This document shows positions 1 to 64,000 of a stretch of DNA of 64,000 nt, piece after piece. Source of the stretch: Pavona decussata (lineage: Eukaryota); the NCBI GenBank assembly GCA_977016875.1, contig CDRNST010000035.1, positions 372,001 through 436,000 of the forward strand, read 5' to 3'. Made by a program: the position numbers and the translations under genes. Within the stretch, counting starts at the first letter, position 1; each line of letters starts with the position of its first letter. The notes under the pieces were generated by a model. That model ran no database searches. It saw only the letters and a list, made by a program, of their open reading frames with translations, and was not told the origin of the DNA.

Positions 1-858
1 CGTTGGACTCGTTTCAATCTCTCAGGCGTTTGAGCTGCATAGTATTCTTCTAGCATTGCATTCGCGGCAGTTGGAGAAACATGACCTGGATGTGCTTCTT
101 GAGGAATCCCTCTACTTGGGGTTTGCGAATTATGCACTTGCGGACCATGTCTTGGATAGTTGTAAAAGGCTGTTGGACCGGTCAGGCTTTGACCATCTAG
201 AGATTTTGAACGATACCAAGTGACTCCTTCAGTGTTGTAATCTTCTCTTGGAAGTGCAAATGGTGGCGGGTTAGGGCTATCTTCCAACTGCCATAACTGG
301 ACCTCCCTTACAGGCATCAATACATCCCCATTATACCTTCTGCTATCCTCTAGCTCTTTCGATTTCTTCTTTCCATTTTTTGTTGGTGACTTTGCCCTCG
401 GATGGGGAGCAGTCATGTACCCCATAGGGTAATGTTCACGGCCCTCTTGGGATCTTGGAGGAATCATCCCCAACCTGACCATTCTCTCTTCAGTTTCGGG
501 TCTTGTGTCTGATAGCACCGGTAAGCTTCCTCTCTTCCAGTCGGATTCACTGCGAGACCTGACATATCGACTTGCAGAAGAGGGTCGATAATCTGATCTG
601 TTAAGTTCTTTGGAATACCTTGCTAAGGACCTTCCGACAATAAAAGGTTCATTTCCAGCTGCTCTTGCAAGCGAACTTGATCGCACCTCTTCTGGCGGTT
701 TTTCTTTCAGAAACCAATTGGAACTGTTGTTTGGGGAAGGCACGGCCACAGAATTCGACCGGTCCACTCCCAATAAGACTTGGGCATGATCAACACCAGG
801 AGATGGAATCGATTGCAATCTCTGCATTCGACTTTCACGTTTCCTGATCTGGTCCTTC
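1..858 (-). CDS. Gene A, large second coding exon (3' partial): disordered cytoplasmic tail of an uncharacterised type III membrane protein
   Basis: Acceptor tttctAG at 859-860. Stop-free frame of 285 codons to the window edge (KDQIRKRESRMQRLQSIPSPG...YVRSRSESDW...WYRSKSLDG...EEYYAAQTPERLKRVQ). Absent from the ORF track, probably because it has no stop inside the window. Confidence 0.8.
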
Positions 859-1285
859 CTAGAAATATGGTAATGAAAGAACGCATCACACAAGAGAATA
901 GCTACTGTTCCTGTAGCAGCCATTTCTAATTTAATATAAACACAAGAATTGTGATAAACAGTTATATATCATTGTGTGATTACACCAGAATACTATATTT
1001 AGTGAATACAATTCACAAATAGCCTCATTTTTTCTGGAAATTGCGACATGTCTTGGACTTTGTTAATTTCTTCTTGAAATATGTAGTTCTCTTGCGGCAA
1101 AGGTATAATCAATAAAATTCCTCGATTTCACGAAATGTCTTTTATTTATTTCTTCACTGACATGACATGAAAAGGCGCACTTTTCAACAGAAGAAAGAAT
1201 CGTGGTCTACGGCACAAACTTAACATGTGTAACAAATAAAAAAGAAAGACAAATTATTGAAAAATATTTTTAGTTATCTAATTAC

Positions 1286-1395
1286 CTGGCCCATAGAGTA
1301 CAAAATACAATGATGATACATAGTAGAACGAAAATCAATGCTGCTAAGCCAGCTACGAGACCAATGAACCAAGTCTCCTCTGTCAACTTCACCAT
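1286..1395 (-). CDS. Gene A, first coding exon: N-terminal transmembrane anchor (MVKLTEETWFIGLVAGLAALIFVLLCIIIVFCTLWA-R)
   Basis: Acceptor tttcAG at 1399-1400, ATG at 1395, 110 nt (36 codons + 2), donor AG|GTAAT at 1285. Long hydrophobic stretch. The phase-2 intron joins in frame to the exon starting at 858. Confidence 0.8.
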
Positions 1396-2046
1396 GTTCT
1401 GAAAGTAAATACACAATATTCAAAGTTATTTATTCAATTTATCACCAGATTAAATTACTTGCTTGGCAGAAAAAAAATTACATTTCATGGCCTGGTACGT
1501 CGATTGCTGATCATTTCTTTTCCGCACGCAGGGTATTAAAAAATTTTCGGATTTCAATTGTCATACAATTGCTACAATGTAAACACCAGTTCATCCATAT
1601 TGAAGATTAGAATAATGTAAGCAAATAAGTAGATAGTGAACTTAAAGTAACAACAAAATAGTCTAATCCTCATGTGTACGGGAATTCTAAAACAGTAAAA
1701 CAGGTACATGAGGTATGAAGTGGCATTCAAAGTCCACTTCTGTATACTTTCTCAGCAACAATCGACCCATTTCAGAAATTCATTGTTAACACATGATTAA
1801 TCCTTTTCTTGAGATTCGACATGGCAATAAAATAGTCAATTTGCATGTATCTAGTCTGACTATGTTGATTGCCGCCTTTCTTTCACGTTGCTTAATTTGG
1901 GAAAACAAATTAAGGCAAATTGATTTAGACCGCCGTTTAAGATAATCAAAAGACCCATCCATGTATTTGTTTGGTAAGAGGTACATTTTGATAAGAAGAA
2001 ATAGTAGCCAGTCACTACAGCTATATGCCTTCTTGGCACTGTTTAA

Positions 2047-2419
2047 AGGGGCAGTATCATGGGAGATCGATGGGAGATATCTTGATTTTTGGGCCAAATT
2101 CTTTAAATTTAAACTTTGAACACTGTGTTAATTAATTTCTCAATCGCTAATTTAAAGAAAGATTAATAGTGATTCTAAGACGAAAGGTTAAACCAAAATA
2201 TAGTACAACCGGCGATTTTTAGTGCGTCACAACAGCGAAATTTGAAAACGTCCGTCCCTCTCTATCTTGGTCATCTGCCGGCGAAAATATCCTTGGATAG
2301 CTTCTTTGCATTCTGATAGTCTTTTAATGGAATTTTGTCATTATATCTTGGCTGCTATCGGCCGAATAGCGTCCTTCCGATTTTCGATGTGTTACTAAAA
2401 ATAGCGTGATACTGTCCCT
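2047..2419. mobile_element. Non-autonomous DNA transposon (Kolobok-type MITE)
   Basis: TIRs AGGGGCAGTATCATG / CGTGATACTGTCCCT, flanked by TTAA at 2043-2046 and 2420-2423. Confidence 0.8.
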
Positions 2420-4512
2420 TTAAAACGAAGTTTAACCGTATTCGCGTTCCTCCAAATGAAATCGATTTAGACCACGGTTTTGCGTCTCTAAGTGGCCCAA
2501 GAAGATTGACTTTTTCTTTTCACTATCCAGCGAGTCGCCCAAACATTTTTCGCAGCAGTCGTGTTCTTCCTTGTGACGTGTCAAAACACAATACATACCC
2601 TTGCAGGGCGTTTTGTATGTTGCTGAACGATATTTGTAGCAATAGAAAGGTATCAAACATACGGTTCCTTGCAAACAGGTTCAATTGACGAAACGTCGAT
2701 CGGTACAGGGACTAATCTCAATTTTCCACGGTCTGGATCCAAACCATTGCATTTACACAACCAGTGCACGTGTATGTTAACTCTTTCCGTCTTGACTCGA
2801 ATTCAGATCTTGCAAATTATTGTAAATCTACCAACCTCTTTGTTCAGCTACTCCATCTTATACGTCAAAATTTTCAGATTGCCACGAAGAAAACTGTCCA
2901 ATTCTGATTAAATCGAAGGAGCTGAACTGACGCATTTACTTTTTTGCCGTACTCATACGCGTCAACTCATTAATGCAAGATAAGACATCATCTCGCATCT
3001 TCCCGTGAATGTGCAAGCATGCGTTAAATTCTTTATCCAAGTGCCTTGGAAGCATCAAAATATCGATAGAATACGTGCAGGAAGTATTAAGATAGAAGCA
3101 CTGCACTTATGTAGAATTGGCCATTTATTGTACTGGTTCTCAAACGTTGGCCATGGTTTCTGATTACCAAGTTACTTCCAAATTTAAATATTGACTTTAT
3201 GTTCATAGTGTAGAGGTATCTGCTTTATATACTGTGGAAAAGTGTTTTTCTTTTTCTTTGGTGTTTATCTCGATATTGCCAGTTTTGATGGTAGGTTTAC
3301 AGACATTTACAAAGTTAAATATCATTTCAGCAAAGTTATGCGGACTATTTTGCGTTTGGTGCTACCCCCAAAAAGTTATTTTTACTCAAGTATTGGTAAA
3401 CAATACGTGGTAAAGGAAAACTTGAATTTTTTTCTGCCATTTCTTGCTGAGAAATGACCTAATAATTGGAATTTTCAAGCCACTTATTAAGCTATAAAAT
3501 TTGTCTGCAGTAGAAGATACGATGCCATAACTCGCGTTAAATTTCTAAATAAAAGAAGTTCAGCTTATCACGGTCTTCTTCATATTAATCACAGATTGAC
3601 CGCAGGCATCCTTGTTATACGTGAAGACAGGAACGTTCCAATAGTAAGCACTTCCAAGCTTAAAGGAACGTTCCTGATGGAAAGTTAAATGAAGACTGCA
3701 ATGACATAGTCAAGCTTGTTTCAAAGTATTTCATAATTTGAAATTTTACTGAAATTTTGCATTTTCCCCGTTATCAAAGTTTTACGATAGCTGTCCATTC
3801 TACAATATTGCAAAATTCGTCCTCTTAACTGCTAATAATGGCCTTGTGGTCTTTTTCGCCAATAGTTGCATACTTTAAAGAAGCAAGACTTTCGATTTTG
3901 TGTTTAACATTTGTATTTACTATAACATGCAATAGGTCAAGGAGGGACTTTGCTGGGGGAGCTTTATTGTGAAAATATAAGTAAATGTTGTTGTTGTTTG
4001 GTTATTAATTTGTTTGGTAAAGAAATTCAGACTCGTCATGTCGTCGAAAAATGTGCATATAGCCTTCCTGATTTGTCTCAGAGTTGCAAATCCCTTATTG
4101 CCTATATAGTGTTAGAGTTTTGGGCCAATCAAAGAAGGTAAATTTCACACACAAGCAAAAGGAATAATTTGGCGTCATAAATATGCCACATGGCCTTGTA
4201 AAATTACAATAGTTAGGTGTCCAATGACTTTGCACAAAAGTATGTATTCTTACGTATCTTCAAAATCCCTTATCAAAACATGTTCCATGAGAAAATCAAG
4301 AAACATGACAATATCCAAATGGAAACTGTTGCCACTAGGAGTTTTCTTGGATCCGCATGGATGACAATGTTATGTTTCCTTTAAGTTGTGGTTACAGCGC
4401 TGTCGCTCCATGGGTTAATCTGGCTGGCGTACGCATGCAAGCTATGCTTTCCTGTTCCTTTTATAGAACGATTTTGGGCTTGAATTTTCCAGATTTCGTC
4501 TACTGTCTAGAG

Positions 4513-4548
4513 TCGCTCTGATGAAAGGCTAAGGCTCGAAATGTCAGC
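4513..4548 (+). ncRNA. Minimal hammerhead ribozyme motif (Penelope/retrozyme-associated type), slightly degenerate
   Basis: CTGATGA-aaggctaaggctc-GAAA-tgtcagc carries the hammerhead core boxes CUGANGA and GAAA around a short stem II. Confidence 0.6.
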
Positions 4549-4654
4549 ACTCGAGTCTCTTTACGGTGATAAACCAAACATTCCATTATAAACAGGAGCG
4601 AGATCAGTTGCATCCTGAAAAACCTTGTAAACCAACTTGTTAGCACCCTGAAGA

Positions 4655-5040
4655 TGTTGGTTAGGGCTTTGGAAACACTGGCTGCTCTTGTGCTGAGGCT
4701 TGTAAACAGCTCAGTGTCGATACCAGATCTTTGCAGCACTATTTTAGCCCATCTAGAGATTGTGTCTCTCGATACTGATTTATGCGGTTTAATAAAACTT
4801 ATCAACAACTGGTGTTCATCACCTCTGATAGTGTGCGAGTGTCCACTCCAGTCAGTTGATACCGAGCCACGCATTGCGATCGAAACAGTGTCGTGAACCT
4901 GCTGTTCAGACAGGACTCTCAATCACACCACGGTCCGCGTTTTTAACAGTCTCATAATCAATAAAGTTTGCGGGATCTCAGTGCCTCAACACAGTCTTGT
5001 CCCTCAAGAGTCGTGTGTATAAGTATTCTTTTAGCACCAT
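4655..5040 (-). mobile_element. DIRS-type tyrosine recombinase C-terminal fragment (degenerate, interrupted)
   Basis: IRGDEHQLLISFIKPHKSVSRDTISRWAKIVLQRSGIDTELFTSLSTRAASVSKA resembles the DIRS1 YR box (HSTR motif decayed to LSTR). An upstream VLKEYL piece at ~5010-5038 is separated by ~175 bp of unrelated DNA. Confidence 0.75.
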
Positions 5041-7564
5041 GAAGTAAAATTTGTCCTTTAGCTATTCTCATAAGTTGTTGTGAACAACTTGAATGGCCCA
5101 CGAAGAATGCTTTTACGGGACCCTCTGCCTACATCTGTGCATAAACTATCATACCCAATGGACAGTTGATCGCGTAATATAGAAACAAAAGGCTTAAATT
5201 TTCTTCTCTTCTCTTAAAATGCCTAATGGATTCGGCCAATAGTCCGCAATGCACGTGCTTTCCATGTAACATTTCCCATTGCAAACCCTGCGGTAATGGG
5301 GCCAACTTGCGGAACCCTCTCGCGAATAATATATAATAAAGATATTACGGCGTCAAAGATTGAAAACTATCCAAGTTGTTCCTGCGTTCATGGAAAATAA
5401 AATTTACCCTCAGCTGACATCAAATATACAAGAAGATGCCTAACGTCTTACTGTATATGGAGTACTTGACTAACTAGCAATATTTTCCCCACGTGCAAAA
5501 TAAGCTCCAATTAATATATGCAAATATGGAGTTGTTAGACAAATAATTTGACTGTCAAAATAAAATAACAGCGAGAACGTTAATCAATTTTAGTCACGCC
5601 ATTTTTATTATTTAATTTCTCATGACAAACACATTATGTTAATAATTTCTTTCTGGACGCTAGAATTTTAGGTTTGTTGGAAGAAGGAAGCATATAAAAC
5701 ATGTTACTGGTTTTTCAAGGAGAATTGGGTATCACTGAAGTAAAATGTTGCATGTGCTTCCATTAGCTCAAATTGCCAGAGTAAAACACAATGCAAATAA
5801 CCATTTACAACGCTTAAAGCAATTATAAAAAACACTTGAAAAAACAGAAAAACGGAACGTTTCGGAACAATGGATTTCTAGCCTGAACGAACAGGACCAC
5901 TCATCATAAAGTACCCTGCGAACTATTTCCACAGGGAATCACTGAAACATGTAAATAATGCTTGTCGACTTTTTTTTTTACCATTAAGACGTTCAGTTTT
6001 GTTTCAAAAGTATTTTCACAATTGTTTCTGTGCCTTGTGCATGAAATAGTTTTCCAAACACAAAGCGACTGTTTTGGACAAAAAGCACCTCCGGCATAAT
6101 AAAGATGAATATATGTTTTGTTTGCATAAATTAATGGAAAAGGAAAATTAGTATAGATAACTGTATTGTTGACAGAATTCCTGATAAAATATTCACAATC
6201 AGTCCTTTTCATTTAATTAACTATTTCCACAAGCAAAAATAAAAATTCCCTATGGCTATTTGCTAGCCTAAACATAAATAAAGTATTTTAAGCAATATAT
6301 ATACTGCTTTGCAATTAGCCAAATTTAAACGTAGCACAATATCCACACTGACCCACAACTTCCCGAACATTACTGAACAACACGAACAGAATCTCAAGTT
6401 AGCATGTGTTCAAGCAATAAAACGCTTATTTCTTCACTTCAAATAACCTTCTTTGGATAATACACACACTTTGCACATGTTGTCATTAAAAACAGACGCA
6501 TGGAAAGTTTGAAGTTTCTAAAACGCGCTTCGATGTTCGCGTGACGTAGTTTTCATACTTACTTTTGAATTCGTTCAAAGTATTCGTCTAGGAACTTGAA
6601 TCGCAGTTTTTGTGGATAGTTGGTGTGTTATTGTTATCAGATTCTCCTCAAATTTTCGAAGTGTTCTTGTGGATAGTTAGTTTATTCTTTTCACACCACA
6701 TGGTTTTGTTGTAATGAATAATGATGGTTATCATTTTCTTTAAATAGCTCAATCATCATTGGTTATGTCGTCATAACTGACCATTGACGTCGTCAGCCTT
6801 TGACAAAACTGCCACAGCAAAGCGGATGTTCTTTGTATTTGACGAAAAATAGCTGGCGGAAGAAAATATACTTTACTGCGGTTTTAACGTTCTTTAGGAA
6901 CTCAAGATTTACATGTCGGAATAAATTGTTTGCAAGTTTCAATCGTAACTTGAAAGAAAGAAAAAATATGAGCTAGAGGAGAGAAAACAAGGTTTGAGAA
7001 AGGGAAGGTATAAAAAACGTTTGTGCTGTGTCAAGTTATTTTTCACGGAAATTGATATTCCCTTGGGAACTCTGTTTACCTTCCGGTTCAATTCTCCGTG
7101 ACTGACGCCAAGAAAAGAAAACCGCTTCAACGATTTTTCTTCGCACCTTAAATTCTAAGCCTGTTTTTATATATATCGTAAAGATTGCGGATGACCGAGG
7201 ATTTCGACCGCCTCAGATGTTCCCGGCTCTGACTATGTGCGATGATTAATGAATAAAAAACTAAAGAGTCCGTTATTTTTGTGACAAGACAGTAGCTTTG
7301 GTACGGCGAATGACATCGCAGACTACAGCAGTTGAGAGCTCTTCAGTTGCACAGAAAACAGCAAAGAATTTAACTTTACACTCACTAAACGTTTGCTTGT
7401 GACATTTTCATGGCCGAGGTGTCGTGGTGTCGTGGAGAACCTAACTACCAAAAATCTGTGTAGTTCTATTTTTTAGCAATTGTAAGAAATTGGAACATAC
7501 TTTATTAAGTATGATAAAATTTGAATATAAAAATGCAGTGGCCGGGTTTACCCAAGGTTTCCAC

Positions 7565-8860
7565 TAACTGAAACTCATGGAGGAACCGATCACAAACTAT
7601 GTCGATTTTAAAATGGTGTGTTTTGGAAAGCTTCCACGTCATTTTTATATTACGTAATACACGTTTGTTGATGCACACTCGGTACGGTACACACCATCAA
7701 GATCCATATGGATGGTCGGACTCGAGAGTGATCAGGAAAAACCAACTATGATTTTTCTTTTTTGCATCTGTGAAGAATATTCTATGACGCAAGACTAAGC
7801 CGTATCTGGTATAGCGGTGAGAAACTTGGACGGCCGCTTTCCAGACGAAGTTTGACACAGACAAGGTCGGAACGGAACGTGATGGTTGCCGCTCTGCAGG
7901 GGTCTTACTTTAAACCAATATGATGTCGGTCTTAACGAATACACAATCTAATCATAGAGATTATCATGTCACGCAAAGTTAAGTATGGAAATTGTAAATG
8001 GTAATAAGTATGACAGAGCAAAAACCTTGGAACTAGCTTTTTGCCTTTCAGATAAAAAGGAATGTATTCTAAAACGAGGGTGAAACCACCAACTGTATTA
8101 TTTAGAATGCAGCAGGAGTATCCCAACAACCGACATTAAGCCCCATCAGACATCTATTGTTTGGAAATGCTACTGGAGAGGATTGTTTATAAAATACTTT
8201 TATGCTGACGCATTAACTGAAACTCATGGAGGAACCGATCACAAACTATGTCGATTTTAAAATGGTGTGTTTTGGAAAGCTTCTACGTCATTTTTATATT
8301 ACGTAATACACGTTTGTTGGTGCACACTCGGTACGGTACACACCATCAAGATCCATATGGATGGTCGGACTCGAGAGTGATCAGGAAAAACCAACTATGA
8401 TTTTTCTTTTTTACATCTATGAAGAATATTCTATGACGCAAGACTAAGCCGTATCTGGTATAGCGGTGAGAAACTTGGACGGCCGCTTTCCAGACGAAGT
8501 TTGACACAGACAAGGTCGGAACGGAACGTGATGGTTGCCGCTCTGCAGGGGTCTTACTTTAAACCAATATGATGTCGGTCTTAACGAATACACAATCTAA
8601 TCATAGAGATTATCATGTCACGCAAAGTTAAGTATGGAAATTGTAAATGGTAATAAGTATGACAGAGCAAAAACCTTGGAACCAGCCTTTTGCCTTTCAG
8701 ATAAACAGGAATGTGTTCTAAAACGAGGGTGAAACCACCAACTGTATTATTTAGAATGCAGCAGGAGTATCCCAACAACCCACATCAAGCCCCATCAGAC
8801 ATCTATTGTTTGGAAATGCTACTGGGGAGGATTGTTTATAACATACTTTTATGCTGACGC
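7565..8860. repeat. Near-identical tandem duplication, two units with a 649-bp period
   Basis: 7565-8211 matches 8214-8860 with only scattered substitutions. The paired ORFs at 7932 and 8581 are offset by 649. Confidence 0.95.
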
Positions 8861-11800
8861 TAAGAAGCCTAAGAAACTACATTACGAAAAAGAAAACAGA
8901 GCAGCAAAGACAAATGCTTACGAGACATCACTTCGTCTGCTTCACAGTAAAACACATAAACAATATCTGTTGTGTATTTGAAATAGAAACAGATACATTG
9001 ATTTTTGTGAGTTAACTCTGTCGAATGAAATTAAACCCGATAAACAACTACACAAACACTTTCTTTGCAGAGCTTTTAAGAGTTCATTACTTTCGTTTTG
9101 TGAGCATTACATTCGGAAAAAAGAGGAGAAATAGGTAAAAAGAAAAGTGTTTTCATTTTCTATTTCCTGCAACGTGCATATCTCTGCCGATCGTAGCTTT
9201 CCACGAATGATCTCTGCGTTATCTGAGATACTCGCCGAGTTTGGTTTGGAAATCGACCATTAAAACTACTGGTTCATTTTCAGAAAATAGACGTTATATC
9301 AGCCAAATGAAATTACTTTCCTGTCTGTGTGGAGCGTGATGTCGAGCTTTATCCTACATATCGGTGTGCAATACAAACGTCTGCAAAAATTCCAAACTCG
9401 AGACAGATCTTTATCTTTGAAGTTGTTTGGGACTGTGCTAACCTTAGGTGTTGTTTAAGCAGTGTTCAGTTTCGGTGGAACCCACAAGCCTATCGTCCAA
9501 ATTTGGTTTTCTGAGTATTGCTCCGTTCAAATTTGGTTTTCTGAGAACTGTCTCTATCCGAACGTCGAATCACCCCATGATTGTCTATTAAGCAAAGTTA
9601 ATCTACCTAAAATTTACTGTATCTTTACATGGCCTTTTATCACTACAGTACTGTATCATGGATACAGTGAATAGATTGTCAGACGCGCAGCTACCTTTTC
9701 TCTATTTCGCCTATTACGGCTTGCTTGCCAACGTTTTATTCCACGATGGCAATAGCAAACGAAAACGGATTATTACAGATCGCACTCTTGAAATAGACTT
9801 TGATCTCTATCTGGGAGGCAGATAATTGCAATGATTGAGTCAATTTTGTTCAATTGGGAAGCATCCTTTCAACTCTTAGGGTAAGTTGAGCAGGGGCACA
9901 TCGCATCCAACTATTTTTGTCGTTTTAAACTGTGAAATGTAAGAAAGATTCAAGAATGAAGACGGTTTCGCGCCGACTGATGCGATCTTTCATCGTGAAT
10001 ATGCCTTAACCTAGCAATATGATTTCAAGTTATTTACACTGATAAACTTGAACACAGTTGATCACTAAAGCAGGTTTCATAAAGCTTCAAATTATACCCT
10101 CAGCAAGCATTTAAGGCACATTTTCGATGATAATAACTTGTCAATTCTGATGAAATAACTAAAAAGAAAATAAAAACTCACCTAAAAGGACAATACTTGA
10201 TCGACGTGCTCCGCGTTTGCAGTGAACAAAAACAATGAATGATATCGGTACATTGGGTTTCAAAACACAATATTTGTCTAATAATTGTTAGGTAAATATC
10301 GGACTGGCTTGTTGTCTAATTACTAAAGCAACTGTTGCTCGTCAACTTTCAACTCATACTGGCCGATATCTGCGGTTTCCTTTGACAGCAGCAAGGTGGT
10401 TCACAAGAGCGAATACAACTTCTTGTTCTCAGTTACCGAGAGTCATCGCAATGCAAATAGGACGCTAAAAATAAGGCGGAGTTCTATTATCTTTTGCAAA
10501 ATTTAACTCCTTAGAGAGAACTTGGTTTGAATACGACGCTTTAAGTATTTTTGTAATGCGAATACATAATCACACAGAATAAATATTTAAATAGGTTCAT
10601 GTTGCTCAATAATCTTCGAAAAGTTAGACGTTAGAATGGATGAACAGCCTAAATAGTTTGTGAACTGTAGAAAGCTTGCTGTCGTACGACAACAAAGTAA
10701 AGATTGGCTTTTGTGAAATAAAACTCCACAAAAGAAGAGCAGGTGATCGAATATTCGTTAAACGCCCTTGTGAAGGAATTTTACTAAATGTGAACAGAAG
10801 CTAGAAGAAAATAACTTCATTACGGACAATAAACAATATCTGTTGCTTACCACCTTCTCGAAATTTATTTTAAATCTACAAAAGAGCTCAGGTTTTGGTA
10901 ATTGCACATTACCAACGTGAGCAATTATTGGGGAACGCTAAACTAGAAGCTAGATGGCGAAAAAAAAAAATTGAATACAATAAGCGACAACCAGATGATG
11001 CAAACAAGCTAAAACTGTCCCTCTACAATTCTTATATTAAAATTTGTTAAAAGCGATTCTAAGAAGGGAACTATATTGGCAGAACTTAACGAGACAGCGC
11101 GTATTCGGTGTATAGTCATTGTCTGGAAGCAATGAAAGGTCCTCGAAAAGGATCATGTGGAAAGCTTGGCCTGTCTCTCTAGCTTTTTTCTCTCACTTTT
11201 TCTTGCTCCCCCTCCCTCTCTCCGATTACCTCTTTGGAGGTTAATAATGAGGAGCTGAGCGGTCAAAATAGACGTCGCAAAGACGTCGTTTATTAACTTT
11301 CTCAATTTTCTTCCGTCTGTGGCCCACAGTCCCTTGCAGTACAACACTATTTTTTCCCTGCAGGCGCATTTTCACTTTTGCATGTGAATTTTCTGCCTTG
11401 TAACACTGAAGACCCGAATGATAATGTCTGCTCCAGAAGAAGACCTATTATTCCCCCCCCCCCCCCCCAATGGTAGGCCAGTGGATTTCACTGGGGAGGG
11501 GAAAGGGTCGGATCTTAAAAGCCACAATTTTGAAGCTGAATTGAAATTTCCAGGAGAGTGGGGGATATCGTTTTTTTTTTCTTGTGGACAGATTTTTTAG
11601 CCTCATAAGAACTCCGAGTCTTCTATCATCATTTGTTATCAAGACTTCACACTTTGGTAATCGTCCTCATTGTATGCATGGGACATTATGATGAATGTTC
11701 CTTTCCGGAAGGTTTGATAATACCCAGCTATGAGGACGGCACATGTTGTTTGAAAGACTAAAACACTGCATAGTCCTGGGGCAAATGTAAGAATTTAAAG

Positions 11801-13546
11801 TCGCGTGGAAATTTTGGGAGGCAAGCAAGTAAGCCAATAGTCTAGATGTCTTAATGGGACCCTAAATGACAAAAAAGAAAAACATGGTGGCACATTTGCA
11901 ACTTGTACCAAGGGCTTTTATCGGTGGTCTTAAAAATGACTAACTGGAAACTCTCTTCGACTAAGCCTGCATCTCGAGAAAAGCCACCATGGCAGATGAC
12001 CTTTGTGATATTTAATGCTTTGAATCATTTAGTTGAGAGTAACTATTGCAGTACCCAAAAAAATAAAGAGAGAAGATAATAGGTCAAAGATAGCTTTTCC
12101 TAGACAGATAACTATTTTCAACATTAATTAAAAATCAAATTGAACAACGGGTAAACAGTTTTTGGACACGCAATGAGAAAACTACTTTACTAAGGAGATG
12201 CTTTTCAGTTTATTACAACAACAGCCTCGCTTCCATGCTTAACATGCACGTGACCAGTCCTTGAATAGGAAGGCATAGAAAGAAAAAGTGCAGTAAGCTA
12301 GTAAAGTGATAAAGTCATGCCAATAATCTTTTGGCGGGGTTTAGTTATGTAATAGAATAAAACAAGCCTCACTCTTAGCCTCGTTTCCATGGCAACTTAG
12401 ACACGTGAGCCCTCTCCGAGGAAGTGTCCAAAACGTCTTAGTGATTTGGTGTTGTTTCGTTCACATAATTAAAAGATATAACCAATTCGCTGTCATAGTG
12501 TCCTTTCTATGCTGAGGAATATATGTCATTTCTAAAACCCGCTTTAAAAGCCCTCAATGCGAGTTGGAAAAGTGCCACAATTTTTTGGGGGGTATTAAGG
12601 GCCCCATTAAGACATTTAGACTAGTGGCTTGCTTGCTTCAAAAAGTTCGCACAGGATTACACATGCTCCCACAACTAACACACATGGATTGTTTGAATGT
12701 AAATATATTATTCGCATATTGCCATGACAACAGGCATTTTACTGTTCCGTTCAGTTGCAGTCATTCCTGTTCCTCTACTTGTTTGGAAAAATCTGTGTTT
12801 ATTAGTATCTACCTGTCTATCAGCATTACTGACAAAAAGAAAAAAAGGCCAACAACTCAAAGACAGACGAAGTTTATCATGGTTTGAAATTATATTATAG
12901 TTCATAGTTTGTCTCTGTGTTAGGATTGTTGGAGAAACGATGCGCTTATAATTATTTGCCAAAACGATTGTGTGTCATACATTAATGCCAAATAACAAGT
13001 TTGCTTTCCTGAAATTTGCGAACCCTTCACACTTTTTTTTGTTAATAACAAAGACCCAATGGACAAAGGACCGTAAGGTCTTTATAGGATTGCAGAGAGG
13101 CTTGAACGTATTGCGGTACCTCCATTTTATGTACTGATTTAATAATAATAGTGTGTACGACTTATGGACGAACTTAAAGCTGTTAAGAGTTGCTATAAAT
13201 AATAGTGCATGGCAACATAAACAGAGCGATATTTAAGCATAAGGTGACTGAAAGTCATGCAATTTTCAGAGATTGAAAACTTTTATCGATGAAAGTATTG
13301 AACACTGGACAAAATGGCTCCTACTTTGGACATTAGTTTTGCAACGCATATTGTTCACGCTCTTTCAATGTCTCTTCAAGAAGCCACTCGGACACACACT
13401 AAGTCCCAGTCCCATTTGACATAATCGCCGTGAGAATCATTCTCGTTCCCAAGGCCTTCACGGGCTTTTATTATCTGGCCCCTTGACAAACAATGACTGT
13501 AAGCACTGGGCGCATGCATGCATGACATCAAGGACATCGCCTCCTA

Positions 13547-13770
13547 ATAGGTGGTTTTCACCTCACACATCGTCACGCACGAGAAAAAAAATTAAATCCT
13601 CAACCATTCAATAGATAAAGTCGAGAAATTGATATGTTGTAGAAGAGTGATACATAAACAACGTGGGAAAGCCACAGGGCTGTGCGATATCTCCTAATCG
13701 AGTTATTCGAGAAAATGTACCACGGAAAATTACAGAGTTTAGTATGGGACGCCATATTGGTGCCCCGTCT

Positions 13771-13801
<31 letters not shown>

Positions 13802-14158
13802 CAAAAACATCTGGAGTTTACCTTGGCTATTTCAAAGCCTTTCTCCTCTCTGCTGAACTTTCACACATTGACATTAACGCTTCTATTACATGTTAGCTGA
13901 TCAGACCTAAAAAAAGCACGAGGCGAATCGATGTTTTCATGTACGTGACATGTTTAGAGCAGCAATCCTTCTGTCACGCACTGTTAAAAAATCTAAAATT
14001 CAAACTGCCCTATTTTCAAAACAAAGAATGCTATCCTGCTGAAAACAAGCAAGCCGATGGAAATAAAGATTTTGTTATATGTGATGAAGATAAAAACCCA
14101 AAATTGTGTTTAGTTATGAATTTCAGTTTTTTATGACGTCATGTGAAAACCAAGAATA
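13547..14158. mobile_element. Non-autonomous DNA element, uninterrupted copy (second copy at 52745-53964)
   Basis: Imperfect inverted ends GGTGGTTTTCAC / GTGAAAACCAAGA. Internal hairpin CGCCATATTGGTGCCC...GGGCACCAACATGGCG. Highly similar dispersed copy in this window. Confidence 0.85.
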
Positions 14159-14672
14159 CATGAATTTTTGCGTAGTTTATGACTATGTGGGAAAAGCAGA
14201 TCTTAGCAAGAGCAGTTTCGAATCTAATAAGAAAATAGGGATAACCACCCAATTGCCAGAGATAAATTGAACAACAGTAATTCTTAAAAGTTTTAAAATA
14301 CATAACACTGTATGGCGTTTTTTCCCCAAGAAAAGTAAATGGTTTTTGGATTTCAATATCCCTTGCTAAGACTTTCTTTTCCCGAATAGTCATAAACAGT
14401 GCAGAAAAATGTTTCAATTAGTAGTCATCAGAGAAGTAATCAGAGCTTTTCAGAGCATCCAGAGATGCGCGGTAGCAATAGGAGGAAGCATCCGTAAGAG
14501 AGGCTACAGTGTAGGCAATCTCGTACCAAGAGTCCATAATCTCATTGGCCAGTGGTTTGTTAACGATTAATTTTTTTGATTCGCTGTTCTGTTTAATGTC
14601 TCTGCCTTTTGATCGCACTATTTTTGCGGTGAAAAAAAAAAAAAATTACACTAACGATATTTCTGGGAAGGC

Positions 14673-14882
14673 CAATCCCGTACCCAGAGCCCTCAGGCTT
14701 TTTGGTCAGCGGGTGGGCGCCGGGAGGGACTCTGGAGAATTCGAAAAAAATTAGTTTTTTTGATTGGCTGCCCCCGAACAGTTTGCATTGTTTTACCGCA
14801 GAAATCCTGCGGTAATTAAAATCCTTGGCCCCAGACAACAAACCGCTGGCCAAAGAGTCTGAGGACTCTGTGTACGAGATTG
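14673..14882. mobile_element. MITE with CAATCYCGTAC termini
   Basis: CAATCCCGTACCCAGAGCCCTCAGGCTTTTTGGTCAGCGG ... CCGCTGGCCAAAGAGTCTGAGGACTCTGTGTACGAGATTG form inverted ends. A lone related end lies at ~14517-14550. Confidence 0.75.
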
Positions 14883-14909
14883 GGTAAAGGCAGCCTTGCC
14901 GGAGTATCA

Positions 14910-15336
14910 CAGGGTTTTCATTTGAGGCCGGAGGCCGGACGTTTCGTCCGGTCGTTTGCCATTCCACGTCCGGTACTTTGAGATCAACATTGGCGATGTT
15001 TTTTTACTACTGTATAATATATTTTTCTTACTAAGGCATCTCATGAACATACTGACTAGAGGATAAAAGAATAATCAATTACATTCTTCAAAACGGCCAT
15101 ATAACTCTTTTTTCTTTGCTTATTGAGCGCCAGCATTGCCTAGGAAACTGTTCCCTTGGTTCCAGAAACGCTGGAAATGGCGTTTCTGAGTATTTTATTT
15201 TAGAAATTTCCTGGGGGAGCATGTCCCCAGACCCCCCTAGGTGCTTGCGCCTTCGGCGCTCGCGAGGCGCCTGCCAAGAAAACATTCACGTCCGGTGCTT
15301 TCAGAAGTATGTCCGCTACTACAGTTGAAAACCCTG
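14910..15336. mobile_element. MITE with CAGGG termini and 7-bp TSD (P- or hAT-like)
   Basis: TIRs CAGGGTTTTCA / TGAAAACCCTG; direct repeat AGTATCA on both flanks. Confidence 0.8.
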
Positions 15337-18300
15337 AGTATCACCGCTGACACAAATTATAATTGCCATCTTTTGCAAAGCAGTCTTAAGGTGTTAAGTT
15401 TATCAAGCTTTAGCACAATCCGCACTTCTGATCAACATATCGCTGGCTGTTAGAAACATTACTGATACATGCGCGTTGTAATTTGAAGGGAAGAGTGCCT
15501 GCTATTGTTTTAATTTAATATATGACCCATTTTTAGCTTTACAAAGTAAACGTTTGTTCAAGATGGCGTGGGAGCTTTACAGCTATTGGCTGTATACTCA
15601 ACAATAACACCTTGTGCCTAATTACACTCGGGAGATTCAACCATGCGGAGAGGAATACCGTGGGAAATATTTATCAACTTTGGCTGATAGAAAGTCTACT
15701 ATTTGGAAGACTTTTGTGCCTTCCTCTTCAGGTATGAACAAATGTGTCAGTGAATTGTTTATAATAAGATTTAAAACGAAGATGCGCTTATCATACTGTT
15801 TAGAAATTACTTTTAATAAGTGAACAGAATACAATCAGCATCCTCCTTCAAATGTTTCAACGGGTCTGTGCTGTAAAAACTCTGGCCTTGAGTTCATTTT
15901 AATTGGCAGCGTTTAAGTCAAAGGTGTTGATTTCACTCGATTCGTCAAGGCATCACAAAGTGTTTCTGAGTTTTATCGTTTTAATAACTGTTAAATTCTA
16001 CCGTGTCCCGTTCGACATAAGTTCTAATATCAAAACTTGGCGTAATTTAGATCAGCTCTTTTTTTCTGCGCAGTTGCTTGCATAAAAATTGTATCTAACG
16101 GTAATTCACAATTTTAATACGGCTGATGGTAGAACCCTGTTTTCAAAATTGACAGCCATATCTGTTAATGAAAATATTGACATGCATTTTTCATGCTGAT
16201 TTTGGTTTAACTGACAGTTTACAACAAAGGGGCTCATAAGTCAAAAAGAATGTAACATTAATAGTTTCTCAGTTGGCTTTATCAAAGTGAACGTGGACAC
16301 AAATTTAAAACAGGGTATTTGAAGATTGGTTGATACAGAACTGATTCAAACATAACTTGTGACAAAAGCCGGTTCTTAGATTAAAGTTTTAGCATTTTTT
16401 GTATGTCACAAAAGGTGTCTTCACGCTTCAGTAAGGGGTTGATTTTTAAACAAAGCAAAACTTTACTGCGAAGAGGCATCTAGAAAAAAACCGCAACAAA
16501 AAGCAAATAAAGTTATTAAACGTCTCATTGATCAACTACGTAAGTGGTGTTTAGTCAAGAACTGTCTAGAAACAGAATGACCCAAGCACAACGACATTCG
16601 CACTACCAACTCAACATTCAAGAAAACAACAACACCGAAAGCTCACACAAGGATAACTGATAGACAGTCAAAGTAAACAAAACACTGAACTTTGGACAAA
16701 TTTTGCCTCCGACACTTCAACTGATGGACTTAATCAATTTAAGTGAGAAAACCTTAATTGTATTCCCGAATACTTCGAGATCGCGTGTTTTACCATTTAA
16801 CTTTTAGTTCATCTGACTGACACATAAGCTGTAATCTAGTAAATATTGCCAGACAATGTGCACGATCTAGCACTACTGGGTGTTTTTTCAACGAGTGTGT
16901 TTTACTTGCAATTTTTTGAAAACTTGTGATAGGTTTTCACGGATAGTATTATTGCCTAAAAATAAGGCCAAGAAAATAAAGTTGTCATCTTGGCAAGTTC
17001 CTTTATTATTCATGCTTGAAGTACCAAATGAACCATGAATTTAACATTTTTAGACACATTTTGAGTTATCAACGTAAACAGAAAAAGCTATTAACTCCCT
17101 GCAAAATCAAAACAAGTGACGTTATCAATTGCTTAATCTTGCAACTTTCTGTTTCAAGAAAACAATTACACACTTACAAAAACGTCATCATGAGAAAACA
17201 CTGGACGCAGGCCTCTGTTGCTAAGATATTTGGGATGCCACAGCATCACGTTTGTACAAGTTAAATGCATTACATCAGTAATCCTTCATTCGCGAGAAAA
17301 CTTTGTGTCTATAACAAGGGATCCTGAGATTTTCGAAATATTTTTGAAGTACAACGACTTGAAGGTGAAAGTTTCCAAAACTATTCAAAGGTGAGACAAG
17401 ATATTTCTAAACTAAAACAGTTATTAGCCGAATAATTCGCAGACTTACATTAATTCAGTAAAACATGAGAAAAAAACCCGGTTCTTCGTTAAACTAATGG
17501 AGACTTTAGTCTCTGAATATCCAGATTTAAATTGTTTAGTTGCAGTATTAATTGTTATTATCTTTCTTCACTGTTAACTTTTTTTAACCTCCAAAATGGA
17601 AGACTGAAGACTGAACGGTTTCATGTCAAGTTGTTAATATTTTATGAAAACCATGTTGGCCTCTGGAGACTTCAATCTTTCTATGATGACCAAGTAGACA
17701 AAAAAAAGAATACACTCATAGCTATTTTTAAAAGGCGAAACAAAACTCGTTTTTTCTGCATTGCTTTATTATTTTTTCCAGCAATATGAAAATTTTATGC
17801 ACGCAGACATTGAAAGGAATATTCTTGAACGCCATTTGTGCTATTTATAGAAATAATTGTGATTGGTAAACGAACCGCGCAATGCAAATGCTATAACCGG
17901 CAGATTAAATTCCGCTTGTCATTTGTTTTGCGATGTTTTTATTCCAAACGACGTGCAAGGTAGAAATTTAGACTCTGTTACAAAATGAAGTTTACTTTTG
18001 TTGATATATGGCGTCTTGCAGGCATAATTTTCCCTTGTGAAAAAGACACGTCTCGTGGATGTTAATTTGAGTCATAATACATCCGGAGTGATAACATGTC
18101 ATAAGCTGATGAGGCACCTGTCAAGCGATAATATTACAATTCAATACCAGTATTTAAGTGAGCTCCTCCTCGAATTAAATTTGCAAGTCCGTAGTGAAAC
18201 AATCGCTGCTACAATTCTACAACATCGCATTAACACAACCTGATCTGAATCCACAGGATCTTCTGACCATTTCAACAGCTTGTCTGTCGAAGGTACGAAT

Positions 18301-18968
18301 TTCTTATCATCGAAGCACTTCAGTACAATTTGAGATGTAGATCGGCGATAAACTGAAGGATATTTTCAAAAATCATTTATGAGGAGGAACAAAAAGATTT
18401 ATACTTTAACTTTTGCGAACGTTTTGTTTAGTATTTGTTATTTTACCCATTGTTTATTCCAAGACTGCTTTGTCATAAACACCCTCTGTTTCGTGATGTA
18501 TACAAATTTTCGTATCTCACAGATTTCAGAGTTTTCCTTTCGTCGGATAACCGGAGAAATCAGTCGTAAAACAATGTAAAAGCGTTGGTTTTAACACCAT
18601 CTGCAAAATTAAGGCATTTCCAAAAACATTTATCCTTTTTTGTTAACACAAAATCTTCGCACAGTCAAAACAGTATCCCTCTACTGCAGTCATTATCTGC
18701 CAATATTCACCATCTAGACAGGTGTATGTCTCATGATATAGAAATAAAAAACTAATTGCACTGGTATAAAGGTAGTGTTTTCCTAGCTGCATCGAAAACA
18801 TTTTTCGTTATATTCGCTGTACGTATATTGCAGACTCGTAAGTTCGAAGAATTTCAGACTAAAATTACTCCAACCCTGCTTGCAATCTCTCACAAAGCAT
18901 TGTGAAATAACTGTGTCGCCTTTGCCACATCCGGTAAACTACTTTCCCGCTTTTCTCTGACAGGTATA

Positions 18969-19069
18969 ATGGAACTTTGGTGGATCATTTTGGCTGGCTG
19001 CGGAGGCGGACTGCTCCTATTTGCATACGTGGCATTTGTCGTGTACAAAATAGTTCGACATAGAAAGAG
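18969..19069 (+). CDS. Gene B, first coding exon: N-terminal transmembrane anchor (MELWWIILAGCGGGLLLFAYVAFVVYKIVRHRK-R)
   Basis: Acceptor ttttctctgacAG at 18962-18963, ATG at 18969, 101 nt, donor AG|GTGAGA. Hydrophobic helix followed by a basic stop-transfer cluster. Phase 2 matches the next exon. Confidence 0.85.
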
Positions 19070-19629
19070 GTGAGACTGTTACGCTACATTCGACTTCCTG
19101 TAACTGTTCACGGACTCAAACATACAGTGTTGCTTCAGTGAAATTTCAATTGGCTGTTGGACGTTCAAATTTAAAAGATAGATTATTTGACAGCTGAATC
19201 TTACTCATCTATTAGCTAAAAAAAACTATTATTATACAAGACAATTTTTATAGCCCTGGAATAGCAAACACAGGCAATCTCGAGTAACTTTTAATATTTA
19301 TGTGTCATAAGTGACGAAAATAAATGCAAATTTGCACCATCTTTTTTTTTATAAAGGGCTATGATGTTTGAAGTAGAGGGACGCTATTCCTTACACTACT
19401 AATAAATTTCTAAGTATTAAAATCATGGACAGTCATTTCGGTCTTTGCCGGTCGCATCATATCGTAATTGATGTCCAACAACCAATCAGGTTTGTTTACC
19501 AGAGAAAGCAACACGAAATACTGGGAGACAGAGGCCTCTTTACATAGTGTGAGGTTATCCTTATACTGATCAAGTATTTGCGTGTATTATTGGCGTTTTG
19601 ATTCATTATCTTGTTTGCTTTGGTTGCAG

Positions 19630-21907
19630 GTCACAACAAAGAGATCCGGAAGGTCTGACATACGATCAAGATTGGACGGTCCATGTCAAAGAACTTATAG
19701 AAAGGAGGGAAGATGGTCTGTGCATGGATACTATATCAGGGTCCACCAAACTACGTCGTAAGTCCATGATTCCAGGTGACCCTGAGGCGGTCCTGCAATC
19801 TGTTACCCCATTAAGAACGCCAGCAATGAGCCCAAAGAACAACCCCGAAGACAAGCAGGACGGAGAACAGGCCATAGCAAACGGCACTTCATGTGTTAAC
19901 GAGGAGCCTGGATCTAAAAGTAGCAGTCCTGAAGTTTTCAAAAGGACTGAATACACCTGGGAGAAGTTACTGCGTCATCCTAGTAATACAAAGATAAGAC
20001 GAAGTCAGACCTTTCACTACAACCTCTCAGAGCACAGGCCATCCCTTCGTTCACTCAATTTTGACAGAGAAGTCGAAGGACAACGTGACATGACTAGGAG
20101 TAAATCTCTCAGGGGATACAGACATCATGGATCGCCATCAAGCCAAGTATTTTCTGCCGATGCACCGTCGCCAATTACCGGAATTACTGTCTCTGGAAAA
20201 AGTGTAGACAGAGTGAAGGAAAGAAAAAGCCTTGAAAAATGTCCGGCAGATAGTCACTCAGACACCAATGTTGCAGAAGCCACGGCTAACAAACGGCGGA
20301 TCCGCAGATCAGGGTCTGCACCCTGTAAGAAAGCCAAAGAAACTGTTGTCAGACGCGAAGCCGAAGACCCTCCAAGAAAAAGAAGTGAATCTCTTCGGTG
20401 GATTCCAGAGCCAGATTACCAGTCGGTGTCGATTGAGGAGCTTGTCAAAAATAGGGAGCAAACCAACGAAAGAGCTAGCGTTGAGAAACGTTTAGAACAT
20501 CAACAACCTGCCACCAACGGAGAATACGAAAAGGCTATTACCGCTAAAAAATCCAACTCTAAGGAGACAAACAAACAGGTCAGCAGATCCGGGTCTGCAC
20601 CTTCCGCCCAAGCCAAAGAAAGTGTCGTGCGACGTGAAGCAGACGAGCCTTTGAGACAAAGAAGTGTATCCCTTCGTTGGATTCCAGAACCAGATTACCA
20701 GTCAGTGTCAGTAGAGGAACTTGCTACAGCAGCTCAAACCCGCGGCAAGGATAGCATTGGAAATCATGTGTGCCTGGTGGAGATTCATAGTCCACCAAAG
20801 GGTAGTAAGTCAAACGTTAGTACGTTTGTCGGTACTGGTGAGATTGGCAATAGTCTTCAAGAGGTATCCATATCGCCAGGCTCTTCAGGTAAAACGTCAA
20901 AGGCACCACATAAAGGCCAACAGGAAAACGCCTCAGGTGATTCGGTCAGCAAACTCCCCTTACCGGGTGTGGCACAACGTATACCGACAGAAAGTATTGT
21001 TGAAAGTGACAAGACCACAGAAATGAGTAGTGGAACAGGAATCGAGACAAAAGACACCAAAGAGGACACTGTTTCAGTCAAAAATCGCATCCAAAACTTG
21101 GAGAGCCAGACTGCCCCAGGGAAAACAAATTCTGGCTCCCGCCAAGGCAGTCCAACAGAAACTAATTTGGTAGACAGCGCAGCCAATTTAGCAACATCCA
21201 TGGGTAACAGTAACGATAAACCAAAATCGCTGAATTCGAACGAAAAGCCATCAGCCAATATCGAAGTTGCGAAGGAAGAACCCAAAATCGACAATAGCCC
21301 GGCTGTTCTGCCATCGTCGATGAGCAAAAAACCCGCAGTCAGATCGATTGGTAAAATGAAAATAGTGAAAAGTGACGATACCCCTGCTTGGTTGGTGAAT
21401 CAAGAACGAACTCTTAAGCACCCAATAAGAGATCAACTATCGCAGGGTTTGCTAAGAACGTCATCCGCAAAGACGAACCAATTTACAGATCAGTCATCGA
21501 CATCAAATGTGGTCGTTCTTGACAACAAAACTGCGGCGCCACGACAAAGCACAAGCGACCTAGTAAGGGCCGCATTAAAGAACAAAAACAAAAGCAACAC
21601 CACTGATGACAACAATAACCTCATCAACGTAGAAGCCCAAGGTGACGACGCCAAAGAACCAATTTCACCACGAAATGAGTCCGTGAAAGACCAAGATACA
21701 TGCAATACAGTAACAAAAGATGCAGATACCGGTCTCAGTTTAGAAGAAAAGAAGAAAAAATGGAAACGCGAGCAGATTGTCGATCAACTTCAAAGCGCTC
21801 GACAAAGGAACTCGAACCAGAACTACGTATTTGGCACTGGTCTAGCGTATCAGTCTTGTATGCCAGAACTCCAAAAAAAACTAAAGCAACTGACTCTTTC
21901 CAAGTGA
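19630..21907 (+). CDS. Gene B, second coding exon: long disordered cytoplasmic tail (full protein 792 aa), uncharacterised type III membrane protein
   Basis: 758 stop-free codons after acceptor ttgcAG at 19628-19629. S/K/E/T-rich with an internal ~52-aa repeat. AATAAA at 22592-22597. Confidence 0.9.
20287..20722 (+). repeat. Two copies of a ~52-aa coding module in gene B
   Basis: RSGSAP..AKE.VVRREA..P.R.RS.SLRWIPEPDYQSVS.EEL at ~20287-20443 and ~20569-20722. Confidence 0.9.
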
Positions 21908-23025
21908 CCAACAAATTGCACCAATTAACAATACAGATTATCTTGGCAATATCCAATATTGACCTAAAAATAACCCTAAAAAGGTAAATAACCTTTGATA
22001 ATCCAGATAATCTAGAAAGGTCTACTAACACTTCATTTCTGTCGCCAAGACAGATATAAATACGTTCTTTAGGACAACCCGAATAATAGCTTTTCACTAT
22101 TCATACAAGACCTTAAAATTGAAGTATGAATTAATACACAGTACAGTACGAGTAAGCCGTTTGAAACGAAGTGCGTATCCTTCTCCGTACTAGAGCCATA
22201 TCCTTTACTGATCAGTAACAAAAAGGATCGAGATCTACAGGAAAATCGCCAGTAAAATGGTCGTCACTCCAATCCAATCTACGTACGATAAAGTAGACAG
22301 TAACTAAGAAAGTCCAACCAACCAACTAAACAAACAAAATAGATAGCATTGATAAGTACTGAAAAAAAAGTGACCGCTGTGTGTGTGTAAGAACTTAGCA
22401 GTTGAAAATGAAGCCCATTTAGGGGGTCATTTTAGTTGTTGCTGAATTGTGTTGTGAACGTATCTTATCAAGAGCACAGAAGTAATCGTACAAACAAATA
22501 ATATTTATTTCTCGATAATTTTCATGTACAAAGCTCGCTGAATGCTTATAGTCTATTAAGCTCTATTGTACTGGCCGTATTTCGTAGTAAGAATAAACGG
22601 TACAGACATTGGAGCTGTACCATTTGATGACTCTTGCCCACTCATGAAAATCGCGATTTTTGGGATCATGGTCATTTTGGGTATTCAAATTCTGGAATTA
22701 GACCATTCGAGCACACCATACAAAGTGAGTTTTGCATTAAGCTAACAAACAAACAAAAAAACAAAACATACACAGATATTTTTCAGGATCCCTTATGTCA
22801 GCTATTTTTCGGAACAAACCAAATTCTATTTGCTATAACATCATTAGGTCGTGTGTGAAACTCGCTTTTCATTTAAGCACTTATTGGGACATCATTATAG
22901 CTCATGCCTGCAAACGCAACCTTACTCCACAAGAGCAATACTTCAGTGATAAGGCAAGAGCATCGAAAGACGATAAGGAAGGGATTGAAACCAGTCACCT
23001 ATCAGGATTAGGGAGTAAACACCAG

Positions 23026-23263
23026 GCCCCAGTTGTTCAAAGCCCAATAAAACTAATCCTGGGTTAACTTGAACTTTGATTTGAGTTCAATTACTAATCA
23101 AAAAAGAAAAGATTTTTGTTCCTCAGTTTTGACTTAGAGATTTTTTTACCATTGGCCTAAAGTTAGCTTTCAAAACCATTTTAAGCGAGCCACATGAAAA
23201 GCTCGGTTAACTTTCAACTATCATGATGGATTAGCGTCAATCACAATTTCGAGAAACCGGGTC
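23026..23263. mobile_element. PIF/Harbinger-like MITE (degenerate)
   Basis: Ends GCCCCAGTTGTTCAAAG / TTTCGAGAAACCGGGTC with a CAG 3-bp TSD. Confidence 0.55.
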
Positions 23264-23538
23264 CAGGAAAGCAAACAAAAATTACTCGATTATTCAAGAT
23301 TACGAAAACTTTTTATCGTCTTTCTATATTCCAACTTTTATTAGAGCAAAACAAAACACGAAGTCTTTGACTTGACAGCCATTGATGACAACTTTCAGTT
23401 GGCTGCAAAACATTAATTCACTTCAAAATACCTTAGACAACTATTTTACTTAGGCAAGACCATTTTTATATGAAGTTCATTGAAGACGGCATGTTTTCGT
23501 TTCCTTATCCTTGTTGTCTGCGAGCTAGTTGCTATTCT

Positions 23539-26500
23539 TCACCGCCATTGTGAAAAAGAAACACCGCTGGGACTTCTGTAAAGAGACAAATGACAAATTT
23601 AAACGACAGAAAAGTATTTCAACACACATAAAAAAGCGGAAAAAGTACTGAATTACATGAAAACTGTGGCGACCACTCGCTGCCGTAAAAATCGCCCTTT
23701 AACGTTTATCGTTCGAATGAAGTGGGATTCTTTGAAACTTACTGTGAGCCTCCACCAAACGAGCCAAAGGAAGGAGATTGCTGCTGCTGCTGCGGCTGAA
23801 TACTCCCAAACCCTTGAGTCGGGGACTGACCAGCTAGGGCTCCAAACGAAGGAACATTAGCCTGAGATGCCAAGGAACCAAACGTTGGACTACCTGAAGA
23901 TCTGTGGAGGTAGACGACAACTTCACACGCTATTTTTTTAGGACTGAACAGTCGTGGTAAGACAGGCATTTTTAAGGTAGCCCTGGCTCTTTAGGCTAGT
24001 AACATACAAATCTTGTGAAGAAATGTGGTGTTATATTTTAAGCCTGGTTGTGGTCTTCGCACACTGGCAAGCGATTTATTGTCTACCGTTTGAAAGCCAC
24101 TGGTGTGTGGAGGAGGCAGCCCTTTCTGACCGTTAATTTCAAGTCTTCTGCAAGTTCCCTGTGATTTTGCAATACAAATTTTCTGCCAAAACTGTTATTT
24201 ACTGTATATCAATTCGCTAATCAAACGGTACTCTAACCGTAAACAGTAATTGCACTTAGAAGGGAATGACCAGACTTTTGGGGGGATAAAGCCCACACCT
24301 ACTGCATCATCAAATGACAAAGGATATAATGATTGTAACCAATAATTATAGATTTAGTACCACTATTGTTGTAAGTTATTTCTGAAAAACCGCTTTAGGG
24401 ATTGAGCTAAAAGGTTATATTGGATTGTATTGCACAAACGGAAATGTTGCGCTCTGAGGCTATTTACATCTCTTGAAGTTAAATCCTGATATTTTGGTAT
24501 CATAAAAATATGAAAAATAACCGTCTTTTTCAACTAAGAATTGAGGGTCCGACACGTATTTAATGAGTGACAGAACTGTACTGCTATAGTAAAAAAGGTT
24601 AAGATTAACTTCTTTTCATGAGTTAATAATTCAGGAAGAGAAAACAAAGGAAAACACTACAATGGTTCGATCTTAATTATCATAAAATTCGGTGAACTTT
24701 TGCTTTCAATTGCCCCAAAAATTCATAATGGTTTTAGAAACTATATCAACGCTCGAAACAGTGCTTCAACCGATTTCTAAACAACTCGAAGGTGGTTTAA
24801 AAAAACTCGGTTGTACCTGTTTTTTTTTTTTTTCAACTCATTTTTCGGTGTTTGGAAATCGGATGAAAGACTCTTTCGCGTGTTTGATATATTACTTTCT
24901 AATGGTGTATTTAAAGATTTAAAGACGTTTGTGAAAGAAACTTACTGTCCAAATCCTCCCGCACTTCCTGCACCAAAGATCCTAAAAAAATTAAAAGCAC
25001 CTACAATTTATAAACAAAGAAGCGGATTTGCTAAAAATGAAAGAAAAAACATACATTATGGGAAGTTTTCAAGGAAATTGCTGTTGAAACTATCATAAAC
25101 TTTTACTGCCTTGATATTGCAACGTTTATAAAATGCCCACAAAATGGGCGCTTATTGGTAGGGCCAGATGAACAACATAGGACTCCAAGTTATTACAAAC
25201 AAATATTCACTGAAGAATCTACATTTTCACTATCAGGATCGGCAGTTTCCAGACAAACACTTCGAAAATGATAACAAAAGCTCCTGACACTCGCTGGACG
25301 CCTTTGCTCTGTAATGAGGTTGCCACTATTGCATGGAGCAACAGCGTGCACCTGATTGTACAACGTACCCCCCAGATGGAGTGGCGCCCGGGCCACCTTG
25401 AGGAGAGCTGCCAAATGCTGGGGCGCCTCCAAATGAAGGACTTGAACCAAATGACGGTGCACCACCAAACGCTGAAGCTCCGGCTGAGGGTGAACCAAAA
25501 GGCTGCGATGAACCGAACCCTGAACTGCCGCCTGAAAATCACAAGGTAAGCTTTATCAACAATTAATGGAGAGCAAACTCAGAATGTCCTAAATTGTGTT
25601 CATTGCAGTGGCGTTTCTTCGATGAAATGAAACAAAATGAAAAAAAAATGGTTGACATTAACATTCCAAGTCGTCCGAGACGGGAATGGGTTGGCCTACA
25701 TGTATGACTTCATTTACAACTTATTGACCTGTTCTAAGTGATTATAATCCTGATTGGCACGCGAGCATTAAAACCAAATTGTAAATAACTTCTAGTCAAC
25801 TACACTACTTACCAGGAGATGATGCAGTACCGAAGCCAAAACCAGAAGACAACACACTTCCGCCTTGTGTACTGAATGATCCTCCAGTGAACCCGCCTGA
25901 AGACTGGGACCCAAATCCTGATTGAGAAAACGGGCCACTGCCAAGAGAACTCTGGAAAACAAACAAGAACAGCATATTGATGATTGTGAAACAGCCCTTA
26001 AACCAACAATAGTGGAACAGTATAACAACCATGGTTAAATTCTAAAATGCATGAAAGAGGCTTAAAATTGACGTTACTAAAAAGCACTTTTTTTAGGTGG
26101 CTACCGCCATTCACATTTTTATTTTTTCCTATGAGTACTTTGGTACTCTCGAGATGTAAACGGTGCAATGTACAAACCTTGAATATATCATCTCCAGACT
26201 TCCCACCAAACAATGACGGCTCTAACATGGGGAAACAAAAAAAGAAATAAACAATGTCACTTACTGGCACAGCAATTCCAGAATGCATTGACTACCATGC
26301 TGAGTGGGTTTTGGACAAATAGTTTGAAAGACGAATTGGTGGGCAGGGTTAAAACTAGAAAACTAGAGAACAAACTAGGTAAGAGAGTCAACTATTTTTA
26401 AGATGCTTCCTAAGTTGCTGCCACGCTGTCACTCCCTGCAGAAAATCATGATACAAAAGTTTAAGTACATAAAGGCAAAACAAGAACTAACGTGTGGTTG

Positions 26501-28983
26501 CTGGCGCTGAAAATCCTTGAGGGGCTCCAAACGGGTTGGTCTTGTTGGTCTGCGAGGTACCTTGCCCTCCTAAACCAAAACCCCCAAAGCCAAAACCAAG
26601 AGCTGCAAGAACAGTCACGAGACAGTTAGTTAATACGAGAGAAGAACATATAATATATCAAAGCTTCAGTGCCTGAGCTTCTAGAATGAGAACAACAAGA
26701 TAATTTGTTTTATTTCTTGTCTCCAAACGGTTTGGTAATCTTCAAAGCATAGAAAGGATAAAAATAGTAATGAAAATAAATGATAAATTGCAACCTTGCC
26801 AGACCTAAACCTAAGTGCTCAAAGTGGTGATAATTTTCAATTTTATTCGGGAATAGATTCCTACCCAGCGGCTAAGAAATCTTCCCAGCAATAAATTGCA
26901 CCCTCTGAAACCAGAGCGATTTATCCATGAGATAGCCACCCCAATCTTCTGGGGTGAACATTTATCCCAGCTTTCTCATTCAAACTATACTATCTAACAT
27001 GAATCTATGGCGACATCTGTTAATGACATTGATGCTTCACAATTACCAGGTAATGGTGTCTTAACACCAAGTTATGGCAAAAGGAGTATGGCTGTTGGTT
27101 GCATGTGCCACACATGACATTCCAATCCAAGCAGTATGCAGGATGTTTGTCCCATGAACCTAGTTTATTGGCCTTAGCTCCCCACGAGTCTCCTGTAGCA
27201 TAGTGCTAGAGCATCCGAACTTGTATTAGGACGTTCTTAGGTTCGACTCCTGATAGGAGCACTCGGAGTTTTTTTTTCCGAGTATGCCTGTGTCACTTAC
27301 TGAATAATACATCATTCTCTTTTATTCACCAGGCCATCACATTTATTCCATTGCGTATATGCCACACGACACTCCAATGCTAGCACTATGCAGGATGTTT
27401 GTCCCATGAACCTAGTTTAATGGCCTTAACTCCCACGAGCTAGTAATTGGAAGGTCTTAGGTTCGACTCCTGATAGAAGCACTCGGATTTTTTTCAGAGT
27501 ATGCCTGTGTTACTTACTGAATAATACATCATTCTCAAATTTGGTGAGGCGTTCAGATTCTGGCAGCATTTACTCTCAACTCACACAGTTTGGCTGCTTT
27601 ATACATTTAAGTGAAAAACCCCACTTACCATTGTCAGCTGACTTAGACGCTGCTTGGCCAAACCCACTGCTGGTGGTTGGTGCAAATGACGACTGACCAA
27701 AAGTTGCCTTTCCTCCAAACGCTGGCGCAGCTGTTGTGTTTGCTGATCCAAATACTGGTGCAGAGCCAAAGGTACTGCCTTGACTACTTACAGCAGAAGC
27801 GAATGGCTGAGGGCTTCCAAAGCTCATCCCACTAGTTGATGTCCCAAACACAGATGATGTTGGGGCAAAGGCAGTAGATGCTGGTGCTCCAAACAGATTG
27901 CCTCCAGCTGATGTGCTTGCAGCTGTTCTGAGAGACCCAAATCCGGTACTTGCTGCACTTGAGACTGCTCCAAAGGCACTGCTTGTGTTAGTTGGATTAC
28001 TGAAGATCCCACTAAGAGCTGAGGTCGATGAAGTCTCAGGTGTACTTGTCACTGCAGTGATTGTTGGAGCTGTTGAAACGGTATTAAATGGAGAACTTCC
28101 TACTGGTATTGATGCTGTTGTGGAAGTTGGATTAGATACTGGATTGGATTGGATACTGGAAAAGAATGGACTGGTTGTGCTTGTAACAGTAAAGGCAGAT
28201 GACGGTGATCCAGCTGAAAAACCAAGCAAATTACTTGGTGCTGTAGTGGTAGAAGGTGCAGTAACACCAGCGTTAGAACCACTTGGTGGCAGGCCAAATA
28301 AACCAGCAGATGTAGAAGCAGCTGTAGTAGCAGCAGAACCAAAAACATTCCCAGTCTGGGGTGATGTGCTAATTGTATTTGCAGGAGGTGCTACAACAGA
28401 CTTGCTACTTTCAGATAGTGCCTGTGCAAACACGCCTCCCGCATTTGCTGGAATACCAACGCTGAGTTGTGTAGTCGCATTTGCAGCACTTGTGTCTCTG
28501 TTTTCTGATGGAGTTCGCGTAGACAATGAAGTACATGTAGATGGGGTAGTTGCAGATACTGCATTAGTTGAAAGTGCTGTTGGAACACCTCCAAAGAAAC
28601 TGCCTGTGACACCTGGACCAGACGATTTCACCAATGCACCCAAGATACTTGTAGAAGTGCTGGCTGGATCACCACTGCCAAATGTACTGCCTATGGTACT
28701 AGCTGAGCCAAGATTTTTACAGAACCCAGGGGATGGAGCAGAAAATGCAAATGATGTTGCTGTCGTTGCTGGTGTTGAAATTCCACTGGAACTGGCAATG
28801 GATGGACTTGCAGTTGTCACTGGGTGACTGGGCTGTCAAATAGAAGGATACTGTGTTTAAACTTTAAGAAATCAAGAAACATCTAATAGTTTATACTGTT
28901 TGCCCATTATGTCAGGTGGAACCATGTTTGGATGCGTGTGCAATGGAATATCTCAGAGCATGCAGTGAACAAAGGCAAAAAGG

Positions 28984-29019
<36 letters not shown>

Positions 29020-32000
29020 CCAGCCACAAAAATCTACAACAAACCAAAAACCTTAATGATTAAACATGCGTATCAATAACATAACCAACTGGTGGATAAA
29101 ATTAAAAGTTAGTCAAAATGAAACGAAAAAAAAAAAAAAAAAAAAATACCGAGTAAAAACAAAACGTCAAAAGTCTCAAAGTAATCGCTGGATGCTTCTA
29201 CAACCACGCCTGCCATTACAATTGACTATGACTAAGTAGACACTGCTTACTTCTAAGACTTCACTGACCTCTTTACTCTTGTCTTGGCCTATTGGTGCTG
29301 CTGGTGAACTGTCATCACCAGATGCAAATAAATTCCTACTGACCCTTTGGCTTGGTGTAATCCCTGCTGCACTGGAGGTAGTGGCAGAACTCACTACAGG
29401 AATCTGACTTGCTGCTTTAACATCGCTGCCTTTACTACTGAGGCTTAATTGACTAGGTGCTGAGAAAGTTTTCCCAGAAGAAGATCCGAGATTGAACAAA
29501 CCGCTTGCTGGGGGAGCAAAGCTTAGTGGTGCAGACGAGGTGGGGAACTGACCCAAGGGAGAACCAGCTTGAGTTCCTGACAAAGACAACCGCAACCCAC
29601 CAGCACTACCAGCAGTAGAAGAGCTTGGCCCCGCTGGACCAAATGCAGGCTTGAAGACTGGCATGGGGTTCACAGTGACATTAGGTGCAACAGTACCACC
29701 ACTTTCATATGCCTGTGGTGAAGAGATTGGTGGTTTGAAGGTCACCACAGGAGGACCAGGCTTGCCACTGTCAGTGGATTTGAAGATGAACTCCGTGCTA
29801 CACTGTGGCTTTGCTGAAGGTTTTTGGGCTTCTACTGTTGCTGCCATCAACGCAGCATTGGCAATTGCCTTTGCAGCTGAGTTTTCTGTATCGTGGTCCT
29901 TAGCTTGGGCACCACCTTGTGTTTGTGGCTTATACGCTACCAGTGTTACTGGCTCAATGCTTGCTGAAGGATCAAGGTTGCTGTTGCTTGATGGCTGAAC
30001 AGCACTCTGAACTGCACTGGCCCTGTTCATGGCAGCCATTCCAGCAGCAACATTAGGTGGAATTACTGAACTAATTAATTTGACACCTGGAGAAAATGCA
30101 CTAGTTGATGGCTGTTGAGAAAAACAAAACAAAATATTACTACAGAACTTTCATTGCTGATAGCAGTAAACTGATTCTGTTTTGGACAATTTGCCTGACC
30201 TTAACCGACCACTTTCATGACAATTCTCTAAAACTAAATAATGTCAAAGGTTCTTCCATATAGAGCATGATTCTTAACAGTCTCTTTCCACGTAAAGGGA
30301 GGCTCTGAACTGCCTGGTAATAATCCCCCAAACGCACAGTGCATTGTAACCTATACAGTATTCTGTAAATGTCAAATTTATGTTGTATATACATGTAGCA
30401 AATAATAAATAAATAATAATCAATTTATATAGCGCTTTTTATATGATATTCAAAAGCGCTTACAATGTAACAACGAACAATTTAGTCAAAATCAATAAAA
30501 TATAAAATTTAAGAATAAGCAATCAAACAAAAAAGTAAGAAATAAAATAAACAAAGTAGGGAATAATCAGATGTCATATGCATTTTTAAACAAAAATGTC
30601 TTCAAGTGTTTCTAGAAACATGGTTTTGTATGTGTTCTACTTCCATCAAGAGATTTGACCATGTTCATGGATATTGAAATCAACCCTGGACCTACCAGTA
30701 TAACTGGATCTCCAAGCATCTCAAGCATCTCAGTAAGGAATATTAACCTTCTCTCTACAAGTGTTTTGGCCTCGTGTTTACATACTCGTGTTTCTTACTC
30801 GAGGAGCAAACTCATTAATCTACGACCTGCCTACAAACAATGTTTTTGTAAACCTATATTGCACCACAATTCATTAAAATGCGTGTTACTTGATGGCAGA
30901 GAACTGAAATCATTTGAATATTCTGAATGGTCTGTGAAACTACAGTGTAAAACTTTGAGGGTGATAATTGTATATCGTCCCCCTTACTCGCCACAGTATC
31001 AAGTCTCTTCCTCCGTGTTTTCTTAAGAGTTTTCCACCCTTCTTGAGAATACAGTTTTGTGTTTGGAACCTCTGCTTATTGTGGGTGACTTTAACTTCCA
31101 CCTTGATGACCATCAGAATGCTGATACAAGAACATTCTGACAAATTTTGACGACTTTTGGTCTACAGCAGCATGTTTCTGTTCTTACTCATGCCATACAC
31201 TTGATCTCTTGATTAGTAGATCGGTTGCCGATTTTAGTCTTGGCGTTCCAATGGCCACATGTCTTATTTCGGATCACTATTCAGTTATTACCCACATTGG
31301 TTTTCCAAAACCTGCTTTAACATCTAAGCACCTGTCCTATCGGAAGCTAAAAGATATAAACATCACTGATTTTCAATCTGATCTAATTTCATCATTGAAA
31401 CTGCCACTTGCTTCGGATGACCTGAATAAACTAGTATATGAATTTTGTAGCGCTCTCATAACTGCACTTGACCTTCATCCCCTATGACATCCAAGGAAAT
31501 TGTTGCTCGACCAAAAGTTCCCTGGTTTACTAATGAACTAAGAAATCTCAAAAGGAGACGCAGAAGATTGGAAAGATCAATGAGAAAATTTGGCCTTGAA
31601 TCCGACAAACAAGCTTTTCGTCTAATCTGTCAGGAGTATTCTTCTCTTCTCAAGGTCTCTCGGTCTGCATATTATTCTGGCCGTGTTTCTGATTGCGCTG
31701 GTGATACGCGAAAATTGTTTCAAATCCTCAAATCACTGTGTAAAAAAAGCTGTGGAAACACCCCTCCTGAGTTTACTAATCCTTTCTGTTTGGTAAGTTT
31801 GGTAAATTTTTTTATCAAGGAAATTGATTTAATTTTGGAGAATATTGATGGTCTCAATGTGGAGCCTCCTCTTTTAAAGTGTCACTGCGGTGATGTGAAA
31901 TTAAGTCAATTTTCTGAAAACAAGTAAAGTGGAACGTTTAAATCAGTGACATTAGCAATGGAACAAAAAAAATTATCCAGTTAAGTATTGCTTCTCATCC

Positions 32001-35000
32001 TTGGATAAAGTGCATATTTTTAAATATTACTTGTACCTGTTCCTCACTGGTAGGAAGAGAAAAGCTAGCAGATGCTTTAGGAGGTTCTGTTTGTGTTGTG
32101 TTTGATGCTGCTTGTGATTCAGCTGGCTTAACAACTGCAGAAAATGCTCCACTTGCAGCTGGCAGTGGGGTGGGTTTGTCCTGTAATCTGTCAGGAGCTA
32201 CAAGTCTCGCAGGCTGAGCTGCTGGTTTCTTCATTTCATCTTTAGCAACAGCTGCTGAAAATACATCTTTTCCAGTGGCACTGGAAGCTGGCACAAACGT
32301 GGTACCACCAAAGCTGGAGCCAGCTGCAGACGCAGCAGCTGGCACAAACGTGGTACCTCCCAAGCTGAAGCCAGCTGCAGACGCAACAGGTACTCTATTG
32401 GCGGCACTTAGCTGCTCAAGTTCCTGCTCATCCTCATGTGGTTCATCACCATCAGTTTCAGACTCCTCTTCTGATACACTTCCGTTGCCATCAACTTCAG
32501 CTCCTTTCTCTTGTTCTGGTGTTGGAAGGCTGATAACAAATCTGCCTTTTGTGCCTTCTGTTGCAATACTTGGATTGACAGCTGGTGTAGAGGATAAGAG
32601 TGGCACTTGAGGTTTACTTGGCCTCGCTGTAGGCGTTTTGGCAACAGTGCTGGGAACTATGTAAAAAGTACAGAAGTTAAATCAGGGACAACACGAAATG
32701 GTTTAAGTTATAAAATTATCAGACGTAAAGCAAAAGAGACTAACTGGTTCTAGTTTCAAGATTCTGTTGTATTCTGGGCTTTTTACTTGGGGATGTTTGT
32801 CATTAATTTTTCGCTACGACTACTTTCTTTAACACAAACACCTGTAAAAGTTTTGGTCTAGACGTAAGTTATTCCAATATCACTCATAAAATCAAGGTCT
32901 CATCAAGCACATATCTCCTCAGCCACAACAGGTGTAACAGGTGACAGCTATGACGGCCCTGATGTTCCATGAATGGTTATTAAATACATGTATTTTTAGA
33001 GCAGTTTTCAAAATTGCAATTACATTTATCAAAAGGATTGCTTTCATTTTTGTGTTTGCTTTTGAGCATTTCATACAGTATTTTAAGGTTCGAAAACAGC
33101 TTGCATTTTACCCATGGGTCACACTGAGATGGCGATGTAGAGCAGTGTGTGTTTTCTAAGGAGACAAGAAGATGGAATGATTCTAAAAGATTATCCCATA
33201 AATGTATGGAACCCTGACTTACCAATCATGCTTCGCCTTACTGGGGTATTTCGTCTTTTCTGAAACATGCTTCTCAGCTGAGCTTGCTTTTCAGGAGAAA
33301 CTGGGGCTGTAAAAAAGATTTTTTTCACAACACAAAAATTAGATTTTTGTGATACATGTACGTTTAGGAATACAGTTTTGCGGAAACAGCGTTTAAACAC
33401 TAACCAGAAGGTCTTTGAGGAGGTGACTTTAATTCATCTTTAGGCACAGCAAAAGGATTACTCATCAAGTCATCTCTGAAATAATGAAACTCCGTTTTAA
33501 AGAAGTAATAATATTAATGATCTAATTTTTTATCTTCTTTGCCTGGTTTGTTAATTAAATTAATATATCGTTTCTAGCAAAGATTGCATGGGTTCAGAGA
33601 TAAAAAAGTTACATGATATCATATGAACTCACAGTCACTGATACGTAAACTCACGACCACTGGATTTGGCAAGACTTAGTATGCATTTTATCTTCTTGTA
33701 CACTTTTCTGCCTTCTAGCATTGTTAAGAATTCTCATCTTTATTGTATATAAGTGTTATATATATTAATCTTCTACACAAAGACTTGAAAACGACTAATG
33801 ACCAGAAGAAACATCAGTTGTTTTTAACACTAGTTTTTATTGCTAAAACATTTCCCAACAGGAAAAAATGTCTCTATGGTACATTAATTACCCTCTCCTC
33901 TATGCAAGTGCCAATACTCAGTTTCCCAGCTCATATTCTATGATTGGCATTATTTTTTAAAGACACTTGTAAGCTTTGTTCTTACTTTACCTTACACTGG
34001 AAGTGTTAACTGAAGTTCTCTGCCAGGAGGTTGATAACAGTTTCCTATTTTTCATCTCCTCAGTGATTTTTTCCAACTTGGCTCCCTTAAAAAATGCATT
34101 GAAAATCTCAATTTTGTTTATTCCCCTTAGCGTCAAACTAAAAAGCCGAGCAAAGAATAATTTTGAATGTATCATGATTATCTGTTAGAGTAAAGCGTAC
34201 TTGATCCTGGGCAATTTTAAGGTTCATCTTCAGGCTCTTATAAATTTCATCTAGTGCAGGAGGCTGGATGGACCTGGAAAAATTAATTAAGATGCACAGA
34301 GCTCTTTAAAACGTCACACTCATGCCATAGAAAACTGGGTTTCACTGGCATAAGTATTAATTGAGCAAATAGAAGTTTTTAACTACTCTCCCTAGATGCT
34401 AGCTACTGTTTTGTGGGGTTATGTCCCCTGACATTTAGTTATGTTCCCTAACAGATTGACCCTACTCAAACACATGGGTAAAGAGACACAATTTTGAGTA
34501 AAGTTCCTTGTCTAAGGAAATGACAATAACAACTGACATCAAACTTTATGTTCATTGATTGATTAGAGTGATCAGGATTATCAGGAGCTACTCTCATTTT
34601 GGTTTTAAGACACTTAGTTGAAAAAAATGGTGGAAAAAGCAACACCAACAACAAGAACAACAACAGAACATGTTGAATATTGCTTGTAAGCTTATTAATT
34701 GTCACATACAAACTTTCAGCATTTTATTGCAAGCAGTTGATATGGATGAGGTTTCGGCTGAAACAAGTTTGCCTTTTGACACGTATTGTGTGGTTCATTG
34801 AAACATTATGCTGCCTAGTACTGCAATGTAGCTTTGATTTTGAATAATTGTTACCAATTACAGTATGGTCTGAATTTGAAGAATTAGCTTACAACGTTTG
34901 CGAAAAACTCAAGAAACTAAAGCAACAGAAGACCTGACGTTCGGTTGATTCTTTTTGTTTTGGTTCGCACAGAGAGCAAAAGAAACCATTGATGCATCCT

Positions 35001-38000
35001 TTGACCTGGTCATTTAACTCAAGTGTACATGTCTGAATTGTATTATTGGTCGAATTCAAGCCAAGACTATTTAAAAACCAGTATTTGCAGGTAGCACAAA
35101 TAATTTTAGGTAAAATTGACAAAATTAGCAATGAAGTTGAAGTTAAAGTTAAAAAAGAATAATAATTCTACAATATGTTACATGTACATGTACATGTATA
35201 AAACTTTATTACCTTTTACGTTCATTTTCTTTATTCCACTCTTCATCAAGAACCATGTTCACCTCTCTGAGTAGTACATAAAAAAGTGTCACTCAGTCAG
35301 TAAGCTCTCATGAACACAACCCTATTAACTCCAAGAAAGTCTTGATAGTTGTATGTATGAACTCCATTTTTAAATATGTAAGAGGAGCAGGGATGACACA
35401 GTAGTGAGAGCCCTTGTTTCTGACCAAAATTAATTGTCTGGGTTGATTCCAGGAACTGTCATACATGTAAAAATATCGTCCCAGAGGCAGAGTGATCCAG
35501 TTTATATTATTTATTTTAGTGTTCTTTTCCCATCATTATAATCCCTATAATTCCTTGCATTCAAGTGATTCTAACCTTTTGTCTATTTCCATGACTAAAA
35601 CAGTAACCTAGCTATGGTGAAAAATCATTTTGTGTAATTCCACTGAAGTTAGGGAATGACCTACTGCATACTACAAAGCAGCAAAGAACCTCTTTTGAAA
35701 GTGTTTTAAAAGTTTTATTTTCTTGTAAACTCAAGTTTGGTTTTGGTCATGAGACATTGGTGTATGTATCATGCATTTTGAAGAACTGAGTCATTAGCAT
35801 CATCACTATTAAAGTTATGATAAAATGAGTTTGCAGTTGGTTCCCTTCCTTGTTACCAGGTTTTTCTCCAGGTACTCAGGTCAAAAACCCACATTTCTAA
35901 ATTTCCATTTGATCTGGGTAATAATAGTGTCTTCCCAATCAGCCGTGTGAGTTAGAAACCACTTGAGCTTTAAGTAATCTATTTATTATGATGTTAACTG
36001 ATACCTTAGAGTTTTGTCAAGATAAAGGTGCAGGTTTCTGACATCTCTCATTTTCTTTGCATTCATTGGGTCCAAAGCTCGAGACTGTGGAAAAGAAACC
36101 AAAGAGCTGTTTTAGAAAGAGATCTCTAGGTTGCCATACAAGAATATCAAATAAATACACTGTGTAGCATTATTTTAAGAGAGGAAGCAACGCTATCAAG
36201 AAGAAAGAAAGATATCATATTCAGCAAGTCACAGACGAGCATGATGAATGCTACATCTTTGTAACTTCATAGCCAAACTTGTATATTAATTTCCATTGTT
36301 GGAGTTTCTTTGGTATCTCATATGACACTGCTGATCGACCGTTAAATCTTTATTATTATTATTACTATAATTATTATTATTATTATTTAATCCTGCACAT
36401 TCAAAAGATACATCTTGCAAAATGTTAGTCAAACTCCACAGATCTCCGATCGCTGTCTAGAATTTTTGCTTGAAGCCATATCAGAAGTTTGGTTTCTTTT
36501 GCAAGGCTAAAAAAGTCTTGGGGTTGTAGAAAAAAAATATTGGTGGTCTTGCCATCTTGCAAGGTCTCAAATTTGCTATTCACCATGCCAAGCTTGCCAT
36601 GGGTTTCCTTGGAACTCAGTGGTCAAAGCATCCCACCGTTGGGATGAAGGTCACACTAAGGACTACATGTAACTCCTGAAAGAGACTTTACCTTTCTTTG
36701 TCCCACGCTCATAAAATACTGAATAAAATACATGTACTGTCTGTACTGTACATTATTTCAACTGTGCATACCTTTAGCAATTGAACATATCTAGGGTCAT
36801 TCTTCCTCTCCTGCCTGATTCTAAATGTGGTAAAAGACACAACAATGCAATGCTGTTATAATGCATTAATAATTTTCTGCTTTTAACATGCTTGGTAACA
36901 AACACCAATAAACTTGGATGTAGCAGGCAGACAAAGAGGTGGGTAATAACTATCAGGCTAATGCATTTAAAATGTGTTTCGAACGCGTCTGAGTTGACAT
37001 TTCAAATGTGGAACGATATGATTACAAATTTCTCCTTGTAATCATAAGTTTTTTGTAAATTCAAATAAATTAAAATCAGCTCCACAAAAAGAGATTTAAA
37101 ATCACAATCATCTTACCCCCCCCCCCCCCTTACCCTTCCTCCCCTGATGAAAAGAACTTTTTCTAAGAGCCCCCTCTATAGAAATTCCAATTTTACTCTT
37201 CCAAACTTTCCCTTAATAAACGTTTTGGCCTTTGAACCCCCCTACAGTGGCGCCCCTCCTGGAATTTTCAATCTCTTCAGTGGGGAGGGGGGAGGGGGAA
37301 AGGTGGGGTATTGATATTTTTCAGGGACTACTCATACATGTACACTGTGATATCATTAATTACCTTGCATCTTCCAAAACATCAAAAGCTTCAAGCACTT
37401 TTCGTTTCTCCTCATTGATATCTTTTTGCTGATCCTGTTACAAGTTTAAATGTGAACACAAAAAGTTGTCTTTATTTCCAGAAATATTAACCATTTACAG
37501 TATCACAGACATTTTTAACTATCAATAAATGCCACTTGCACCTGTTCAGACTTCAGTTATTAATAACAAACTCAAAATGAAACATGGTCACGAATGTTTG
37601 TTTCCTACAGTGTACAGTAAGTTACTATTTTGATTATTTCTTCATACCTTGGTTGCATCTCTGATGGCTGTAAGTGACCGACTAATCTCATCAGTTGACT
37701 TTCTTAAGGAGTTGAGATCCTTGTTATCATCTGTCAAACAACAATTCCTTTGCATCTGCTTCACACTTTTACGTAATGTGGCCATCTCTTCACTAAATTG
37801 ACTGATCTGTTCCAAAAATAAAATAGTAAAAATAATGTGAATGTGAAAGAAATAAGAAATCCAAAAATCAATCAAGCGGATGACATTGATCTTTCTTTTA
37901 AGCACTTTTAAAATAGCATCTGGTGTTCACATTCGGCTGAATATGAACTTCTGGAAAGAAAAACACAATCAAGTTTTGTTATTTCCTTTCTCAAGGACAA

Positions 38001-41000
38001 GGAGTGTCTGTTCAACAGCAGTGTAACCAGTGGGTGAGGTTACATTTATGTGTATTTTGTACTTGCAAATTGGTGGTGGAAAGACAGAAGTGCTCATCAA
38101 TTTGACCTCAATCCAGATTTCACCAAATTAACTAATTTCTAATTTGGCATACCAGCTGGCCAGCTAGCTATGACATACATACATGTACATGTACTGTAGA
38201 TGAACATTTAGATCATTAATTTTGGTCTTATGGCCTGAACTTGAATAATTAGCTTACAACCTTTGGGAAAAATTCAAGAAACAAAAAGATCTGATGAACA
38301 TAAAATAAAAAGAAATCAGAAAATTGTAATAAAATGCAACAAAATATTTAGCATAAACAAGGAACTACATTTGTACATGTAACATGATAACCAGCTGGAA
38401 AAATGTGCTTAATTGGCACCCAAGCACTTTGTCCACACAGCCCCTTAAGGATGGTGCCCACTTTTGCTACTCTGCATAATTATGTTTAGCGCATCTCTGA
38501 TTGGTCCAAGAGGCTCTGATGTCTTAAGGAAGGTGCCTACTTATTCAAAGGTATTTTTTGCGTGGTTTATAAATATGCGGGAAAAGAAGATCTTAGAAAG
38601 TGTTATTGAAATCCGAAAAGAAAATTGGAGGTAACCACGCATTTTCAGAGATAATTAAGTTAAAAATTGGAGAAAAGTTCCATATGTTGTTGTGTATGTT
38701 AGCGCTTTTTACAAATATTGTTGATTACAAATGGTCACTTCTAAGAACAATGCTAGGCCGCGCAAAACGCTTAATTTATAAATCGTCTACACAAGACTTC
38801 CTTTTGCAAAAATGCAAGACCTTAAAAGGGATATTTTTGAAATTGAAATATCCCGAAAAACATCAACTCCGCTATCAATTGCCTCCAGCATCCTATAGAC
38901 CCAGTTCAAACACCTTCTGACCGACCTGTTTGGATTACGTTGCCATTTAAAGATCAGAAATCGGCGGACGTGGTTCGCAGGCAACTTGGCGACCTCGGAA
39001 CTAAAATTAATCAAGAACTACAGCCGGTGTTCATGAGCAAAAAGATTGCTGATCATCTGAGTCACAGAAGAAAAGCCTCCCCTGATCAATCAGCAAAGTG
39101 TAGTATACGAATTCACATGTGATTTGTGTGATACAAATTATATTGGGTACACTTGCAAGCCGCCACCTCCATCAACGCGTTGAGGAGCATAAACGTTCTG
39201 TGATCTGAAAACATCTCAGGGAAGAACTTTCAAGTCATAAAGAAATGCCGTGACAAATTTGAATGTTTGGTCTACGAAATGCTGTGGATCAAGAACAAAA
39301 GACCGAAACTGAACACGCAAGCGGATTCCATTCGCGCGAAACTCTTTACCTAAATGCTTTCATGCTAATTTATTTTCTCACTTACAATACCTATAAATAT
39401 GCCTTTCCGTTATTTTCATTTTACTCATTTGACAATGACGATATGAAGTCGTCGAAACGTCATGCTGTTTTACTATCGTTAATTTTCTTGTTGAAATGTT
39501 TCTTTAAATCGTTTTTTATCAAAAAAAAATTGTGTGGTTTTTTTCTTTTTGGATTTCAACGACACTTGCTAAGATCTTTTTTCCTGCATATTCATAAACC
39601 GTGTAAAAATAAGTAGGCATTGGAATTAGTAGGCACCAAGAGTATACCCATTCTGTGGAATTTCTGGTCCATTTTGTGTTTTGCATGTGGTCTGCAATTT
39701 AATTAGCCAGCAAACTTTGCTGTGTGGATCTTTTTTGCTGGTCTATGCTTAGTTTTTGAGAAAATTGAGGCCAAAAATATTGAGTCAGGATATAAGATGG
39801 TTATGCTCTCAGCCCTGTTGCCCCATCAATAGAAAAATATTAAATTTAAAAAAAATATTTCTTAACAAGTCATTTACCGCTTCTTGTATATGCTGAGATA
39901 AAGAGGCTTCAATAACATTGCTTTTGGAAACAGGGGCAGGCTAGCAAAGGAAAAAGAGAAAAATGATCAATTGAGCAACATTTACAGTACTTAGGAAATC
40001 TCTTTTACAATACATAATTTACAGTATATTAATTAAATGATTGACTACAGTATTATACTGAAGATACAGTATTGTAACTTCCAAGCCGTGAGTGAACTGG
40101 CTGGGAAAGCCCTTTTGAAAACATGCTGTGGCATACATGTGTCTTTATGATATCACTTTCTAAAACTGAACGTAGTTCTTAAAAAAATATATACAGTATT
40201 TATGTCTCCTGCAATTTACTATTATTTCTTCTCCAAAACAGTAGATTGTTTCTGGACGTATGTACTGTATTACTTTACAGATTGTTGCAAGACTACTACT
40301 GGAAGTCAAGTGAGCACTGTGTTTCTGGCCAAGCTACCATGGCCGAAAAGCACATTTTGAACAAGATGATCCTAACCATTTCTTTTTTGGAGATTTGCTG
40401 CTTTGTTTCTGGCCGGCCATCCTCCTCAAAGCTCCATTTTTCCCGGGAAGTTGCAGCCTGTTCAAACATAATCAACGATTTGCAGATCAGCAACAACATA
40501 ATATTTGCAACTTTAAATCAATGACTGTAAAACTGCAAAAAGAGAGAAGGTCAACAAATTTGAAAATAATGGAGAACATCATTCCCTCAAGCTCAAAATC
40601 ATGTTAAGAAAATGAGGGTACAATGTACCCATCATGATACATACGTATCAAAGAGAATAGTACTAAGCCAATGTTTCTAGTACATGTATTAATTTATTAG
40701 TGAGTTGAACAATGCCCATGGCAGGTACATACACGCAATTATGGGTTCTGTTACACTATGTTTACCAATAAAACTGGATTTTTCCAACTCCTAAATCATG
40801 TAAATACATGTACATGTGCTAAAACATTTACATCTAAAATTCAGAGTGCATGTGTTACAAGTAAATATAGATCTAAAGTATACATATTTATGAAGTCATA
40901 TGTTAAATTTATGTTAGCAGCTAGTTGGGGGTATATATAAATGAAACAAATATTAAACACGTATTTGACAGTCAGAATGGAAGGAGGTTGGAAAGTTTGC

Positions 41001-44000
41001 AATTTATAATTTGTTGATCAGGAATAAAAACCAACCTACCTCTCCTCCATATTTTCCCACCACAGCACCTTCAGGCCCTTCAGAAAGAACCAAGCTGCTC
41101 CTAATTAAACATAACATGATAGTTAGCAACAGCTGAAGGATGCTAAAGAAACAATCAAACAATTTATCAAAGGCAACCTAATACTTTTAATTAAATTAAT
41201 TGAAAAAAAAAAAAGCATCTAAGTTTAAAGCAAAGGAAGAAAGTAACAGATCACTAGAAAAGTCTTTTTGTCTTTTACTGATGTACCGATCAGTAACTTT
41301 CTCTAATTTTGGAGTTTCAAGTTTTACGTGAAAACTACATGTACAGTACATGTACCTTTTACAGCATAATATTCATTTATTATTTATTTACTATTAAACA
41401 ACACCAAAAGCAAACACTGCTCAACAGCAACTCTTTTATTTTAGTGTTTATACTTTGCATTTTATCCAAGGTACATGTACTAAATTTTATATACATGTAA
41501 ATAGTAAATCTAAAGTTTATTTCACAACAAGAGTTTTCAAGTTTCTTGATTAAACAGACATTAGTTAAAACAATGGCAACAAAGAAAACACAATTGCATA
41601 AACTCTATCCTAAAAAGTGCTTCTGCAGTACGTTATAACTCACCTTGCACTGACACTTCTTGGGTAAAATGCTGGCTCTCGACCATCACTCATTGCATAA
41701 TAAATGTCATCAAAGTTAGTTTCATCTTCCTGCAAGATAAAAATACAGCCACAAAGTGTTGATACATGAGACTGACTTTGTTTCAATATATATAGCACAT
41801 GTATAAGCTGGCAGAAAAAAAGCTGGCTAGCTAGCTATTACATACATACACGTACATGTACTGTAGATGTACATTTAGGTCATTTGGTCTTATGGCCTGA
41901 ACTTGAATACTTAGCTTACAACTTTTGTGAAAAATTCAAGAAACAAAAAGATCTGAATAGATGTAAAATAAAAAGAAATCAGAAAATTGTAATAAAATGC
42001 AACAAAATATTGAGCATAAACAAGGAACTACATTCGTACATGTAACATGATAACCAGCTGGAAAAATGTGCTTAATTGGCACCCAAGCACTTTGTCCACA
42101 CAGCCCTTAAAGGATGCTGCTATTGTCCACACAGCCCTTTGCTACTCTGCATATGTTCAGCGCATCTCCGGTTGGTCCGAGAGGCTCTGATGTCTTAAGG
42201 AAGGTGCCTACTTATTCAAAGGTATTTTTTGCATGGTTTATAAATATGCGGGAAAAGAAAAACTTAGAAAGTGTTATTGAAATCTGAAAAGAAAATTAGA
42301 GGTAACCACGCATTTTCAGAGATAATTAAGTTAAAAATTGGAGAAAAATTCCATATGTTGTTGTGTATGTTAGCGCTTTATACAAATATTGTTGATTAAT
42401 TTAGTAAACCTTGCATTGGCACCTGAGATGGAGTGGATGAGATTTCTTTGGGTTGCTTTCTTCCAAGAGTGACAACCTACAAAATAAATGGACTAATTGA
42501 TTAAATGCAAAGAAAAGGTGACTTTGAAATAAGCAGGTACAAGTGTAACATGCACATGTAAAACGCCAGAAAATACATGCATGTAAGAGTCAAAAAAAGT
42601 TATGGCTGCCTTTTGTGTGTACAAGCATTTGTCTCATGTTGTTAAACTCCAGTTTGTTTGTTTCTTTGTTTTCAGGAAAATCCTTCTAATTGCAGGCATC
42701 CAGTCATAGATGTGGCATATTTGATAGGAACACTGAGAACTCACCACAGTAGGACTCAAGAATAAGGAGGAGAAGGGTAAAATTACTATAATAACTTCTC
42801 CTTGAAAAATGTTGGCAGTCAGTATCAGTTAAAGTCACACACTCAATCATACAACACATACCTGAGGTTTAGCATTAGCAGGAGATTGAAGTAAAGACAC
42901 CACTGGACTCCCACCCATCCTTGAGTGGGTTTGATTAGTGGGTGTGGGTTTTACAAGCTGTGGTGTTGCTGAGTGCTTGACAGATTCAGTGGCTGGTACT
43001 AGGGTCTGAGAAGATGGTTTATATGCTGCAAATCCACCCTGTTGGCCTGGTAATGAAAAAGCACTTGCAGGGGTACCTCCAGGGAATACACCAGCAGAAG
43101 ACCGAGGATCAGTTTGCTTGGGGCTGACAAAAGGGAAGGCACTTGATGGTGTGTTCCCTGGTGTCCCTGATGAAGCAACACAAGAAACCAAAGAAACATT
43201 TTGCTTCGGGCTGGCAAAGGAGAATGCACTTGGTGCACTGGCTGCAGATGTTGCTGATGGTTGTTTAGAGCTGCCAACAGAAAATGCCCCTACTTGGACG
43301 TGTCCTGGTATCCCTGGTAAGGCTGGGCCAGAGGCAGAAGGAGTGGTTTTATTGGCACTTCCCAAGGAGAAGGCACCAACTGGAAGGTTTCCAGAAGTCC
43401 CCAATGAAACAGGCCCAAGCTGTAATGGGCCTTTCTCTGTAGGTCCAGGACCTGGTAATTAAAAAGTACAAGTTAACAAGGACCACAAAAAAACAATTGG
43501 CCGGTGGCAATTTAATACCGCCACTGCGCTACAGCTGAACATGAGTAAGAAGATTTCTGTTCTATAATAAAATTAATTTCAGCAAGCATTACAGCATTCT
43601 GTTTTTAAAATTCACCATCAGGAACTTTACTGTAGTCAGTAAGCACATTTCAGTTGTAAACCCCTTATACAGTACATGGATGTACATGTATAAACCTAAC
43701 CACATATTTTCCTGGTTTATGATGTTTCTACCTGATTGTATAGTAACAGCCACATTATGAGCAAAATGATAAAAAAAAATTAATGCCTTATACATGAACA
43801 TGTACAGTGTAAGTAGTGAAATACTGTTTTCACTTTTCACTTTGATTGGTCCATGTTCAAATGAACAAAAAAGGCAGTACTGAGATCCTCTACATACTGT
43901 AACAACTAATTGACAGTCAAGTTACTTTATAATAATTATAAAGTGTAATTATTACACATGTCCAAATGACAGTTTTGATTGAAATACACAATGCCCCTGA

Positions 44001-47000
44001 ATAACAAGCCATTCTGCTTACCACCTGTTCCTTGAGGCACACTGCCCACCATTTTTGACAAAATAGTTTTCCTTTGTCCTGCAGGTGGTAGAGGTTCATG
44101 GCATTTCACTATGTAATGATTTGTGTTTGGAGTTTGGTTTACCATGTGAAATGGACATAAGACACCATCTGTAGATAGAATCAACATTATTGGCGCAGGT
44201 GGAAGCCGTTCCTCTCCCTTAACAAATTCCCTGGTTGAGCTAAAGTCAATAGCCAATCCCATGGGAAATGACTCGTCATTGTTACTGGTCAAAGGCATTG
44301 TAGGCCGGCCATCCTCCTCAAAGCTCCATTTTTCCCAGGAAGTTGCAGCCTGTTCAAACACAATCAATGATTTGCAGATCAGCAACAAATAATATTTGCA
44401 ACTTTAAATCAATGAATGTAAAACTGCAAAAAGAGAGGTCAACAAATTTGAAAATAATGGAGAACATTATTCCCTCAAACTCACAATCATGTTAAGAAAA
44501 TGAGGGTACAATGTACTCATCATGATGTACGTATCAAAGAGAATAGTACTAAGCCAATGTTTCTAGTACATGTATTAATTTATTAGTGAGTTGAACAATG
44601 CCCATGGCAGGTACATACACGCAATTATGGGTTCTGCTACACTATGTTTACCAATAAAACTGGATTTTTCCAACTCCTAAATCATGCAAATACATGTACA
44701 TGTGCTAAAACATTTACATGTAACATTCAGAGTGCATGTTACATGTAAATATAGATCTAAAATATACATATTTATGAAGTGACCTGTTAATTTATGTTAG
44801 CAGCTAGTTAAGGGTATATATAAATGAAACAAATATTAAACATGTATTTGACAGTCAGAATGGAAGGAGGCTGGAAAGTTTGCAATTTACAAAATGTTGA
44901 TCAGGAATAAAAACCAACCTACCTGATCTCCTCCATATTTTCCCACCACAGCAGCTTCAAGTCCATTGGAACAAGCTGACACAACCAAGCTCCTAATTAA
45001 ACATAACATGATAGTAAGCAACAGCTGAAGGATGCTAAAGAAACAACCAAACAATTTATCAAAGGCAACCTAACACTTTTAATGAAATTAATTGAAAAAA
45101 AAAGCATCTATTTGTAAGTTTAACGCAAAGGAATTTAAGAAAGTGACAGATCATTAGAAAAGTCTTTTTGTCTTTTAGTGATGTACCGATCAGTAACTTT
45201 CTCTAAGGTACATGATTGTACCTTTTACAGCATAATATTCATTTATTATTTATTTACTATTAAACAACACCAAAAGCAAACACTGCTCAACAGCAACTGT
45301 TTTATTTTAGTGTTTATTCTTTGCATTTTATCCAAGGTACATGTACTAAATTTTATATACATGTAAATAGTAAATCTAAAGTTTATTTCACAACAAGAGT
45401 TTTCAAGTTTCTTGATTAAACAGTCATTAGTTAAAACAATGGCAACAAAGAAAACTTAATTGCATAAACTCTATCCTAAAAAGTGCTTCTGCAGTACGTT
45501 ATAGTTTAAGACATAACTCACCATGCACTGATACTTCTTGGGTAAAATGCTGGCTCTCGACCATCACTCATTGCATAATAAATGTCATCAAAGTTAGTTA
45601 TAGTTACTGAATTTTCCTACAAGATAAAAATACAGCCACAAAGTGTTGATACATGAGACTGACTTTGTTTCAATATATATAGCACATAAGCTGGCACAAA
45701 ACAATGATTCTAAAACAAGTAAAAATAGAGCTGTCACCAGGATAAGACATATTGGATTGAAAAACGTTCTCTCGTTAAAAAGATTATCAGTCTATAGGCT
45801 TTAATGAATGAAAAATGTAGTGCATAAACGGAAATATATACAAAAAGGGTGCTAAAATTTGAGAATAAAAAGAAGTGTGAAAAAAGCTAACAGACATGTA
45901 CACATGTTCACTTGAAGTCTGTACTCCCCTGAACTACACGTACATACATGTAATGCATAATGATCAGATACTGAAAAACATTGTATAGTTTACAGTTCAA
46001 AATAGTATGTAAGTTGCATCACCCTCTGATTACAATGTATGAGCAACAGTAAAAGTAGTGTTTCAAATGATGTAGATACACTGCAGGATGGTAGTGGACT
46101 TACTGAAGTGGAGATAAGTAGAAATTTGGGGCAGTCTCCCTCTTCAAAACTGGAGTAAATGGCTGCAAACAACGTTGTTGAAATCCACAACACATCCGTC
46201 ACTAGATAATATTAAAATGCAAAAGAAAGTGTGAAATTTATACAAGGTTAAGAATGTTTGTCACGGAGCACAAAGTTTTACTATATACAGTATACCAGAT
46301 TAAAAATACATGTTTATTTATTTAGTTAGTTATTTTTATATACTGTATTTGTACTAATTTGTAATATTTTATTTTTGTAATAATTATTGCAATAGTTTAG
46401 TTTTCCTGGGTTCCTTTTGATAACAGAGTCAGTTTTGACTCTGACTGGATCACCCTGGTATAAATATAAATATACTGAGTGTGTATGTATTAATACATGT
46501 ACACTGTATGTCACAGAGTATGTGGAAGTCAAGTATTGAGGCAGCTGACTCAAAGTTCAGAGAGAAAGAAACTTGCATCCAGCATTGCATACAATACTGG
46601 TCACATGTGCAACACCATGCAACTCCCACCCCTCCCCCTCCCCCGCCTCAACACACACAGACACCCCTCCCCATCCCCCGGCCACAATTGTAGTGAAAAG
46701 TGTTGCAGCATAATGTACAATTCTGTAGAATGTATGTGACCCTGCTGATCATACATTATTTAATTACGGTATTTTACTACCTAGGTGTGGATCATCAGTG
46801 AACAATTCGGGGCATTTTATTTCCTTCTTTACTTGGAGAACCTAGAAAAAAAAAGTGCACTATTATTATACCTGGCAGGATACAGAACTATCTCTTTCTT
46901 GAGATCTAAACAAAACCCCTTTTCAAAAGGATTAGCAAAGTATTGATCTAAGAATATTAAGACCATGTTCTATTTTGAAAGAGTGTACATATAGTAACTA

Positions 47001-48461
47001 AGAATATTATTTATTATATAAAATTTTTACACTTGTGTGAATTAGAAAAGAAAATTGTTCAACATAGCATAGAACATCATTAATACATACCTGGGAATAC
47101 TGTGTTAATCTACCATCCTTATGACCAACTACTAGTTGTTTGCCTTTAGGACTCCAACAAACTAAGGAACAATGCCAAAAGATGAAATTACATGTACAAC
47201 TTACAAGTTATGGTAACTTCATATCCTTACATTACATGAAAGTAACAAAATTTCTGGTCTACATGTAAATTAAAAACTGAATGAATGAACAGATGTTTGG
47301 TTTGCATGATATAATTACAGTGTACACTGTATATGGTGATTATACAATAATAATACAGTATACTTCTGACTTTTTTTTTTGTGCTGTCAGTGTTACTGAC
47401 AGTATATACATGTATATCTATAATTTTTATAATCATAGTATTTTGTCTTTGTACTGCAATATGAAGAAAAAAAATACCAAAACCCCCACTCCATACAAAG
47501 ATCGTTATTTTATAGTAATTTTTCACTTTGAATCGATAGCCAGGGAAAATTTCCACCCCCTTTATACAAAATAATTTCTTCACAGTGAAAGCGTTTTCCT
47601 GGTTACTTAGCTAATATATGTCAATACACTTACAGTAATTGCACCAAACATAATAATAATTAGGTAATACATGAAGGGGACTATTTTATACAAGCTTATT
47701 AGACAAGTGGTTCTTTATTTTTCCTCCATTAGATAATGTTTAAAAAAGATAATGACTAAATGAATATGGTATAATTATCTACAGTGTATACTTGTAATCA
47801 ATATAGTTACAAGTTTTGTCATTTTCTTACTTGCACTGGCTTGGAAGTTTTTAATAATAACAAGAAAATGTATTCTTCGGCATTTTCTTACTTGCACTGG
47901 CTTTGATGTCTGCAGGCAGAGTTGCAAGTGTTTTTACTTCTGTGTCTGTCAACTCCATTGTCGACACAGTTCCAGAACTGAGACAAACAGCAAAGATACT
48001 TGGAAAACCAGGATTCCATGCTAGGTTTAATACTCTAACTCCTGCAAAAATGAAAAGTAGAGTGGCTTAATAAAATAGTTCTAGGTGGCCTGTAGTTTGC
48101 ATCTTTATGGCACTTCAGCTTTACTTCTTTTAAATAGTAATTTATGTTGAATAAAAACAACATTTTTAAAGGCTGTTAATTGAATCAATGTTGATGCACT
48201 GACTGAATGCTACAAACCTCCTAAATATAGCTTGATTGCAAGCGCTACAGTAATATGTTAGTTTATATGCATAAGTTGCATAATTATTAATCGACAGAAA
48301 CATTAATTTAGTTGTAAATTTTCTGTTGAATCCAAGAACAGTTACCTGCACCAAGAGTAACTTCACCAAACTTGGCATTTGAGGAATTCTACGAAAATGA
48401 AAAACATAAATGTTTCTAATCAGTGGGATTGTATCATTAATTATTATTATTATTATTATTA

Positions 48462-48503
<42 letters not shown>

Positions 48504-51500
48504 TTATTTTAACTTATGAAAAGGATTTCTCTAAGAAGCAACCTTGTATATCCATAGGGGGCCCACACAATGCGTCTGTGTAGCCGATTGTTATCATTAG
48601 TAAATGCACTGGATTTACCGTTTGCTTCACTATGGCGATATATCGCTAACTATGTATATAAATCAATGATAAATAAATGTTCAATTACCTTATCTGTGGT
48701 ATATAGTCGTCCTTTTACCTCAAAAGCGGTTTTTTGAGCGATTTTGAAGGAGTTTGAGTTCGCCGTTGACTGTTCCATATATAAGAAGGAGAAGGGAGGA
48801 ATCAAAGTTTTGAAAGGGTTCCAGTGCCGGAGCGATTTTTCCCCCCCAAAAAATGCATCGCTCCGCTTTCAAACTTTAAAAAGATTCATGATTCTTCTCG
48901 TACCTTCCAATCGAAAATCCATCCAAACGGCCCGGAGCTAGTCCTGGAAGAAAATCAAAATCGCACAGTATTCGAGCGACTGGAATGCTTAGCAAGATCC
49001 TTACGTGCCAGCCACAAACCGTCCTGCTGATTGCCCCTTTCTGATTGGATGATTGTTAGACAATCGTCCAATCAGAAAGGGGCAATCAGCGGGATGAGAA
49101 GAATCATGAATCTTTTGACCTTTATGCTGTGAAGTTTGAAAGCGGAGCGATGCGTTTTTTTGGGGGAAAATCGCTCCGGCGCTGGAACCCTTTCAAAACT
49201 TTAATTCCTCCCTTCTCCTTCTTATATATGGAACAGTCAACGGCGAACTCAAACTCCTTCAAAATCGCTCAAAAAACCCCTTTTGAGGTAAAAGGACGAC
49301 TACTACAGGTAGCTGTATTGTACACTGTATCATTTTGGACTTACAGGTAAATTCCACATTAACTTACAGTGTTTCCAAGGGTTGGCACATCAAAGAGTGC
49401 CATCACAGTGTTATTTCCATTCTCATAGCAGACAGAGAGTGTAAGATCGTCACCACTGAGACCAACAAACTGAACAGAATGTCCAATCTCTATGATGGAT
49501 GATGGACAGTGTGAAACTGGACCAGACAAAAAAGAAAAAGTTCTGATTATACAATCTGTGACACTCTGTAATCTGTAATGACCTGAACAGTATGTACAAC
49601 ACTTTCGAGAGCGGTCCTTTTTTCCAATTTATTTCTCAAGAGATCAGTCAAAAGACTCACCCCAAAAGTCTTGAAACTCAACTCGAGACTCAATCCTCAA
49701 AGTTTTGAGAATGGAGAGTCTCTAGACACAAGGATCAAGACATGAGGTACTGTCAACTTACTTTTGAGTGGTACTGTAAGAAAAACTTTGTGAAAATGTG
49801 ATCAGAATATTATTACATGCAGTACATTTCTGTTTTCTTTTCTTTGGTGAGGCCTAATGGTTCTTATATTTTATTTCAGTTTTCATGATAACACCAAGTA
49901 AACATTATTTGAGCCAGACTGAGGTAGGGTGCTTAATTAGGGGTGGGAGAACTTTGTACTGTACAACAAGCTGAATTTGGCAAGTTTTAGTTTCTGTTTA
50001 TGAAATCAAAGCTGCAGTAGAAGGGGAATGGAAACAAACACCCAAGTGATGAAAGGCACATTATAAAGTAGGAAACACAAAAATTTACTGTCAATGCAGG
50101 GCAAAAAACTTTTTATTATTCCACTTGTCCATTGGACGAGCAACGTTCAGATTCTGGTTGTCCGAAAGTTAAATTCACTAGTCCGAAAAAATTATTAAAG
50201 TGAATAACAAAATATCATAAAAAAAATGCAGTAACTCCACGCGGCCGCATGCGTTTTGTGGCCGTGTTACTGATGTGTTGAACCACTCTCATTCACATCT
50301 CCGCCATGGATGAAACTCCCGAAGGATTATGTTGAGGAGAAGTTCTGAGTTAAAAAGTTTCTCCAGTTTCTCCTTTGACCCCTCATCGATTTTACGGCTT
50401 ATTCGCTGTAGCGGCACCTGCTCTGGGTTTTCTTCATTTTTAGCTCATTGAAAACAAAAGTAATGAGAATGGCTCTTCTCGTGACTCACAAGAGAATCAC
50501 AGCGAAAACCAGTGGCGGACGACCCATTGATGCCGACATAAAGCCGGCTCGCTTTATCGGGTACTGTTGGATACTTATGGCACACAATGCAGAACATTTC
50601 ATTCTTCTCCGCGTCAAATTTAACCCAGGGAAATTCTTTATTCCACGTTGGTTGGAATTTTCGAATTTGACCTTCTTCATATTTTTTCACTTTCTCACTC
50701 TTAGGATGTTCCTTTTTGCTGGAGTCAGGTTTTCTTTTACTACTAATTTTCCATAGGTCAAGCAGATTAGCCGACATCTTGTACACTGACAGTGAAAACG
50801 TAGCATGTGATCTGATTTTATTTCGCGCGTTTTTTAGGTCGGTCATGTGACATTTTCAAAGCATCAGTGCCTTTTATATATCTTAATGGCTTAGAGCGTG
50901 TCACGTCGTTTAAATTACACTATTAGACTGACAGCAAAGATATTAAGAGCCCCCCTCTGTAAATATCGACTATCCTCGTTTGGACGAGAAAAAATGAAAT
51001 CCCTCAAACTTTCTCAGAAGAATGGTCTATATATTAAGTGATTCACATAAATATAACTTTCAGCTCAGTTCGATTCGTATTTTAGCTGTAGTGCGACCAT
51101 CTTGGTTTTACCGCTCTGAGAGGGCTTTCAGCGGCCATTTTAGGCCACACTTTTAAGAATTTGCCTTACAAAGAAAGCGTTACAAATCCGAACAAAATCT
51201 CATTATTTGAGACAAGCAAATGTTTGTTGTTGTGTTGAGAAGCTTTTTTGGGAATTTGATCGAAATCTGATTTTTTTACAAAATTTTTAATTTCTTCCCT
51301 ATTGAACTACTCTTCAAGTGCCAAAAAAATGGCCGAGTTTAAAGGAAAATATCGCTAAAGATACATTAGTTGGCATCCTAAAACAGCATCCCGGTTAAAG
51401 AGCAATGTCTTGTCTGTAAGAATATGCAATAAAATTTTTGGGCAGTTAAAAAGAGAAAATTATAAAAGAAGAAGTTTTAACTGTACTTTTGTCAACAAAC

Positions 51501-52966
51501 ACCGCCTTCGTAATTAGCATAACAACATGAAAATAACAATTTACTAAGAAAATAATGATAAATTTAACTTACCTTCTGCAATATCCAGAACTGGATATTT
51601 CAAAATGTATCAAATTATAGTTTCAGTCGGATACAGCCGCATTTTCGATGATTTGTTGTGCGAAATCACTGTAATACACCGCAGCCGTTAAACTGAGTTG
51701 AATTCTTCAAAGTCCGTCAGGACAACCATCGGCCGAAAAAATTGCCTTCCGCCCCATAAGCTGCCGTGTGCAAGGTGTCAAATATTTCTTTGTTATCCTT
51801 AATGACCAGAAATTCTTTCAGCAGCCATTTAAATCCTGCTTTGAACTGGAGATTCTTGTCAAGAAATCGTTTATGTTCCGCTGACCTTCCGCCGTGATTA
51901 AACAATGCGATTGCGTTACATAAACGCGCGCACATCCAGACAGGTTGGGGTGGGGTGGGGAGGAAACAAAAATGGAACAGGTCCTACATAAAAAAAGGGC
52001 CATTCAAGATTACTGTCAAAGCTATATAATTATGCATTTCGGATACTAAATTAAATAGGAAACTGCTGTCCCAGAATAATGTAGAATATGATAAGCCCTT
52101 GTGCTTTATTTCTTTGGCTGGAGCGTGTGAGGGAGCTGGGAGGCGGGAGTGTGTGTGTGTGGGGGGGGGGGGGGGGGGCTGGCAAGTAAAACACTAATTT
52201 ACAGCATCAGTTGGTCGTTGCTCTTATGTTTAGTTTTCATACATGACGTTGGTCGATGATTCTTGTCAAGAAATTTTTTATGTTCTGTTGACCTTTCGCC
52301 ATGATTAAACAATGAGATTACGTTACAGAAACGCGCGCACATCCGGATTGGGGTGGAGGTGGGGAGGAAATAAAAATGTTACAGACCTTAGCTTGTAAGA
52401 TGCTGCAAGAGCGTTAGCCATTCTTCGCCTTTTGGGGCTATAAATTAATCACCTGTATTGGAATAATGGAACATAACAAGTGACTTTGGGGATTGTTGAG
52501 AAATTTGTGTAGGTTATAATTTTTTTTTCTGGTTTCTGGCGTAGTAGGAAGTACCCTCTGTAACGTCATGGTCTCTCATTTAGATGGGTACCTTTTCCAA
52601 CGAGTTCAAATATTTTGTGGTAGATCTAGGGGGAAAAATGGACTTCTGGAACTTTCGTCGATAATTCGTTTCATGTTTTTTTTCTCTCTCTCACTGTGAT
52701 CAAATTGCCCTGCGGAAACGTGAAGCTGATGGTTAAGAAGATTTATAGGTGGTTTTCACCTCACACATCGTCATGCAAGTAAAAAAATGAAATCCTCCAC
52801 CATTCAATAGATAAAGTCAAGAAATTGATATGTTGTAGAAGAGTGATACATAAACAATGTGTGAAACCCACAGGGCTGGGCGATATCTCCTAATCCAGTT
52901 ATTCTAGAAAATGTACCACGGAAAATTACAGAGTTTAGTATGGGACGCCATGTTGGTGCCCCGTCT

Positions 52967-52997
<31 letters not shown>

Positions 52998-55900
52998 CAA
53001 AAACATCTGGAGTTTACCTTGGCTATTTCAAAGCCTTTCTTCTCTCTGCTGAACTTTCACACATTGACATTAAAGTGCCCCTAACCCTTCAATTTGTTTT
53101 CTTTTTGGTAGATTTCCATATCTGTGAAGAACTCATTTTCGAAAATTTTTTTTAGAAATATTGAATCCTTTTTATTTTACGAGCGCTAAAAGTTACTAAA
53201 ATTTTTAAATTTTTGCGCACTTTAAGCCCCGCTGGACAAATTTTTGTCTCGTGGGCTCATTAGGAACGAGCCAATGAGAAGCGTCCGATATTTGACACTT
53301 TCTTAGCTGTGACGTAAGAAAAGGACACCAGAAGGATTCAGAAGGAATCTTATGCATGCTGATTCCTTTCTCTACATTTCGAGAGTTGCTGCATCCAAAA
53401 ACCACACATTTTTTAACCATTTTCTCTGTTTACAATTGAAGCATTACCGCGAATCTTCGGATATTTTTGCACGATGTCCTTTTCTTACGTCACGCTCCAT
53501 ATTTGGCCAAGTGGGGGACTAATGCGAACGATAGGTGAAAATATCGACAAGACTGCCTTCACTTCTAGCGCTCGTAAGAAGAAAAGGATTCAATATTTCT
53601 CAAAAACTTTTTCGAAAATGAGTTCTTGAAAGATATGGAAATCTACTAAAAGAAAACAAATTGAAGGGTTAGGGGCACTTTAACGCTTCTATTACATGTT
53701 AGCTGATCAGACCTAAAAAAAACACGAGGTGAATCGATGTTTTCATCTACATGACATGTTTAGAGCTGCAATCCTTCTGTCACGCACTGCGCAAAAATCT
53801 AAAATTCAAACTGCTCTATTTTCAAAACAAAGAATGCTATCCTACTGAAAACAAACAAGCCGATGGAAATTTAGATTTTCTTATATGTGATGAAGATAAA
53901 AACCCAAAATTGTGTTTAGTTATGAATTTCAGTTTTTTATGACGTCATGTGAAAATCAAGAATATAATGACTACATCAAATTAAATTTCATAGGTGTGAC
54001 TACTTTTCATTTTATTTCGTGTTTAATATTTTAAGTCGTTGGGGTCGCAAAAGAGAACCATAGAAATATCATGTGTCAATCAAAATGTATTGTTTCCAGT
54101 TTTAATACGTACATTCTTTTGGTGATACGCGTAAAGCGAATGGCTTAGTAGCCGCACTTTTAATTGGTCCATGGAGAATTCCTGGTCATGGCCACCTGTG
54201 GCTTCTCGTTGTATGTTGGATCGAGGTACCTGCGGATCCAGTACCCAAAACGATAAAAATGTGCAGTGTCCTACTGAGTGACTGCCGAGGGGACGTGAGC
54301 GTCCATTTAAAAGCACTGCACGTTTGGGATGCATTTTTAAAAACCGAGGCACAATTACTCCTAGCGATATGTAGTATGAGTATTTTGATATTTATTTTTA
54401 TTAGCAGTTTTCTCTTAAGAAACACCAAAGTACAAATCATAAGTATTCATTTATTTGAAGCGAATACATTTTTTTTGAACTCCCCCACGATATTCACAAC
54501 CTGGTTTCCATGCCATTTCGGATCACAAAATATCACCTGCAATGACACTTCATTTAATTACACCTTTTCACACGAAGACGCTAAAAATAGAAGCATTTGC
54601 GAAGTGAAAAGCGTGTAACTTGGTAAGAAGCAAACTGTCCCATTAGATCGTACTCTCTAAACTAATGCTTTTGAAAAACACATATTTGAATCTCACAAAT
54701 TCTTCCTTATCGAATTTTTTCCTTATGAAATTTGGTCTGAGGCATATATTAATCACGTGCTAGGAGACCGTGGGAAAGTGCGAATTTGATTGACGCCCAT
54801 ACAGTGTATACAATTTGTACTAATGCATTAATTTAATTTTTTTTTATTAAGTGATAGTGTATTAAATGGATATTGAAGCTGGGGACGTACACGTGTGCAT
54901 TAAGGTCCTGTAATAATTTTTTAATCAAAGTATAAACAAAAAATTTCACTTTTTGGAAATTATCGCGCGGGCAACATTTTCGAATGCATGAGCGCTATAA
55001 CGTAGGGGCACATGTGTTGAATTGTGATGCAACGATACTGAGTGGGACTGATTGTCCAACTTTAAAGGGGAAAAGGGAGTTATCCCTTATTATCATCATT
55101 GATAGTCATCATCATCATCATCATCATCATTATCATTACGTCTTCAGGTCTCTTTGATGCAACTGAAGACAACCTACTTGCCAACCCCCCTCCCACGCCC
55201 CAACCAAAAATATAAAGCACAAGGGCTTATCATATTCCACATTATTCTGGCACAGCAGTTTCCTATTTAGTACCCAAAATGCATCAAATAGCTTTGACAG
55301 TAATCGTAAATGGCTCTTTTTTTTTTATTTAGGACCTGTTCCATTTTCGTTTCCTCCCCACCCCCACCCCAACCCGTCTGGATGTGGGCGCGTTTCTGTA
55401 ACGCAATCTCATTGTTTAATCACGGCGGAAGGTCAATGGAACATAAAAGATTTCTTGACGAGAATCCCCAGTTCAAAGCAGGATTTAAATAATTGCTGAA
55501 AGAATTTTTGGTCATTAAGGATAACAAAGAAATATTTGACACCTTGCACACGGCAGCTTATGGGGCGAAGGCAATTTTTTTGGCTGATGGTTGTCCTGAC
55601 GGACTTTGAAGAATTCAACTCAGTTTAACGGCTGCGGTGTATTACAGTGATTTCGCACAACAAATCATCGAAAATGCGGCTGTATCCGACTGAAACTATA
55701 ATTTGATACATTTTGAAATATCCAGTTCTGGATATTGCAGAAGGTAAGTTAAATTTATCATTATTTTCTTAGTAAATCGTTATTTTCACGTTGTTATGCT
55801 AATTACGAAGGCGGTGTTTGTTGACAAAAGTACAGTTAAAACTTCTTCTTTTATAATTTTCTCTTTTTAACTGCCCAAAAATTTTATTGCATATTCTTAC

Positions 55901-58080
55901 AGACCAGACATTGCTCTTTAACCGGGATGCTGTTTTAGGATGCCAACTAATGTATCTTTAGCGATATTTTCCTTTAAACTCGGCCATTTTTTTGGCATTT
56001 GAAGAGTAGTTCAATAGGGAATCAATTAAAAATTTTGTAAAAAAATCAGATTTCGATCAAATTCCCAAAAAAGCTTCTCAACACAACAACAAACATTTGC
56101 TTGTCTCGAATAATGAGATTTTGTTCGGATTTGTAACGCTTTCTTTGTAAGGCAAATTCTTAAAAGTGTGGCCTAAAATGGCCGCTGAAAGCCCTCTCAG
56201 AGCGGTAAAACCAAGATGGTTGCACTACAGCTAAAATACAAATCGAACTGAGCTGAAAGTTATATTTATGTGAATCACTTACAAAGACCATTCTTCTGAG
56301 AAAGTTTGAGGGATTTCATTTTTTCTCGTCCAAATGACGATAGTCGATATTTGCAGAGGGCGGCTCTTAAAAGGTTTTATTACTTCTTTAATGATCACAA
56401 AACTTGCCACAACAGTAATCGCCTCGTTCAAGTGTTAATGAAGCCTTGTCTCAAACGAGGTCATCATTTCCATATATGGTATGTGGATCCAGTCTTCATT
56501 GAAACAACAGAACCAGATATACTCAGAAAACAGTAGCGAAAACGGGTAAGTTGCCGTGAAAAGAAACCAAACTTCGCGAAACTCAAGCTAGTTTACAAAG
56601 TCCAAACTCAGACCTCAGTAGAAAAGAACATCTTTTTTTAGGCAAACTCTACTTGTTCCGTGGGACAAGTGCTTTTGGAAATCCACTCATCCGAGATACG
56701 AGAGTACTCGTCTTGGACCGGCGGACGAGCGGAAGTTTTTTGCCCTGCAATGGTTTAAAACACTGTGTAATAAGTAAGGGAAAGAGATAACCATAAAGTG
56801 ATATTGATCTTTAACTATTACCCGAATCTCAGATGAGTGGAGTTTGGCTTTGAAGAACATGTATGGCAGGCCAAAGGTTTTGGACGTTTTTGTTTGTGTC
56901 CTCCACAAACAAATCAAAAGTCACATCCATTAATACCAGGATCTCAGTGTAAATCAATGAAAAACAAAAAATTACCACAGTCATGTAACATACCAACATT
57001 CTGCATGCTGCCTTCATCAGACTCGTGAATTTCTTCAATTTTTTCAGTTTTAATAACCTTTAAGCCTGAAAATAAATAATTTAAGTAATTAGGTAAAGTA
57101 AGAATGAACACTGAACCACCGAACAAAAAAAGAGAAGAAGCTGAACAACTGGATTATAGACTCTTTAATGTCACAGAGACCCAGCAACCAAACTTTAGAA
57201 GCTCAATAATGCTTATTAAAAAATCACAAGTTTAGTCTTGAGAAAGGCTGATAAAAATACTAAACAATGTCAGCTTGCATTACATCAATGTCATGTCTAC
57301 CAGTTTGAGTGCAAGACAGTTCTTTTTTCATTGTACATGTACAATGTTTTTCTTCAATAAAGTTAGTATTCAAGGCAACAAACAACGTGATAATCACATT
57401 TGGAAGGTAAATGTAGAAACTGGTCAGGTTCTGAATTATGGTGTGAAGCATTTCCACAGTGTTCAATATCATTATGATACATGTACATTATGTGTACTAC
57501 ATGAAAGTGTAATATTTAGCAGCTTTAATTTAAATGAAACAATGAAGAAGTGTTCTCAGGTCAAAATAAACTTGGAGAAAAAATCAGAGTGCTACCCAAG
57601 GGATGGGTGTTCTACATGTATTAAGCTGTATGGGAGACTTGTGGTAAGTAAGGTCATATCACTGGGTTTAAATGGGACATATTTCTTTAGTGCTAAAGCT
57701 TAAGTCTCAATAATTATTTCAACAACAAAGTGAGAAGTTAATAAATGATAGTGATTTGGAAAAATGAAACAATCTTGTCTCAAGTTAAAACAATCCTCTC
57801 AGATTGCGCATTCTCTCAGACTGCTCATCAATTTTTGGTAGAAAAGTTTTATCTGCCACTTTTTAAAAATAGTGGTCATCAATAATGTATTAAAGAAATA
57901 AACACTGTAGCAAAAGTTAAACATGGTTGTAAATTGTGCATAATTTATATTACCTGTAGGGCATCCCACAAATGTCAGTCCATACTTGGATGACACAGCA
58001 AGCAAACAAGAGCGAGCAGTGGGCATACTTTGTGGTGCCTCAAACATTCGGATCTTTCTCATTTCCTTGAAGCTAAAATC
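23539..58080 (-). CDS. NUP214: Nucleoporin Nup214 (CAN), multi-exon, 5' partial: N-terminal beta-propeller, central coiled coil, C-terminal FG repeats
   Basis: Phase-consistent GT-AG exons: 57954-58080, 56994-57065, 49368-49516, 48346-48388, 47892-48041, 47091-47161, 46781-46841, 46104-46201, 45522-45616, 44923-44992, 44022-44349, 42862-43451, 42423-42476, [41644-41729, 41040-41100, 40377-40457], 39878-39940, 37648-37806, 37364-37434, 36772-36820, 36005-36084, 35213-35266, 34201-34273, 33991-34085, 33405-33475, 33223-33306, 32037-32656, 29269-30111, 27629-28832, 26492-26602, 26178-26221, 25813-25951, 25369-25531, 24946-24981, 23743-23901, 23539-23575 (6291 nt). Diagnostic motifs: [82 protein letters not shown], terminal FSQWR*. 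Confidence 0.95.
23743..23901 (-). CDS. NUP214: Nup214 penultimate exon (FG repeats)
   Basis: [33 protein letters not shown]; AG/GT bounded, phase 2-2. Confidence 0.9.
24742..24898. mobile_element. Small palindromic MITE
   Basis: ATATCAACGCTCGAAACAGTGCTTCAACCGATTTCTAAACA is inverted against TGTTTGGAAATCGGATGAAAGACTCTTTCGCGTGTTTGATAT. Confidence 0.6.
25369..25531 (-). CDS. NUP214: Nup214 exon (FG repeats)
   Basis: [43 protein letters not shown]; phase 1-2. Confidence 0.9.
25813..25951 (-). CDS. NUP214: Nup214 exon (FG repeats)
   Basis: [41 protein letters not shown]; phase 0-1. Confidence 0.9.
27103..27536 (+). mobile_element. Tandem pair of tRNA-derived SINE-like units
   Basis: Two related units at ~27103-27355 and ~27357-27536. 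B boxes GGTTCGACTCC at 27240 and 27460; an A-box-like TAGCATAGTGC occurs in unit 1 only. Confidence 0.7.
27629..28832 (-). CDS. NUP214: Nup214 large S/T/A-rich FG-region exon
   Basis: 1204-nt exon, phase 0-1, with many FG/LFG motifs. Confidence 0.92.
28986..29020. repeat. (CAA)n microsatellite
   Basis: Perfect CAA run. Confidence 0.9.
29269..30111 (-). CDS. NUP214: Nup214 large low-complexity exon (alternative in-frame donor at 29251)
   Basis: Lies within ORF 29176-30132; acceptor ctcaacAG, donors GAG|GTCAGT or GAA|GTAAGC. Confidence 0.88.
30400..30620 (-). mobile_element. L2-clade LINE 3' end
   Basis: Minus strand encodes [13 protein letters not shown] (ORF2 C-terminus), followed by an AGCGCT...AGCGCT stem-loop and a (TAT)n-like tail. 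Confidence 0.65.
30620..31927 (+). mobile_element. Degenerate L2/CR1-group LINE ORF2 fragment (APE endonuclease and linker)
   Basis: Motifs [30 protein letters not shown] and PWFT..LR.LKR.RRRLER across frameshifts and stops. Confidence 0.88.
32037..32656 (-). CDS. NUP214: Nup214 exon (acidic tract and a two-copy GGTTFVPA repeat)
   Basis: 620 nt, phase 1-0; overlaps ORF 31995-32606. Confidence 0.88.
35383..35990 (+). mobile_element. Old tRNA-derived SINE split by a ~360-bp insertion
   Basis: Head GGAGCAGGGATGACACAGTAGTGAGAGC...GGGTTGATTCC at 35383-35460; body GGTTTTTCTCCAGGTACTCAGG...AAAAACCCACATTTCTAAATT at ~35826-35990. Confidence 0.55.
37648..37806 (-). CDS. NUP214: Nup214 coiled-coil exon
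   Basis: [19 protein letters not shown]...; phase 0-0. Confidence 0.88.
38444..39637. mobile_element. TTAA-type (Kolobok-like) MITE interrupted by a Penelope fragment
   Basis: TTAAGGAAGGTGCCTACTTATT... end versus ...AATTAGTAGGCACC end, with inverted subterminal sequence on either side of the insertion. Confidence 0.65.
38728..39512 (+). mobile_element. Penelope-like retroelement 3' fragment (GIY-YIG endonuclease), pseudogenised
   Basis: [16 protein letters not shown]...[37 protein letters not shown]...[28 protein letters not shown] across frameshifts. Confidence 0.88.
40377..40457 (-). CDS. NUP214: Chimeric Nup214 exon: 5' part copied from exon 44022-44349, fused to a unique 3' part ([27 protein letters not shown])
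   Basis: Intact acceptor gaacAG and donor ATG|GTTAGG, 81 nt, phase 0-0. Inclusion in mRNA is inferred. Confidence 0.6.
41040..41100 (-). CDS. NUP214: Duplicated Nup214 exon (diverged copy of 44923-44992)
   Basis: 61 nt versus 70 nt, same phases (2-0), intact splice sites, no stop codon. Confidence 0.55.
41644..41729 (-). CDS. NUP214: Duplicated Nup214 exon (diverged copy of 45522-45616)
   Basis: 86 nt versus 95 nt, same phases (0-2), intact splice sites, no stop codon. Confidence 0.55.
42862..43451 (-). CDS. NUP214: Nup214 exon (low-complexity linker with AFS repeats)
   Basis: 590 nt, phase 1-0; overlaps ORF 42847-43404. Confidence 0.9.
44022..44349 (-). CDS. NUP214: Nup214 exon, end of beta-propeller
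   Basis: [12 protein letters not shown]...[10 protein letters not shown]...[24 protein letters not shown]. Confidence 0.95.
47892..48041 (-). CDS. NUP214: Nup214 beta-propeller exon
   Basis: [21 protein letters not shown]...KTLATLP; phase 1-1. Confidence 0.92.
48440..48505. repeat. (TAT)n microsatellite
   Basis: Long ATT run with one interruption. Confidence 0.9.
48704..49302. mobile_element. Foldback MITE with ~170-200-bp TIRs beginning TAGTCGTCC (Academ-like terminus)
   Basis: 48704-~48900 is inverted at ~49095-49302; additional internal hairpin at ~49025-49090. Confidence 0.85.
49368..49516 (-). CDS. NUP214: Nup214 beta-propeller exon
   Basis: [16 protein letters not shown]...ALFDVPTL; phase 1-0. 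Confidence 0.92.
50346..50778 (-). pseudogene. hAT transposase N-terminal fragment (TTF-type zinc finger, ZNF862-like)
   Basis: [14 protein letters not shown]...MFCIVC...SHEKSHSH, then an in-frame TGA followed by AKNEENP...KLEKLFNS before homology is lost; no catalytic domain. Confidence 0.8.
52745..53964. mobile_element. Second copy of the 13547-14158 element, interrupted at a TTAA
   Basis: Colinear with 13547-14158 apart from the insertion at 53074-53679. Confidence 0.88.
53074..53679 (-). mobile_element. Kolobok-type deletion derivative with a truncated THAP domain
   Basis: TTAA TSD (empty site visible at ~13874); ~120-bp TIRs AGTGCCCCTAACCCTTCAATTTG; [29 protein letters not shown] resembles a THAP N-terminus. 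Confidence 0.9.
57954..58080 (-). CDS. NUP214: Nup214 5'-most exon found (equivalent to exon 2)
   Basis: [42 protein letters not shown]; phase 0-1. Confidence 0.93.
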
Positions 58081-58194
58081 CTAAAGAATCACAACAGGAT
58101 GTTACAGAGCTAATTCACGCACCTTCCCCACACTCATCTGTTGATGATGAGTTTAATGATGAAAAAAAGCATGATTTCTGGAGTGACCTTCTCC

Positions 58195-58689
58195 CCCCCC
58201 GGGGGGGGGGGGGGGGGGTACTTGGGTTCAGTTTTGCTGGGTATGTGCCGCTGGCCTCTCAGAGCCCCTGTCCCATTATAGTCTATTTTGTGGCCAGTTA
58301 TAAACCCCATCTTAGTCACTTTTGGGAAAATGTAATTTTCGCGATCCCAACTAAGTCACTTTCTATTTATGCATCTACTTCGTTCTGGACCAGTGGTCTT
58401 GTGCTATTGTGTAACTGGTTAATATTGAAGTTGTGGTTTCAAGAACGGAATGTAATGCGAGGTGATTGTTACATTTAATAAACAACTTTTTGAACTTTTT
58501 AACCGAGACCATTTTGAATCCCTACTTAATAAAATTTTCTTACCCCAAAAATCCGAAAATGTGCAACCCCATTCTAGTAACTCTATTGAAAATTCAACCC
58601 CATTCTAGTCAATCCAGTCATGAAAATGCGACCCCATCCAGCGGCACATCCCCATTAGCCTCTTATAAGGAAGTACCCCCCCCCCCGGG
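58195..58689. mobile_element. MITE with CCCGGG(G)nTACTT termini and 8-bp TSD
   Basis: CCTTCTCC at 58187-58194 and 58690-58697; inverted ends CCCGGG...GTACTT / AAGTAC...CCCGGG. Confidence 0.85.
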
Positions 58690-58860
58690 CCTTCTCCTTT
58701 AAATATCTATAGTTATTCAAGCAACATTTCCGCACAGCTCCATGTATTAATTATGTATACATTTTATGACTAAAACTATTCACACTTGCCGTTTTTGAAA
58801 GAGGATTAGTATGACAGTGGCACATGTGTACATGCATAATTAATGTATCATGGGCCATGC

Positions 58861-59122
58861 TAGCCTGTGAACAGCAGACGTATTTCCGGTTGTACCTCCG
58901 AAAAATAACGTCTGCAATCTCGAGCTCCGAAACGATTTCCATGACGTCAATAGTTCTTCACCAATCAGAATTTGGCTCTTCTGTTTGTGGAGCTAACACG
59001 TGTGGGCTTTACATGGGGATCTCGATGTCCGCGAGAAAAACAAAAATGGCGGAAGATGGGGAGAGTTCACTAGACCACGCGTTTGCCAAAGTATGTAACA
59101 TTTTCGGCTTTGAGAAGCTTAA
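58861..59122 (+). mobile_element. Possible AcademH-like left end with the start of a RecQ-like ORF, cut at TTAA by a CCCTTT-starting (piggyBac-like) end
   Basis: TAGCCTG terminus; AAAATGGCGG start at 59046 encoding MAEDGESSLDHAFAKVCNIFGFEKLN; then TTAA|CCCTTTGACTCC. The family assignment rests on a short peptide. Confidence 0.4.
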
Positions 59123-59289
59123 CCCTTTGACTCCTATCGTGTTTCCATAGGTTTCGCATAGATTAACTTTTACCTAGAGCGGTTTAACTCACTAAAATGC
59201 GCAGTAGATGAATAAATATTGTTGGCTTCCAAAATTAACTGCATGTTAAACTGGAATGATTAAACAAATGTTTTCTGACGTAAAATAAT

Positions 59290-62200
59290 TATGGAAGGCG
59301 GAATGGTGCAAAATTCAAGGAATCAAAATCGCTTCCAACATCAACAACCAATCTGCAGTTCAACATTTTCTTTCTAGATCAACAATAAAATCCGTCCAAC
59401 TTCAACGGCAAATACAATAACCAACAACGAAAGTAAGTCAACACCAACAACAATTCCTCTCGTCTTCAACAACGAATCACCTTCAAAACCAACATCGAAC
59501 AGAGTCTCAACTTCAACAACACAAAATTCGTTCAACAATTTGGGGACGAGCGACTGGCTATGGTCGGGGGAGGTTGGGACCGAAAAAATCCATCGCTGGG
59601 AAATAGAAGATGGCGGCCGGCAGGGCTCGGATGGGACTTGTGTTTTATAGATTTGGAACAGCTAGTCTTAGATTATGAGCAATTGAAAGCGTCAAACTTT
59701 ACTAGAAACTATTCCTTAGACGAAACTCTTCTGGAAAGGTTTGAAAATGCTGTCCAAGCTTTACGAAACGTGCTTCCTCATGTCCATCATTCACATTCAG
59801 TTGCTGCTATATTACATGTAACACAGTTTATTTGGTTGGCTATATCCCTGCTCAACAGTATGGATTCCCTTGGCTACTACCAGTACTATTGTCAACTTCA
59901 GTCATTTTCCTGCTTCACAAGTATTTTTGTGTTCCCCATTCATTGCATGTAATACAGCAGTTGACATGTTCTGTGTACTTAACTCGTAATGTAGCTTTGA
60001 ACATTTAGTAATCTGCTGGCATTTCCTCATTTTAAAAAAAATGCTCTTGAGGATGTATTCTGCGTAATGCCTGTTGAACTTTTGCTAATCATTCTTTACG
60101 CTTTAAATAGAATGACTGCAGTATATGCAAGAATCCCCAAGTAAAGTTCTTTTCAGCATTCACATTTGGACCTTCCCCCGAAAGGGGTACACCAGGTTTG
60201 AAACCTCAGGAGGTGTGATACATTGGGGGATTTGGAATCTGCCATGTTTTTTAAGGGTGTGGGGTAGGAAATTTTTGCTGTGAATTCTCTGGAGTAGTTT
60301 TATTTTACAAGGAAATTTGTTTTTTTATTGAAAACAATGGAGAATTGGCAGTAAACGAGTGCTTCAATACGTAAAGAAATAGATATTTGACAGGGGCATT
60401 GTGTAAGAAAAGAGGCATTTATTAAAATAACTATAGTTTTCTGATTTATTTGCATCGCACTGTTTGCAATCACCGATGACTCAATGACCACTCAAACATA
60501 TAGGCTACACAAAAGTCCGGGGGAAAGTTCTACAGTAAAAATACCCCTGCCGCTTTCCACTTGAATTCTCTTTTGCACAAGGAACATTTAATATCTTTCA
60601 CTTGGGTCATCTTTGTTTCCCCCTTAATCTATCATTGACTTTTTGCAGATCCAATTTTGATTGTGATATTTTTTTCATCTAAATCTTTTGGTGACTAGAT
60701 TTTTCAGGTTTTCCTTCAAGCCTGGGGGAGTTTGGGGGATTATAATTTATTTACCACAAATTTGCACCTCCCAATCATTTTGGAGTGCAACCATGGGGAC
60801 CTTCCCCTGTAATTCAATAGTTGAAATTAAAATCAGAACAACATTTATTTTACAAGACAAAGGTTGAAATTTTAAACTAAGAAACAGAATAAGATACATT
60901 CGAAGATACATTTGCTAAATTGACATTATGGAAATTGTAAGTTCTTGGAGGATACACAATAGGTTTAAGGAATGTAAAATGTGGGATTTTACTTAATTCC
61001 TACTCCACTTTACAACATATAAGCTTCTGGTGAGACAAGATTCAGGATGTTAAAATCCAACTTTAGATATTCAGGAATTCTTAGCTATTTTAGAATTCAG
61101 GGGTCCAAGAAAAACTTAAGTGGGAATCAGAGTTTGTGGGCATATTGCGGAACCTCTTGTACAATTTTCATGTTGATTTGAACACAACTGTTTAGTATAA
61201 AACAAACAATGTGATTTTAGTTAAAGCGTATTTGTAAACACAACAGAACACTCAGGAAAGCATTAGAAACTAGAGTGCAGACATTTGACACATGAAATAC
61301 TCTTAAATATTTACAGCCAACAAAAGCACAGAATAGAAATAGTGCTATTTTGATTTAGTAGAGTTTCATGGTTCTGATACCTGCACTCCAATCCAGAGAG
61401 TTAAGTAAAATAATATTTTCATATTCAAGCATTACATGTATGCATTTGTTCAAATTCTGTTAGCATGCCTACAATGCTTTGGAAACCCAAAGCAATCTGT
61501 TTACAGTTGGTCTGTAGTCCATGAACAGCTGTAACAAGTAGGTAATAAACATGTGAGAAATTTACCAACATGCACTGTTCAATTAGTAGCTTCCTTTCTA
61601 TGGTCCATTATTCTCTGAATCCAAGCACAATGAAGGCAGTATGGGCGAGGAGGGGCAAATGAGAGGGGGGCTGTTGTACACAGATTGCCAAGATACAACC
61701 CCAGTGACCAACATCTCTGAGAGAAGGGGAGGAGGTCCTGTACTAGTACTGTACTGTATATTGCCAAAAAGACATTAAAACCCGCAGATAACAACCTAGA
61801 TATCAGAACCTTTTTAGGCTAAAATTGTTGATTTTGATCCCTCATTTCGCTGTAAAAACCAATACTATAAGAACCTTTCTAGGCTAAAATTCTAGATTCT
61901 TGTTGGCAGGTTTTTACTGTAGTGGTCAACCACAGGATAAGCTTTGTTTGGTCATGTACCTAAGACTAAATATAAACCCTGCCAATTGAGAACGGACCTA
62001 ATTACAGAAATTCATTATTCCGACCAAATAGTGTAAAAGTCCTTCACAAAATTTGATTATTCAGATGAACAAATCTCCAGGATGTCATGCAAAATTTTGA
62101 TAAATAATATTGCTGAAAGTTTACATACAGTGAAAGGTCCCTTTTGCTTGGAAGGGCCCATATTGGAATTTCTGACCCCCAAATGTTCAGCCTTTCTCTG

Positions 62201-64000
62201 TGTACTTTACTCATTAGCAACTAGACCTTGAAGAGTAGTAAGGCAATGTGTGTATATACAGTATCAATTCCATAACGATTTGATTCTTGTAGTGGATTAA
62301 CCATAGTACATAGCTGGTCTAAGATACGATCTGAAAGTAGAGTGGCATCATCAACTTCCACTGTGGGTAATTCTTCATCCACTGGTGTAGGTGCAGCTGG
62401 ATCAAATCCATACCACTCTAAATCATCAACAGCTGGCTCCGCCTCAGCGATTTCTGCTACCGCAGTCAAAGTACGGTTTCTGATATCAACCATACCATTG
62501 GACCAGATTCTCTGTGGGCTCCAGTTGTGCTCAGTTCTAAGAGGATGGTTATTCCATGCTGTTTTAAAACTTGTAATAGCTCTGTTTATACGGGGTAGAA
62601 ACACATAATGCAGAGCAGATTTATGAATTGGGTTATCCATATTCAATAAACCATTCTCTTCCATTACCTGGAATGTGTAGTAAAAAATGTGGGCCACACA
62701 ACGAAAGACATCCCGCCAGAGCCGTTCGATTCTCTGGTTGTGGGTTGATGTGCCTGCCAAGTAGCTTCCCCTGTTTGGGCCTCTTCTTTGTTCCATTTCT
62801 TGCCAGACACCAACATTTTCCCCACCTTGATCTGTCCGGACCCTTCACGGAACGCCAAATGACTGGATGGCATCTACGAACAATTCTTTCACTGTCTCAC
62901 TGCGATTATTGCTTGAGCAGTGAAGATAAGTGATTAAACGTGAATAGCCATCAATAGCTCCATGTATAACAAATCCCCTAGATACCAGAGAATGATGGCC
63001 ATCTAGGTGCCACAAGCTGTTTGGGCCAGGCACACAGTATGCACGTCGAGAGATGGTAATGGCCCATCGAATTCTTGCATTTCTTGGATCAATTCTTGCT
63101 AGACTCTTATGAATGCGATCTCGCTGGATTCTGATTCCCTGAGAGCGAAAATATCCACGAATCATGGATGATCCAACAAAGCAACCAGTACCATGTTCTT
63201 GCATAAAGTTCCTAACTTTTTGGTCCACCTCATCATCACTAATTTCGTCAAATTTTGACAAATGCTCTAGTCCAAACTCAGCCACTCTGCGCTGAATTGT
63301 CCAGCGTGATACCAATAACATTCGAGCAATTTCATTCCAGTTAAAACCCAGTGACCTCAGCTCAATTAGAGTTTCCTCATGTATGTATATCAAACTTGGG
63401 TCTTCCTGGATGCCCGGTTTTAACACTTTCTGGTAAATTAAATGATAAAACTGCTACTTGAGAGCATCTCGAGCGACAAGGAAAATCACCATGACGAATA
63501 TAGTCCCAGTACATTAGCTGGAGATTGTGTGCAATTTCTGACAATATAGCAGCAACTGAATGTGAATGATGGACATGAGGAAGCACGTTTCGTAAAGCTT
63601 GGACAGCATTTTCAAACCTTTCCAGAAGAGTTTCGTCTAAGGAATAGTTTCTAGTAAAGTTTGACGCTTTCAATTGCTCATAATCTAAGACTAGCTGTTC
63701 CAAATCTATAAAAAACAAGTCCCATCCGAGCTCCGCCGGCCGCCATCTTCTATTTCCCAGCGATGGATTTTTTCGGTCCCAACCTCCCCCGACCATAGCC
63801 AGTCGCTCGTCCCCAAATTGCTGAACAAATTTTGTGTTGTTGAAGTTGAGACTCTGTTCGATGTTGGTTTTGAAGGTGATTCGTTGTTGAAGACGAGAGG
63901 AATTGTTGTTGGTGTTGACTTACTTTCGTTGTTGGTTATTGTATTTGCCGTTGAAGTTGGACGGATTTTATTGTTGATCTAGAAAGAAAATGTTGAACTG
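59290..64000 (-). mobile_element. IS3EU-like DNA transposon with long inverted arms (right end beyond the window)
   Basis: 59356-59813 is inverted at 63543-64000; candidate TATGG terminus at 59290; integrase-core transposase pseudogene inside. Confidence 0.75.
62207..63796 (-). pseudogene. Integrase-core (DDE, IS3/IS481-related) transposase pseudogene
   Basis: GRPKFDI-HEETL..LRSLGFNW.EIARMLLVSRWTIQRR (HTH), [46 protein letters not shown]. Lesions: +4 frameshift at ~63382, nonsense codon at 62845-62847, probable +5 frameshift at ~62257. True start uncertain. Confidence 0.9.

Follow-up and report, generated by a model that had tools for sequence, protein, structure and literature searches.

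Nup214 and the CpG profile of the window

Our analysis covered a 64,000-nt stretch of Pavona decussata DNA (hereafter, the window), in which the coding exons of a Nup214 gene were recognizable as ORFs on the minus strand, the gene running from right to left. Its identity was indicated by a weak Pfam match to Beta-prop_NUP159_NUP214 and by relatives at 64-80% identity that carry PF16755. The CpG o/e switched sharply from 0.85 to 0.37 at the 3′ end of Nup214, stood at 0.37 over 25.6-50.1 kb and at 0.50 over 56.7-64 kb, and a CpG-rich bin lay past the window at ~66-70 kb, near the presumed 5′ end of the gene. This sharp switch resembles the mosaic gene-body methylation of invertebrates; unlike mosaic methylation alone, the locus carries an extra layer, a field of short words that CpG depletion by itself does not generate. 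We infer that the CpG-depleted DNA bearing these words represents historically methylated gene bodies. The features of the window are as follows.

1-25,600, no strand: CpG-normal DNA (o/e 0.85) without TACATGTA, by word count and CpG o/e
19,598-21,907, plus strand: neighboring ORF of 769 aa, in the CpG-normal part
25,697-61,440, no strand: field of 40 TACATGTA and 30 TACAGTA/TACTGTA words across the CpG-depleted Nup214 gene body
27,576-44,388, minus strand: Nup214 coding exons, seen as ORFs
27,576-28,820, minus strand: Nup214 FG-rich exon ORF
28,532-28,539, no strand: sole TACATGTA in a Nup214 coding exon, reading ..STCTS.. on the minus strand
29,176-30,132, minus strand: Nup214 exon ORF
31,995-32,606, minus strand: Nup214 exon ORF
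35,179-35,198, no strand: run of three TACATGTA copies that overlap (period 6, 3.3 units)
38,176-38,198, no strand: chain TA-CA-TA-CATG-TA-CATG-TA-CTG-TA, scar-like units sharing TAs
39,983-40,198, no strand: five TACAGTA words in 216 bp, no two in the same local context
41,336-41,354, no strand: mixed chain TA-CATG-TA-CAG-TA-CATG-TA, within a 34-bp indel that distinguishes this copy from its duplicate
42,847-43,404, minus strand: Nup214 exon ORF
43,936-44,388, minus strand: Nup214 exon ORF, end of the beta-propeller
50,097-56,747, no strand: young nested TE insertion (CpG o/e 0.93)
59,290-64,000, no strand: integrase-type element with ~520-bp terminal inverted repeats (Pfam rva_4/rve)
59,813-59,820, no strand: TACATGTA on the inner border of the left repeat of this element, common to other copies
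62,257-62,263, no strand: TACAGTA from a private 5-bp insertion, CAGTA at TA, absent from six other copies
63,382-63,387, no strand: TATGTA from a private 4-bp insertion, coinciding with a frame break

The word field and its genomic setting

The word TACATGTA, which begins and ends with TA and has the form TA + letters + TA, occurred 40 times in the window, every copy lying within 25,697-61,440, versus 1.5 ± 1.1 copies (maximum, 5) expected from dinucleotide-preserving shuffles. It was the top 8-mer outlier when an order-3 Markov model was fitted to the field, the model expecting 2.5 copies, and it alone stood out among the 8-bp palindromes in the window. Word counts over the window revealed no other enriched palindromes or hexamer units; each one-letter variant tested had at most 5 copies, none being enriched, and an excess cloud of one-mismatch relatives was present. 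No copy was found in positions 1-25,696, and the young TE nest contained neither TACATGTA, of which ~8 copies would be expected at field density, nor TACAGTA/TACTGTA (TACWGTA). The latter words were counted 38 times in the window versus 7.8 expected, with 30 of the 38 in the CpG-poor part. They ranked first among 360 7-mers of the same composition when sub-words of TACATGTA were excluded, and their density was 0.96/kb in low-CpG versus 0.17/kb in high-CpG DNA, the median low/high ratio of same-composition CpG-free words being 1.05. These counts bear out an earlier, sequence-only reading of the window, which had reported more than 30 copies of TACATGTA at 25.7-61.5 kb, three of them in tandem at ~35,179-35,198, along with many TACAGTA/TACTGTA words, and had seen none in 1-25 kb or in the nest. 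Its further use of TACATA/TATGTA as a footprint signal did not hold, these +4 words being enriched only twofold (rank 19 of 60), with no specific enrichment.

Single-copy, mutually unrelated contexts surrounded ~30 of the 40 copies of TACATGTA, whereas ~8 derived from a local duplication of 3.7-3.9 kb and one (59,813) had been inherited with a TE. After tandem and duplicate copies were removed, the outer bases of TACATGTA had the same distribution as at the field's 2,186 TA sites overall (chi-square p 0.16), and no preferred spacing or flank was found around the word in the field. A dispersed repeat (SINE or MITE) carrying the word was rejected, as the flanks were unrelated beyond their AT-richness and the motif DNA was single-copy in the genome. 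A (TACATG)n microsatellite was likewise rejected, with one 3.3-unit array in the window and, genome-wide, 1,572 tandem doubles among 62,960 words (~2.5% of copies) and 182 16-mers; at these frequencies most copies are isolated 1.33-unit words, which slippage does not explain. Doubles of this order would be expected if scars re-used TAs at random.

The TACATGTA field belongs to a genome-wide class tied to CpG-depleted DNA, of which Nup214 is one example among many. The 62,960 copies in the genome compare with 23,613 of the reversed control word, and further clusters were located at C1:620-680 kb, C1:860-880 kb, and C35:306-314 kb, contradicting the earlier claim that the motifs were restricted to the Nup214 locus. 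The density of TACATGTA fell from 1.24/kb at CpG o/e below 0.35 to 0.06/kb above 0.9, the low-CpG sample outside Nup214 amounting to 9 kb with 2 copies.

The local duplicates differed at 5.4% of sites, a divergence that predicts changes in 36% of 8-mers; 3 of 9 TACATGTA copies had changed between them, which corresponds to neutral decay. The differences at motif sites were substitutions, and in one case TACATGTA in the chain at 38,176-38,198 was matched by TACACGTA in the paralogue at 41,847, a CpG-type transition. Substitutions of this type, in place of insertions at TA, had been named beforehand as evidence against footprints; one motif copy differs from its paralogue in this way, and the word at 62,257 is a derived insertion at TA. 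An orthologous Nup214 contig from another coral (CpG o/e 0.21) carried one TACATGTA in 3.7 kb versus ~10 here. Collectively, the words look lineage-specific and decay neutrally, as expected of scars. The assembly held no allelic contigs of the Nup214 locus, no indels at motif sites within the species were present among the matches listed from reads of four runs, and no relatives turned up in the searched collection for an intronic ORF that runs through three copies of the motif. Repeat families lying within the fields could not act as insertion reporters, being either scarce or excessively diverged. Polarization by homologous copies yielded one +5 event (62,257), one ambiguous +4 event (63,382), and zero +6 sites.

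TA-flanked elements and private insertions

The integrase-type element extends past the window to ~64,070, and its other copies are 92-97% identical. Its pseudogene at 62.2-63.4 kb matched the Pfam integrase core domains rva_4 (E 7e-39, 4e-26) and rve. These domains and the ~520-bp terminal repeats rule out a Tc1/mariner transposase; the pseudogene, previously cited as internal support for Tc1/mariner activity, encodes an integrase-core protein and served only as an insertion target. Both of its frame breaks were private to the copy in the window in a comparison with 6-8 other copies. The CAGTA insertion at 62,257, which coincides with one of them, is no copy of the adjacent letters and is not slippage. 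The insertion at 63,382 is also a perfect TGTA tandem duplication, rendering its origin ambiguous. The proposal that both frameshifts match footprints was sustained for the +5 insertion, derived at TA, but not securely for the +4, which can also be described as plain duplication. As the TACATGTA at 59,813 is common to other copies, it was inherited and not formed in place. Short CATG -> CATGCATG duplications recurred among the TE copies.

DDE_3 transposases were matched at no fewer than 150 places in the genome, and the reading frame was intact in many of them. One young Tc1-like family (~90 copies, 99.3% identity) has the ends TA-CA...TG-TA, and a 194-kb part of C35 contained four small elements with the ends TA-CAGT...ACTG-TA, including two a short way upstream of Nup214. 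Genome-wide, the end types of these CAGT-ended small elements numbered 4,507 and 669 versus 32 and 168 for controls. The sequence-only reading had recommended looking for active elements with CAG...CTG ends; thousands of small elements with such ends are present. The added letters of the words are the terminal letters of TA-flanked elements in the same genome; the limits of the terminal repeats were not found for other Tc1-like families. Resident young Tc1 copies lay mostly in CpG-normal DNA, their flanks holding one TACATGTA in 44.6 kb, and one resident copy in CpG-poor DNA (o/e 0.15-0.28) had no TACATGTA in 3 kb of flanking sequence. The young family preferred T-A-W immediately before the target TA, with G at -1 in 2 of 30 ends, a mild difference from the motif flanks (p 0.015).

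Origin of the words

The field is a mutational record and not a functional element, and its words are probably excision scars of TA-targeting Tc1-like elements. In this scenario, cut-and-paste elements of the Tc1/mariner type with CA(G)...(C)TG ends would insert at TA and later excise, whereupon end-joining repair would keep the duplicated TA together with two or three terminal letters per element side. The repair product would be TA-CATG-TA (+6) or TA-C(A/T)G-TA (+5), and the scars would afterwards drift and decay as neutral sequence. The words accumulate almost only in CpG-depleted DNA, as would follow if elements in methylated chromatin excised far more often, coming and going, while those in unmethylated DNA stayed.

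The canonical footprint of Sleeping Beauty (SB) is TAC(A/T)GTA, and the coral TACAGTA/TACTGTA words correspond to this product, one of them as a derived +5 insertion. Like the Tc1/mariner footprints of SB and of C. elegans Tc1 and Tc3, the coral words sit at TA target sites, and their added letters are the element terminal letters, which in known footprints remain on 3′ overhangs that NHEJ then joins (PMC7827188). Such overhang-derived footprints after NHEJ have been described, and SB and mariner leave +5 scars through a 3-nt stagger (PMC7827188), whereas the typical Tc1 scar is +4 (PMC13148408). The dominant coral word, TA-CATG-TA, differs from both as a +6 product; we infer that the +6 words arose as the +5 words did. 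Known footprints are also single events at experimental or mutant loci, whereas the coral scars would number tens of thousands and form kilobase-scale fields in CpG-depleted DNA only. A literature search for TACATGTA together with "footprint" found nothing relevant.

With CpG methylation, excision and transposition rise by a factor above 20 in Tc1/mariner elements of the IR/DR type (PMC3680223). The IR/DR elements SB, Frog Prince, and Minos show this effect, which is known only from plasmid donors in cultured vertebrate cells, whereas Tc1, Himar1, and Hsmar1 do not respond (PMC3680223). If the coral elements were of the IR/DR type, methylation-enhanced excision would explain why the scars lie in presumably methylated gene bodies and the residents mostly in CpG-normal DNA (PMC3680223). 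Higher excision from methylated chromatin is most likely the cause of the fields. The sequence-only reading had invoked insertion targeted to the gene body, for which the results gave no support, young residents lying mostly in CpG-normal DNA; that elements leave methylated DNA more often is no less likely (PMC3680223). As a speculative extension that we consider possible but not probable, methylated housekeeping genes may be "self-cleaning," such that, driven by the methylation or by the chromatin it marks, elements excise at a high rate and perhaps re-insert nearby until they land in unmethylated DNA, the words forming a fossil trail. Gene-body methylation would then purge DNA transposons, a previously unrecognized role.

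Several observations weigh against excision scars: the TACATGTA sites, being single-copy, include none polarized as a +6 insertion; the dominant +6 word departs from the +4/+5 textbook products, and the +4 words are unenriched; and more than 1 copy per kb is a very high density if each requires an insertion and an excision. The substitutions between duplicates, the mild mismatch between the young family's target preference and the motif flanks, and the word-free flanks of the resident copy in CpG-poor DNA also count against scars. An unlikely alternative is that CATG or CAG is written between TAs without a transposon, through another insertional or templated mutation process that is sequence-specific and linked to chromatin that is methylated or transcribed; it could take the form of a repair-polymerase or quasi-palindrome mechanism or of slippage seeding of (TACATG)n. 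Such a process would suit a perfect palindrome that occurs in tandem doubles and triples and whose +6 length falls outside canonical transposon scars (PMC13148408, PMC7827188). The recurrent short CATG duplications in TE copies and the plain tandem duplication at 63,382 also point that way. However, no further palindrome or hexamer unit is enriched, the doubles and 16-mers are few, CAGTA at 62,257 has no nearby template, and TA combined with the terminal letters of elements abundant in the genome spells the words.

Selection for a cis-element in gene bodies, either an intronic RNA signal or a palindromic homeodomain site of the Iroquois type with its ACATGT core, is very improbable despite the extreme sequence specificity of the palindromic word and its limitation to one class of genes. 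Change of copies between the duplicates (3 of 9) follows the neutral expectation, the one-mismatch cloud is in excess, the equally CpG-poor orthologue of the other coral retains one copy versus ~10, copies also occur in a TE and an exon, and neither spacing nor flanks show a preference. In the least credible account, the words arise passively from the AT-richness of methylated DNA and the decay of its CpGs, since CG decays to CA and TG: the field coincides exactly with CpG-depleted DNA and one copy differs from its paralogue by just such a transition, but this account is already contradicted on magnitude, since full simulated decay of 32 kb of CpG-normal DNA from the window gave at most 0.3 copies, the precursors TACACGTA, TACGTGTA, and TACGCGTA stood at background (0-2 copies), the field-fitted Markov model and the CpG-free words of the same composition predicted no such excess, and the CpG-poor orthologue has no field.

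If the words are excision scars, they would constitute a legible record, spanning the genome, of how DNA transposons moved in the past, in which decay gives the relative ages of tens of thousands of events and which is written almost only in methylated gene bodies. The methylation-boosted excision seen in cell culture would become a force shaping real genomes, invertebrate gene-body methylation would gain a testable function, and k-mer or motif-discovery screens in such genomes would mistake TACATGTA for a "regulatory motif." Otherwise, an insertion process of high sequence specificity that is linked to methylated DNA awaits explanation.

A protein search found no relatives of the FG-rich exon that carries the TACATGTA copy at 28,532, and the length of this exonic word is stated as a multiple of three. 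Motif copies within long ORFs sit in fast-evolving proteins.

Two TA-bounded words in the Nup214 locus

The 8-letter palindromic word TACATGTA, which reads TA-CATG-TA, occurred 40 times in the window, with every copy located within 25,697-61,440, against an expectation of 1.5 ± 1.1 (maximum, 5) in dinucleotide-preserving shuffles and of 2.5 under an order-3 Markov model fitted to this field itself. It was the top over-represented 8-mer of the region in an unbiased scan and the sole outstanding 8-bp palindrome (40 copies; runner-up, 8), and the enrichment was not shared by TAC-NN-GTA, xACATGTy, or TxCATGyA variants (≤4 each). No copy was found in 1-25,696 or in the young nested transposable element at 50,097-56,747, where ~8 would be expected at field density. 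Approximately 30 of the 40 copies resided in mutually unrelated flanking sequence, and ~8 were accounted for by a local 3.7-3.9 kb duplication. TACAGTA and TACTGTA (TACWGTA) numbered 38 in the window versus 7.8 expected; with sub-words of TACATGTA set aside, they ranked first of 360 same-composition CpG-free 7-mers in CpG-poor DNA, at 0.96/kb versus 0.17/kb in CpG-normal DNA (class median ratio, 1.05). The sequence-only reading, which had reported more than 30 copies of the main word at 25.7-61.5 kb, none in 1-25 kb or in the nest, three in tandem at ~35179-35198, and many TACAGTA/TACTGTA, is thus confirmed for these two words, more strongly than it stated. Its inclusion of TACATA/TATGTA does not hold, as these ranked 19th of 60 at only 2x, with no distinct signal. 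The field coincided with a shift in CpG content (observed/expected, o/e), as follows.

Features of the locus (window coordinates unless the contig, C35, is named; the window spans C35:372,001-436,000)
27.6-32.6 kb and 42.8-43.4 kb, minus strand: FG-rich exons of Nup214
43.9-44.4 kb, minus strand: end of the Nup214 beta-propeller
35,179-35,198: three overlapping tandem copies of TACATGTA
59,813: TACATGTA inherited along with a transposable element
1-25.6 kb: CpG o/e 0.85
25.6-50.1 kb: CpG o/e 0.37
50.1-56.7 kb: nest, CpG o/e 0.93
56.7-64 kb: CpG o/e 0.50
66-70 kb, past the window end: CpG-rich bin
C35:306-314 kb: smaller TACATGTA field

Across 194 kb of C35, TACATGTA counts per 4-kb bin were negatively correlated with CpG o/e (Spearman -0.65, p 4e-7), and density fell stepwise with rising CpG o/e over all DNA sampled.

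Density of TACATGTA by CpG o/e class, all DNA sampled
<0.35: 1.24/kb (class dominated by Nup214; only 9 kb of such DNA sampled elsewhere, with 2 copies)
0.35-0.5: 0.50/kb
0.5-0.7: 0.26/kb
0.7-0.9: 0.087/kb
>0.9: 0.062/kb

Beyond the locus, our genome-wide statements are based on whole-genome counts, a listing of contig C1, and the 194 kb of C35. The genomic DNA read outside the window comprised 130 kb of flanks, seven transposable-element copies, and 42 short loci. The 602-Mb assembly contained 62,960 copies of TACATGTA versus 23,613 of its reversed control ATGTACAT, and the copies in the first 930 kb of C1 were clustered, at a variance/mean of 3.2, being densest around 620-680 kb and 860-880 kb. 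Given these clusters on C1 and C35, the proposal that the field is restricted to Nup214 is wrong. Over the whole genome, TACWGTA was not in excess: it numbered 119,197 versus 117,609 for its reversed control, which has a higher baseline in CpG-normal DNA (0.24/kb versus 0.17/kb).

Several other features were observed at the locus. A tandem duplication with a unit of ~3.7-3.9 kb occupies 38,160-45,600 in the Nup214 intron/exon region, with conserved blocks 94-98% identical and a non-motif divergence of 5.4%. A very high-copy SINE/MITE-like repeat at 38,489-38,700 and 42,160-42,371 reached a summed contig depth ~1000x that of neighboring DNA in four runs, its sampled copies being only 73-95% identical. 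The 5-bp TTAAT at 38,216-38,220 of the reference was missing in three other runs and in some contigs of a fourth, and is a segregating small indel not of the scar type. Adjoining Nup214, a 769-aa uninterrupted ORF (19,598-21,907, plus strand) in CpG-normal DNA is serine- and lysine-rich, has an internal ~80-aa repeat, and contained neither a Pfam match nor scar words. Within the nest, an ORF at 50,445-50,846 (minus strand) gave a hit (E 2e-7) to the Pfam zinc-finger family zf-C17orf113, which is common in domesticated or transposon-derived proteins.

Origin of the words

Since CA and TG are decay products of CG, TACATGTA could derive from TACACGTA, TACGTGTA, or TACGCGTA. Letting every CpG in the CpG-normal DNA of the window decay in simulation yielded ≤0.3 copies, which rejects this source; the three precursors were at background levels, and in another coral the orthologous stretch, a 3.7-kb contig whose protein is 74% identical across the same exon and whose CpG o/e is 0.21, carried one TACATGTA versus ~ten here. 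Motif sites of the local duplicates differed by substitutions. CpG-type substitution, which the sequence-only reading had set against an origin by insertion, was found at one site between them (TACACGTA versus TACATGTA), and such a change is expected of old scars under neutral decay. Single copies of TACATGTA can arise or vanish by substitution. A selected site was rejected because three of nine shared 8-mers had changed between the duplicates, in line with the 36% predicted from the 5.4% non-motif divergence. Beside the 40 exact copies, one-mismatch neighbors were ~29 in excess, which puts the mean age at close to 0.09 substitutions per site; taken with the changed 8-mers, TACATGTA was therefore made by mutation and then decayed neutrally. 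This age accords with the read comparison, in which no indel among the differences listed for two further individuals of this species fell on a motif site. A dispersed repeat (unrelated flanks, DNA single-copy in the assembly) and a microsatellite (doubles only 2.5% of copies; 182 16-mers genome-wide) were dismissed.

The words have the form TA + CA|TG + TA and TA + C(A/T)G + TA. When Tc1/mariner elements excise, donor flanks retain the duplicated TA and 3' overhangs of the terminal letters of the element, which are converted into footprints by NHEJ (PMC7827188). The typical somatic scar of Tc1 is +4 (78%; PMC13148408) and that of SB/mariner is +5 (PMC7827188), whereas the dominant word here is +6. 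Retention of both 2-nt overhangs, or pairing of 3-nt CAT...ATG overhangs via AT, would generate TACATGTA, although neither is a documented outcome. Placement looks random among TA sites: with overlaps and duplicates removed, the outer bases of TACATGTA were distributed as those of all field TA sites (p 0.16). The chains TA-CA-TA-CATG-TA-CATG-TA-CTG-TA at 38,176 and TA-CATG-TA-CAG-TA-CATG-TA at 41,336 are the pattern expected if the scars' own TAs were re-used. In CpG-normal DNA at 9,644-9,655, TACAGTACTGTA reads TA + CAGT + ACTG + TA, each CAGT-type end contributing four letters between the flanking TAs; this may represent a scar of greater length or an end-to-end remnant.

One insertion could be polarised, in an element located in the field.

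59,290-64,070 (beyond the window end on C35): integrase-type element with ~520-bp terminal inverted repeats, an integrase-core (rva_4/rve) protein, and ~25-39 genomic copies or fragments of 91-98% identity, many of the copies at 92-97%

At 62,257, a CAGTA insertion at a TA was private to the window copy versus six informative copies, duplicated no nearby sequence, and created TACAGTA. A second private insertion (+4) at 63,382 created TATGTA and is equally a plain TGTA tandem duplication. Both insertions coincide with the frame breaks noted in the sequence-only reading. Of the remaining private insertions of 4-6 bp in this family, most were tandem duplications, for instance CATG to CATGCATG; this 4-bp duplication was seen three times in different copies (L001, L007), in L001 at mirror-image positions in the two terminal repeats. 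We lean toward transposon excision scars as the best explanation of the words, with direct demonstration limited to one +5 event and no +6 site polarised. Transposon footprints as a kind are known; their scale, +6 form, and confinement to CpG-depleted gene bodies have not been described, as far as our literature search reached.

Candidate sources and confinement to CpG-poor DNA

The genome contained at least 150 matches to DDE_3 transposase, many with uninterrupted frames (357 or 384 aa). One young Tc1-like family (~90 copies, 99.2-99.4% identical) had TA|CA...TG|TA bounds on every copy and a T-A-W|TA target preference mildly different from motif flanks (p 0.015); with only ~90 copies, it cannot be the main scar source. 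A 360-kb sample contained four small elements flanked by TA whose inverted ends, 28-33 bp long, start with CAGT; two of them are just upstream of Nup214 (window coordinates ~65.3-66.8 and ~67.0-68.9 kb). The two end types of these elements numbered 4,507 and 669 genome-wide versus 32 and 168 for reversed controls.

Most residents of the young family sat in DNA of normal CpG content (flank o/e had a median of 0.90, and one of ~16 was in CpG-poor DNA), and all four CAGT-ended elements were in CpG-normal or CpG-rich DNA. Across 44.6 kb flanking resident Tc1 copies, most of it CpG-normal, there was one TACATGTA, about what composition predicts. Donor CpG methylation lifts excision and transposition >20-fold for SB, Frog Prince, and Minos, but not for Tc1, Himar1, or Hsmar1 (PMC3680223), and new SB insertions often land close to the donor, with ~80% of them no more than 3 Mb away and several less than 200 kb away (PMC3271037). 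Along with the placement of the residents, this suggests fast, repeated exit from methylated gene bodies: elements entering them would leave rapidly and repeatedly, writing scars, and those in unmethylated DNA would persist. Alternatively, preferential insertion into such chromatin, akin to the targeting to a transcribed gene body proposed from the sequence alone, or a different repair-pathway choice there may be responsible; the DNA sampled is too small to separate the three.

The sole young Tc1-like resident in strongly CpG-depleted DNA (L034/L035, C6:4,981,131-4,983,288; flank o/e, 0.15-0.28) had zero TACATGTA and three TACWGTA in 3 kb of flanks. Head-to-tail DDE_3 (Tc1-type) frames of 315-384 aa, at fixed spacings of ~2.4-3.7 kb over 6 to 13 or more repeats, are transposase-bearing tandem arrays and not dispersed copies.

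DDE_3 tandem arrays
C114:2,216,986-2,261,607
C347:105,863-131,602
C511:1,721-27,696
C82:1,935,887-1,949,202
C294:1,288,159-1,300,645

Facing TACAGTSGAACCT termini merely 60-180 bp apart (C2:2,628,215-2,628,287; C1:995,404-995,585; C2:3,084,707-3,084,888 of this coral's assembly) mark tiny elements with internal deletions, of the kind that abortive gap repair following excision would produce.

Follow-up and report, generated by a model that had tools for sequence, protein, structure and literature searches.

How spliceosomal introns and exons originate has been asked for a long time. Recent cases with good documentation are few, and they are mostly simple tandem duplications producing one intron. 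Template-switch rearrangements (FoSTeS/MMBIR) and chains of templated insertions occur in cancer and among germline structural variants, and template-switch insertions are known mainly as pathogenic or somatic variants. Another route is the exonisation of inserts or the intronisation of exons, for instance when transposon insertions in exons are spliced out via cryptic sites. For exonisation and intronisation, the comparison made below draws in part on PMC9612004. The closest described systems are two cases of intron gain via genomic duplication, i.e., the RdRp gene of potato (Ma, Lan and Niu 2016, PMC4974935) and the vertebrate ATP2A1 gene (Hellsten et al. 2011, PMC3265369).

Here, a locus of Pavona decussata is presented, located in a window (i.e., the whole stretch of DNA that was analysed) of 64,000 nucleotides. 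Through a rearrangement, most probably a single one, an exon has become four exons, with three introns gained, in the only Nup214 gene of the genome, which encodes a conserved component of the nuclear pore.

The Nup214 gene and its linker exon in related corals

The host gene lies on the minus strand and is single copy. In tblastn, vertebrate Nup214 is collinear with the window from 58080 to about 23600, its residues 16-427 are matched in order by six propeller exons, and its central Nup88/Nup62-binding coiled-coil part is represented by a single short match (33307-33236). The gene carries the N-terminal beta-propeller of NUP159/NUP214 type (PF16755) and a long C-terminal FG-repeat region. In detail, exon a3 alone matches positions 311-366 of the 366 of PF16755 in a single-exon hmmscan (E 8.3e-5, 22.5 bits), a score that does not reach the whole-protein cut-off of 29.6, as is to be expected when a single exon is scored, and the orthologous ORF of a related coral (L012) contains PF16755. 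The large S/T/G/F-rich exons at 29176-30132, 27576-28820 and about 25350-25950 align to the vertebrate Nup214 FG region. When PF16755 was searched in six frames against the whole genome, no match was obtained because the exons are too short, and gene identity was therefore settled by tblastn and the single-exon hmmscan. The search of representative proteins returned only full-length vertebrate Nup214 and short ORF fragments; close relatives were found via the 90% cluster of the a3 ORF.

In a coral about 6% diverged, the region concerned is one unbroken open exon of 222 nt (74 codons) at all five loci (L016:11793-12014 and the Logan contigs L018-L021). Its start corresponds to 42476-42403 and its end to 40411-40377, both in the frames that the initial annotation of the window had predicted. 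Three more distant corals (L011, L012 and L014) also have a single exon, of 213 nt in L011 and 237 nt in L012, and thus the uninterrupted orthologous exon anticipated by that annotation does exist. The first 74 and the last 34-35 nt of the ancestral exon flank the insert in this species. The two coding halves proposed earlier are indeed homologous to this single exon, apart from the AAAT at 42399-42402, which belongs to a repeat and not to the exon. The middle of the ancestral exon, 112-113 nt or ~38 codons, is missing, a loss that the initial annotation had not noted. These 113 nt were also sought elsewhere in the genome as a reciprocal product and none was found, a blank of little weight as proof.

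A chimeric insert and its two sources

The insert occupies window positions 40412-42402 and is a chimera of 1,991 nt within one Nup214 exon. Its parts and their sources are as follows.

41822-42402, minus strand: B', copy of 38154-38727 (91.3% identity)
40411-41821, minus strand: A', copy of 44303-45704 (89.6% identity)
44303-45704, minus strand: source A, the beta-propeller exons a1, a2 and the start of a3, with introns
45522-45616 (a1), 44923-44992 (a2) and 44022-44349 (a3), minus strand: exons of source A, with RNA joints 45522/44992 and 44923/44349
38154-38727, minus strand: source B, in the intron downstream of the exon starting at 39940

In gene direction, the copy of 38154-38727 comes first and that of 44303-45704 second. 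The claim that the insert joins two parts of the same gene is borne out by self-BLAST, with 40412-42402 as its best bounds: 40411-41821 matches 44303-45704 (E = 0), with 55 mismatches, 17 gap openings and an identity of 89.6% when gaps are counted, and the match of 41821-42398 to 38154-38727 has 91.3%. The copies were also aligned with their sources base by base. B' has two components. One, at 42135-42402, belongs to a high-copy foldback repeat, which was aligned with its family; it comprises the repeat's loop, right arm and tail, located at 38444-38727 within source B. The other is 313 nt of unique intron. A' begins with 88 nt of the intron upstream of a1, continues with the exons a1 and a2, each followed by an intron, and ends with the first 47 nt of a3; exon a1 itself is located at 45616-45522, one base off the figure given earlier. 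Both sources are intact and transcribed, which indicates a copy and not a move. Distances of 1.7 kb and 1.9 kb separate the copy from its two sources, whose order is permuted in it; it lies inside another exon and is not adjacent to either source head to tail.

The junctions recur in independent material. L015, an independent assembly from another individual, carries both copies with the new exons open and shows 98% identity across 15 kb. Among the contigs, rec11 of the short-read set X4 and X5 rec18 span 42398-42402, X4 rec8 spans 41821, and X5 rec16 spans 40410/40411, X5 being a sister species about 2% diverged. An assembly artefact is ruled out by the junctions in L015, X4 and X5; L013 is the window's own assembly and was not counted as independent evidence. 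The insert is therefore present in the species about 2% diverged and absent from the coral about 6% diverged. Substitutions between copy and source amount to 4.4% (A against A') and 5.7% (B against B'), values which fall between these two distances and thus date the event.

Microhomology at the junctions amounts to 0-2 nt, and a target-site duplication is absent. Relative to the pre-insertion sequence taken from L016, J1 has 0-1 nt, J2 1-2 nt (CT) and J3 1 nt (C), which is compatible with end joining too. The initial annotation had placed the fusion of the two source pieces at AGCTGGC, but the joint lies beside this shared 7-mer, with 1-2 nt of microhomology. A microhomology-primed fusion at the 7-mer GCCAGCT is excluded, as the outgroup shows that the 9 nt between both 7-mers are source-A sequence and thus the joint precedes them. 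The insert begins at the loop of the foldback repeat. In total, the insert links two segments, taken from 4 kb to either side, in direct orientation and with their sources intact, as in a templated insertion.

Two origins that involve mobile elements were considered against this structure. Capture of gene fragments by a Pack-MULE-, Helitron- or foldback-type transposon, which then inserted them, would account for the high-copy foldback repeat at one end of the insert. However, only half of that repeat is present, starting at the loop and with no matching terminus at the other end, no target-site duplication is found, and the whole-genome search detected no further copies of the unique parts of the insert in the 602-Mb assembly. 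Lacking termini at both ends and other genomic copies, a transposon-captured fragment was rejected and is hardly credible as an explanation. Alternatively, a reverse transcriptase acting on unspliced Nup214 pre-mRNA with a template switch, as in LINE-driven chimeric retrocopies, would fit the sense orientation of the insert and its start at a defined point in the repeat. Against it stand the complete introns inside the insert, the deletion of 113 nt of the target and the entry into the repeat at an internal loop instead of a terminus. Poly(A), target-site duplication and intron loss are all three absent, by which a LINE-type retrocopy was discarded, and an RNA-mediated origin is very improbable.

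A DNA-level route in several steps is less remote, though still unlikely. In this scheme, the 7.5 kb of 38154-45704 would first have been duplicated in tandem, which doubles six whole exons (1368 nt) in frame. Two deletions of most of the redundant material would have followed, each ending inside one copy of the linker exon. The joint between B and A looks exactly like a tandem-duplication junction, both source ends lie in phase-0 introns so that all intermediates are in frame, and the loss of 113 nt needs no special cause. On the other hand, three events are needed instead of one, and each deletion must have one end within the 222-nt exon, though in a different copy of it, with a chance of ~(222/7500)^2 if random. 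Furthermore, the ~2% species has both outer junctions and the ~6% coral none, without an intermediate among the taxa sampled. A one-step insertion of copied segments at a break in the exon is thus the reading that we consider likely, the gene being rescued by a pre-existing CAG/GT and borrowed splice sites.

Splicing, frame and change of the new exons

A single RNA run (X7) provides the evidence for splicing; its Logan contigs show the presence of joints and not their proportions. Contigs rec26, rec22, rec23 and rec24 have GT..AG joints. The exons concerned are listed below in gene direction.

42423-42476, minus strand: X1, the retained first 54 nt of the ancestral linker exon, now a separate exon
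42403-42422, minus strand: former coding sequence, now the start of an intron (V-P-M-Q-G-L codons and CT of the next Leu codon)
41644-41729, minus strand: e1', 86 nt, phase 0, copy of propeller exon a1, its acceptor joined to 42423 (rec26)
41040-41100, minus strand: e2', 61 nt, copy of propeller exon a2, with a heavily rewritten 5' half
40377-40457, minus strand: e3'+X2, 81 nt, in which 47 nt copied from a3 run in frame into the final 34 nt of the ancestral exon
39878-39940, minus strand: next constitutive exon, 63 nt, with an RNA joint and an orthologous exon in L011 and L012

In L016, L011 and L012, the single exon has X1 aligned at its start and X2 at its end. X1 ends at a CAG/GT donor that pre-existed in the coding sequence, and rec26 contains the joints 42862/42476 and 42423/41729. 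The 20 nt that follow X1 are homologous to in-exon sequence of L016 and are removed by splicing in the X7 contig. For e2', the 145-nt contig rec23 maps to 41039-41099, and the 42 nt flanking this part at either end were left unplaced by the tool, a layout matching that of the contig for the true a2; its flanks would correspond to e1' and e3', i.e., to the joints e1'/e2' and e2'/e3'. The fused exon e3'+X2 uses the ancestral exon's own donor, and rec22 joins 40377/39940. The exon at 39878-39940 is likely the first one after the linker; in the RNA the following exon starts near 37806, where the loose end of the contig maps (37777-37806). A duplicated segment of the same gene has therefore provided introns that are spliced in vivo (42423/41729 and 40377/39940), and the mRNA has four exons in place of one, with a gain of three exons and three introns. 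Two of the gained introns are copies of existing ones. The third is chimeric and combines old exon sequence with the foldback repeat and copied intron sequence. Most of this new intron 1 is B'. The earlier proposal that the insertion broke an exon, which was rescued through a cryptic donor and a borrowed acceptor, is supported by the orthologues and the RNA joints, and two of the joints foreseen in it were recovered together with the 61-nt middle exon. The refuting conditions attached to that proposal were examined, and none of them spoke against it. The 'goes back' joints, considered as the state of e1' in the ~2% species, were dropped, as the contigs may represent the source copy of that species.

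The string 42476-42423, 41729-41644, 41100-41040, 40457-40377 and 39940-39878 gives 345 nt without a stop, with all the splice sites named beforehand in place, and the gene model from a1 through the exon at 39940 is open over 476 codons. The form that skips the new exons (42423/39940) is in frame too, as had been stated. It could be argued that this skipped form is the working mRNA, the new exons being a minor or non-productive isoform and the copied exons decaying neutrally. The contigs give no isoform proportions, and the joints known are those given here, with six others beyond them. However, the contig with a3, linker and X1 runs unbroken into e1', the joints listed at these exons are inclusion joints only, and contig depths (9-48) are within the range of constitutive exons. 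In addition, the 76 codons of these exons contain no stop, all net indels are multiples of three, and the six splice sites are kept after 4-6% divergence, with the frame also intact in the second individual (L015). A minor isoform is thus improbable, and the skipped form may occur beside the one with the new exons.

Changes in the copied exons since the event are limited to indels, which are in frame in net terms, and to substitutions, most of them non-synonymous. Source and copy now differ as described earlier (95 to 86 and 70 to 61 nt), although part of this change lies in the source: the outgroups give ancestral lengths of 98 and 67 nt, so that the copy lost 12 and 6 nt while the source changed by -3 and +3. 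All three exon indels are multiples of three, against four of 14 in the copied non-coding DNA, a marginal test of frame-keeping (hypergeometric, about 0.05). The two reported Trp to Arg changes are real, the one at a split codon (TG/G to AG/G) and the other in the third piece (TGG to CGG). The similarity of the copied introns holds when divergence is compared on the copy branch, with 15 substitutions in 1140 intron positions and 18 in 194 exon positions. The excess in exons is clustered in one patch of ~35 nt in e2', which may reflect two or three complex indel events and not many independent substitutions.

In the protein sequence, ~64 propeller-derived residues stand in place of ~45 linker residues, and the hydropathy of the copied exon residues has fallen from -0.39 to -0.85. 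The suggested drift toward a disordered linker fits this fall and the concentration of change in the copied exons, which are not proof of it. Selection may have acted on the new residues. A wider reading, to which we give somewhat less than even confidence, is that selection and not mere drift reshaped transplanted beta-propeller strands into hydrophilic linker, with both Trp turned into Arg, hydrophobic stretches deleted and every indel in frame, and that a single non-tandem templated insertion acted as a natural, DNA-level 'intron transposition', by which two introns with exon stubs were carried into another exon of the same single-copy, conserved gene and a third, chimeric intron was created.

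The proposed event and comparison with known systems

The ancestral state was one exon of 222 nt, encoding part of a disordered linker between the beta-propeller of Nup214 and the following exons. After the split from the ~6% coral and before that from the ~2% species, a break in this exon was probably repaired with a patchwork copied from the same gene. The first segment, 578 nt starting at the loop of the foldback repeat, would derive from the intron 1.7-2.2 kb downstream, and the second, of 1.4 kb, from 1.9-3.3 kb upstream, bringing the propeller exons a1 and a2 with introns as well as the first 47 nt of a3, with ~113 nt of the exon lost during the event. Most likely this happened in one event, either by replication- or repair-linked template switching or by end-joining capture of a fragment with a circle or duplication junction. 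The gene would have survived because four conditions coincided: CAG/GT in the old exon could serve as a phase-0 donor, the copied a1 acceptor was in phase 0, copied a1 and a2 measured 165 nt (55 codons) at the time, and the 47 nt of a3 were continued in the original frame by what was left of the old exon (34 nt), which kept its own donor.

The states before and after the event are both found in living relatives, i.e., the ~6% coral without the insert and the ~2% species with it. Three questions are therefore testable from these relatives, namely which splice signals were enough at the outset, how a disordered linker accommodates a fragment of a folded domain and how that fragment is reshaped in it, and how complex repair events, known from disease genomes, become fixed as protein innovation.

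As in the accounts of potato RdRp and ATP2A1, a duplicated piece of the same gene seems to have become a working intron in one step. New intron 1 and the potato case, as described there, have in common a donor from formerly exonic sequence, with the parental intron supplying the acceptor together with the polypyrimidine tract and, presumably, a branch site. In those accounts, both previous cases are simple tandem duplications with one intron, whereas the Nup214 copy is non-tandem and permuted, with the downstream piece followed by the upstream one. It also differs from them, as far as they are described, in being placed in a different exon and replacing 113 nt of it, and in carrying two complete old introns and adding three exons to the mRNA.

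Similarly to FoSTeS/MMBIR events, nearby segments were copied, chained and placed at a break with the sources intact, and there is a small target deletion and no target-site duplication; the microhomology of 0-2 nt is low for classical MMBIR. The Nup214 insert appears to be fixed, being found in every sample of the two carrying species examined and expressed as protein-coding exons.

In accordance with exonisation and intronisation, the exon was rescued via an internal, pre-existing GT, and 20 nt of former coding sequence became intron. Unlike exonised transposons, the insert consists of the gene's own folded-domain exons with introns and splice sites, so that splicing was largely ready-made. 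As in the internal duplication and shuffling of metazoan exons, coding exons bounded by the same phase were reused elsewhere in the same protein, but in contrast to domain duplication, fragments of beta-propeller blades, which are unable to fold alone, were put into a disordered linker.

The Nup214 gene and the permuted copy within it

Vertebrate Nup214 proteins, retrieved with exon a3, align exon by exon to the minus strand from 58080 to about 23600, with the propeller exons at 58080-44022 and FG-rich exons further down the gene. Exon a3, present only once in the genome, aligns to positions 311-366 at the end of Pfam PF16755 (NUP159/214 beta-propeller; E 8e-5). The exon boundaries were set by RNA joints and canonical splice sites.

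Nup214 exons around the insert (RNA joints and splice sites)
45616-45522, minus strand, exon a1
44992-44923, minus strand, exon a2
44349-44022, minus strand, exon a3
43451-42862, minus strand, linker exon
42476-42423, minus strand, exon X1
39940-39878, minus strand, next constitutive exon
start near 37806, minus strand, exon after 39940-39878

Based on these boundaries, both source segments, A (44303-45704) and B (38154-38727), end within introns. Two other features flank the gene. A 769-aa ORF, S/K/E-rich and containing a ~100-aa internal repeat, lies on the opposite strand just past the 3′ end of Nup214 (19598-21907, plus strand). Upstream of the first matched exon, an inverted pair of ~130-aa ORF copies (59560-59952, plus strand; 62221-63796, minus strand) surrounds integrase-like ORFs, and the whole is probably a large mobile element.

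In the self-comparison of the window, 40411-41821 (A′, the copy of A) aligns to A over 1455 columns with 89.6% identity including gaps and 55 mismatches, and 41821-42398 (B′, the copy of B) aligns to 38154-38727 with 91.3% identity; a base-by-base alignment of copies and sources was also made. A search across the full 602-Mb assembly located the insert's unique parts in three places only, those of the copy and its two sources. Because of these self-matches and this restriction, the permuted chimera that the initial annotation described is genuine and far above chance. The final ~265 nt of the insert (42135-42402) come from a foldback repeat that is dispersed through the genome, its candidate copies numbering thousands. 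This repeat is about 410 nt long, its inverted arms measuring ~130 nt and its loop ~75 nt, and it is very abundant, with 2409 genomic candidates at a first look and a contig depth >10,000 in all three large runs.

Foldback repeat in the window
42135-42402, within the insert
38444-38727, at source B
39541-39637
14343-14470

The foldback repeat is interrupted at source B, where only its loop, right arm and tail run on without a gap and 813 nt separate them from part of the left arm. The intervening 38728-39540 is itself a repeat, dispersed in at least 40 copies that are near-full-length and about 90% identical, and is without counterpart at the orthologous site of the insert-free coral locus L016. 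Its edge lies at most 4 nt from the start point of the B′ copy, so two independent breakpoints coincide with the boundary between arm and loop of the hairpin. This site may be break-prone.

The ancestral exon and the age of the insert

Orthologous loci were reached through the 90% cluster of the a3 ORF. Five of them, one in an ENA assembly (L016) and four in Logan contigs (L018-L021), belong to a coral about 6% diverged. Their alignment to the window breaks off at 42403 and resumes at 40411, and in between they have 113 different bases where the window has 1,991. The same insert-free structure is independently present as a contig of run X15. In five out of five loci, the region is a single open 222-nt exon of 74 codons, flanked by ...tag and gttagg (L016:11793-12014), whose codons 1-25 correspond to 42476-42402 and whose final 12 match 40412-40377. 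A single exon is likewise present in three corals that are more distant (L011, 213 nt; L012, 237 nt; and L014). Since the orthologues carry this stretch as one exon, both unique halves derive from one ancestral exon, with the frames exactly as initially proposed. The event removed the middle of this exon, 112-113 nt or some 38 codons of linker rich in P, T and K.

The a1-a2 intron of L016 contains about 1.7 kb (L016:6322-8052) that is not in the window. In L012, intron sequence lying downstream of the exon's orthologue (L012:13694-18653) has a 1261-aa protein-primed DNA polymerase B ORF beside an integrase-like ORF (Pfam PF03175, and PF00665 weakly), a pair resembling a Maverick/Polinton element.

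The insert structure was confirmed in independent DNA. A different ENA assembly (L015), 98.0% identical over 14,968 nt and differing by about 0.5% substitutions in the local introns, contains the two copies along with the two sources, and the new exons in it are open. Short-read contigs of run X4 span 41821 and 42398, one X4 contig extends 30 nt across 40410, and contigs of run X5, labelled as another species and about 2% diverged, span 40410/40411 and 42398-42402. An assembly artefact is ruled out by these junction-crossing sequences. Substitution divergence is 4.4% between the introns of A and A′ and 5.7% between B and B′, which fits an insertion younger than the separation from the insert-free coral (~6%) but older than the separation from the insert-bearing species (~2%).

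Junctions, route of insertion and survival of the gene

Each joint was read, in gene direction, against the pre-insertion sequence of L016. At the first joint, ...GGTTTACT was formerly followed by GGCACAG and today by AAATTAATC, the new bases being the beginning of the ~75-nt loop of the foldback repeat. At the second, source B ends in ...GCCAGC(T) and the ancestral source A starts with (CC)TTTTTTTTCTGCC, an overlap of 1-2 nt. At the third, A ends in ...GGCCGGCC and the exon resumes with (C)AGAAAC, overlapping by 1 nt. The fusion was thus misplaced when it was attributed to a shared 7-mer, GCCAGCT, which sits 9 nt inside A and at the end of B. The motif therefore occurs twice in the product (41812-41840; sources at 45680-45704 and 38154-38170), which may be chance or the leftover of a first pairing step.

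Neither a target-site duplication nor poly(A) was found at the insert when its junctions were read against L016; the introns are kept in the copy and both sources are intact. Because of these features, copy-and-insert repair fits, in which a break within the exon would have been repaired by copied sequence inserted there. The initial annotation had proposed a circle-junction or template-switch insertion, and copy-insertion at an exon break is supported; the data could agree either with template switching or with the capture, by end joining, of a piece that crosses a junction of the 7.5-kb interval formed by a circle or a tandem duplication. A three-step route, tandem duplication followed by two deletions, would keep all its intermediates in frame, but it requires that the two deletions both ended within this 222-nt exon, each in a different copy, and the loci compared show no intermediate, making this route improbable. 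Copy-and-insert repair is therefore retained as a mechanism that we infer in part; the duplication itself is confirmed and the splitting of the exon supported, with corrections.

Several features account for the survival of the gene. The donor CAG/GT pre-existed in coding sequence, where outgroups read Q-V, and donor 42423 and the copied a1 acceptor are both phase 0. At copying, a1 and a2 were 98 + 67 = 165 nt according to the outgroups, the 47 copied nt of a3 run on in the old frame into the 34 nt left of the old exon, and the old exon donor is retained, 6 nt further on than in distant corals.

Splicing and evolution of the new exons

Run X7, labelled as P. decussata, represents RNA, since its contigs show GT..AG joints at every conserved intron of the region. 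Contig rec26 (993 nt) runs through a3, the linker exon and X1 into 37 nt of 41729-41693, which joins donor 42423 to the copied acceptor 41729. It ends where e1′ (41729-41644, copied from a1) turns identical to a1, an expected k-mer assembly break. Contig rec22 joins 40440-40377 to 39940-39878. Thus, the proposed rescue by a cryptic donor and a borrowed acceptor is seen in RNA, with a donor that was already in the ancestral exon, and two of the four predicted joints are observed directly. The joints of e2′ (41100-41040, copied from a2) with e1′ and with e3′ (40457-40377) we infer from rec23 (145 nt), which lies on 41099-41039 plus 42 genomically non-adjacent nt on each side, a layout shared by the contig of the true a2. 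The model from a1 to the 39940 exon is open across 476 codons. The skipping form 42423/39940 is also in frame and may exist as an isoform, the X7 contigs deciding neither way. The X7 RNA contig misses 3 nt (40396-40398), one Gln codon of the old exon tail, an in-frame length polymorphism of expressed sequence.

L016 and the distant corals served to polarise the changes. On the copy, e1′ has a 12-nt deletion, e2′ has a net loss of 6 nt, its first ~35 nt being rewritten in a complex way, and both Trp codons became Arg, as noted earlier. The reported lengths (95 to 86 and 70 to 61 nt) do preserve frame; the ancestral lengths were 98 and 67, so the sources changed too in P. decussata, a1 by -3 (98 to 95; 45606-45616) and a2 by +3 (67 to 70; 44923-44927), the latter insertion missing from X5 and X15 contigs. 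Copy-branch substitutions affect 18/194 exonic and 15/1,140 intronic sites (Fisher 6e-8), most of the exonic ones lying in the single e2′ patch and hence being non-independent events. Indels are multiples of 3 in 3/3 exonic cases vs 4/14 in copied non-coding DNA, and mean hydropathy falls from -0.39 to -0.85. Together, these changes suggest selection on the reading frame of the copied exons. They also fit the proposed drift from propeller to linker, but stop short of proving adaptive change. In the copied introns (40411-41821 vs 44303-45704), derived substitutions are about twice as many on the source branch as on the copy branch (31 vs 15; binomial p = 0.03), which could reflect gene conversion or stem from the alignment.

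Intron birth through duplication of a gene segment is already known from the potato RdRp (PMC4974935) and the vertebrate ATP2A1 (PMC3265369) genes. As in the potato case, the donor of the first new Nup214 intron is former exon and its acceptor side comes from a parental intron. In contrast to both genes, the Nup214 copy is non-tandem and permuted, sits in and partly replaces another exon, brings two complete introns and adds three exons.
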